Source of the DNA: an uncultured virus (IMG/VR IMGVR_UViG_2061766007_000513)
Taxonomy: Duplodnaviria; Heunggongvirae; Uroviricota; Caudoviricetes
DNA length: 47,281 nucleotides
Virus record (IMG/VR): IMGVR_UViG_2061766007_000513
Strand: one strand, 5' to 3'
Part shown: positions 1 through 47,281 of the stretch, piece after piece
Numbering within the stretch: position 1 is the stretch's first letter
How the letters are laid out: each line of letters starts with the position of its first letter
Position numbers and translations under genes: made by a program
The notes under the pieces: generated by a model
The model's database searches: none
What the model saw: only the letters and a program-made list of their open reading frames with translations
What the model was told of the DNA's origin: nothing

Positions 1-1
1 C

Positions 2-664
2 AGAACCGTTGATTCAGTAACCAATGGATTTGACAATGCTGCAATTACAAGTCAGCTTGGTGACATCCAGGGTGCTATTACCAATGGTTTCGCTAACAAT
101 GCTACTGCACTTTGTGGAGGGTTCGCCGGTGTAAATGCAACCGTAAATTCTGCACAAAACGCAATAGCTAATCAGCTTTACACAAATCAGATAGCGGATA
201 TGAATCAGAGATTTACTGACACTATTACTCAGACAAATCAAATGAATAATCTTGCTTCTTGTCTTCAGAATTGCTGCTGTGAGAATAGAGCAGGTTTAGC
301 AGATCTGAAGTACACAGTGGCTACTGAGAATTGCGCCGATCGTGCAGCTGTAGCTGATGGTATTCGTGATGTAATTGCTGCTCAGACTGCTTCAACACAG
401 AAGATCCTTGATCAGCTTTGCCAGGATAAGATCGATGCTAAGAATGACGAGATTGCAAGACTTCGTCAGGAAGTAGCTATGAAAGATCTGGCAGCATCAC
501 AGACTGCTCAGAATGCATTTATTCAGGCAGGTTTCTCGAATGAAGTAGATCAGCTTTACAACAGGCTGAATAACTGTCCAGTACCTTCTACCCCGGTTTA
601 CGGAAGGACGCCTATCTTCACTTGCAATAATAATGGATTTGCAGGTTGTGGATGCGGTGCATAA
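2..664 (+). CDS. Cys-cluster (CCC/GCGC) predicted coiled-coil protein of a phage accessory cassette, copy 1; 5' end lies outside the window
   Basis: Frame open from base 2 (..NGFDNAAITSQLG..LCGGFAGVNA) into ORF 200..664; motifs QNCCCENR and C-terminal NCPVPSTPVYG..GCGCGA; paralog at 8820..9561. Confidence 0.8.
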   Translation, partial: RTVDSVTNGFDNAAITSQLGDIQGAITNGFANNATALCGGFAGVNATVNSAQNAIANQLYTNQIADMNQRFTDTITQTNQMNNLASCLQNCCCENRAGLADLKYTVATENCADRAAVADGIRDVIAAQTASTQKILDQLCQDKIDAKNDEIARLRQEVAMKDLAASQTAQNAFIQAGFSNEVDQLYNRLNNCPVPSTPVYGRTPIFTCNNNGFAGCGCGA

Positions 665-675
665 GGAGGTAGACT

Positions 676-1131
676 ATGGCGGCTGAATATTTAGCAAATG
701 CACAACAGAGTGTTAGTCTTAATGCTCCTGTTATCTTTACTGCTTCTATACCCTGTCAGAAGGGATATGTTTATCACGAAGACGAAACTGGTATTTTTAT
801 TCTCCGAGGAATAGTTAATAATCCTTGTGCAAACTTTGCAACTTACAGATGCACTTTCAATGCAAATATAGCTTTACCTGAAGGAGGAACTGTTGCTCCT
901 ATAGCAGTTGCTATTACAACAAATGGAGAACAGAGACCTACTAGTAAAGCTGTGTTTACACCGGCAGCTGTTGAAGAATTTGGTAATGTTACATGTACTG
1001 CTATTATCAAAGTACCGAGATGTTGTTGCTTTAATCTCTCTGTTGAAGCAGTTCCTGCGAACACTACTGATACTCCTGCACCTGCTATTATTGTTGAGAA
1101 TAGTAACTTTGTAATTGACAGAATTGCATAA
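676..1131 (+). CDS. Small beta-rich cassette protein (possibly BclA-CTD/TNF-like fold), copy 1
   Basis: AGGAGG RBS, 151 aa ORF, motifs YHEDETG, ANIALPEGGTV, TPAAVEE; paralog at 8349..8807; fold is inference. Confidence 0.75.
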   Translation: MAAEYLANAQQSVSLNAPVIFTASIPCQKGYVYHEDETGIFILRGIVNNPCANFATYRCTFNANIALPEGGTVAPIAVAITTNGEQRPTSKAVFTPAAVEEFGNVTCTAIIKVPRCCCFNLSVEAVPANTTDTPAPAIIVENSNFVIDRIA

Positions 1132-1151
1132 AGAAAGGAGAGAAAATCAAA

Positions 1152-1576
1152 ATGGGTAGTGAACTTTATAGAGAGCTTGAAAGAACATGCAAGAGAACCG
1201 AAAAGGAACTTCATGATCTTAATGACAGGCTTGAACAGAACAAAAACATGATGTCACCTGCAGATCTCGATATTCTTGTTAAGATTACAGACATTATTAA
1301 AGATGTTAAATCTACAATGAAGAAAATTGATGAGATGGAGATGATGGAAGATGGTTACTCTGGCAGAATGTATGATGGAATGAATTACTCTGGTACGTAT
1401 ATGACACAGCCTATGNNNNNNNNNNTGGAAGATATTCTGGTGCTAGAGGCACGAACAGAAGCTACTCAAGAAATTCAGAACGAGAGAATATGAGAGCAGA
1501 ACTTGATGATATGCTCACTAATGCTCGTGATGATAGAGAAGCTGAAACCATAAGAAAAATCATGAACAGACTTTAA
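1152..1576 (+). CDS. Helical N-terminus plus YSG/YSR-rich low-complexity cassette protein, copy 1 (spans a gap)
   Basis: AAAGGAG RBS; after the gap the sequence reads GRYSGARGTNRSYSR..RKIMNRL* ending at TAA 1574-1576; near-identical copy at 7997..8270 (-). Confidence 0.75.
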
Positions 1577-1583
1577 TTAAAAA

Positions 1584-1638
1584 GCTTAGGGACCAGGATT
1601 GGTGGTCTGAAAATGGGGTTCGATTCCCCACCTAAGCC
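1584..1638 (+). ncRNA. Minimal tRNA-like element (acceptor stem, one hairpin, canonical T arm)
   Basis: GCTTAGG(1584-90) pairs CCTAAGC(1631-37); GACCA/TGGTC hairpin 1591-1607; TGGGG-TTCGATT-CCCCA T arm 1614-1630; intergenic. Confidence 0.65.
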
Positions 1639-1664
1639 TTACTAAAAATATGGGAGGAAAGTGT

Positions 1665-4211
1665 ATGAAGCCATTATATGTAAAAAAGAATGGAGTAGTT
1701 TACAGGGTATCTGGTACTGGTATACCAAGTATATATCCTGCAGCAAATGTAGAATATGATAATACTGTAACCAGTGAACTACAAGCTACTGATGTACAAG
1801 ATGCTATTGATGAACTCAGTACAAGACAAGGTGGAGTACAATCCGACTGGGACGAAGACGATACTACTGAATTAAGTTATATTCAGAATAAACCTAATCT
1901 TGGAACCGCAGCATTTAAAGATGTTCCGGCTTCTGGTGATGCTGGTTTTACTCAAGTTGTATTAGGTAAAGATACAAGATTAACTTACTATGATAGAAAT
2001 AGATACGATGCTTCAGTTAAATGTAGTACTAATATCGTTGAAGGTAATATTATTGTTGGTTTAAATGGTTTATATCATCATTTAAATGATGGTACTGTGT
2101 TTGATATAACTTATCCTATACTTTATGCTAAAAATAATATGGCTGCTGGTGCTGCTAATAAGTCTAATTATGATTCTTTAGCCATAGATATAACAATAAC
2201 TCAGCAGATGACTTTAACTCAGTTTTTACCAGTATATATTAAAGGTAGACTAAGCGGTAATTTGTTTAATCCAATCAGTACAACACCATTAACGCAAGAA
2301 ATGTCACAAGATGGTTATCATTATATGTTACTTGGTTTAGCAAGTACCACAACAAATATGTATTTATTCCATGATCATAGAATTTTTGCAAATAATGGTG
2401 GAAGTTTCTGTGAAATTGTTGGTAACTTAGGAACTGCGGCATATAAAGATATTCCTGTTTCAGGTAATGCTAGTATATATCAGGTCGTAACAGGCGGCGA
2501 TACAAGATTATCCGATGCTCGTCCTGCTAGTGATGTCAGTGCTTGGGCTAAGGAATCTACAAAACCTACATATACTGCCTCTGAAGTTGGTGCTATTGCG
2601 ACTACAGCTAAAGGTACTGCAAATGGTGTTGCTGAGTTGGATGATGCTGGTAAAGTTCCTAGTTCACAACTTCCTTCCTTCGTTGACGATGTTATAGAGG
2701 TTGCTGATTACGATCATCTTCCTATAACTGGTGAAAGCGGTAAAATCTATGTTACTCTTGACACAAATAAAACCTATCGATGGACTGGTAGTGGTTATGC
2801 TGAAATCTCAGAATCATTAGCTTTAGGTGAAACATCATCTACAGCTTATAGAGGTGATAGAGGTAAAACTGCATATGATCATTCTCAGGATTCTGGTAGA
2901 ATTACTTCGGCTGTAAGTTCCGGATTATATAAATTTAGTGCTACAGCTGAAGGTCATATCTCTGGAACTACTGCAGTTCAGAAGAGCGATATTACAGCTT
3001 TAGGTATTCCTGCTCAGGATACAACTTATGGAGTTGTTAGTAAGACTGCTAATGGTTTAGCTCCGCAGTTACCTAATGAAACAACTACAACAAAATATTT
3101 AAGACAAGATGGAAGCTGGCAAGTTCCTCCTGATAATAATACGACATATAGCGCTGGAAATGGATTAACATTAACAGGAACATCTTTTAATGTCGGTAAG
3201 CGATGGAATGCCGTAACACAAGGTCAAAAATGGTCACGATTATATTTAGCGACTCCTGTAAATCTTACAGAAGGAACAAGTGGTATTCTTGCAGTATCTT
3301 GTACTAGAGGTTCTACAGTATGTAATGCCACTTTTCTTATAACAACATCACATGCTGGCGCAACATATAGTAATACTATAGAATTGGCATCTTGCAATTA
3401 CACTCAAATTCGAAGTAGAATAGTTGTAAATTCAAATGGATTGTATTATTTTGAAATATATGATGATAAAACAAGCATTGCTGTTGGAACTGCTCAAACT
3501 TGGCATTGTTGTTTTATTCCGTTATTAGATACTACTTTAACTTGTTATACAACATTTACTGATGGTACAACAGTTCCAAGTGGATATACTGCCGGTAATG
3601 ATTTTACAACAACAGCTGGTAATACTGCATCTGCTATAAAAAATATTACTAGAAGTGGGACAACATTTACAGCAACAAGACAAGACGGTTCAACCTTTAC
3701 ATTTACGCAACAAGATTCTACAACAGATAATACAAAAGTTCCTTTAAGAACTAATGGGTATGGATATACTCCAGCATTATCTGCATATTGGGGAGGTAGT
3801 GGCGGTAANNNNNNNNNNNNNNNNNNNNNNNGTATGATTTATTTAGAATTATCTCTAAGAATATATAATACTCAACAACATGGAAAAGTATTAGTTAGAG
3901 GCCAATGGTCTAGTTCAGCTAATTGGAATGAATTAAAAGCTATTCTAGTTGGCGATTTAATTAAAAATGCAAATTTGCAAGTATATGCTAGCGATAAAAA
4001 ATATATATATGTTTACTGCAATTATACGTATGTAACTTTATCTGTTGATAAAATGTTAGTTGGCGATAATGCCACTTCTTATGATTTATCAGAGATTAGT
4101 TTGGATACTACAAGCGCATTGCCGTCAACGTACCAAACTGCAACTATGGCAATAACAAATGCTGGTAATGCTGAAACAGTTAATGGTCTAACATTGTCAT
4201 TAGTAACATAA
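1665..4211 (+). CDS. Tail fibre-like protein
   Basis: GGGAGG RBS before ATG 1665; fibre-type motifs DVQDAIDEL, SDVSAWAK..KPTYTASEVGA, NGVAELDDAGKVPSSQLPSFVDDV, LGETSSTAYRGDRG; Thr/Gly-rich; one internal gap. Confidence 0.7.
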   Translation: MKPLYVKKNGVVYRVSGTGIPSIYPAANVEYDNTVTSELQATDVQDAIDELSTRQGGVQSDWDEDDTTELSYIQNKPNLGTAAFKDVPASGDAGFTQVVLGKDTRLTYYDRNRYDASVKCSTNIVEGNIIVGLNGLYHHLNDGTVFDITYPILYAKNNMAAGAANKSNYDSLAIDITITQQMTLTQFLPVYIKGRLSGNLFNPISTTPLTQEMSQDGYHYMLLGLASTTTNMYLFHDHRIFANNGGSFCEIVGNLGTAAYKDIPVSGNASIYQVVTGGDTRLSDARPASDVSAWAKESTKPTYTASEVGAIATTAKGTANGVAELDDAGKVPSSQLPSFVDDVIEVADYDHLPITGESGKIYVTLDTNKTYRWTGSGYAEISESLALGETSSTAYRGDRGKTAYDHSQDSGRITSAVSSGLYKFSATAEGHISGTTAVQKSDITALGIPAQDTTYGVVSKTANGLAPQLPNETTTTKYLRQDGSWQVPPDNNTTYSAGNGLTLTGTSFNVGKRWNAVTQGQKWSRLYLATPVNLTEGTSGILAVSCTRGSTVCNATFLITTSHAGATYSNTIELASCNYTQIRSRIVVNSNGLYYFEIYDDKTSIAVGTAQTWHCCFIPLLDTTLTCYTTFTDGTTVPSGYTAGNDFTTTAGNTASAIKNITRSGTTFTATRQDGSTFTFTQQDSTTDNTKVPLRTNGYGYTPALSAYWGGSGGXXXXXXXXXMIYLELSLRIYNTQQHGKVLVRGQWSSSANWNELKAILVGDLIKNANLQVYASDKKYIYVYCNYTYVTLSVDKMLVGDNATSYDLSEISLDTTSALPSTYQTATMAITNAGNAETVNGLTLSLVT

Positions 4212-4240
4212 ATTACATTNNNNNNNNNNNNNNNTTCAAA

Positions 4241-5542
4241 ATGGGCAGAAAAATTGAAGGAATAACAGTAGTGTCACCTATGTGGGGTGAAACAAAGATT
4301 ACGGATCGTATGGTCTTCTCTGTAATACATCAATATTTAGGTAAAGATGAACCTATCAATGTTGAATTGGTATTAGTTGATGATTACTTAGAAGGCCGCG
4401 GTCCTAATGATGAAAGTGCTTATGAGTATTATACTTCTGAGGAATTTAAGAAGTTCTATGATACTGAGCATATTTCTATCAAGATAATAAAAAACAAAGA
4501 GCATAAGTATCAAGGCGAAAGTAGAGAAATTGGATTCTTAGCTGGTAAATATGATTGGTTTATATTAGTTGATTGTGATGATATGCTTGCTCCTAATGCT
4601 TGCGATCGTTATAGATATATAATCAATACATATTACGAAAATGATGAACAGTTCACTCAGGATAAAAAAGAACTCGCTTTTGTCTGTGGATATTTATACT
4701 CTTTCGGAGAACATGGATATGAGAATAACATTATTGGTGAATCCATTTGGGTTCAGGCAAGATGTTATAATAGAGAGTTTATAAAACTTAATGAAGTTCA
4801 CTTTCCTACAGGTACAAATTCAAGACAAGGTGAAGATTATCCGTTTATTCGAAAACTCGATTATGCTTTAAGGCATCTTGAAGATAAATGGACATCTGTT
4901 AAAGTTCCATATAATAATGGTGTTGACTGTCAGGCTACTGCATTCTGGTGGCCCAATGATGATTCATTAAGTAGAAAAGACCCTCATTATGGGCATCATT
5001 TAGCTGGTTGGACAATGGCCTCAAGTAATTCTATATTAGATTATTTTATGGAATTTAATAAGAAACATAACATAGAAGAGCAAGAAGACGAAGCAATGAA
5101 GCATGAAGTTCTCAATATGACTGTTTATGCTTTTTATAATCTTCTTGATTTCTTAAGAGAAGTAGCAGCAACAGATTATAAACCTTTGAAAGAAGATTGG
5201 AATATTCTTAAAAAGTCAGTTAGTTTACTTAAAGGTAAATTAAAAGATGTATTCTGGGATGAGATTGTATACTCTGATGTCGAAGATACTTTATTTCAAG
5301 TTAAACATTATTCTGATGTACATTTCTGTGAATCGTGGTTTGGAACATTCTATGATTTCATAAATAAAGGATTTATAATCAAAATGGGTAGTATTAAGAA
5401 AGACATTCTTGATTTAACATATGATGAGATGTTTAAATACTGCAAATCATTACAATTTGATGGAGCAGGTCATGAGATGCATTCTAAACAAGTTAAAGCT
5501 TGGAAAAAGAGACACCCAAATTTCAAAATACCAAAAGAATAA
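4241..5542 (+). CDS. Glycosyltransferase, GT2/GT-A fold
   Basis: ITVVSPMW..ELVLVDD N-terminus, G..REIG, DxD-type FILVDCDD, GED motif. Confidence 0.8.
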   Translation: MGRKIEGITVVSPMWGETKITDRMVFSVIHQYLGKDEPINVELVLVDDYLEGRGPNDESAYEYYTSEEFKKFYDTEHISIKIIKNKEHKYQGESREIGFLAGKYDWFILVDCDDMLAPNACDRYRYIINTYYENDEQFTQDKKELAFVCGYLYSFGEHGYENNIIGESIWVQARCYNREFIKLNEVHFPTGTNSRQGEDYPFIRKLDYALRHLEDKWTSVKVPYNNGVDCQATAFWWPNDDSLSRKDPHYGHHLAGWTMASSNSILDYFMEFNKKHNIEEQEDEAMKHEVLNMTVYAFYNLLDFLREVAATDYKPLKEDWNILKKSVSLLKGKLKDVFWDEIVYSDVEDTLFQVKHYSDVHFCESWFGTFYDFINKGFIIKMGSIKKDILDLTYDEMFKYCKSLQFDGAGHEMHSKQVKAWKKRHPNFKIPKE

Positions 5543-5557
5543 AGGAGATGAGAAGAT

Positions 5558-6946
5558 ATGAGACTACAGGTTGTTTCTTCAAATAGCACATATTACTGGT
5601 CTGTGACTAATGCAGTCCCTGCTAAGCCATATCTTCCAATTGCTTCTGGAGCTAATACGTATTATATACCTCTCACTACAGCAACAAGAGCTGGAATTAA
5701 GTTAAAAGTTCAATCTGGTAATACAACATATAGAGCTGCAGTATATGAATCTGGTTACTATAATACTACTAGTGCTGCTGTTGGCAATTTATCGAGTACT
5801 ACAGCTTTAACTAGAGCAAGTACTTCAGCTACATTAACCAGAGCTTCTACGAGTGCTACTCTTACAAGGGCTAGTACTTCAGCTACATTAACCAGAGCTT
5901 CTACAAGTGCTACTCTTACAAGGGCTAGTACTTCAGCTACATATACACGTTCATCTATATCTGGTTATGGTACTAGATCTTCTATATCTGGTTATGCTAC
6001 TGCAGCGAGTCGTGTTAATTATAATACTACAGTATTTACTAGAACAACTAGTAAAATTGGTAATAATATTTATACACGTAATTTTGCATATGATGCAGAA
6101 TATCTAGGAAAATATACTATTACTGGATGGAATGAAAGAGTATCAGGTAATATAATTATAGAAAAAGATCTTAGTTGGAATGGCGGNNNNNNNNNNNNNN
6201 NNNNNNNNNNNNNNNNNNNNNNNNNNNNNNNNNNNNNNNNNNNNNNNNNNNNNNNNNNNNNNNNNNNNNNNNNNNNNNNNNNNNNNNNNNNNNNNNNNNN
6301 NNNNNNNNNNNNNNNNNNNNNNNNNNNNNNNNNNNNNNNNTTTACACCAGCAGGACGTATGCCATATGGTAATTCAAGATGGACATATTATGCACAGACT
6401 ATACAAGCAACGTCAACCTCCAGCCGATATTCTTGGACAAATTGGAATTTTGATACTAATGCCGCGACTCAAACAAAAAATATGACAACAAAACCTACAG
6501 GAACTGCTAGTACAATAACATCTGCATCTTTAGTATATTATGGAAATATGTTTACTACAGATTATACTGGCACTAGTGAAGTTGATATACCTAATGTATA
6601 TCATTCAAGTTATGCTGCTTGGGTTACAGTAACATATACTAGATTAGCACACTTTAATTATATGGAAGCTCGAGTTGCTGATGTAGTAGCTACATATAGT
6701 ACTAAAGCGGTAACGACGGCTACTTTAACTAGAGCTAGTACATCCGCTACATATACAAGAGCTTCGGCGTCGGCTTATGGAACTAGATCTTCTATATCAG
6801 GTTACGGAACACGTTCTTCTATAAGTGGTTATGGAACACGTTCTTCTATTTCTGGTTATGCTACCAGGTCTTCAATAAGTGGTTATGGGACACGTGCTTC
6901 TACATCAGGTTATAGTGGAAAATTATCAAGTTCAAAATGGGCATGA
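5558..6946 (+). CDS. Ser/Thr-rich protein with two 7x9-aa repeat arms flanking a unique central domain; putative fibre/adhesin
   Basis: AGGAG RBS; TLTRASTSA and YGTRSSISG repeats; internal gap. Confidence 0.75.
   Translation: MRLQVVSSNSTYYWSVTNAVPAKPYLPIASGANTYYIPLTTATRAGIKLKVQSGNTTYRAAVYESGYYNTTSAAVGNLSSTTALTRASTSATLTRASTSATLTRASTSATLTRASTSATLTRASTSATYTRSSISGYGTRSSISGYATAASRVNYNTTVFTRTTSKIGNNIYTRNFAYDAEYLGKYTITGWNERVSGNIIIEKDLSWNGXXXXXXXXXXXXXXXXXXXXXXXXXXXXXXXXXXXXXXXXXXXXXXXXXXXXFTPAGRMPYGNSRWTYYAQTIQATSTSSRYSWTNWNFDTNAATQTKNMTTKPTGTASTITSASLVYYGNMFTTDYTGTSEVDIPNVYHSSYAAWVTVTYTRLAHFNYMEARVADVVATYSTKAVTTATLTRASTSATYTRASASAYGTRSSISGYGTRSSISGYGTRSSISGYATRSSISGYGTRASTSGYSGKLSSSKWA
5804..5992 (+). 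repeat. Seven 27-bp coding tandem repeats (N-terminal arm)
   Basis: ALTRASTSA, 4x TLTRASTSA, TYTRSSISG, YGTRSSISG. Confidence 0.9.
6722..6910 (+). repeat. Seven 27-bp coding tandem repeats (C-terminal arm)
   Basis: TLTRASTSA, TYTRASASA, 3x YGTRSSISG, YATRSSISG, YGTRASTSG. Confidence 0.9.
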
Positions 6947-6957
6947 AGGAGATATAT

Positions 6958-7779
6958 ATGAATATAAAAATATATAATTGTTTTCATGATCATGGTTCTA
7001 TACCTAATGAAAAGTATTATTCAGATATTAGACCTTCATTATTATGCGGAGCAGATGTTGAATGGAGAAATACTCGAGATATTATTTGTAATTTCAAAGA
7101 TAATATTGGAGAAAATATATCCAAAGAAAATGAAGAATATTCAGAACTTACCGGATACTATTGGATTTGGAAAAATGATAAAGATTCTGATATAATTGGT
7201 ATAGAGCATTATAGAAGACATTTTATATTTAATCAAGATCCTATAATACTTTTAGATGATAAAGATATTATAGAGTTGCTGAAAACTAGTGATTTCATAA
7301 TACCATTACATGAGAACTTATTTGATATTAATGTATATGATTTACATAAAATATGTTTTGAAGATTTAGCAGATGATTCTATTCAATTTATGAAAAGATA
7401 TTTTGAGTCTACTAATCAACCAGAATATATGAATGCAATTTATGATGTTTTATCAAATAATTACTTGATACATGGCAATATGCTAATTACGACAAGAGAT
7501 AATTTTAATAATTATTGTAAAGTAATGTTTGGCATGATAGATTATATGAAAGCTAATAATATGAAATTAAATAAATATGGAAGAACTTGGGGATATATAA
7601 CTGAGATGTTTCCATTAATTTATTTCAAAGCGAATAATAAATCATTTACTGAAGTACCTATAATAATCAGTGAATTTGATGAATCTGGTAAAGAAACAAT
7701 TGTAATACCAGAAATTCATGAAGAAGCAGTATTAACAAAAGATCGAGATGAACAAATCTCATATTTTAAAAGCTTATGA
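6958..7779 (+). CDS. DUF4422 (GT111-like) putative glycosyltransferase
   Basis: AAGGAG RBS before ATG 6958; motif DNIGENIS.EN..YSELTGYYWIWKN..IIGIEHYRR. Confidence 0.8.
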   Translation: MNIKIYNCFHDHGSIPNEKYYSDIRPSLLCGADVEWRNTRDIICNFKDNIGENISKENEEYSELTGYYWIWKNDKDSDIIGIEHYRRHFIFNQDPIILLDDKDIIELLKTSDFIIPLHENLFDINVYDLHKICFEDLADDSIQFMKRYFESTNQPEYMNAIYDVLSNNYLIHGNMLITTRDNFNNYCKVMFGMIDYMKANNMKLNKYGRTWGYITEMFPLIYFKANNKSFTEVPIIISEFDESGKETIVIPEIHEEAVLTKDRDEQISYFKSL

Positions 7780-7948
7780 ATATACGAATATATATTGCAA
7801 TGCACAAACCAAACAATTATGTTTTAAAGATAAAAAATCCAATATATATTCCTATACAATGCGGTAGATCTGTTAATGGAAATTTTAATAATTCTTCTGA
7901 TTTCTTACCTGAACTCGGTGATGATACTGGAGATAATATATCAATGAA
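7776..7948 (+). CDS. Second DUF4422-like glycosyltransferase, N-terminal fragment truncated by a gap
   Basis: MNIRIYIAMHK..YIPIQCG..GDDTGDNIS; ATGA overlap with previous stop. Confidence 0.7.
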
Positions 7949-7996
7949 NNNNNNNNNNNNNNNNNNNNNNNNNNNNNNNNNNNNNNNNNNNNNNNN

Positions 7997-8270
7997 CTCT
8001 GTTCATACCTCTAGCACCAGAATATCTTCCGTCTCCGGTTTCTAAGGTATAGTTTCCTCTGTAGGAATTTCCAGAATAACCCATACGTCTATCCCACATA
8101 GGCTGTGTCATATACGTACCAGAGTAATTCATTCCATCATACATTCCAGAGTAACCATCTTCCATCATCTCCATCTCATCGATCTTCTTCATTGTAGATT
8201 TAACATCTTTAATAATGTCAGTAATCTTAACAAGAATATCGAGATCTGCAGGTGACATCATGTTTTTGTT
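7997..8270 (-). CDS. YSG-rich cassette protein, copy 2 (internal fragment between gaps)
   Basis: NKNMMSPADLDILVKITDIIKDVKSTMKKIDEMEMMEDGYSG is identical to copy 1. Confidence 0.75.
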
Positions 8271-8348
8271 NNNNNNNNNNNNNNNNNNNNNNNNNNNNNN
8301 NNNNNNNNNNNNNNNNNNNNNNNNNNNNNNNNNNNNNNNNNNNNNNNN

Positions 8349-8807
8349 NNATGCCTTATCTATGACAATATTAGCATTAGATACCGTTATAGGTTGTGTA
8401 GATATATTTCTAATAGAAACATTGCTACATGTACAAATATAAGGTACCTGAGCTATTACGCTAACACTAACATTGAATGGCTCTTCTACAGCAGCGGGTG
8501 TAACTTCCATAATGGCACTAGGATCTATCTCACCATCAACTACTAAAGCTAATGAGATGGTTTCAACAGTACCACCAGTAGGAATTTCAATATTTGCACC
8601 GAAGCTTACCAAATAATTACTGTTTCTTTTCCAGCACTGACAAACATTCAAGTTCTGTCTAAAGAAACGATTGACAAGCCTAAATATACCAGAACCGTCC
8701 CTGTGATATATTAATCCTTCACGGCACGGCGCTGGTGATTCGTTAAATATAACGCTGGCACCTGCAGCTACAAGTTGATCAGCGCTATTGCTGTATTCAG
8801 CTGACAT
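8349..8807 (-). CDS. Small beta-rich cassette protein, copy 2 (stop codon in the gap)
   Basis: AGGAGG RBS; MSAEY..YHRDGSG..GANIEIPTGGTV..TPAAVEE..NANIVIDKA. Confidence 0.75.
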
Positions 8808-8819
8808 AAAAGCACCTCC

Positions 8820-9561
8820 TTATGCTACACCAGAGCAACCGCATCCAGCATAACCGCCATTACCGCAGTTGAAAATTGGTGTTTTGCCATAAACAGGTAC
8901 AGTTCCTACAGGACAGCTATTGAGCCTATTGTAAAGGGCGTCAACTTCGTTCGCAAATCCCTGAGTAATGAGAGTATTCTGAGCACTCTGGCTAGCAGCA
9001 CGGTTAGCTTCATTAAGCTGAGTTCTAAGATTATCATTCTCTCTCTTATAACCATCGAGCTCAAGCTGGCAAAGCTTATCAAGAATTGCCTGAGTACTTC
9101 TAGTAGTAGAGTCAATAATATCTCTAGTATTAGTAGCATCGGCCATTCTTGTTGCATTAGCTTCATTACTAATCAGATTCTGGCTCTGACATGTTGCTAA
9201 TCTGTTATCACAGCAGCACTGAGCAAGCTGAGACTGAAGATTCATAAAGCCCTGAGTATTTGCAGTCTGCGATGCAAAGCTTCTCTCAAGATCTGAAATC
9301 TGATTTGTGTAAAGCTGGTTAGCAATAGCATTCTGAGCGCCATTAATAGAAGCATTGACTCCTGCAAAACCACCACAAAGAGCAGTCTGCACATCACCAA
9401 AACCACTGGTAATATTGTTCTGAATACCATTAATCCCATCATTAATCATAGCATCTCTAAAGCCATTATTAGTGTTGGCATTAATATTATTCTGACCATT
9501 AAGAAGCCAAGGGAAATCATAGCCAAGCTGGTTGTTTCCACCGAAGCCATTGCCCCAGCCT
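8820..9561 (-). CDS. Cys-cluster coiled-coil cassette protein, copy 2 (5' end in the gap)
   Basis: Frame open up to the gap (GWGNGFGGNN..); AQCCCDNR and GCGCSG motifs. Confidence 0.8.
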
Positions 9562-9842
9562 NNNNNNNNNNNNNNNNNNNNNNNNNNNNNNNNNNNNNNN
9601 NNNNNNNNNNNNNNNNNNNNNNNNNNNNNNNNNNNNNNNNNNNNNNNNNNNNNNNNNNNNNNNNNNNNNNNNNNNNNNNNNNNNNNNNNNNNNNNNNNNN
9701 NNNNNNNNNNNNNNNNNNNNNNNNNNNNNNNNNNNNNNNNNNNNNNNNNNNNNNNNNNNNNNNNNNNNNNNNNNNNNNNNNNNNNNNNNNNNNNNNNNNN
9801 NNNNNNNNNNNNNNNNNNNNNNNNNNNNNNNNNNNNNNNNNN

Positions 9843-10305
9843 AAAATGTTATGATGGAATTTGTTGTGAAGATATACGAATTAATAACTGTACTTTCGAC
9901 AAATCAAATTATAGAGACTATCCTTATGCTTGTATAGGAGAACATAGTCAATTGTCAGGTAATCACAAGCACAAAAACATTGTTATACATAATAACACAT
10001 TCAATTGCAAACTAAACTCCGAATTAATTCAAGCTTGTTTATCATTTACTGCAATGGAGAATGTTAAAGTATGTAATAATGTATTCTATTGTAATCGAGT
10101 AGCTAGAATCTATTCAAAGAACTATAGCTACTTGCTATCTGGAGAGAAAGTCGAAGCTAAGTCGGGTGATGGTATTTGTGATGGTATACATATTCATGAT
10201 AATACCATTTACGAATGCACTGCTAAAACAGCTTTCCAGATTTATAACAAAAGTGGTAAAGCAAATCACAAAAATATTGTAAAAGGAGGAAACTATTATG
10301 CCTAA
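9843..10305 (+). CDS. Right-handed parallel beta-helix (pectate-lyase-like) protein, C-terminal fragment
   Basis: Repeated IxIxNNxF-type units: DIRINNCTF, NIVIHNNTF, NVKVCNNVF, GIHIHDNTI. Confidence 0.6.
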
Positions 10306-10552
10306 AATTCCTGATGCACTTTACAATTGGTTGAAGTGGATTGCACTTATTGCACTTCCTGCTCTTGCTACATTCTTATCTTTGGTATTAGGTGCTCTTA
10401 ATGTAGATCCTACTACTGTTAATACCATCGTTATAATAATCAATGCAACTGCAGGTTTAATAGGCGCACTTATTGGTGTATCTACTATTGCCTACAACAA
10501 AGACAAAAAGGCTGGTGAAGCAAATGCAGAAAGTAAGCCAACAGAAAGCTAA
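10298..10552 (+). CDS. Holin (Dp-1-like)
   Basis: 84 aa, two hydrophobic segments, YNWLKWIALIALPALATF motif, AGGAGG RBS, adjacent to a lysin. Confidence 0.8.
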   Translation: MPKIPDALYNWLKWIALIALPALATFLSLVLGALNVDPTTVNTIVIIINATAGLIGALIGVSTIAYNKDKKAGEANAESKPTES

Positions 10553-10954
10553 AAGCGGATATGTAAGCATTCGAGACTTACTTACAGTTTATGTTTGGGG
10601 AATGAATTTCTGTACGATAATCTCCAAAGAAACTATTGCTGAAGCTTACAAACGCTATCAATCAAAGAAATACGATAAAAAGTACTACGAAGAAAAACTG
10701 AAGGAAGGAGAAGGGAGACCTGGTTCTGATTGTTCCGGCGCTCACCATGAGTTATCTGGTTATGATACAACTGCTCAAGGCTATTTTGACAGGTGTACAG
10801 CAAAAGGTCCTCTTCGTACAATTCCTAGGGACCGTGTGGTACTACTGTTTAAAGGTAAATCACTCCAGAATCTTCCGGTAAGATCTGATGGAACATTCTT
10901 ACCTGATGACGCTAAGAAGATTACCGATATTAGTCATACAGGGGCATATATCGG
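10524..10954 (+). CDS. Endolysin, NlpC/P60-type catalytic domain (truncated by a gap)
   Basis: YVWG..DCSG..HTGAY motifs; overlaps the holin 3' end. Confidence 0.7.
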
Positions 10955-10964
10955 NNNNNNNNNN

Positions 10965-11385
10965 CACCTCCTTTACCATGATACTGGTTCTTGTTAGTGG
11001 TAAATTGTTTGAACATTTCTTTTAGTTCTGATACCTCATTTTGAATTTTTGCAATCTCTTCTTTATTAGGATCTTCTTTTGGTAACTCTTTCGGTTGTTC
11101 TTTCTCTACAAAATCCTCACGTTTATAAACTGTGAATATTGGACGTTCATTAGGATTAAAACCTAAAGACTTTGTATAGAAATACAATCCGTTCTGATCC
11201 TCAAAGACTAGATGAGATCCTGGTGCCACTGGCCAATTTTCAGCCTCACTTCGTTCTCTAACAAAATTATAATTATAAGTATTGTTAAAGACCTGATTTA
11301 GTTGTTCTTGCCTCTGTTGTGCTTGTAAGTTTTGATATTGAGGCATGTAATAATTTGGTTGATTGTAATATGGATTTTGTACCAT
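10965..11385 (-). CDS. Cassette protein with Q/N/Y/P-rich N-terminus (3' end at a gap)
   Basis: AAGGAG RBS; MVQNPYYNQPNYY..EAENWPVAPG..FYTKS. Confidence 0.7.
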
Positions 11386-11387
11386 TC

Positions 11388-12051
11388 TTATTTCTCCTTT
11401 CTAAAGTAGTACAACACACTCATATTGCCGCTGTCATAAGTATCAATGTAATTACCATCTACTACTGCGACAACATGACTTCCATCGCCAACTAAGTAAA
11501 TCCCATATTTATGATCTTTAACAAAGTCTTTTAAAGTGTAACAAAGTGGACAAGTGTCTTTTACTAAATATCTTATCCAATTTCTATCAACTAAATAAGA
11601 CCACCATATGGAATTATAGTTTGGATAGTTTTTCTCGGTAAATCCTTCTATCATTAAATCAAGATANNNNNNNNNNAAGCACACTCATATTGCCGCTGTC
11701 ATAAGTATCGATGTAATTACCATCTACTACTGCGACAACATGACTCCCATCACCAACTAAGTAAATCCCATATTTATGATCTTTAACAAAGTCTCTTAAA
11801 GTATAACAAAGTGGACAAGTGTCTTTTACTAAATATCTTATCCAATTTCTATCAACTAAATAAGACCACCATATGGAATTGTAGTTTGGATAGTTTTTCT
11901 CGGTAAATCCTTCTATCATTAAATCAAGATAGACATCATCCCAAGTTCTTCCTGTAGCTGTAGCAATTGCTCTAATTACACAATCATCTACTAAGTTTTT
12001 GTGTGGGTTTTCATTAATTTGTATGAAACATAGGCATTCAACTCCTTTCAT
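11388..12051 (-). CDS. Small papain-like (C39-like) putative peptidase; 3' part duplicated across a gap
   Basis: DDCVIRAI (Cys), HVVAVVDG (His), DTYDSG (Asp) motifs; start ambiguous. Confidence 0.6.
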
Positions 12052-12052
12052 A

Positions 12053-12089
12053 TAAATAAGAGCCCCTAAAGTATATTAGAGGCTCTTTT
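12053..12089 (-). terminator. Rho-independent terminator
   Basis: AAGAGCCTCTAA/TTAGGGGCTCTT hairpin followed by ATTTAT, just after the stop at 12092. Confidence 0.65.
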
Positions 12090-12091
12090 AA

Positions 12092-12526
12092 TTAACCTAA
12101 TATTACACCTTCACCGCATTCGATTTCTATTTTATATACTCTGAATGTAATAGTATCTTTAACACCAGAATCAATATATAATTTAAATCCGTCAGTAATA
12201 AGAGGTATATTATTATCAATCCAATACTGAATATTCCAAAATCCTATCCAAGTAAATGTTTCTCCAACAACATATTTACTATAGTCATCACCTTGTATAC
12301 AATCGCATCCCATAATTGCATCATAGCTTGATCCACGTTTTGTACCGACAGCATTAACACTAATGCCAAGATAGGATCCTCCTGGTGCTTTTAAACTATC
12401 AACTTTTATAGTCATTCTAAGTACAGCAATATTATTTGTATACGTTGTTATTGATGGATCAGAATATCCTTTAGTAATTTTTATACGAGCAGTGTTATTA
12501 GATACGTATAAACCATATCGTGAATT
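12092..12526 (-). CDS. Hypothetical beta-rich protein, C-terminal fragment
   Basis: Open frame from the gap to the stop at 12092. Confidence 0.5.
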   Translation of the reverse strand, partial: NSRYGLYVSNNTARIKITKGYSDPSITTYTNNIAVLRMTIKVDSLKAPGGSYLGISVNAVGTKRGSSYDAIMGCDCIQGDDYSKYVVGETFTWIGFWNIQYWIDNNIPLITDGFKLYIDSGVKDTITFRVYKIEIECGEGVILG

Positions 12527-12542
12527 ANNNNNNNNNNATATA

Positions 12543-12580
12543 TAAAAATTTCCGAGGGTGACAATTAAGCCAACCCTCGG
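12543..12580 (-). terminator. Probable terminator hairpin
   Basis: CCGAGGGT/ACCCTCGG stem followed by AAATTTTT, 14 nt after the stop at 12595. Confidence 0.55.
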
Positions 12581-12594
12581 TATAAACATAAGTT

Positions 12595-13770
12595 TCAATC
12601 TGTAGTTTTGGTGTACTGGATTATCAAATAATCACATTGAGATGTATCTCCGTTTCTCATTGTTTGTAATTCAATTGAGCCATTATTATTTCTTGCCATT
12701 ATTTCAGTGCACACATTAATATTTCCAGAAAATAAAGTAATAGCTGTTGCTTTTATAATATACTTGCAATTATTAATTGTTTCTCCTGATGATTGCCAAT
12801 AAGTATATGAAATATCAATCTGTGATTGAAAACTAATAACCTTTTCATACAACGGCTTTCCATCAATCCACGTACCAATAACCTGTTCATTCGTACTATA
12901 ATGTTTTGCTGGAATGCCACTTGGCGTCCATTTACCAGATCCTGGAGTGTCTGTGGTTTTAGTATATTGAAGAGTTAGGTATCTGCACGGAGAATCCGAA
13001 CCATTCCTTGGTGTTTGTAGCATTATTTCATCTATTTCTGGATAAGCCATTATTTCAGCATATGTTCCAGCATCAGAAACAATTTTTGTAGTGATTATTT
13101 TATCACAATTTTCTACAGTAATTCCAGATGAAATCCAACTATTAAATGGTACTGATAAACCAGAAATACCCAAATCATAAGTTCTTTCATAAATAGGCTT
13201 CCCGTCAACCCATACACCAATTTCACGTTCCTCGAAGGAATAAATTGCTGGAAAACCTTGAGCTAATTCATCAATAGCATCTTGAATATTTCTCGATCTA
13301 AGACCACTATCAGTATTATCGTAACCAACTTCATTACCATCTATAACAGTTCCTTCATCATCATCGAGCATATACAATCCATCAGGAAGATTATCAAGTT
13401 CACTTTCTGATTGTATAACATGAATATTTTCAACCTTAGTAACATCATTAATTGAATCATCACTTACAGTTAAATCAACAAACTGAAGATTAGACCTTTG
13501 AGTCATAGCCGTGCCAGCCGGATTCTTTATTGTATGACCACCACTATTATCTTCAATCCAATTAGCACTAACTGTAGGATCAGATCCAACTAATGTATAA
13601 CTTTTATTGTTTTCCTCAACAAAGACTTTCATACCTTTGTAAGGATATTCGAAGGTATTGCTAGCCGTCAAATCTGCTAACAATTTTACAATGGTTCTTG
13701 CGTCCAAAGGGGCGCCAACCTTAGGTTCTATATTCGAAGTAAGAGTATATGTCCCTTTTGTCCTACCCAT
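12595..13770 (-). CDS. Fibre/accessory virion protein with PLDAR N-terminus and two GxWxDGKPxY domains
   Basis: GGAGG RBS; internal duplication YSFEEREIGVWVDGKPIYE..LQYTKTTD and YSTNEQVIGTWIDGKPLYE..IQYTKTTD. Confidence 0.7.
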   Translation of the reverse strand: MGRTKGTYTLTSNIEPKVGAPLDARTIVKLLADLTASNTFEYPYKGMKVFVEENNKSYTLVGSDPTVSANWIEDNSGGHTIKNPAGTAMTQRSNLQFVDLTVSDDSINDVTKVENIHVIQSESELDNLPDGLYMLDDDEGTVIDGNEVGYDNTDSGLRSRNIQDAIDELAQGFPAIYSFEEREIGVWVDGKPIYERTYDLGISGLSVPFNSWISSGITVENCDKIITTKIVSDAGTYAEIMAYPEIDEIMLQTPRNGSDSPCRYLTLQYTKTTDTPGSGKWTPSGIPAKHYSTNEQVIGTWIDGKPLYEKVISFQSQIDISYTYWQSSGETINNCKYIIKATAITLFSGNINVCTEIMARNNNGSIELQTMRNGDTSQCDYLIIQYTKTTD

Positions 13771-13785
13771 TTTGATTTACCTCCA

Positions 13786-15269
13786 TTAAAATCTAATTCT
13801 TATTTGTCTTGCTCCCATATCATATCCAAGATTACATGTGTATCTCTTATAACTTACAGAAGTATCGGATGCATCTGGATGAGTAACATCTGTAATAGTA
13901 AACTCAGTAGCACATGATTCCCACTGATTAGACAATGTATTAAGTACTTCTACATTTGTTATAGTCCAACTAGCAGGTACGTCAAATACTTCAGGATATA
14001 TAGTTGTTGCTGCAGGGAACTGGAATACCTTAACTCCAGCATCAGCACTAACTAAATCAAGCTTTGCTATGGCTGAAATAGTAGCTGTATTAGCCCATAA
14101 AGCATCAACGAACTCATAGTTAATGATGTTAGTTGCAACATTTCCTGCAGGTAAAGCTGTACTATAATCTCCACCAGCAGAATCTTTAGGTTGTTCTCCA
14201 GCTCCATAATTAACACTTGCCTGGTATGAAGTTACCGATTCATCTACAACTACTGCGAATGTATTACCGGCTTNNNNNNNNNNNNNNNNNNNNNNNNNNN
14301 NCTATATCCACTAGTACCATAAGCAGGATTAATACTACCTCTATCAAATGTAACAGTCATTGTTGTACTAAGACTAGAACCTTTCTCTAATAACTTATCG
14401 CCAGTAGCACTAAGACTTGCTGAAGGAGCAACTAATGTAGGATAAAGTGTAGGGCTAAGAAGTTCAGACCACAACTCATCATAACTTGTTCCTATAGGAT
14501 AAGTAGTTCCAGCAGAAATGCCACCAACATCTTTAGAAACAGTAATTGCTTCACTGATAGCACCACTAGGAACAGTCATTGTTGAAGACTCAACCCATTC
14601 ATACGTTCCAGGAGTAGTTGTGCTTTCAACACATTTGTAGAAGTAACCATGAACTAATGATCCACTATCAGCTCCTATATACTGGTAAATCTTACCAACT
14701 TCAGCGGATGCTGCAGCCGGAAGAGTATCTACTTGCATCTTTAACTGATAACCTGATAAGTCAATAAAACCAGGTAATGTATCAAACTTATAAACTGGAT
14801 CAGCAGTTGTACCAGTATTGATAACAACTACGTTAGTTCCAGCCGGATAATCATGACCAGCACCTTCAGCGAATCTGCTATCAGTTGTAAAATCATTAGT
14901 AACATCATATACATAACCAAGTATAGAAGATGTTAAAGTTGCAGGTAGGTTTTCGAATGTACAACTACCAGCAGGCTTGTATACTCTTGATACGATCTCA
15001 TCAACTTCCTGCTTTGTATAGTAATTACTTAAATCCTGATCATCGCCAACAGCACTCCAGTTTTCTAAAGTAGTTGTAGGTTTTGCTTTAAGAATATATA
15101 CTTTAGATTCTTCTGTAACAGCAACCATCATACCAACATATGAATACTCAAATGTATTGTTGGCAGTAAGGTCTGCTTTTAATCGAACAACGGACCTAGC
15201 ATCAAGAGGCGCACCCATCCTAGGTTCAAAATTAGAAGATATCTTTAAAGTTCCTATTTGTCTTGACAT
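13786..15269 (-). CDS. Virion accessory protein: PLDAR N-terminus plus C-terminal domain paralogous to 15293..16402 (spans a gap)
   Basis: After the gap the frame reads AGNTF..YGAGEQPKDSAG..CNLGYDMGARQIRIRF*, stop at 13786. Confidence 0.7.
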
Positions 15270-15292
15270 TTTTATTCCTCCTCATTGACAAT

Positions 15293-16402
15293 TCAATTCC
15301 ACTTAACCCTTATTGTTCTAGGTCCCATGTCGTAACCTAAGTTGCATGAATATCTTGTATAAGCGACACTGCTTCCACCAGCATCACTGTGAATAACATC
15401 ACTTGTTGTGAATTCGACTGAACAATCTTCAAATAATTCATTCAAATCGTTTTTAACTTCTACTGCTGTAACATTCCAACTTGAAGGTATATCAAATACT
15501 TCAGGATTAGCAATAGAACATGCTGGAAATTCAAATATCTTTTGTTTTGCCGTAATGCTAACTAATGGACATTTAGCAATAACTGTAGGATCTACTTCAT
15601 TAGACCATATAGCATTAACAAATTCATAAGTTAATACAGAACTATCGATACTACCAGCTGGTAAAGGAGAATCATAATCATCACCTGCAGAATCTTTAGG
15701 TTGTTCTCCAGCAGCATAAGTTGCAGTACCAGTAAAAGTATTATGAATTTGGTCTAAAGCCACTTCAAAAACATTTGATATCTGAACATTTCCATTATTT
15801 ATTTTGTAACTCTGAACTTCACCAGATCTATAACCATTAGTACCGTAAGCAGGATTAATAGAACCTCTATCAAATAAAGCAGTAATAGTTTCCATCTTAG
15901 AAGTACCTTTTTCAAGCAGCGTAGTTCCACCAGGTTGTAAAGTTAAACTTGGATTAACCAAAGTGGGATAAAGCAAAGGACTTAACATATCTCTAAATAT
16001 TTTTTCGAGAAGAGTTCCTTTGTTATAGTTTATTCCACTATCAACGCCACCAACTTGTACTGATGTTAAAAGGTCTTGAACTAATATTGGAGGATAACCT
16101 TCAAATGGTAAATCTTCAACATAGTTAACACCGTCACCAATTTTACCTCTTGGAACATCTTTTAATTCATGAGTTTCTGGATCTTCTTCTTGTTCCCAGT
16201 TACTATAAATATACCAAATTCCTTTAGCGCTTTTAAAGGTTGGGAGCTCAGCCCATTCTTCTTTTGTCTTGATGACCATTCCGCCACCAGTACCCGTACC
16301 TTTCTGAGCTTCACCTCTTACTCTTCCTGTAGGAGAAATTATAGCTCCGAATTGGATAGCGGGTTGAATAACTGCTCTGAAATGAACTTCGTTTTCAGCC
16401 AC
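15293..16402 (-). CDS. Virion accessory protein (possibly Ig-like)
   Basis: 369 aa; LSPLLYPTLV..FDRGSINPAYG..GEQPKDSAG..CNLGYDMG shared with the downstream gene. Confidence 0.7.
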   Translation of the reverse strand: MAENEVHFRAVIQPAIQFGAIISPTGRVRGEAQKGTGTGGGMVIKTKEEWAELPTFKSAKGIWYIYSNWEQEEDPETHELKDVPRGKIGDGVNYVEDLPFEGYPPILVQDLLTSVQVGGVDSGINYNKGTLLEKIFRDMLSPLLYPTLVNPSLTLQPGGTTLLEKGTSKMETITALFDRGSINPAYGTNGYRSGEVQSYKINNGNVQISNVFEVALDQIHNTFTGTATYAAGEQPKDSAGDDYDSPLPAGSIDSSVLTYEFVNAIWSNEVDPTVIAKCPLVSITAKQKIFEFPACSIANPEVFDIPSSWNVTAVEVKNDLNELFEDCSVEFTTSDVIHSDAGGSSVAYTRYSCNLGYDMGPRTIRVKWN

Positions 16403-16763
16403 GTTTCTCCATCTCCTTTCCTAATGTAAATCTGGTATTTTCTACAAATGTAAAATGATTACCAGTTACAGTAACCAATTCCATACAATAGAAATATACC
16501 TTAGGATCGAGATTCTCAGTATCTTCCGGATCCAATGTTAATGTTGCTGTATTGTTCTCAAGATCAATATAACAATCTTTTTCAATGAGTAAAGGAGAGT
16601 TAACATTAAGCGCCATTCTAAATATTACTCTATCGCCATCCTGAAATGTATAAGGATCGAACTTACCTTTTTTCTCTTTGTCTTCAACTTCAACTATAGG
16701 TTCAATAAAAGCTGTATCACCTCTAGTTAAATGAATTTCTCCATTAGGTGTTATTGTTAACAT
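16395..16763 (-). CDS. BppU-N-like baseplate/fibre attachment protein
   Basis: AGGAGG RBS before ATG 16763; IHLTRGDT..LDPEDTENL..YFY pattern. Confidence 0.6.
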   Translation of the reverse strand: MLTITPNGEIHLTRGDTAFIEPIVEVEDKEKKGKFDPYTFQDGDRVIFRMALNVNSPLLIEKDCYIDLENNTATLTLDPEDTENLDPKVYFYCMELVTVTGNHFTFVENTRFTLGKEMEKRG

Positions 16764-16774
16764 CTCGCTACCTC

Positions 16775-17698
16775 CTATATTCCTAAGTATTCTGTCCATT
16801 TCTTTTTAGTTTCATCAACAATAAGATTATAATAACCATAATGCGTTCTAGGTATATTATTAACAATATTATCGATATCAATATAACTCATGTTAAGTGG
16901 AACTTTGTATCCGTTTACCCCATTTTGAATTTCTTGTCTAAAAGTTGGAATGTCAGTTACAATAACAGGAGTTCCAACAACAAGAGCTTCATGTACAGCA
17001 TAACAATAACCTTCAGCATCAGATAACTGAACTAAGTAATCTGAATCTGCTATATAATCTAAAAGTTTATTATGATCTATAGCAGGTAAATGGATTATAT
17101 CATTCTGGGATTTAGTTTTGAGTAATGTCAATCCATTCTTATCAATTTCAGTAAAATTATGCCAAATGTATCTAACGTTAGCCTTATTTAAAGCATCAGC
17201 CAATTGATACATTCTATCGAGACCTTTATTTTTGTAAATCCTTGAACAACTGATAAGATGAAGAACTTTAGATCTTTTTTTCTCATCAGTAACAACAGAT
17301 TCTATGTAAGCACAAGATCTATTAAAACGCCTAATAAATCCTCTAGCTGCGGTTTCAGAAACAGCTATAAAATGACCAGTAATATCAGGTAAGTCTCTTT
17401 TTATATCTGAATAGTCGCAATGAACTATCTTGTATTCTTTTTTAGCATTTATGTTCAATGGAAATTCAACAAAGTCAACCATATATAAAAGTATATCGGA
17501 TTCGTATTCTTTATCTGCTTTCCATATTTCTGTTTGTGCTAATATACTAAGTTCATTATTCATATCATTACGAAATATCTTTGATAATATTGTAATGTCA
17601 TAAACTGTATTAAGCATATTACAGAAATTTCTTATCCATGTGTATATACCATCTTTGTATGTTAAATGGTCTGCATAGATTATTAACGATTTGCCCAT
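16775..17698 (-). CDS. Glycosyltransferase, GT4/GT-B fold
   Basis: SRIYKNKG, DYLVQLSDAEGYCYAVHEALVVGTPVIVTD (EX7E-type motif), IQNGVNGY. Confidence 0.85.
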   Translation of the reverse strand: MGKSLIIYADHLTYKDGIYTWIRNFCNMLNTVYDITILSKIFRNDMNNELSILAQTEIWKADKEYESDILLYMVDFVEFPLNINAKKEYKIVHCDYSDIKRDLPDITGHFIAVSETAARGFIRRFNRSCAYIESVVTDEKKRSKVLHLISCSRIYKNKGLDRMYQLADALNKANVRYIWHNFTEIDKNGLTLLKTKSQNDIIHLPAIDHNKLLDYIADSDYLVQLSDAEGYCYAVHEALVVGTPVIVTDIPTFRQEIQNGVNGYKVPLNMSYIDIDNIVNNIPRTHYGYYNLIVDETKKKWTEYLGI

Positions 17699-17724
17699 AG
17701 AGTTTCGTCTCCCCTTTCAAAATC

Positions 17725-17760
17725 ACTCCTCCCTGTCGCCAAAGATGACTAGAGAGGAGT
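17725..17760 (-). terminator. Intergenic hairpin, probable terminator or stability element
   Basis: ACTCCTCTCT..AGGGAGGAGT stem followed by GATTTT. Confidence 0.5.
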
Positions 17761-17772
17761 AAACAAATTATT

Positions 17773-18971
17773 TTAAGAAACCTTTGTCCATAATACACCA
17801 TCAACATAAATATTTACATTACGAAAATGAGTAGCTATACATTGCAAACAAATTTGTAATGTATTAAACTGATATTCAAAAACTGCAATTCTATAACTAT
17901 TATTGAATGTATATGCATTTATAGAAGATGCTATATTTCTAAATACTTGATCTACAGCTTCAAATGGAATATAATATATATTATTTTCTGTTTTACCTTC
18001 TTGAATTTCAGGATTATATCCGCTTAAAGTCACTGTAAATGAATCATTAGATGAAGTTATATTAAAAGTCATTATACTTGAAACCATCATAGATCCAGTT
18101 CCATTTGTTTGATTACNNNNNNNNNNNNNNNNNNNNNNNNNNNNNNNNNNNNNNNNNNNNNNNNNNNNNNNNNNNNNNNNNNNNNNNNNNNNNNNNNNNN
18201 NNNNNNNNNNNNNNNNNNNNNNNNNNNNNNNNNNNNNNNNNNNNNNNNNNNNNNNNNNNNNNNNNNNNNNNNNNNNNNNNCTAAATTCTCTACATCTACA
18301 TAAGAGTCTGAAGGACTTATAGGCACAATAGTTCCATCATTTACTGATTCCGGTTTATCATTCTTTTTATATGTTAATCTTGCATATTCATAATCGCTAT
18401 CCGGAAGATAATAATTAACTCTTACCGTTGCATCTCCTGAATGATACTCAGTACCATTAATAAATATATGAGGACAATCACATTCAGTATAAAATACAAA
18501 TGGTGCAGGATAGTTTCCGTAAAAGTAATTCCATATATAATAATCCGGAGGTCCATCATNNNNNNNNNNNNNNNNNNNNNNNNTCCAAACGAATATGACG
18601 TTTGCCCATCAGTACCAAAAGCACACATAGGCATGTAATTACTATACAATGGTCTAACAGCAATTACATAATCATAACCAATACTCATAAGTTCTTCATT
18701 TTGTAAATATATTTCATTTGCAGATCCATCCCAAATCTGACATCCAGCAATAAAATATCCAAAAGCATCATATGCATAAGGAAGTAATACNNNNNNNNNN
18801 AAAAGCATCGTACGCATAAGGAAGTAATACTATAGAATCAAAATCTTGCTGGTAATATGCTCTCATTTTTTGTAATATTTCTTTAGCATTAAATTGATGT
18901 TCTTCGCCATAAGGTCCATATTTAAATAAGAAAGTCTGAGATTCATCTGGTTGTATAACAGTATGTTCCAT
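17773..18971 (-). CDS. Receptor-binding-like paralog 3 (three gaps)
   Basis: Reassembled across gaps: MEHTVIQP..GDATVRVNYILPDSDYEYARLTYKK..NVNIYVDGVLWTKVS*. Confidence 0.6.
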
Positions 18972-18982
18972 AATCATTCACC

Positions 18983-20701
18983 TCACACTTCGCTCCAGCA
19001 TACACCATTAACATAAATGCTAACATTTTTACATCTTACTCTTATAGCATCTAATACTTCTTCAAGAGTGCCAGTTGCAGTATATGGATATCCATTAACT
19101 TCATTAGTCATACCTTGAATAACATATTGATATCTACTATTATATCTGCATCTACCAACCGTATAGTAACCATAAGTACTAAACGAATCGTAATACTCAC
19201 CTTCAAATGGATGAGTAGGATTTAATATAGCACTATAAGTTACATAATCAGTAGAGACAATATCTATTCTTGATTTTTCAGTCTGGAATACATAAGCATC
19301 GCCATTAGATTTAATATTGAAATCCCCAGTACTACCATTATCGGATCTCCATTGGCTATAATCGCTGAATGGATATTTAGTATATCCAGATCCACTATTA
19401 CGTTCTAAGTCTTTCCATGTAAATCCAGTTCCATTAATCTGATTAATGTACCATTCATAATCTGCAGGATTAGGTTTATTTGTTATAAAGTAATATGTCG
19501 TTGAATCGTTTTCAAGTAATGTTTTTAATGTTGCAGCGTTTGTTGTTGTCCAGTTTGTTGGATACGATATAAAGAATATTGAGCCTTTCTTAGTAATATC
19601 ATTTTTGCCAACATATACTCTACCTTGACGAGCACTTCGTGCAGATGCTAACCATTCCAGACGTTCATCAAATAATACAGTTCCTTTATAATATGCTTTC
19701 ATGTATATGTAAGCTTGACCAGACTGATTTTGATAGTATACATATATACCTCTTTGATTATTACCAAATATCCAAAATGCTCTACTTGATGAACTAGTAG
19801 GAATTATATTATTGTATAAATCTTTTGTACCGTCACTTAAATCATAGCCCAATCTTTCCATATCCTCATTTGACATACCAGAAGATATAGCTTCCTGGTT
19901 CTCATATTTATAAGGTTTTGTAGATAAAGCGGATACCATAGGAGAAGGTAATTCGGCGTTAACCCAATCCGTAATAACCGGTCCTACAATATAAGGAAAT
20001 GGTTCAGATTCAGATATATTAGTGAATATTGTGAAATAGTATTTTTGACCTTCTATAAGGTTTTCGATATTTATAGAAGACTGACTAGCAGAAATATCTT
20101 GAACATACCCATCATTCATATCTACAGGAGGAGTATCTTTCTTAAAAGTTAATTTAGAATACTCGTAATCATTCTCTTGAAGATAGTAATTAACTTTACA
20201 AGTAGCATCGCCTTGTGGTTCAGGAGGAATAACTTTAGTAATTGCTTCATATAATGAACCATCCTTACTATATGCAATTCCTCTTTGAACATATGCATTA
20301 TTTTGATATTCGTGATTAATAATCCAAGCTTCTTCTGTTTCATCATCTATTATAAATGAATAATATACTTGTGTACCAGACCCATTATATTGGATTAAAT
20401 CACCGCTATAGTAATCTGTTTTGTCATCATTACTCCATCCAATACCATGATATGATCCGGATATATATCTAAAAAATCTTGCAAATTTAAAGTCTGTATT
20501 ATAACAAGTTGATGATGAAGTATCGGATTTAATGGGTGCAAAATCAGTATTATGTGTACAATTCCATTCTTCATAATAAGGTGCCTGATAAGTAAAATAA
20601 CCACTAACCGAAAAATATGGAATTACACTTAAATCGTTAATTATCATTAAATTATAATCAGTGTTATCTATTTTAACACTAGTTATTGATGTTTTTGCCA
20701 A
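18983..20701 (-). CDS. Receptor-binding-like paralog 2
   Basis: AAAGGAG RBS before TTG 20701; DATCKVNYYL FnIII-like block; ends NVSIYVNGVCWSEV. Confidence 0.7.
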   Translation of the reverse strand: MAKTSITSVKIDNTDYNLMIINDLSVIPYFSVSGYFTYQAPYYEEWNCTHNTDFAPIKSDTSSSTCYNTDFKFARFFRYISGSYHGIGWSNDDKTDYYSGDLIQYNGSGTQVYYSFIIDDETEEAWIINHEYQNNAYVQRGIAYSKDGSLYEAITKVIPPEPQGDATCKVNYYLQENDYEYSKLTFKKDTPPVDMNDGYVQDISASQSSINIENLIEGQKYYFTIFTNISESEPFPYIVGPVITDWVNAELPSPMVSALSTKPYKYENQEAISSGMSNEDMERLGYDLSDGTKDLYNNIIPTSSSSRAFWIFGNNQRGIYVYYQNQSGQAYIYMKAYYKGTVLFDERLEWLASARSARQGRVYVGKNDITKKGSIFFISYPTNWTTTNAATLKTLLENDSTTYYFITNKPNPADYEWYINQINGTGFTWKDLERNSGSGYTKYPFSDYSQWRSDNGSTGDFNIKSNGDAYVFQTEKSRIDIVSTDYVTYSAILNPTHPFEGEYYDSFSTYGYYTVGRCRYNSRYQYVIQGMTNEVNGYPYTATGTLEEVLDAIRVRCKNVSIYVNGVCWSEV

Positions 20702-20771
20702 TTTTTCGTCTCCTTTTAAGATTGAATACAATGAAAACTTGTACGTTAGTAGTACAAATATCTTCGTAAAT

Positions 20772-20887
20772 CTCCAGTGGTAACGGCATAGGAGAAATTT
20801 ATACAGTTACCACTAGAGTCTTACCTAATAAACAGAAGCAGGGCCCGAAGTAATATGAAGAAATTCTTTATATACCTCAGACCCTAC
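20772..20887 (-). promoter_or_regulatory. Two long tandem RNA hairpins in an intergenic region
   Basis: Stems at 20838-20887 and 20772-20818; most non-Watson-Crick positions are G-U pairs on the minus strand. Confidence 0.55.
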
Positions 20888-20893
20888 GGCTGG

Positions 20894-22711
20894 NNNNNNN
20901 NNNCTCCAAAGAACTCCATCTACGTAAATATCTATGTTACGTACATACCTTTGAAGTTGTTCAAATACTTCTGTTAATGTTCCTGAAAATGTTCTAGTTG
21001 CCCATGAACCAGCTAAATAAAACGGATTACAATTCGGACCGTATGCTAAANNNNNNNNNNNNNNNNNNNNNNNNNNNNNNNNNNNNNNNNNNNNNCATCC
21101 TCTTGGTAATGTGTCTTTTGTATAAACACCGCCCATAGTTACGTTCTTTTCATAAACGAACATTCTATCGGGACTCGTTACACTATCATTATTCTTGGTA
21201 ATGGTACAAGAGTATACATTATTATTAGAATTTATCTCGACTTTATCTATTTTTGAGCTAACAAATAGAGCAGTTGTTTGTCCTTCANNNNNNNNNNNNN
21301 NAGTTCCTTGATGACTATAAGTATACCATGTAACTTTATTCATTGGATAGTACTTATACATATCTGCAGTAAATGTACTTCTATCAGAATTTGTAATAGT
21401 TGCAGTATCTTGTTCTAGTTCTCTAATCCAATCAAATCCTGTACCATTAATATTATCAATGTAAGTCTTATATTCAGGAGGAACTGGATCAACNNNNNNN
21501 NNNNNNNNNNNNNNNNNNNNNNNNGTAAATATCTTGAAATAATATGTCTTTTCTTCTTCTAAACCTTCTATATTAACTGAAGTTTCATCTTTAAGTATTT
21601 CTACAGATTCACCATCGGTTTCACTAGCAGGTTCAGAGTCTTGTTTATATGTAATTTTAGCATAAGTATAGTCATAATCTGGTAAATAGTAATTTACTTT
21701 TATAGTTGCACCAGGTTCGGCTGCTTTTAACCAATTATATAATTTACTTTCAGACTGATTTGGATTAATGCCAGATAAACTTCTGCCAACAGCGGCAGCA
21801 TAGTTACTATAACTTATATCACCAACTACAAAAGCTCCTCGTTGTTCTGTTTCATTAATCGCAACTGCAAACTTATATCCACCTTGGTATCTTCCATTAC
21901 CGCCAGTAGAATATACAAGTTGTAAATCTTCACCATCTTTTTTAAATTTAAAACTATATCCATGATCTGGCGACCATTGACCTGGACTACTCTGACAAAC
22001 TGTAATATAATATTGGCCTTTTCTATATACTTCAGTTTCTTCTTCTGGAATTTGATTACTATTAATCATTTCCCCAGTAAGATACAAATTTATAAAATCT
22101 AATTCAACTTGATCTTGTTTTCGTATCATCCAGCCATTTTCACAAACTGCCTCATCAATGATAGTTCCTTCTGATAATAATACAGAATTGCCAAAGAATA
22201 TTTGTCTCCATTTTGAAGGACCTGGTTCTGGAATAGGAACTAATTCATTATCAATATATATAGTAGTAACACTTTCATCAATATAAAAAGCTTGTTGATC
22301 CCCATAACCACTAATGTTACCACCATTTTTACCATATTGTATGCCACTGACAGTTTGAGATAAAAAATTAGTTGCAACACTAAGAGCACTTATAGCACTA
22401 CCAGTGGATCCATGTAATACATTACTTATTGACTGTATATACCGATTATCATAAATTCCAATACCAATATAATATTCACTACCACCTAAAAAAGTTGTAG
22501 TTGCTAAATATATTGTATCAGTTGACACATTAAAATAACGTATGGCGAGTCCTTCTCTTGAATTTCCACAATCATATAATACAAATGAATTTCCATATCC
22601 TTGGCTTCTCCCATATCCTAATATATTACCAACAGATACATTAACTGGTCCACCCGATGATGTCTTCTTAATAGGAACTACATCAGTCTTTTGTAATAGA
22701 AAATTAGACAT
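20894..22711 (-). CDS. Receptor-binding-like paralog 1 (stop probably in the gap)
   Basis: AAAGGAG RBS; ATIKVNYYLPDYDY block; NIDIYVDGVLW just before the gap. Confidence 0.7.
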
Positions 22712-22726
22712 TAAAATCACACTCCT

Positions 22727-25700
22727 TTAACTTATACGCTCGATAGAGAGTATTTCAGGAGCATCAATTGTTGTACCAGTACTTACACGGATGGTTTTTG
22801 TAAATCGATAGTACTTGATAGCATGACCATCTTCAGTATAAGCAGTGTAATAAGGGAAGAAACCATAGTAATATGTTCTATTAAGTTGAATAGTATCGTC
22901 AATAAAAGCCGTATTCTTATAAGCATCTTTAGTAGTAGAATCAACAATCAATTCACCATCCCAGCGATGTAAAGGAGCGCTATTACGTTTTCTGATAATA
23001 ACAGTACCTTCCCATGCGCAAGGCTTAGGTTCCCAAGAATTAATATTGTTAGGATCAGACCACTTCAGTTCTACATGAGGTTTAGTCTTGACAGTGACTT
23101 GTCCTTCTCTAGGATAACTGTCGGATGTCCAGAAACCGGGGTATTGATAACGCCATGCATTACTATATGAAATACCACCATCAAATTCTAAAAGAACATC
23201 TCCGTATTTAGGAGTAACTGTTAAACTTGTTTCTGAACCACTATCATTACCATATTTATAAAATTCGGTAGTTTGAATTTGACTTTTATTAAATCCAGCA
23301 TGATTATTATTTGGATTTTTTATAATTGTCAAAGAATTACACTCTGATCCTTCTACAATAGTTCCATTTTCAAGTTCTTGAACTGTAGCAAAGTTACTTC
23401 TTTTATGATAATATTCGTTTTTACCACCACTAGAATTATCTCCAACATATACCCATTTTGAACCATCATACAGGTACAATGGACTCGAGATATCTGTTGC
23501 ATATTCAACTCCGTCACCATCACGAACAAAACTAAAGTAATCACCGGCAGATACATTAAATGATTGTATTTCTTGACCATCGTTCCATACATTAATAGGA
23601 TTAGTAGTATCTCCAGTATGAATATCACTTTCGCCTTGATAAGGATAATCATAATAACTTGAACTATTAATTACTCTAACAGTTACTTCTTTACTTGATG
23701 ATGTAGTTACAAATCTTGCCACAACAGAAGTGGGTTCATTAAGTAACCTAAAACCGATATTCCTTATGATTTCAGCAAAGTCATCTTTAGTAAGCCCGGT
23801 AAATGTAGTACCACCAGCAGTACTAGAAGTACTATTATTGGAACTGTTATTACCATAATAACCTAATGTTTGCGCAGCATAAGTAGTTCCAGTTTTATAA
23901 TTACTGAAAGTTACATTAGCAGTTGCTCCTTTAGCAACATAAGTGTCCATCATTTTCTGAATGCCAGATATCTTACGTGAAAGAATATATGTTGGGAAAT
24001 CAAATATTTCACCAGTAACTTTATCTTCAAAATGTATTTGTATACGGTCACCGACTTCTCTTACCGGGTCTGCAAAAGTAGTTAATTCAAAAGGTGTATA
24101 TGTTCTATATTTAATAGTAGCATAACCTTGATGAAGTAAACCGTTCTTTTGATTCTTTGTTACTGGTTCTAGTACTTCTTCACCATACATTAATAAATTT
24201 ATAAGCTTAGCATATATCTCTTTAAGATGAGCTTTAGTAGGTTCTGGTTCAGGTGGTTTCTTAGCTAATTTAATATCATCTTCTTTTTTGGCCAAATAAT
24301 CAATAAACATATTGTTATTTGTTTGCATTTTCTTTAAAGAACTTGGACTTAGTTCTTTCATTTTATTTTGTTCTTTTGTTAAATTAGCATAACTAATTGT
24401 TGGTTCACTAGGGTCATCATCAAACCTAGTAACTAACTCCCAAATATGAACAGTTCCGACAGCATATTCATCATGTTTAAATCCTTTGACAATATCATTA
24501 TTATCAAAATAATTACTTGAAGCTATTTTAGTATCATCTTTAGGTAAAGGTTTAAATGTTAAAACACATTTTTCATATAAATTATAAGGATAATAACTAC
24601 TATCTGGATCTGGATCATCTGGATTATATGCGTGTAATGCATGATAGTCATCATCTTCTATATAATCAAGTCTAATGTAAGGATATCTACCTGCTAAAGC
24701 ACCAATATCTTCCAAGAATTTACCAGCAGATAAAGCTTCAGCATCCATGATCTTAGGATCTTCATAAACCGGAAGATTCATGATATCCATATATCCATAA
24801 CATTCACGAGCATTTGGATCTGGTGATTCAGGTATACTATATTTTTTAGTTGAATCAAACAAATCTGGATCAAGAACTATAGGCATTGCTAATCCGGTAT
24901 ATGGTTCATTATCATTTACTGGATATATATCGATTTGCTTTTCTTTTTTAGTATGATCTGCTGTATTATCTTCAGTACCTTTTTCTCTATTTGTTACCGT
25001 TTTTTGTCCAGGGTATCTTCTTAAAAGAAATTTAAAAAGATGCTTAAGCATATCGCCTATTGTCCATCTTTCTTGTGGTCCTTTTACAAATCCATCTTCT
25101 TTAAAAATAGGTTCTTCTTTATAATCTTCTGGAACTTTTATATTTCTATTTGTAAAATAGTCTTTAAAGTCATTATCATTATATTTTACACCTCTAAACA
25201 AATGTTTATACCAGTTATGTATATCCATATCTCTTATTTGATATAGAAAATCAAATGCTGTTATATCTCTAGTATAACCATCAGAAGAGACTTTATCTTC
25301 TTCAACAATAAACATACCCAAATATATTAATGAAGAAGAATCACCATTAAAATACATATATACTTTAATGATATAATGTGTATCAACTTCACCTACTATT
25401 GTTGTTCCATTTTCATCTGTAATAACATAGTTTTGAAGATTAGGTATATCTAATTCCCATTTACCAGTTTCTTCATTATATGTTTTATTATTTCGTATCG
25501 TAAATTTAACCATTGCAGACTCACATCCACAGAAAGCTAAATCTTCATTTGTATCTAAAGAGTTTGTATACTCAAATTTTTCTTTGTAAATATCATCATT
25601 TGTTATAACGAATTCAACCGGACGAAATACTTCATTTCCATGTTCATCAATAATAGGAGTATCAGTTTCCGGATCTAACTTAGGAACCTTATTTGTTATA

Positions 25701-25816
25701 GTAGGAGCTCCACCCGGATTCTTTATAACATTTGTACCATGTGGAACTATAAGGATGTCCCTATGTTCACATGTTTCAAATTTATCTCTCCAAGAGTCAT
25801 CATAGTTCCAAATCAT
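22727..25816 (-). CDS. Large minor tail / tail-tip protein
   Basis: 1029 aa, second gene after the tape measure; C-terminal FnIII-like region. Confidence 0.65.
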   Translation of the reverse strand: MIWNYDDSWRDKFETCEHRDILIVPHGTNVIKNPGGAPTITNKVPKLDPETDTPIIDEHGNEVFRPVEFVITNDDIYKEKFEYTNSLDTNEDLAFCGCESAMVKFTIRNNKTYNEETGKWELDIPNLQNYVITDENGTTIVGEVDTHYIIKVYMYFNGDSSSLIYLGMFIVEEDKVSSDGYTRDITAFDFLYQIRDMDIHNWYKHLFRGVKYNDNDFKDYFTNRNIKVPEDYKEEPIFKEDGFVKGPQERWTIGDMLKHLFKFLLRRYPGQKTVTNREKGTEDNTADHTKKEKQIDIYPVNDNEPYTGLAMPIVLDPDLFDSTKKYSIPESPDPNARECYGYMDIMNLPVYEDPKIMDAEALSAGKFLEDIGALAGRYPYIRLDYIEDDDYHALHAYNPDDPDPDSSYYPYNLYEKCVLTFKPLPKDDTKIASSNYFDNNDIVKGFKHDEYAVGTVHIWELVTRFDDDPSEPTISYANLTKEQNKMKELSPSSLKKMQTNNNMFIDYLAKKEDDIKLAKKPPEPEPTKAHLKEIYAKLINLLMYGEEVLEPVTKNQKNGLLHQGYATIKYRTYTPFELTTFADPVREVGDRIQIHFEDKVTGEIFDFPTYILSRKISGIQKMMDTYVAKGATANVTFSNYKTGTTYAAQTLGYYGNNSSNNSTSSTAGGTTFTGLTKDDFAEIIRNIGFRLLNEPTSVVARFVTTSSSKEVTVRVINSSSYYDYPYQGESDIHTGDTTNPINVWNDGQEIQSFNVSAGDYFSFVRDGDGVEYATDISSPLYLYDGSKWVYVGDNSSGGKNEYYHKRSNFATVQELENGTIVEGSECNSLTIIKNPNNNHAGFNKSQIQTTEFYKYGNDSGSETSLTVTPKYGDVLLEFDGGISYSNAWRYQYPGFWTSDSYPREGQVTVKTKPHVELKWSDPNNINSWEPKPCAWEGTVIIRKRNSAPLHRWDGELIVDSTTKDAYKNTAFIDDTIQLNRTYYYGFFPYYTAYTEDGHAIKYYRFTKTIRVSTGTTIDAPEILSIERIS

Positions 25817-25840
25817 ACACTTTCTTTCCTTTCTTAAACA

Positions 25841-25876
25841 ATAATAAGGGTCCCTGAGATTTTCCCAAGGACCCTA
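25841..25876 (-). terminator. Rho-independent terminator
   Basis: AGGGTCCTTG/CAGGGACCCT stem followed by TATTATTGTTT. Confidence 0.65.
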
Positions 25877-25880
25877 AATG

Positions 25881-26756
25881 TTAAGCTTCTGTTATACTTA
25901 AGCTTAAAGCTTGGTATTTATCATAATGGCCAAATACCGGAGCCACCCACGGGTTACTATCTAATTTTACAAAGAATAAACCCGTTGCAAATGTACATCT
26001 CATATTATCTACAATATCATTTTCACTAGAATACAAATCAAGATCATCATTAATTTGTACCTGTAATTCAACATAAGCACTTCCATGCCCATTATTTTCT
26101 TTACTCTTTTTTAATAAATATAAAAATTCATTATATTTAGCTAAATCGGAAAAACGTAAATCTAATTTACCTACGATTTTAGATCTTACTCTAATCCTGT
26201 GAGTAAAATAGTTTGCATCTTCCCAATCTTCATTAACATCTTCGTAATTTACATCATATGAAGGTAACTCGATACAATCAGTATAATCTACAAACATTTT
26301 GTCCCATACTTCATATTCGACGTTATCATCTCCAATTTCAGTATGTTTATTATAATACCTACATATACAAAATAATGGTTGTCGTATTCCGGCTTGTCTA
26401 AATGTAATAGGTACCATATTACTTTTATATGAAGCATATTTGCTTTCATAATTTCCATCATCTGATGTTATTTTCATTCTTAACTGAATATAAATTGTAT
26501 TAGAATATGTTGGATTATTAAACTTATATGTACAATATACTCCAACACCAGATACAGGTTTTACTTCAAGACATTGACTAATAGTTATTGATAAATAATT
26601 ATTATCTTTTGTAGGACTACCAGTTGTACTGTAATACAGTCTAATACCATCAGAATCACTAGTTCTATATCCAGCCTTTATTTTAAATAAAAATTTTATT
26701 GTGCAATAACTTACTGCAGGAGTTATATCTTTTATTTCAATACTTGCTTTTGCCAT
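25881..26756 (-). CDS. Putative distal tail / minor tail protein
   Basis: Immediately downstream of the tape measure; AGGAGGAG RBS. Confidence 0.55.
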   Translation of the reverse strand: MAKASIEIKDITPAVSYCTIKFLFKIKAGYRTSDSDGIRLYYSTTGSPTKDNNYLSITISQCLEVKPVSGVGVYCTYKFNNPTYSNTIYIQLRMKITSDDGNYESKYASYKSNMVPITFRQAGIRQPLFCICRYYNKHTEIGDDNVEYEVWDKMFVDYTDCIELPSYDVNYEDVNEDWEDANYFTHRIRVRSKIVGKLDLRFSDLAKYNEFLYLLKKSKENNGHGSAYVELQVQINDDLDLYSSENDIVDNMRCTFATGLFFVKLDSNPWVAPVFGHYDKYQALSLSITEA

Positions 26757-26770
26757 ATATTACTCCTCCT

Positions 26771-29700
26771 TTAATAAGCTAAATTATTTCTGCCCGTACG
26801 TTTCCATTCAGTACGGTTCGTATCAACAACAAGGTTATAAATGTTAGTAGGATCCGGTTCAGCAGTAACATTAATATTAACACCTGCGCCAGATTCTATC
26901 ATTGTCATAAACGAATTAACAACACCGGTTAAGGTATCGATTCGTCCTTGTAATGAAGTAAGATTATTGGTATAATCAGTAGACTCAATACCAAATGAAC
27001 CAACTGAAGCATCAACTCTAGGTTGCATAGAATCAAGAGCTGAATTAATAGTGTCTACCCCATTTTGAAGTTGAGCGCCATCAAATATGGGAGTAACAGT
27101 AGGAGTAATGTCATTGTCTAACATGTACTGCATACCATTAAGACCCGCTATGGTTTCGTCGGTTATGAGGTCTGTAGCATCATCAATGGAATCTAAAGCA
27201 GCTTTAGTATTTTCGTCAATACCAATAGAAAGACCTTCCATTAAATAACCTCCCATTCGTTCAGTTAATTTGGAAGGAGAATTCATTTCAAAATTTTTCA
27301 TGTATCGACTTGTAACTCCAGAACAAGTTCCATCTACAACTTCGAATACTCCATTTTCGTATNNNNNNNNNNNNNNNNNNNNNNNNNNNCAAATAATAAC
27401 CATTTCCAAATATCAATTCCATTTTGTACCATAGTGTCTTTATATTTATATATTTCAGAACTAATCATTGTAATGGTAGAATCTATTCCATATTTAGTAT
27501 TTATTTGCTTTCTTGCCTGTTCAGATTCAGATAATGCTGAAATNNNNNNNNNNNNNNNNNNNNNNNNNNNNNNNNNNNNNNNNNNNNNNNNNNNNNNNNN
27601 NNNNNNNNNNNNNNNNNNNNNNNNNNNNNNNAATGTTAATACACCATTATCATTAGAATATATTAAATCTTTATTCCTAGATAAATATCCAGCGAAATTA
27701 TTACTAAAGGTTTCAATAAAATATTTATTTTCTTTTGCCAAAGCAGTATCAACAAATTCTTCCCAATCTTTACTTTCAAATATGTTGCTTGCTTTATCAG
27801 TCTGTAACATACGTACATTTTTTACGCCATGTGTATCAAGAGCATGTAACATGTAATCAGCACTAGTTGATAACTTTTCAGCATCAGTAGTATAAAAACC
27901 AATAGCAGCACTATTATTTTTAATAAGTTTTTCATATTTTTCTATTTCGCTATTAACATAATTTAATTGTCTAGATTTATATCCAGCACTTTCTGCGTTA
28001 TTAGGTTGCATAGCTTCAAGTTTTTCTTTTTCTTCATATAATTGTTTTAATTTTTCATAATAATTAAATGTTGTAACAGATGCATCATTTAAATCTTTTG
28101 TTACTTTTCCAGCATCAGGCCATATTGCATAATATGTTTCATCATCGATGAGATTCATCTTCCACATTCCAGTTCCAATTAATTTAGAAACAGGATTACG
28201 TAAAAAGAATTCAGCCATCTTTTCGGTTAAACCGCCACCAAGAGCTGTTCCTATTTGTTGACCAACACTAGACCAATTATAACCAGCAATACCGGATGAA
28301 AATTTTTCAGTAACTTTATCAACAGCTGTATCAAGTGTTGATGTAACTTTTGAATTTTCAGAAGTACCACTAATAATACCGCTAACAGTTTCAACAATAT
28401 TATCAAATTCTGGACCACCTTCGCCAAATAATCCGCTAATTTTTTCACTAACCCATCCACCAAATGAATCAAATGCTATAGAAATTTTTGGATTATCTTT
28501 TATGCCATCAATAAAATTACCAAATATATCCCAAAGACCACCAGAAGTAATTTTTGATGATTTTTTAGTATATGACTTAGCAATAAATTTATCTAAATTT
28601 TCTTTAGCTTTTATAACATTATTTGATAGCTGTTCTTCCTTTGAATAATACATATTATCGGACCACATGCCACCTTCTTTTATTCGGCCTTGTTCCAATA
28701 ATTCTTCATATTCGTTTTCAGCTTTTCTATATTCACCTATTAACCTAGAATACTCTTTCGCATATTCCGGATTATGTTTCATAAATTCATCATCTTCAAG
28801 TAATGATTTTGCAGGTACTTCTTCTTCCGCACCACCAAATATACTATCAATAAATGATTTACCCAAATCAGTACCAGCTTTTTCAATATATTTATCCATA
28901 TCTTCATTCATAAATATATCTTTATAAGCATCGGTAATACCTTTTTGAGCTTCTTCAGCAAATCCTTCACCAATAGCAGAACCTATATCTTTATTTTTCT
29001 GATATTCAGATTGAGCACCATTGATAAATCCTCTGATTACAAATTTACCATTCTCATAGAATACTTTAGAAGGTGAAGCAATTCCAAGTTCTTTCTGGAA
29101 TGATTCATTGGTTGCAACAGCAAGAGCTTTTGACGCAGATTTTACAAGTTTAGTATCTTTCTTAATTCCAAGTTCAAGACCTTTATCTATGTAGTAGCCA
29201 TTCTTTTTAAATGCTTTCGAAGGAGAATTTTCATCAACCTCTTTAGAATCTCTAAAACCTTGACCAAAACTATCTCCGGAATTCATACCGGCTTTATAAA
29301 ATTTCTTTTCGTTCTTTTCAATTCCTTTTACAGCATCATCTGATATTTTCTCAGTATCGGAAGCAAATCCTCCTTTACTTAAGAAAGTACTGCCCGGATC
29401 AAACATTTCTTTAATAACAGATAAAGCAACACCAAGAAGTATCAAGGACGTTGCAATTGCCGCTATAACAGCTGCTAGCTTTAATCCAGTACCTAAGAAT
29501 TTGTCAGCTATCGGCGTTAACACTTTAAGAGCTAATACAAATGACCAGAATAATAGTAATATTGGACCAAATACTGCAACAGCATTCATCATATTATTAG
29601 CTCCATCCTGACCAGATAATGATCCAATAATAATAGCAAATAATCCAGCAAGTGCTGCTATAGTAACTCCTATAGTGATTATAAGACCTTGAATTTTAGC

Positions 29701-32700
29701 ATAATCATCAAATGTAATTCCAGCACTCTTTAATTGTTTTACCATATGGCCTATTGCTAATGCCACTAATACAAATGAACCAGTTGCAGCAATAGCTAGT
29801 GTTATAGCTGGAACTATAGCACCCATTTTATTGTCATAAATACCACCTATTAAAGCTATTCCAATACTTAATGATAATAATATAGCTGTTAATCCTGTCA
29901 TAAAACCTTTAACAATATTAGCAAATGCTTCCATTTGTTTATCATCAAATTTAGAATCCGATAAAGTATTAATAAGCATATCTAAACGCCAGAATATAAC
30001 ATAAAGAGATAATGTCAAACCTCCAAGTAATGACAATATTGGTATTAATATAGTCCAAGGATTATCAAATAATTTTGTTTCGGCAACAACTAATAGTATA
30101 CCAGCTATCATAGTCATTATGATCATCGATAACATCTTGAACATACTCTTTATTTTATCAGCGCCTTCGAGTGATAGCATAGACATTGATTGTGTTATAA
30201 CTTTAACACTATTAGCAAACGATTTAAATATAAATACCAAAGATAAAGTTATGCCTAAAAGGAACGAACCCATTATAATAATACCTTTTGCAGTATTATC
30301 GGCATAAAGTAATTTAAACTCAGCAAGTATAGCCATTATTCCAAGAGAAATTGTTCCGATTATAAGCGCCATTCCCTGTAAAACTTTTGAAAATGCCAAC
30401 ATACTTCCATCTTTAAATGACTTACTCATAGCATGCGCAAATATTCCAAACATTATTAATACTGCAGCTATAACACCTAATATAATGCCGACTGTTGTTA
30501 TATCGATTCCAATACCATTAGATTCAAGAATTGAATTTAATCCTATTATACCAAGTATAACAGCTCCTATCATTAAAACACAATAACCAAATGCCTTAAA
30601 ATCGATCTTAGCAACAGCTTCTATGATCTTAGCAATGCCTTTTGATATTATAAATATTGCTCCAGCTATAACAAATATAATAACAGAAATCATCATTATA
30701 GAATCCCAAGCATTACCACTTATTGGACTATCAGCAAGANNNNNNNNNNNNNNNNNNNNNNNNNNNNNNNNNNNNNNNNNNNNNNNNNNNNNNNNNNNNN
30801 NNNNNNNNNNNNNNNNNNNNNNNNNNNNNNNNNNNNNNNNNNNNNNNNNNNNNNNNNNNNNNNNNNNNNNNNNNNNNNNNNNNNNNNNNNNNNNNNNNNN
30901 NNNNNNNNNNNNNNNNNNNNNNNNNNNNNNNNNNNNNNNNNNNNNNNNNNNNNNNNNNNNNNNNNNNNNNNNNNNNNNNNNNNNNNNNNNNNNNNNNNNN
31001 NNNNNNNNNNNNNNNNNNNNNNNNNNNNNNNNNNNNNNNNNNNNNNNNNNNNNNNNNNNNNNNNNNNNNNNNNNNNNNNNNNNNNNNNNNNNNNNNNNNN
31101 NNNNNNNNNNNNNNNNNNNNNNNNNNNNNNNNNNNNNNNNNNNNNNNNNNNNNNNNNNNNNNNNNNNNNNNNNNNNNNNNNNNNNNNNNNNNNNNNNNNN
31201 NNNNNNNNNNNNNNNNNNNNNNNNNNNNNNNNNNNNNNNNNNNNNNNNNNNNNNNNNNNNNNNNNNNNNNNNNNNNNNNNNNNNNNNNNNNNNNNNNNNN
31301 NNNNNNNNNNNNNNNNNNNNNNNNNNNNNNNNNNNNNNNNNNNNNNNNNNNNNNNNNNNNNNNNNNNNNNNNNNNNNNNNNNNNNNNNNNNNNNNNNNNN
31401 NNNNNNNNNNNNNNNNNNNNNNNNNNNNNNNNNNNNNNNNNNNNNNNNNNNNNNNNNNNNNNNNATGCCGATGCAAATACAATCATTACTTTATAAAATC
31501 TCTTTAAATTTTCTTCTGGTAAGAAAGTTAATGCTGTTGCAGCTGCAGCTAACATTACAAATGCCACTGCCAACTTCATAACACCGCTAGAAATTTCATT
31601 TAATGCTTTTGCACCAAGCCATTTTGTTAATCCTTTAAATGCTTTAGCGCCATTACGCATCAATCTTAACAATCCACCAGAACCAAATACTTTAGTTATA
31701 ACATTAAACATCNNNNNNNNNNNNNNNNNNNNNNNNNNNNNNNNNTTCTCCATTGATTTCCAAGGTCTCTAATCATTACAGCAAGACCTTCAATAAATGT
31801 AGAAAGTACAGGTCTAAGAATGTTCGTATATATCCATCTTACAACAGTTGCAAAATTGATTATTACATCTTTCATTGTGTTAACAGCATCGGCCATTCTT
31901 CCTTTAGCTGTAGCTTCTTCTAATCCAAATATTGAAAGAATGGTAACNNNNNNNNNNNNNNNNNNNNNNNNNNNNNNNNNNNNNNNNNNNNNNNNNNNNN
32001 GATAAAATTACTTAAACCTGTTCCGCCTTTATATTTATTAAATACATCAGATAATTTACCGACGCTATTCCAAGCTTCTTTTGCTCGTGTAGCTATCTTA
32101 TTAAATCCATCTGCTAAATTCTCAATAACATTGCCTTTACCGCCGGTAAANNNNNNNNNNNNNNNNNNNNNNNNNNNNNNNNNNNNNNNNNNNNNNNNNN
32201 NNNNNNNNNNNNNNNNNNNNNNNNNNNNNNNNNNNNNNNNNNNNNNNNNNNNNNNNNNNNNNTTGCTTCTGCAGTATCCAGACTTTCTTCAAATACAAAT
32301 ATGCCATCAGCAATTTCTGCTAAAACTTCAAGAATTCCAGAAGCAATACCACTTATGAAATCCCATAAAGCAGAAATTATAGGTTTAAGCAATGCATTAT
32401 ATACGCCAACTGCAGCTTTACCAATCAACTTAATAACAGCTACTATTCCTCTTAAAACTCTAGCAACATTTGCTATTGTTTGCTGACTTGGTACAATTTT
32501 AGAAGTTAAATTAACAAATCCTTCACTTATTTTGACTAAAGTAGATATAAAGCTATCTCCACTTGGTATAAATTGATTTATTACAGACTTAATTATAGTT
32601 ACAATNNNNNNNNNNNNNNNNNNNNNNNNNNNNNNNNNCATTCTTATAAAAGTCGGTTTCTCCTAGTCTTTTCATGGTTTTATAAAACTCGAAACCCTTA

Positions 32701-34454
32701 GCTCTTAATTTTTCACTAAAAGTCATAAGTTTTTCGCCACTAGAATTTACCATGTTCTTTCTACCAGATTCTGCATCATCACCGTAAAGAGAATACCAAC
32801 CTTCTCTAAAGTTAGTTATTATACTCTTAAATCCAGAACCAAAAGCATAAATACCTTGAAATAAAACACGCCTACCATTTAAAAGACCGGACTGTATTTC
32901 TGCTTTTAAACTCTTTATCTGTTTCTTTAATTCTGCTAATCGTGCTTCATCTTCTTCAGTAAGTTCTGATTGATTTTTTAATTCATTATATTGTTTTCTT
33001 AATTTCTTAAGTTCACCTCTAGCATCTTCTTCAATTTCACTTTTCCAATGTGTAAATATATCACTTAAATCCCAAAGTCTATCAACAAATATTTCATAAA
33101 GTGAATTTGCTAAATCAGTCCAAATCTCTTTAGCTTCGTTATAATCACCGAATACTGATGTATATATAGTCGTCCAAACAGTAGAAGCAGCATCTTTAGC
33201 AGATTCAATAGCTTCTGTAAATGTTTTTGCTTCCTGAGCTGATAAGAAAGCTTTTATACCAAACTCAGAAACATAATTATGCCAATCATCAAGAGCTTTT
33301 TCGGCACTCTTTTCCGAATTTGTAAATATTTCACTATATTCTTTAAGGTATTCAGCATATTGCTTATTCATGCTATTTCTAGCTTGTTCTTCAGTTAGTT
33401 TATTAGCTTTTGCATATGCTTTAACCGTATCATCTGTTACTTTTTGAACTTTCTTCCATCTCTCAAGAATGGAAGTAACACTTTTTCCATTTAATTCTTT
33501 CTTATTAAATTTTGCAATCAGATCTTCATTACTTTTCTGAACAGCTTTAACTGCTTCTGCTGTAGTATGTATTGCTTTACCTTGATACTCACCACTATCG
33601 TATATAGCACGAATATCATCAACAGCTTCTGAATACTTACTGAATACCTGCATCATTACATCAGTAGTAAACCATTCACCTTCAGTTAAGTTATCTGTAA
33701 ACTGATTTATATTAAAACTAAGTTTATTAGCTTTCTTTCCGATTAATGTTGTATATGTTCCATTAAGATTATCTTTAAGAGTTCCTATTGCTAATGCTGC
33801 TTCTATAGCATTCTGTCTGAACTCTTTTGTATCCATGTTAAGATTCTGGATTGATTTCCAGTCTTCTTTTCTTATCTTTCCAGCACCAAGAGCCTGTGAT
33901 AACTGAAACATTGCTCTTGAAGCTTCATTTGCATTTTTACCAGATAGAGCTGCCCAATCGGCAATACCCATCATTGCTGTAGTTGCATCTTCCAACTTCT
34001 GACCAGATGCTGTAAACTTACCAATTTCTCCAACCATTGCTGTAAAGTTATATGAAGTCTCATCGGTAAAGTAATTTAATCTTGCAAGCTGATCATTAAT
34101 TTCTTCCATAGCATAACCCTGAGCTTTCAGAGTTGCCACAGCTGTTGTTAAATCTGCATATTTATTCCAACCAGCAGAAATTTGACCAATAGTATTCTCC
34201 TGAAGGAAATTAACTAATTTATTTGCAATATTATCTTTAATTTTGTCAATAACACGATCAACTATTGTATATGCCTTATCTGCAACTTTCTGTACATTAT
34301 CAGCAATACTATTCATTGCATCATTATCGACAACATCCTTGAAAGAAAGTTTGTCACGCAACTTGTCTAAGGTGCTCATCGTCTTCTTCGTATTTTGATC
34401 GAAGTCCGTAGCATCGAATTTCATTTGCACGACTCTTTCATCTATATCGACCAT
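26771..34454 (-). CDS. Tape measure protein (multiple gaps)
   Basis: MVDIDERVVQMKFD start, tape-measure-type LNYFTDETSYNF..G region, long hydrophobic helices, SPSK motifs; ORF pieces 32589..34454, 32114..32641, 27334..31753, 26771..27409. Confidence 0.85.
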
Positions 34455-34484
34455 GCGAGTTTTCCTCCCTTCACGATAATACTA

Positions 34485-34877
34485 TTAATTGTGTGATACT
34501 TCTTGCCAAGCTTCCGTTGCTATTCTGTCAAAGATTGGCGCTAATGCCGGATTGATGTAATCAACACCTTCAATCCAATGACCGTCAGCTGTTGCATGTC
34601 CTAACTGAATGTATAAAGCTACATTAAACCATTCTTCGGCCATGTTTTGATTTCCCCAAATCAATTTATATGTTCCGTCTTTATCCTTCTCGATATCATA
34701 ATACCATGATTCGGCAGTAACGCCAGTAGAGACAGGGGTATTATTTCTTAGAGCTTCTACTCCCTGTTTACCGTATTTGTGTAATATAGTACGTATACGG
34801 TTATCTCCAGATGTCATAATTCGCTTTAACCAGTTCTCCGTTTTATTCCACTTGCCTCTACTGACGAACTTTACCAT
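34485..34877 (-). CDS. HK97 gp10-like tail completion/neck protein
   Basis: NTPVSTGVTAESW, YIQLGHAT..G..IEGVDYINPAL motifs. Confidence 0.7.
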   Translation of the reverse strand: MVKFVSRGKWNKTENWLKRIMTSGDNRIRTILHKYGKQGVEALRNNTPVSTGVTAESWYYDIEKDKDGTYKLIWGNQNMAEEWFNVALYIQLGHATADGHWIEGVDYINPALAPIFDRIATEAWQEVSHN

Positions 34878-34881
34878 AATA

Positions 34882-35496
34882 TTATCCTTTCGTTTTGCCG
34901 AGCTGTTTTAGCCGCTGCTCGTTAAGGTTCTTATACTTTTCAGCTGTTTCTTTGTATGTTGCAGGTTTCTTCTTCTTATCATCTGGAGTATTATCATAGT
35001 TAATAATCTCTATAATTCGAAGAACCCTATTAATATTCCATTTTTCAGCAATATCCCAAGGTATTTGTTGTTCTGCTAATATCGCATATATACGATCTGC
35101 AGTAAACAAAGGTGATGCTCTCTTTTTCTTATCCTCTTTAACTGGAGGAACCTTCGGATCAGCGCCATGTGGATCTTGTAAATATGCGCCTATTGCTTCA
35201 GCATTACTTTGAGTAAGACCATAAAATATTCTATCGTCTATTTCATTAAACGGAATATTAGTAATCATACATTTCATAAAGTATCGCATTTCTTCTTCTG
35301 ATTTTGTAGGTTTCTGTTCTTTTAAATAAGGATTCTTATTTTCCTTTTCAAACCAAGGTTTGCAGAACTTTTCTTCCCACTTTGCGATAGCTTCAAGAGA
35401 ATTCTCCATTTCCAAATAAGTATCATGATCTATTTGGATAAAGGATTCAGTTCTCTCATCAAACAGCTTAAAGCTTTTTATTGTTAAAGGAAGCAA
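34882..35496 (-). CDS. Tail assembly chaperone-like protein (second)
   Basis: Position between tail tube and tape measure; TTG start; LEMENSLEAIAKWE motif. Confidence 0.6.
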   Translation of the reverse strand: MLPLTIKSFKLFDERTESFIQIDHDTYLEMENSLEAIAKWEEKFCKPWFEKENKNPYLKEQKPTKSEEEMRYFMKCMITNIPFNEIDDRIFYGLTQSNAEAIGAYLQDPHGADPKVPPVKEDKKKRASPLFTADRIYAILAEQQIPWDIAEKWNINRVLRIIEIINYDNTPDDKKKKPATYKETAEKYKNLNEQRLKQLGKTKG

Positions 35497-35501
35497 TCAA
35501 T

Positions 35502-36002
35502 TTATCCCTCTACAGGAGCGATTGATGTTACTTTATTCTCAGCGGCATTATTCTCTTCCTGATCCTTAAGGATCTCGGCAACTATTTCAGGCATTTCTAC
35601 ATTGCCTTCCTTCTCGGCCTTAGCAATCTCAGCCTGAACATCATTAGGAAGAATCTTCTTAAGGAAATCTCCAAATGCTTCTGCTGTAGATGTAAGCTCA
35701 TCAAAGAGCTGCTCATAGGCACAAGAAGTCTCAAATTCTTCTCTTACGGTCTGATTCTGGATGAATCTGTTACCATCTTCAGACACAATACCATAAGAAG
35801 TAAGAATAATATCTTCTATAGTCTCCAGGATTAACCTGTTATCGTTCTTAGTTATCATCTTCTCGAAGAGACCCTTAATACCACCAACATTCTGGTACTT
35901 AGCGTCCATCTTCTTAAGATTCTTGGGTGAAAGATAGAAGTAAAGCTCCTCTGATTTCTTTTCGCCCTTTAAGTTTGTGAATTTTACGATCCTTTTAAGC
36001 AT
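35502..36002 (-). CDS. Tail assembly chaperone-like protein (first)
   Basis: AAGGAG RBS; follows the major tail genes; SYG..SEDG.RF motif. Confidence 0.65.
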   Translation of the reverse strand: MLKRIVKFTNLKGEKKSEELYFYLSPKNLKKMDAKYQNVGGIKGLFEKMITKNDNRLILETIEDIILTSYGIVSEDGNRFIQNQTVREEFETSCAYEQLFDELTSTAEAFGDFLKKILPNDVQAEIAKAEKEGNVEMPEIVAEILKDQEENNAAENKVTSIAPVEG

Positions 36003-36156
36003 ATTTTTTCTCCTTTTAGTCTTGAAAATNNNNNNNNNNATGTAATATAGTACGTATACGGTTATCTCCAGATGTCATAATTCGCTTTAANNNNNNNNNN
36101 TTAGTAAATTGTACTTTGAACGTAGTGAGAAGTCCTTTCTGTGCCCATTTTGAATT

Positions 36157-36201
36157 AAAAAAATAATAGGGGAGTATCAGAAATCCGAAGCTCCCCTATA
36201 T
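36157..36201 (-). terminator. Rho-independent terminator after the major tail genes
   Basis: ATAGGGGAG/CTCCCCTAT stem followed by TATTTTTTT. Confidence 0.8.
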
Positions 36202-36231
36202 AAACTATTTAGTTGTCTTTTTTTCTTAAGA

Positions 36232-37002
36232 TCAGGTCTCAGAAAGCCATGTTCCGGTAGAACCATTCCAAGTTCTTAAGAAGTTGATAAGACTCTCAAG
36301 TGAAGGAAGTGTTCCGGTAGTACCATCGCCTTCACCAGGTGCACTGTCATCAGTACCATAGAGTTTATTCTCTATAGCTGTAACAAGAGCAGCATTGGTA
36401 TTTGTTCCAACTGTCTTGTAGATTGTAACATGAGCTACAGCTGCAAGAAGTTTCTCATTAGCGGGGGTCTTGTCACCGTTAGTATAGATCTTAAGTCCTG
36501 ATGTAGGCGGAATAGAACTGATTTCCCAGCTAAATTCCTGAGCCTCAGGTGAATCGTTTTCTGTAGCGTGATCCATTTCTGTAGGAGCTGCAGAAAGACC
36601 ATAAGCAATGTGAAGCTTATAGCTATACTTATCACCCTTAACGTCGTTACCTACAAGTGATCTCCAAGAGAATCCAAACTTTGTTCTGGACTGCTGTCCG
36701 AAATATGCAAATGCATCCGGAATCTCAACCTGTCCCATACAAGCATTGAATTCTACAGGATATGTGTAAGCCTTGATAGTGCCCTTCCAGTTCTCCTTAG
36801 AGATAAGAGAAAGGTACTTAATGTTATCTGCGTAGATATCATTAGCATCGGCACCATCAGGAGACTCTGTAACGCCAGTAAGACCATTCCAAGCTACTGC
36901 GTCACCATACTTACCACTATCGTTCATAGCATAATATACACCGCGATCGACACCAGTCTCATATAAACGATCACCAGTGCCATCCCAAGTAAGCATACTC
37001 AT
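36232..37002 (-). CDS. Major tail protein, paralog 2
   Basis: LTWD..RLYETGVD, AWNGLT, IYADNIKYL, YKLHIAY motifs. Confidence 0.85.
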   Translation of the reverse strand: MSMLTWDGTGDRLYETGVDRGVYYAMNDSGKYGDAVAWNGLTGVTESPDGADANDIYADNIKYLSLISKENWKGTIKAYTYPVEFNACMGQVEIPDAFAYFGQQSRTKFGFSWRSLVGNDVKGDKYSYKLHIAYGLSAAPTEMDHATENDSPEAQEFSWEISSIPPTSGLKIYTNGDKTPANEKLLAAVAHVTIYKTVGTNTNAALVTAIENKLYGTDDSAPGEGDGTTGTLPSLESLINFLRTWNGSTGTWLSET

Positions 37003-37034
37003 GGTTTATTTTCTCCTTTCTTATTTTGTGCCGA

Positions 37035-37757
37035 TTAAGCTGCTGCAGTCTTAATTTCATCGATCAGATCATCAATACCCATAAGGTATTCGTCAGCATC
37101 GAATACTTTAGCTTCAATTGCAGTATAAACATCATTATCTGTTCCATCTGATTTCTTTGAATCGATAACAACATGTGAAACAGGCTCAGGTACAATACCA
37201 TCTGCAATTTCATGTGTTGCTACCTCAGGAATCGAATTGATTTCCCATGAGAACTCGGTTGCTTCAGGAGAATCATTCTCAGTAGCATGATCTCTCTCCG
37301 AAGGAGCTGCCGAAAGGCCATATGCGATATGAAGCTTGTATCCATATCCATCACCTTCAGAAGCATTACCTACAATAGTTCTCCAAGCAAGAGCAAATCT
37401 CCTTCTTGACTGCTGTCCGAAGTAAATGTCATGTACGTCAGCAGAAGTGTTTCCAGAGTTAAACTCTATCTCACCCTCGCAAACCTTAAACTGCTTAGGA
37501 CTCTGGTAAGCCTTGATAGTACCCTTCCAGTTCTCCTTAGAGATCAGTGAAAGGTATTTGATGTTATCGGCATAAATGTCGTTTGCATCTGCACCATCAG
37601 GAGATTCGGTAATACCTGTAATACCATTCCAAGCAACAGGCTTGCTATAAGGATGTAACGGATCTTCGGACTTCGAGTTCATAAGAAACAGTGCAACGTG
37701 ATCGACACCAGTCTCATACAAACGCTTCTCAGTCTCGTCCCATGTAAGTCTAGCCAT
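37035..37757 (-). CDS. Major tail protein, paralog 1
   Basis: Same motifs as 36232..37002; AGGAGG RBS. Confidence 0.85.
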   Translation of the reverse strand: MARLTWDETEKRLYETGVDHVALFLMNSKSEDPLHPYSKPVAWNGITGITESPDGADANDIYADNIKYLSLISKENWKGTIKAYQSPKQFKVCEGEIEFNSGNTSADVHDIYFGQQSRRRFALAWRTIVGNASEGDGYGYKLHIAYGLSAAPSERDHATENDSPEATEFSWEINSIPEVATHEIADGIVPEPVSHVVIDSKKSDGTDNDVYTAIEAKVFDADEYLMGIDDLIDEIKTAAA

Positions 37758-37774
37758 GGTTTTTCCTCCTTATG

Positions 37775-38074
37775 TTAGTAGTAAATTGTGAAGGAATCAT
37801 GATGCAGATTATCCGCAACATAATGCCTTGAGTGCTCACAAAACGGTAACATCAATAACTCAACAACTGTCGGATCATCAGGTTCTTTTGTTATATACCT
37901 CATGCTATATGCGCAGTGAACTAAGTATTTTGAATTATCCGCTTTCTGAGTAGATAGTTTTTCCCTTGAGTATATAATACAAGGGTATTTGAGCTTAGTT
38001 GATTCAGGTGGTTGGTAATATACATTATCGCAATAAGTCTTTAACAACTTATGCAATTCAAGTCTCGGTCTCAT
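37775..38074 (-). CDS. Tail terminator protein
   Basis: NVYYQPP..LKYPCIIY..DNLHHD..IYY pattern; precedes the major tail gene. Confidence 0.7.
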   Translation of the reverse strand: MRPRLELHKLLKTYCDNVYYQPPESTKLKYPCIIYSREKLSTQKADNSKYLVHCAYSMRYITKEPDDPTVVELLMLPFCEHSRHYVADNLHHDSFTIYY

Positions 38075-38405
38075 TCCAAACACCTCCTAAACTGAATACC
38101 ATTCTAGGATAGTTAGTAACATCAACCGACGATACCTTCCACTTAACTCCCAAATGCTCAATCCAAATAATCGAGGTGAAATTGGTCAATGCAAATGGAT
38201 TACCAATAATACTAAGACTATTAGATAACTGAAAATTATCATTGATACTTTCACCGTTGCTGTTTCTGGAAGTATTCTTAACCACGTCTCCCTTATATGT
38301 GCGTACAGTTATTTCTTCTTTCCATACTCCAGTTCCATCACCGTTTTCATCTTTAACTTCGTATGTTCTACGATAGCCAACTTTGTCACAGTAACGCATT
38401 GCCAA
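38058..38405 (-). CDS. Head closure (stopper) protein
   Basis: GVW.E..Y.GDV..N.LSI..GVKWKVSSV..YPR; follows the capsid gene; TTG start with GAGG RBS. Confidence 0.65.
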   Translation of the reverse strand: MAMRYCDKVGYRRTYEVKDENGDGTGVWKEEITVRTYKGDVVKNTSRNSNGESINDNFQLSNSLSIIGNPFALTNFTSIIWIEHLGVKWKVSSVDVTNYPRMVFSLGGVWNETET

Positions 38406-38452
38406 TTCCTCCTCTCCTATTTATTTTGATTTCCGGTTAATCTTTATTCATA

Positions 38453-40822
38453 TCAAGCCTGAATAGTTCTAAGACCTGAGAAGCTAAGGATCTTAGTAAT
38501 TGTCTCACCATTAAGAGTGGTAACAACCTTAAGCTTCTGCTTATTGTCCTTGAATCTTGTAACTGACTGCATATCAGAATCAAGAGTCTTAACCTGATCA
38601 TCAGTGTAACCGCCGATTGTCTGGATAGTAACGGTTGCGCCTTCAGAAGCCTCATACTTAAGAACTACGAAGTAACCGCTATTCTCCTCAGGATCCTCTG
38701 AGTAACCGGTCCAGTTAGATACATACTTAAGAGTACCCTGAATGCTGTTGTCGTTAACGTATACATTCTGCTGAACATCGCTAACAAGCTTGCCAAGTAC
38801 TGTGGTAGAACCTTCCTCAGCCTGTACATCGATAGTAAGGTTGTATACAAACTCGTAAACGATTGCGCTGTAAGGCTTAACAAGAGCACCTGAGAATCTA
38901 GACTCCATCAGGTACTTCTGCTTGTTGAAGTCGATATCGAAATCATCGAACATGCTAAGAGCGCCACCACGATCACGACCAACAACATAGTCTGCAAGGT
39001 TAACAAGGATAGCACCAAGATACTTGGTATCATTGCCATCGATTCTGTAAAGGCCGTCAAATACAGGAACCTCAACGATCTTGCTAACACGAAGAGCGGT
39101 CTGAAGCTCTGCTACAGAGTTATACATACGTCTCTTGGTTGTATCCTTGAGAAGCAGCATATCGCAAAGCAGATCGCTTGTGATGAACATAGTAGGAGCA
39201 CCTGAACCTCTGTAAAGTCTAAGTGAACGAACTACGTTGTCGATGAAGAGCTCAGCCTTAGTATCAGCAGATGTAGAAGCTGTGATAGCGATAGATCTCT
39301 TAACTGTGAAGAGGTCATCATCTGTCCAGATAGGTCTGATGTTGTTCTCTTTGATCTTGTCAGGGCTAAGACCATTACGTCCATCACCAACAAGGATTGC
39401 ACGAGCACATTCCTCATCAAACATAACTCTCATCTCAGCCTTGATGAACTCGATAACTGAGAAATCAGTGATATCGATGATGTCATCACGGTCGATAGTC
39501 TGCTTCTTGTAAACAGTGGTAGGAGTAGTCTCTCTCTTTAACAGAGCGAATACTTCATCAACCTTACGGTTGCCCTTGATGTAACCCTTAGCACGTGCCT
39601 CATCTTCGGTAATATCAGCGAAGATAGTCTTAACACGGCTGAAAGGAGACTGGCGAACGCCATCCATAACTGTGTTAACCCACTCAGTTCTTCTCTTGAT
39701 GAACTCGGGCTTCTCAGTGTAGTTCTTTGCATTGGGGAACAGGTAATCGATATTGTCGATACCATACTCTGCGCTGTGAGCCATTACAGAATCCTTAAGT
39801 GAACCAAACTTAAGAGCATCCTGCATAATATCCTGGCAAAATTCAGCTGAATGAATCATAACTTCGTTGTTGTTTCCTTCGTTTTCGAAAACGTTGTTTC
39901 TAGCCATCTCTTTTTCTCCTTCTTCTGTAAAATTAGAATGATTTAAAGTTTCGTCATCATCGTCATTCTCTTCATCATCATCATCATCAGACTCAGAGTT
40001 ATCAGTTTCAGACGTATTGTCACCTTCTTCATTGTTCTCTTCTTCCTCAACTGAGCTATGCTCTATAGCATCGTTAGATTCACCGAAAAGACTAAATGAT
40101 TCAGGTGCTTCTTCAGTTTCGCCATCAAGATCATCATTTTCCTCTGCTGAGTGTGAAACTTCATCACCATCACCAGACTTATTGGCCTTTTCTGCTTCTT
40201 CAGCAACAATACCCATCATGATCTTCATGGCTTTAATCTGATCCTCGTTCATGGTATCAATTGTACCCTCGAGGTCAAATTCATCTTCATTCTTTTCGTT
40301 CTCCCCATCGGCAGCATGATTAAGTGATTCTTCAAACTCTTCTTCAGCTGCAGAATGAATAATGGGGTTCTCAGCGCCAGCAAATATCTGTACGGCATCT
40401 TCACCGTCTTCATCATCGGCACTAGTTCCATGTGCTAAAACTGTGTCAATCTTAGCGCCACGGTTGGCCCCCGCAAGGACAAGAGATACTTCTCTTATAA
40501 CGCCATGAGTTACATCACGGCCAGCCTGCTTAAGCTTATTTGCAAAAACAGATAGAGAATCCAAATCTCCATTCTTTATGAGGGACAAAGCTGTTTTGCC
40601 AGCCACGGTTTCCTTGTTAATGTTTCCATAACAATAGACACCGTCAGGACGATTTTCCAATGTAACATGTCCGATAACATTATCAAGTGACTTGTGGTCA
40701 TGATTGTAAACCAACGGAACCTGCATTCCATCACAATCCTTGAACGCATTCTGCTTAATAACTCTACCATCGTCACAAAGAATATCGTTCTTGGTGGCAT
40801 ATCCACTAAAATCGTAGATCAT
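38453..40822 (-). CDS. Prohead protease-linker-major capsid fusion with a C-terminal extra domain
   Basis: N-terminal HK97-type protease motifs (FSGYAT, LVYNH, LSVFA, EVSLV..GAN), acidic linker, capsid-type region ending FDDFDIDFNKQKYLMESRFSG. Confidence 0.9.
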   Translation of the reverse strand: MIYDFSGYATKNDILCDDGRVIKQNAFKDCDGMQVPLVYNHDHKSLDNVIGHVTLENRPDGVYCYGNINKETVAGKTALSLIKNGDLDSLSVFANKLKQAGRDVTHGVIREVSLVLAGANRGAKIDTVLAHGTSADDEDGEDAVQIFAGAENPIIHSAAEEEFEESLNHAADGENEKNEDEFDLEGTIDTMNEDQIKAMKIMMGIVAEEAEKANKSGDGDEVSHSAEENDDLDGETEEAPESFSLFGESNDAIEHSSVEEEENNEEGDNTSETDNSESDDDDDEENDDDDETLNHSNFTEEGEKEMARNNVFENEGNNNEVMIHSAEFCQDIMQDALKFGSLKDSVMAHSAEYGIDNIDYLFPNAKNYTEKPEFIKRRTEWVNTVMDGVRQSPFSRVKTIFADITEDEARAKGYIKGNRKVDEVFALLKRETTPTTVYKKQTIDRDDIIDITDFSVIEFIKAEMRVMFDEECARAILVGDGRNGLSPDKIKENNIRPIWTDDDLFTVKRSIAITASTSADTKAELFIDNVVRSLRLYRGSGAPTMFITSDLLCDMLLLKDTTKRRMYNSVAELQTALRVSKIVEVPVFDGLYRIDGNDTKYLGAILVNLADYVVGRDRGGALSMFDDFDIDFNKQKYLMESRFSGALVKPYSAIVYEFVYNLTIDVQAEEGSTTVLGKLVSDVQQNVYVNDNSIQGTLKYVSNWTGYSEDPEENSGYFVVLKYEASEGATVTIQTIGGYTDDQVKTLDSDMQSVTRFKDNKQKLKVVTTLNGETITKILSFSGLRTIQA

Positions 40823-40844
40823 GTTCTTTCTCCTCTCTTAATAT

Positions 40845-42284
40845 TTATTTAAACAATGAAAATGCCTCATTACTTGATGCTCCAGAATTATCATCAAATA
40901 GACTAAAAGGTTCAGACTTAGTCTTTGTAGACTTCGACTTAGACTTTGATTTGGTAGTCTTCTTTGGTGCAGGAGCCTCATTTTGATTAGAATCAAATAA
41001 AGAGAAGTCTTCAGAAGGCTCTTCTTCAACTGGTTCTTCTTCCACAGGAGCTTCACTTTCCTCCATAGGCATTTCGCCCATTGGCATCATAGGATTTTCC
41101 TCTGGATAATCAGGCATGTTAGCATTGTTTAATTCATCTGCTTTCGGATCATCTGCAGGAGGCATACCAACTTTCTGTCTTAACTCATTAGGAGTCATAA
41201 TCTGGTTACGTGAGAATACATCAGCAATCTTAGCAATCTCACTAGTAGGTATATACCTGAAGGGATCCTTAAAGAACACGATTGACTGCCCTTGTGTACG
41301 AGCAGTTTGTGTAAGCCATTTACGCTTCATTTCATTAACTAAAGCCATGCAAATAGGTTCAATTATACTTGTTATGTAGTTATTAATGATAGTTTCGTTT
41401 GCAGTACCATTAAGCAACTCATCACTTATACCCAATTGCTGTTTGTAAGTGTCCATCAGATACTTAATATGCTCAAGCAAATTGTTTTCTAATGGCTTAC
41501 TTAATTGAATTAGCTTTTCATTAATATCCATGTAAGCAATTCCTCTTGGACTATCTGCAAGTTGCTCTTCAATCTCATTAATACGCTTATTAGCATAATC
41601 CTGTTTCAAAGTAGACCTTGTGTTATAAGGTACTTGAATGATCATGTTGAGTTTTGTACTTGCCGATTCATTGTCAATTACATCCAAAAGGGATAGTTTT
41701 TTGTAAATCCTTTGTAACACACTATTAGGCTCATTCATAATGCTATACATAGGATTCTGTATAATAGCTGCCATCTCTTTAGAAAAGATTCTTTCTTCAA
41801 ACATTCCTTTATAAGGATTCCAAATACGAACCTTTATCTTTCTGGGATACCATTCTATTATGTCAGCACATTCCAACTGGTAAATCTTAAAGCTACCAGT
41901 TTCATCAGGATTATTGTCACTGTCTGTTGGTATGATAGCAACAACACCCTGTTTAAGCATACGCTCTACAGCATCTTGTATTAACGCCATACCAGACTGA
42001 TCTATATTAGCTTCAGTATTAAGACACTCTTGAAGAGATGATCTTATAGGAGAGACATAATGACCGTATTCGTCAACTTTACAGTGAACTACATTAATTG
42101 CAGCAACGTCTCTCGCTATTTTATTGTATATAGCATTAATTATACATCTGTCATTGTAACTTCTATAACTTTGTGTTATTGGTGAAGTAGCATATGCTGG
42201 ACCCAAATCTTGATACGACTCTTGTGTGGGATCTCTTCCCATAAATGCATTCCAAGCATGCTTGATTCTATTCTTAAAATCCAT
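40845..42284 (-). CDS. Portal protein
   Basis: Between terminase and protease; MTPNELR..G.PP..AD.L motif. Confidence 0.85.
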   Translation of the reverse strand: MDFKNRIKHAWNAFMGRDPTQESYQDLGPAYATSPITQSYRSYNDRCIINAIYNKIARDVAAINVVHCKVDEYGHYVSPIRSSLQECLNTEANIDQSGMALIQDAVERMLKQGVVAIIPTDSDNNPDETGSFKIYQLECADIIEWYPRKIKVRIWNPYKGMFEERIFSKEMAAIIQNPMYSIMNEPNSVLQRIYKKLSLLDVIDNESASTKLNMIIQVPYNTRSTLKQDYANKRINEIEEQLADSPRGIAYMDINEKLIQLSKPLENNLLEHIKYLMDTYKQQLGISDELLNGTANETIINNYITSIIEPICMALVNEMKRKWLTQTARTQGQSIVFFKDPFRYIPTSEIAKIADVFSRNQIMTPNELRQKVGMPPADDPKADELNNANMPDYPEENPMMPMGEMPMEESEAPVEEEPVEEEPSEDFSLFDSNQNEAPAPKKTTKSKSKSKSTKTKSEPFSLFDDNSGASSNEAFSLFK

Positions 42285-42356
42285 TTTGAGTTTCTCCTTA
42301 GAATTATTTTTGAAACGAAAAATTACATCGAAATAAGATGGTAATTTATAATCTCC

Positions 42357-44160
42357 TTACTCAAAGTAATCTTTATTTAATTTGTACGCAATAAATGCAT
42401 CCATCATTGCCGCAACATTATCAATCTTATCCTGATGTCTACGTTTACAAAGTTTACGGTTACCATTATTGTCTTCCTGGATAACAGAATTACCCATTGC
42501 AAACTTCATTAGCTGTTCATCGAAGATAAGCATTCTTTTTTCAGCGAGTTGTTTCAATTCGCCAAGAGGTACAGATTCGGTTTTTACACCCTGTATAACT
42601 TTCTCGATAGCATATGGACCATTATCTCTAGCCCAGCGCTCTATGAACTCTTTTGCGTTATATGGGTCATATCCAACTGCTTCAACATTATACTTATTAT
42701 TCTCTATGAACTTGTCCAAATCCTCGTATACAATACTTAGGTCAAGAACTGTAGTATCCATAATAACTAGTGTTCCTTCATTGACAAATTCATCGTATAG
42801 TAACCTAGTAGCAAGAGTTAATCTTGACTGAGTTAAAGTCGTAATGTAACTTCTTGTCTTAACTCCAAAACGACCATTTCCAAGCGGAAATAAGAATGTA
42901 AACGCACAGAAGTCATCACCTTGTGATAAGTCTATGCCCAANNNNNNNNNNCAAGAATGTAAACGCACAGAAGTCATCACCTTGTGATAAGTCTATGCCC
43001 AATGCACAACTCATATTCCAGAATTGAACTGGCGAGTGAGGTTGTATTTCCTCTGTAGTGAAATAGTAAGTGTATCCTTGCATTGGTATGTTAAACATCT
43101 TTGCAAGAATGTCATTTCTTAACGAAGGAACCTTAATCGAACGTTCTACTTCCTGTTTGTAGTCTTCAATAGACGTTGTATATCCAATATTTGGATTAGC
43201 TTTAATCCACAACTCCGGATAGTTAATCTCATCAACATTATCAAGACGATAGTAAAAGATGCTTGTATGAGGATCTACATATTCTCCTTTAAGAATATCC
43301 ATAAGCATCATTTTAATTGTATCACCAATACCATCACGAATAGTACCTTCTGATGAAGTACAAAGAATTAAGTAATCTGGAACTTTTCTAGCACCCTGTT
43401 CAATTGCTTCAATAGGATTCTCTTTAATTTCACCAGAAAGCCACTCATCAAGAGAAGCTACTTTTACTCTTAAACCTTGAAGCGAATCTATTGACAAAGG
43501 TCTTACTTCAAGAAGAGAATCTGTTAAAAAGTTCTGAATACCTTTCTTTGTGCTTGCTACTTTAACACGATTTGCTTTAGAACCAGTCGTATTGTTAATA
43601 GAGCCTTCTGTAAGGAACTTAAGATAAGGTCCTCTAGCTCTAGAAATTGCAGTACGTATAGGTGAGATAACTTCGTCTGCCTGTCTCATTGTAGGTGCAA
43701 CCGCTATTTGTTTTGTAGCTGTTCTATCTACATTAAGAAAGAAATGCTGAATAGTACTTGCATACAATGATTTTGATGCACGTCTTCCAACTATAAGGAA
43801 TTGTTTCTTAATTAAACGTCTTTTAATATTTTTGGTAATAAATCTACCAGGTTTACCGTCTCTACTTTTAACAAATACCTGTGCCGGTTCGAAGTAATAC
43901 CAACAAAATATTTGTTCTGCCCAAAGTTTAAAAGAATCTAATAGGACTAAATCGGAGCCGTCAGTCAATGTTAGTTCTCTTTCACAAAAAGCTATATATG
44001 CTTCAACCGGAATAGGATCATACCATACCGCCTCATTTGCTATAAGAGCATCTATTCGATTCATCTCCATAGAAAGCGGAATTGATACTGGTATTTGATG
44101 ATTGATGACAGCATCCCGAAATCGCCCATAATATTTCGGTACAGCTGTGTTAGATAACAT
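42357..44160 (-). CDS. Terminase large subunit (split by an assembly gap with a short duplication)
   Basis: Walker A-like VGRRASKS, Walker B ASLDE, motif III TSS, nuclease GIDLS, YDPY, KIDNVAA. Confidence 0.9.
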
Positions 44161-44172
44161 AATTACTCCTTT

Positions 44173-45669
44173 TTACACTTTGATCTTACCTTCGTCATAG
44201 GCATCAATCCAAGCGTCAACGTATTCTTCAGCTTTTGCTTCTGCAGCTTTAGCATCCATATTACGTTCTTTCATGTATTTCTTTTTCATATCTTCAACCC
44301 ATTGGTCAATAACATAAGAATCATGCTTCTTCATGTCTTTTGTCCATTTTTTATCTTGAGCATAATCGCCCATTTTGGGTTTCTCTTTAGCTATCTTCTT
44401 TATAGCTTTCTGAGTTTCTTTGTTAAGATCATCAATGCTATAATTTCTATTCTTAGAAGGTTTATAAGACTCATAATCTTTCAACTTGTCAGAACCGAGA
44501 ATTTTCTGAACGAGAGAGCGATCTTTCTTAGCACTACCTGTAAATGAAATCTGAGCAGGCGTCGAATCATTATCTTGGTCATTATCCTGGTTCTTATTTT
44601 TCTTCTTATTGTTATTAGCCTGATTAGGATTTTGAGCTTTCCATTTCTCCTGATCTGCCTTCCAGAACTCTTGCCAAGATTTAGATCTATTCTGCTCTTG
44701 TATATAGTAGTTATTCAGATACTGAAGCTGCTTTTCAACATCCTTATGATCCCAATCATACTGTTTTGACTCTTTATCGATCTCTTTTATTTGCTTGTCA
44801 ATATTCTTCATGTCCTTATCCATAACAGCTTTCTTAGCTTCCATCTCTTTTATGATCTGGTTGTAATCGCTAGTTCTAAGGTCATTTCTCTTAGTCTTAA
44901 GATCGATAGTATCTCTTTCAAGATCGTTTGTGTACTTCTGAAGTTCTGCCTGAGCCTTCTTCAACTTAACTGCTTCTTCCATTAACTCAACTTCTGTCTT
45001 ATTCTTGTCGTACTTCCTAGGATTAACAAGTTTGTCATATTCATGTTTGGACTTATTGAGATTAACTTTTGCATTCTCAAGATCAATATTTGCTCTCTTT
45101 CTTGCAGTGTTATTCATTGAAGATTGATTGATCTTATTGTAAATATTAGTAAGCGAATCGGTTGCATCAGATGCTCTCTTCAAATATCTAAGCGCCTTGT
45201 CAAACTTTCTCTCTGTAGCAAGCTGTTTTGCTTCGCTCTGAGTACGCTCCATATCACGAATAGTTTCCATTCGCTTCCAACGATCCATTGCCTGACTTAA
45301 TTCATCGTCCGAGAATCTACTAATATTTTTTGTAATAAAGTCAAGATTACCAGAGCTAATAGCTTCTGACTTTTCTTTGTTGAAGGCTCTTGACGCTTTA
45401 CGTTCTGCTTCATTATGTCTTGCCCTCTTCTTGGCAGCTCTACGCTCTTTACGAGTCATGTCTTTATAAGCTTTGCCGCCAATCTTTACTTTGTCATCTT
45501 CTTCTTTGCTTTCTTCTTTTTCATATCCCACCCGACGTCTCTTTTTACCAAGTTCGGTATAAGTTCCATCTGGATTTTGATAGTTTCGTTGACCCCACTT
45601 CATTCCCTTAGTGCCATAATGCTCAAGGGATAAAGCTTCATCTAACAAACTTTGAATAGTGTCACTCAT
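44173..45669 (-). CDS. Charged coiled-coil protein with N-terminal HYGxKGMKWG motif (putative internal virion protein)
   Basis: SLEHYGTKGMKWGQRNYQNPDGTYT.G..R motif. Confidence 0.7.
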   Translation of the reverse strand: MSDTIQSLLDEALSLEHYGTKGMKWGQRNYQNPDGTYTELGKKRRRVGYEKEESKEEDDKVKIGGKAYKDMTRKERRAAKKRARHNEAERKASRAFNKEKSEAISSGNLDFITKNISRFSDDELSQAMDRWKRMETIRDMERTQSEAKQLATERKFDKALRYLKRASDATDSLTNIYNKINQSSMNNTARKRANIDLENAKVNLNKSKHEYDKLVNPRKYDKNKTEVELMEEAVKLKKAQAELQKYTNDLERDTIDLKTKRNDLRTSDYNQIIKEMEAKKAVMDKDMKNIDKQIKEIDKESKQYDWDHKDVEKQLQYLNNYYIQEQNRSKSWQEFWKADQEKWKAQNPNQANNNKKKNKNQDNDQDNDSTPAQISFTGSAKKDRSLVQKILGSDKLKDYESYKPSKNRNYSIDDLNKETQKAIKKIAKEKPKMGDYAQDKKWTKDMKKHDSYVIDQWVEDMKKKYMKERNMDAKAAEAKAEEYVDAWIDAYDEGKIKV

Positions 45670-45670
45670 C

Positions 45671-46006
45671 TTACACCTCCGCTTGTAATCTTAAACGCCA
45701 TTCATATTCGTCTGCCATCTCTTTCATTTTGTTAAAGACAGTAGAATTTGAAGGTGGATCAAACAACATTCTAACTTTCAGATAGACATATTGTTTTGCC
45801 ATACTTGCCTGGACAATGTCGACAACATAATCATCCCATGTTTCATTTTGACCAGTTATAGAGAATCCTTCCTTCGGCCCGACACCCAGCTGTGTCAAAA
45901 CCGAGAACGCAGCGTTAATATGTATAACTAACTCATCGTCAAAAGAATCATCTTCTGGCATAAGAGATAGTTGTAATTTTGTAGATGCCAGTATGCCGTT
46001 ATCCAT
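45671..46006 (-). CDS. Head-tail adaptor/connector-like protein
   Basis: FD.EL..HIN..FS.L.QLGVGP..YVYLKVR..FDPP..EWR pattern. Confidence 0.65.
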   Translation of the reverse strand: MDNGILASTKLQLSLMPEDDSFDDELVIHINAAFSVLTQLGVGPKEGFSITGQNETWDDYVVDIVQASMAKQYVYLKVRMLFDPPSNSTVFNKMKEMADEYEWRLRLQAEV

Positions 46007-46021
46007 AATAGTTTCTCCTTA

Positions 46022-46255
46022 TTAGTTTCTTACGGGGCCTCCAACAACTTTCTTAGGAGCTTCCTTTTTTTCTTTCTTGGGTTCAGCTTTTACAACCGGT
46101 TTAGATTCTACAACAGGTTCAGGTGCTACTTCCGAAACCGGATCTTCTGTAGTAGTCTCTGCCACTTCATTTGTCTCAGCCTCAGCCGGAGCTTCCATAT
46201 CCTTTGCAAAATCGTCATTCGAGTTGTTGTTGTAATTTCTGTTATATTTTCCCAT
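46022..46255 (-). CDS. Small disordered acidic/Lys-rich protein
   Basis: 77 aa ORF with AAGGA RBS that fills the operon gap. Confidence 0.6.
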   Translation of the reverse strand: MGKYNRNYNNNSNDDFAKDMEAPAEAETNEVAETTTEDPVSEVAPEPVVESKPVVKAEPKKEKKEAPKKVVGGPVRN

Positions 46256-46275
46256 CTTGTGTCAATTCCTTTCTT

Positions 46276-46716
46276 TTAGTGTAACCAAGGTGCTTGGTCA
46301 TTTGGAGTTCTTATTATAGGATCTTTTGCCATCCTAGAAACAGAGATGTCTCCAAAGTGAATTGCATTATGTGTTTCCATAGAGCATGTTATCAAGTATT
46401 CGGGATCAACCAAGAAAGGAGTATGGTTAATAATATCTTCGTCAGTAATAGGATTCATATGATGTATGTAAACTCTTACGCGATTAAGTAACTCATACTC
46501 TGGTATTCCCAAATCACAACCATTGTCTCTAAGTATTACTTCTCGTTTTATAGCTTGCCATTCAGCAGATTTATAAAACTGTTGATTCAACCATCGTTTA
46601 CTATATGTGCCAAAAGTTTCAAAGCCGATTGATCCTTCAAGTTTCAAGTAGTTATATCTTTGCTCAAAAGTCGGTAACTGTATTAACTCAGAATAACTCC
46701 TGATCCCCGTTACCAT
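46276..46716 (-). CDS. HNH endonuclease (packaging-associated)
   Basis: FY.S.EW...R..VILRD.GC, IHHMNP, HNAIH motifs. Confidence 0.8.
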   Translation of the reverse strand: MVTGIRSYSELIQLPTFEQRYNYLKLEGSIGFETFGTYSKRWLNQQFYKSAEWQAIKREVILRDNGCDLGIPEYELLNRVRVYIHHMNPITDEDIINHTPFLVDPEYLITCSMETHNAIHFGDISVSRMAKDPIIRTPNDQAPWLH

Positions 46717-47062
46717 CTATGAGTTCTCCGTTTTCATCATAGTATGATTCATCACCACTATAAATCTTAAATGCATCAATCGCTTGCTTGTATAACTCTT
46801 CCATATTTTTGTTACGTTGGATATCTTCTGTTCGAGCAGATAAAAGTTTTACATTCTCTCTCATCTGTTGTTTCTCTAACTTAGTTTCCTCACGTCCTAA
46901 CTTTGCACAATACAGTAATTCAGATGGGCTTGCCTTGCCTTCTCTGATTCTTTGTTCAATAGCATTCATTGCTAAAGAAGAAAGCTGGGCATCTCTTTCG
47001 TCATCGGACATTGCTTCGCCGAATTGCTGAGAGTTTGGCCTCACTCTGTTACTATCTTTCAT
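46688..47062 (-). CDS. Putative terminase small subunit / first late gene
   Basis: AAAGGA RBS; helical 124 aa; G.AS motif and ELY..AI.AF..YSG; position upstream of HNH and terminase. Confidence 0.5.
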   Translation of the reverse strand: MKDSNRVRPNSQQFGEAMSDDERDAQLSSLAMNAIEQRIREGKASPSELLYCAKLGREETKLEKQQMRENVKLLSARTEDIQRNKNMEELYKQAIDAFKIYSGDESYYDENGELIDGNGDQELF

Positions 47063-47097
47063 ACACTTTTCCTTTCTTTAGAACCACATTCTATAGA

Positions 47098-47226
47098 GTT
47101 CGGAGACACTATAGGGCTCCATTGACATACTTTAGCTATAGTTTTATGGGCTTAAAAGAAAGCTAATATCCTGAGGATAAGGAGACGAACCTAGTGGTCA
47201 ATGAAGGCCTATAGTGTCCCCGGAAC
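47098..47226 (-). ncRNA. Candidate structured leader RNA
   Basis: 26-bp stem 47101-47126/47197-47222 with 2 G-U pairs and 1 mismatch on the minus strand, enclosing smaller hairpins. Confidence 0.5.
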
Positions 47227-47281
47227 CGTCCCTGAAAAAAATCAAAATATCAGCAGATCCCTCCGGAGATTTTTCAAAGGT

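Follow-up and report, generated by a model that had tools for sequence, protein, structure and literature searches.

A strand-polarised word in the late genes of a phage family and its possible reading by a phage-encoded RNA polymerase

Why should one nine-base word recur among the genes of a tailed phage, and only on their coding strand? The question arises from a 47,281-nt stretch of DNA from an uncultured virus of the Caudoviricetes, here called the window. An earlier note, made from the sequence alone, had picked out 11 copies of TCAAAATGG (Table 1) and taken them for a genome-wide cis signal, with a strand-specific nick site, a Chi/KOPS-like translocation, packaging or ejection signal, and a site that a phage protein binds on DNA or on late mRNA, as candidates.

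Distribution and enrichment of the word

An exact scan of both strands recovers the 11 copies, each with the orientation of the ORF that contains or follows it and none antisense, as the earlier note had claimed; the motif strand flips along with gene orientation within the window. By k-mer count, TCAAAATGG heads the window's 9-mers and TCAAAATGGG, with nine copies, its 10-mers. The base 3′ of the 9-mer is G in nine copies and A in the other two (22208 and 42281), also as claimed. The description of placement held for the single intergenic copy (36145), but not for the copies that supply a start ATG, of which the note had four and the longest ORFs give five. The remaining five are intragenic and, from the ORF coordinates, fall in three frames, confirming that this is no peptide motif. 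For the looser octamer TCAAAATG the strand bias is not absolute, with 14 sense copies and one antisense (+24027, within a minus-strand gene). Further copies may hide in the 2068 window bases that are masked as N. The copy at 1147 lies outside a segment of the window bounded by inverted repeats. The hairpin beside the intergenic copy folds at -20.5 kcal/mol (z = -3.78), and none of 200 shuffles folds as well.

Table 1. Motif copies, sense-strand variants and the terminator-like hairpin in the window
Feature	Position	Strand	Setting
Motif copy	1147..1155	+	ATG 1152 starts ORF 1152-1493; AAGGAGA Shine-Dalgarno upstream
Motif copy	4236..4244	+	ATG 4241 starts family-2 glycosyltransferase ORF 4241-5542
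Motif copy	5379..5387	+	Within glycosyltransferase ORF 4241-5542, in frame (IKMG); 171 nt before next ORF (5558)
Motif copy	6932..6940	+	ATG 6937 starts DUF4422 ORF 6937-7779
Variant TCAAAATGA	11036..11044	-	Within ORF 10930-11385
Motif copy	13767..13775	-	ATG 13770 starts ORF 12595-13770 (391 aa); GGAGG upstream
Motif copy	16920..16928	-	Within group-1 glycosyltransferase ORF 16775-17698, frame QNG
Motif copy	22208..22216	-	Within 631-aa ORF 20825-22720, frame SKW
Motif copy	23453..23461	-	Within 1029-aa tail ORF 22727-25816, frame SKW
Motif copy	27060..27068	-	Within last piece of tape-measure gene 26771-27409, frame QNG
Motif copy, intergenic	36145..36153	-	Between major tail protein gene (36232-37002) and tail assembly chaperone gene (35502-36002); directly after terminator-like hairpin
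Terminator-like hairpin, UAGGGGAG...CUCCCCUA then U run	36166..36199	-	Directly upstream of the 36145 copy
Variant TCAAAATGA	40978..40986	-	156 nt upstream of capsid-protease gene start (40822)
Motif copy	42281..42289	-	ATG 42284 starts portal gene 40845-42284; AAGGAGA upstream
Variant TCAAAATGA	45843..45851	-	Within connector-like gene 45671-46006

The note's rough estimate of under one chance copy agrees with dinucleotide-preserving shuffles of the window (n = 100), which held 0.82 copies on average and four at most, none reaching 11. Enrichment also survived the codon-aware and Markov backgrounds that the note had named as checks. With synonymous codons shuffled inside each ORF (200 shuffles), the means for intragenic sense copies were 1.16 in the window (5 observed), 2.04 and 2.27 in the complete uncultured relatives G001 (14) and G003 (9), and 1.33 in Faecalibacterium phage FP_oengus (10); in each case 0 of 200 shuffles reached the observed number. 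The surroundings of the portal gene in 58 related contigs (713,419 bases; portal identity 44-99%, GC 34-55%) hold 203 sense and no antisense copies, against order-3 Markov expectations of 8.7 and 4.1, although related loci, here and below, are not independent samples, many coming from one metagenome project. The motif is a selected, strand-polarised cis signal, carried by related genomes: these contigs, five complete relatives and cultured phages.

Across the related contigs the AAAAT core is strict, and changes at the outer positions are tolerated on the sense strand only (27 versus 1 at position 1, 50 versus 1 at position 2, 104 versus 1 at position 9). At position 8, G to A is likewise sense-only (11 versus 0), while G to C or G to T stays at background. 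The context of TCAAAATG(G) is mostly A-rich on the 5′ side and purines on the 3′ side. In 20% of 131 distinct copies the ATG is a start codon, and a further 18% precede one by 1-50 nt; the figure for random positions is 8.7%. Intergenic copies have a Shine-Dalgarno sequence directly 3′ of the motif. The intragenic copies, at 104 of 183 distinct contexts the majority, show no pull towards gene 3′ ends; T7 and phiKZ promoters differ in this, which counts against a promoter. No conserved -35 partner of the motif was found.

The late block and the polymerase-like gene

The claim of a genome-wide signal did not hold. In the five complete uncultured relatives (G001-G005) and in FP_oengus, TCAAAATGG is confined to the structural and lysis block. 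The copies in the relatives (19, 9, 15, 15 and 19) are clustered and all on one strand per genome; G001 has its 19 within 22.5 kb and none in the remaining 43.6 kb, and G003 its 15 within 33.6 kb and none in the remaining 26.4 kb of the 60.0 kb fetched. FP_oengus has 17 forward copies and one reverse, with no exact copy at 6.1-37.1 kb. The motif strand follows gene orientation in the window, but the early genes of the five relatives have no copy of TCAAAATGG despite lying on the same strand as the late block. Early regions carry other strand-specific words, which resemble host -35/-10 promoters.

The block begins 1-5 kb downstream of the gene for a conserved protein of ~930 aa with a DFDGD catalytic loop and helix-turn-helix (HTH) ends. 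A homologue of P0001, a protein of this kind, is encoded immediately upstream of the block in all five complete relatives and has the DFDGD loop. In 80 loci fetched via this protein, there are 5 sense and 6 antisense copies upstream of its gene (581,766 bases), none on either strand within it (216,308 bases), and 135 sense and no antisense copies downstream (408,661 bases). Of the loci that extend 5 kb or more on each side, all 32 have more copies downstream, and the median distance from the end of the ORF to the first copy is 3.0 kb. The 1-5 kb of genes in between contain no exact copy, which counts against a promoter.

In Arthrobacter, Gordonia, Streptomyces and Lactococcus phages with the ~930-aa protein, too, the structural arm is marked by the core TCAAAATG. 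Sense and antisense counts are 8 and 0 in Rima (0.2 expected), 5 and 0 in Crocheter (0.24 expected) and 4 and 0 in Mudcat; in Lactococcus phage CHPC971, nine of ten octamer copies lie at 6.9-24.4 kb and none is antisense. The word is kept across phages of two bacterial phyla (Firmicutes and Actinobacteria) that have the polymerase-like protein in common, in genomes ranging from 34% to 60% GC. In Rima, Crocheter, Mudcat and FP_oengus the capsid-protease gene starts at the ATG of the motif, and the first three conserve TCA AAA TGG in the gene that lies between their two tail-tube genes.

By its sequence motifs the ~930-aa protein is a putative polymerase. The same family has been put forward as a YonO-like single-chain RNA polymerase on the strength of HHpred and a DxDGD motif, according to a preprint (bioRxiv 10.1101/842583). 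In the present analysis Pfam gave HTH domains only, with a sigma-region-4-like HTH at the C-terminus, a PDB search gave no match to a polymerase, and similarity to YonO by hhalign was not significant (E = 0.2-0.33). The gene is absent from the 47,281-nt window; relatives with portal proteins 63-65% identical suggest that this phage, too, has such a polymerase, encoded beyond the window's right end.

A putative late promoter

Of the candidates in the earlier note, only the last, a site bound by a phage protein on DNA or on late mRNA, survives, and it can be sharpened: TCAAAATGG is a putative promoter or initiator for a phage-encoded RNA polymerase, with a probability of roughly 0.6. The reader would be the phage's own single-chain, HTH-bearing, YonO-like two-barrel enzyme, which may use its HTH modules to bind the word or may bind it at a melted AAAAT stretch. 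On the model of the phiKZ late promoter, transcription would start at the purine of motif position 8 or 9, that is, the G of the ATG or the next G; the purine tolerance at position 8 fits the purine requirement at a start site. Copies in short intergenic gaps would then yield mRNAs beginning just before the Shine-Dalgarno sequence. If the start is at the G, copies whose ATG is a start codon cannot serve that gene, which counts against this reading.

The late promoters of the phiKZ non-virion RNA polymerase are given as 5′-T(-3)ATG(+1)-3′, the TATG overlapping the start site being required (Yakunina et al. 2015, PMC4666361). Common to both cases would be a non-canonical polymerase of the two-barrel class (here putative), specificity for late genes, and a very short AT-rich word that ends in ATG/G at the start site (here proposed) and lacks -10/-35 boxes. 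However, the phiKZ enzyme has five subunits and the candidate reader here one chain with HTH ends, the phiKZ word is 4 nt long and necessary but not sufficient whereas this one is 8-9 nt, and here most copies are intragenic and the start sites are predictions from sequence.

YonO transcribes the late genes of SPbeta from one start site upstream of yonK, its promoter being described as undetermined (Forrest et al. 2017, PMC5467207). Like YonO, the putative polymerase is a single chain with a DxDGD loop whose gene lies shortly before terminase/portal late genes, and an exonuclease gene lies nearby in both settings. Unlike YonO, for which no HTH ends are reported, the present protein has them, and similarity between the two proteins is not significant. 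SPbeta, the sole system studied experimentally, lacks TCAAAATGG in the late-region stretch examined and uses one start site, which counts against a promoter. So does the tail-protein junction of four related loci (L007, L017, L024 and L061), where the motif lies just 5′ of a hairpin that in L017 and L024 is followed by a T run and is terminator-like. No printed description of the word was found in the literature. T7 class III promoters also recur every few kilobases along a one-directional late region, with an AT-rich part and then a G-rich start, and are read by a phage-encoded polymerase (here putative); they differ in being 23-bp intergenic sites for an unrelated single-subunit polymerase family.

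Other possible readers

The word could instead act on late mRNA, whether nascent or mature, or during elongation on the non-template strand, an unlikely reading, if a conceivable one. It might bind a phage protein (as a translation enhancer, start-associated sequence or mRNA stabiliser), serve for processing or allow an antitermination factor to reload. Its restriction to the sense strand and the late block, its unstructured A-rich context and the 38% of copies at or just before start codons (7/9 in Mudcat) are consistent with this. The word also partly resembles GGGATAGGAGCCC, the start-associated sequences found in cluster K mycobacteriophages, of unknown function in the published description (Pope et al. 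2011, PMC3203893). These are likewise clade-specific short repeats in one orientation, fused to a ribosome-binding site just before starts, and Mudcat's TCAAAATAGGAG form looks alike. As described, though, nearly all of them lie 3-7 bp before a start and they are confined to the non-structural half, while it is the structural half that the present word marks, and most of its copies are intragenic. Those intragenic copies are found in every frame, are favoured by selection and are conserved as nucleotides against GC-rich codon usage, as in the tail-tube example; a role in translation leaves them unexplained, and cleavage there would destroy mRNAs. Nor has the purine-only tolerance at position 8 an obvious rationale in RNA binding.

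It is improbable that the late promoter is read by host RNA polymerase core with a phage sigma-like factor or activator, CAAAAT being a -10-like element and GG(G) a discriminator. T4 late promoters, TATAAATA, are read in this manner by gp55/gp33 with the sliding clamp. They resemble the present word in being stand-alone 8-bp AT-rich sites with no -35 box, in many copies co-oriented with late genes and some inside upstream genes, but T4 uses host core plus a phage sigma, with the word at -10, whereas a phage polymerase is the likely reader here and a Shine-Dalgarno sequence often directly follows. The short word without a conserved -35 partner, restricted to one block and following gene orientation, would suit such a reader. 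CAAAAT matches TATAAT at positions 2 and 6, keeping the A and T of that -10 element, and recognition of -10 elements is conserved across phyla, which would let phages of Firmicutes and of Actinobacteria share the word. Against this, a start ~7 nt past the T would fall behind the Shine-Dalgarno sequence of many intergenic copies, the block begins right after the polymerase-like gene, and no sigma-like gene was found except for the C-terminal HTH of that protein.

More doubtful still is a sequence-specific single-strand nick site (of the T5, phiKMV or tf type) or a polar packaging or ejection signal, perhaps acting through HNH-terminase machinery. The word is strand-specific and its copies rather evenly spaced (gap CV 0.51-0.72), an HNH endonuclease gene adjoins the terminase genes, and the motif block makes up the part of the genome nearest the terminase, from which it points away. 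However, half or more of each complete genome lacks the word even though all genes lie on one strand, copies are placed preferentially at start codons and ribosome-binding sites, and in the window the motif changes strand together with the genes, including at the 1147 copy outside the inverted-repeat-bounded segment. An HNH gene beside the terminase is a common cos-cutting arrangement, and that of the window is presumably the usual terminase-associated HNH, with no link to the motif needed. Late-block restriction, the strand flip and occurrence in phages of two phyla argue against nick, packaging, ejection and Chi/KOPS-like signals alike. Least credible is a polar word read by the host (a KOPS/SRS-like word, a restriction/defence target or one giving Chi-like protection from AddAB/RecBCD) or a by-product of coding or composition: host-read words are typically 5-9 nt and strand-skewed, but this one is block-restricted and shared by phages of Faecalibacterium, Lactococcus, Arthrobacter, Gordonia and Streptomyces across 34% to 60% GC, and its enrichment over Markov and codon-shuffled nulls speaks against a by-product.

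The word is thus real and kept on the coding strand across the particle-building genes of a large phage family that appears to have its own small RNA polymerase, which makes a late-start signal for that polymerase the most likely explanation and TCAAAATG(G) most likely the core of a clade-specific late-transcription signal. If the phage polymerase is indeed the reader, the copies at start codons and within long genes would be extra entry points that keep a late operon of 25-60 kb transcribed.

Distribution of the word and its position relative to genes

The 9-mer TCAAAATGG, referred to here as the word, is more frequent in the window than any other 9-mer, and TCAAAATGGG heads the 10-mers. The 11 copies counted by eye in the earlier note were recovered at the same positions, all on the sense strand, against 0.82 expected from shuffles, and the polarity proposed there also stands; the strand of the word flips with gene orientation. 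One-mismatch forms likewise lie mostly on the sense strand, and the octamer core TCAAAATG occurs 14 times in sense and once in antisense. Five copies rather than the four first given supply the start ATG of a gene (at 1152, 4241, 6937, 13770 and 42284), whilst the single intergenic copy, at 36145, is as described. The remaining five are intragenic and are indeed spread over three frames; when synonymous codons are shuffled within each ORF the mean is 1.16 and none of 200 shuffles reaches five. A plain translation-start context was rejected, because intragenic copies in all three frames exceed this codon-shuffled null. Copy 36145 directly follows a terminator-like hairpin, and the two together would look like the layout expected of a terminator-promoter pair. 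At the tail-protein junction of four relatives the copy comes before a hairpin and not after it, with a T run then following in two of them, as in a terminator.

The word was expected to be present in related genomes, and it is. Searching viral contigs with the portal yielded 58 loci (portal identity 44-99%, GC 34-55%), which are related and thus not independent samples. In 713,419 b they hold 203 copies in the sense of the portal gene and none on the opposite strand, and with two GenBank faecal-virome records added the count is 221 versus 0 in 807,914 b. An order-3 Markov model of the 58 loci predicts 8.7 sense copies; the antisense shortfall (0 versus 4.1 predicted) is weak evidence of depletion, given this relatedness. 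The flank consensus is an A-rich stretch, W, TCAAAATGG and then purines. The AAAAT core is strict across relatives, and changes at positions 1, 2 and 9 are tolerated on the sense strand only (27 versus 1 antisense at position 1, 50 versus 1 at position 2 and 104 versus 1 at position 9). At position 8, G to A is found 11 times in sense and never in antisense, and changes of the G to C or T do not exceed background.

Among 183 distinct contexts, 50 are start-codon-like, 40 are in-frame inside longer ORFs or ambiguous, 64 are intragenic and out of frame, and 29 are intergenic or other. The majority (104/183) are intragenic, unlike classical phage promoters and in contrast to the location in front of genes of T7- and phiKZ-type promoters. 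A downstream gene is present for 131 distinct copies: 20% form its start codon and 18% precede it by 1-50 nt, compared with 8.7% for random positions. Together 38% are at a start or at most 50 nt before one; the others do not cluster toward gene 3' ends. Typical intergenic copies are immediately followed by a Shine-Dalgarno sequence and start codon. The pattern differs from that of the start-associated sequences of cluster K mycobacteriophages, virtually all of which lie 3-7 bp upstream of starts in the non-structural half; the window has five of its 11 copies inside genes, and the word marks the structural half. Nearest to those sequences is Arthrobacter phage Mudcat, with seven of nine copies at annotated starts or 9-10 nt before them. 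An RNA-seq paper on Rhodococcus phage WC1 was set aside, as this phage belongs to an unrelated cluster.

The late block and the polymerase-like gene

The earlier proposal that the signal is genome-wide does not survive comparison with five complete uncultured relatives (G001-G005), in each of which all copies lie on one strand and are clustered. Nearly all genes of G001, G003 and G004 are on the word's strand, and their replication/early parts carry no copies. In G001 all 19 copies fall within 22.5 kb and 43.6 kb is free of them, G003 has 15 in 33.6 kb and none in the remaining 26.4 kb of the 60.0 kb fetched, and G004 has 14 at 18-73 kb plus a single copy at 135.3 kb. Inside the block the copies are spaced more evenly than expected at random (gap CV 0.51-0.72).

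Early and replication regions of relatives have repeated one-strand words of their own: TGATATTT (36 versus 2) in FP_oengus (L074/L080), TTTACA-N-CTATAGTAG in Lactococcus phage CHPC971 (L081-L083), and GTGATATT, CTATAGTGAGACCCC, CTATAATGAGACCCC and GGGGTTTGGGTTT, the further early-word loci being L062-L064 (G003), L087-L089 (Rima) and L090-L092 (Crocheter). Several of these, such as the two named with their phages, look like host -35/-10 promoters, and these genomes would therefore be divided between two signal classes.

Cultured phages show the same restriction. The 17 forward copies and one reverse copy of FP_oengus begin at the start codon of the terminase gene (37138) and extend across the tail and lysis genes to small post-integrase genes (2441-6070), with no exact copy at 6.1-37.1 kb. 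Streptomyces phage Rima (59.6% GC) has eight forward and no reverse copies of TCAAAATG (0.2 expected), Gordonia phage Crocheter five forward and no reverse (0.24 expected) at a spacing of 3-4 kb, and Mudcat four forward and no reverse plus five TCAAAATAGGAG forms. In CHPC971 the 9-mer is not enriched (two copies, 1.17 expected); the octamer is the top late-specific 8-mer, never antisense, and nine of its ten copies fall at 6.9-24.4 kb. In Rima (gp14), Crocheter (gp21), Mudcat (gp12) and FP_oengus (gp71) the ATG of the word serves as the annotated start of the capsid-protease gene. Each of the three actinophages has a copy shortly before its ‘virion structural protein’ gene, as a ninth- or eighth-base variant in Rima and Mudcat, and the gene separating the two tail-tube genes retains an intragenic TCA AAA TGG while the adjoining codons differ.

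Just upstream of the block in G003 is a 934-aa ORF, P0001. It contains VRFPHGG...SGADFDGDTVMV, and its C-terminal HTH gives weak matches to sigma-70 region 4. Its SGADFDGDTV and VRFPHGG segments correspond to the DxDGD loop and R-x-P-H of YonO-like polymerases, and it matches phrog_4291 (‘RNA-dependent RNA polymerase’) from end to end. In all five complete relatives a DFDGD homologue immediately precedes the block when read along the direction of transcription, and DFDGD is invariant in 14 of 14 aligned sequences; the five cultured genomes checked likewise have the polymerase-like gene. The gene is not within the 47,281-nt window. Alignment of the protein with YonO by hhalign is not significant (E = 0.2-0.33), the catalytic loop nonetheless being aligned; PDB searches gave no polymerase match and a Pfam scan no match to the RdRP family PF05183. 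This family is precomputed for two of 120 listed homologues, and one Atlas cluster with PF05183 scored 0.88.

GenBank phage records with a tblastn match to the protein number 250 (Arthrobacter 95, Gordonia 55, Streptomyces 54, Lactococcus 13, Faecalibacterium 2, others), with genus tallies close to those of 244 records found via the capsid-protease fusion. In metagenomes at least 8000 protein clusters match, and all 8000 scored have E <= 1e-10. Many metagenome sources label members of the family only as DNA-binding or response-regulator proteins, owing to the HTH. Koert et al. (bioRxiv 10.1101/842583) have proposed that the HTH protein is an RNA polymerase, on the grounds of an HHpred probability of 95.68% to the Pfam RdRP family and the DxDGD motif, and call it a signature of an actinophage, Lactococcus and Faecalibacterium group; ‘promoter’ is absent from the available portion of that text.

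The association also holds when the search starts from the protein. In 80 further loci, fetched via the polymerase-like protein alone, the 581,766 b upstream of the gene contain five sense and six antisense copies and the 216,308 b inside it none, versus 135 sense and no antisense copies in the 408,661 b downstream. Distinct contexts number five upstream and 116 downstream, and downstream copies exceed upstream ones in every one of the 32 loci that extend 5 kb or more to both sides. The first copy comes 1.1-5.2 kb past the end of the ORF (median 3.0 kb), the genes up to that point having no exact copy. A single homologous site, shared by closely related contigs, accounts for four of the five upstream copies. 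In L119, L137, L139 and L142, four closely related contigs, the gene preceding the polymerase-like gene has a conserved in-frame TCAAAATGG 326 nt upstream of the ORF, which could be a coding coincidence or could supply transcription to the polymerase gene. In Rima, Crocheter and Mudcat all copies are in the structural arm and the polymerase-like gene is at the right end of the genome, so that it would precede the arm if the ends join on circularisation.

Gene content of the window

The window is a siphovirus late region, of which 2068 b are masked as N.

Principal features of the window
Feature	Coordinates	Strand	Remarks
HNH endonuclease	46276-46716	-	
Connector-like protein	45671-46006	-	
Large terminase	42357-44160	-	broken up by mask only
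Portal	40845-42284	-	
Capsid-protease fusion	38453-40822	-	
Two major tail proteins	36232-37757	-	
Tail assembly chaperone		-	
Tape-measure gene	26771-34454	-	very long
Further tail proteins and group-1 glycosyltransferase		-	
Plus-strand block	2-8045	+	two small conserved proteins, fibre-like 853-aa protein, two glycosyltransferase-like genes

Runs of N (42942-42951, 27363-27389, 30740-31464 and others) cut the terminase and tape-measure genes into several apparent ORFs; these splits are masking artefacts and not verifiable frameshifts. The tail protein genes at 36232-37002 and 37035-37757 are tandem paralogues, both phrog_2645. Actinophage relatives likewise have two genes annotated as major tail protein, but with another gene in between.

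Near-perfect inverted repeats (1239-1459 and 7998-8270; 94-100% over ~220 nt) bound a 6.5-kb cassette carrying the fibre-like and glycosyltransferase-like genes, flanked by ORFs at 2-1131 (+) and 7941-9449 (-). Beyond the repeat arms are two diverged copies of one gene pair, face to face (52% and 41% amino-acid identity). The cassette looks like an invertible one, able to couple to either upstream module; alternatively, its orientation was left unresolved by the assembler. Homologues of the plus-block genes in G004 run in the same direction as the late operon, which suggests that the block is inverted in the window.

Just upstream of the ORF at 1650-4211 is a compact two-hairpin element (1584-1637, +) closed by a GCUUAGG/CCUAAGC stem and holding the tRNA T-arm-like GGGGUUCGAUUCCCC and a variant, TGAAAATGG. 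It folds at -22.9 kcal/mol (z = -2.18) and has no match in ARAGORN or Rfam, and the whole window gives no tRNA or Rfam family. A sigma-70-type scan of 7-12 kb is at shuffle level (21 sites, 21.6 in shuffles), and 10 kb of the window has no near-identical match among GenBank phages by megablast. Among the 23 sequencing runs listed, two labelled bovine gut metagenome contain 0.97-0.98 of sampled words, and may come from the sample of origin, and four metatranscriptome runs contain 0.23-0.35.

A probable late transcription signal and its possible readers

The word is selected at the nucleotide level and appears, on comparative grounds, to be conserved together with the polymerase-like gene in phages whose hosts belong to two phyla and whose GC content spans 34-60%. 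Because it is also sense-only and limited to the block, it is most simply explained as a signal for transcription that some phage-encoded factor reads. As in a late promoter, a short conserved word is co-oriented with the genes on one strand of the late block only. The polymerase-like protein is the obvious candidate for its reader.

Reading by a phage polymerase is plausible because there are published precedents. The late genes of SPbeta are transcribed by YonO, a single-chain enzyme and the one relative studied, whose promoter is described by its authors as yet to be established (PMC5467207); the phiKZ non-virion polymerase is described as requiring only T(-3)ATG(+1), overlapping the start site (PMC4666361). 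SPbeta differs in that its late region, when searched, does not contain the word, and in lacking a multi-site arrangement (PMC5467207). By analogy, the first transcribed base would be the purine in position 8 or 9, since the tolerance at position 8 is for purines only, the bases after the word are purine-rich, and a start further downstream would cut off the Shine-Dalgarno sequence adjoining intergenic copies. If transcription begins at the G, the start-codon copies cannot serve their own gene.

A more radical form of the polymerase reading, to which we give little credence as a whole, is that the word is a complete initiator, recognised without sigma by the HTH modules of the single-chain polymerase itself. 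With the start inside the word, start-codon copies would give leaderless or nearly leaderless mRNAs, and promoter and start codon would be one element, of the portal gene here and of the capsid-protease gene in the Streptomyces, Gordonia, Arthrobacter and Faecalibacterium phages. The intragenic array would then be a set of re-entry points, which might offset the limited processivity of a stripped-down enzyme over a 25-60 kb operon.

Other readers or functions are less probable still. The word may act in the RNA or be coupled to elongation, which we consider unlikely, or it may be a T4-like promoter read by the host core enzyme with a phage factor, for which we would allow a smaller chance again. 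Nick or packaging signals, among the first candidates considered for this word, are very unlikely. Nicks of the T5 or phiKMV type fall on one physical strand independently of transcription, whereas the word is restricted to a block and its strand follows gene orientation in the window; the strand flips there, and copy 1147 lies outside the segment bounded by the inverted repeats. Chance or a host-read word can practically be dismissed, a Chi- or KOPS-like word being host-lineage-specific with a genome-wide skew and this one being found in phages of two phyla and absent from the early halves.

In the main texts of the papers searched there is no description of the word or its link to the protein, and looking for the word or its complement as a text string gave primer-type matches only, among the matches listed.

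A very large group of phages has the polymerase-like protein as its hallmark, with an activity predicted from sequence and a promoter at the level of a candidate. A conserved candidate word of 8-9 nt in culturable phages of Arthrobacter, Gordonia, Streptomyces and Faecalibacterium makes it directly testable how a minimal two-barrel enzyme would recognise its promoter. The word is also a potential simple marker of late regions in gut and rumen viromes and, if the polymerase reading is true, a compact orthogonal polymerase-promoter pair may be possible for Gram-positive hosts.
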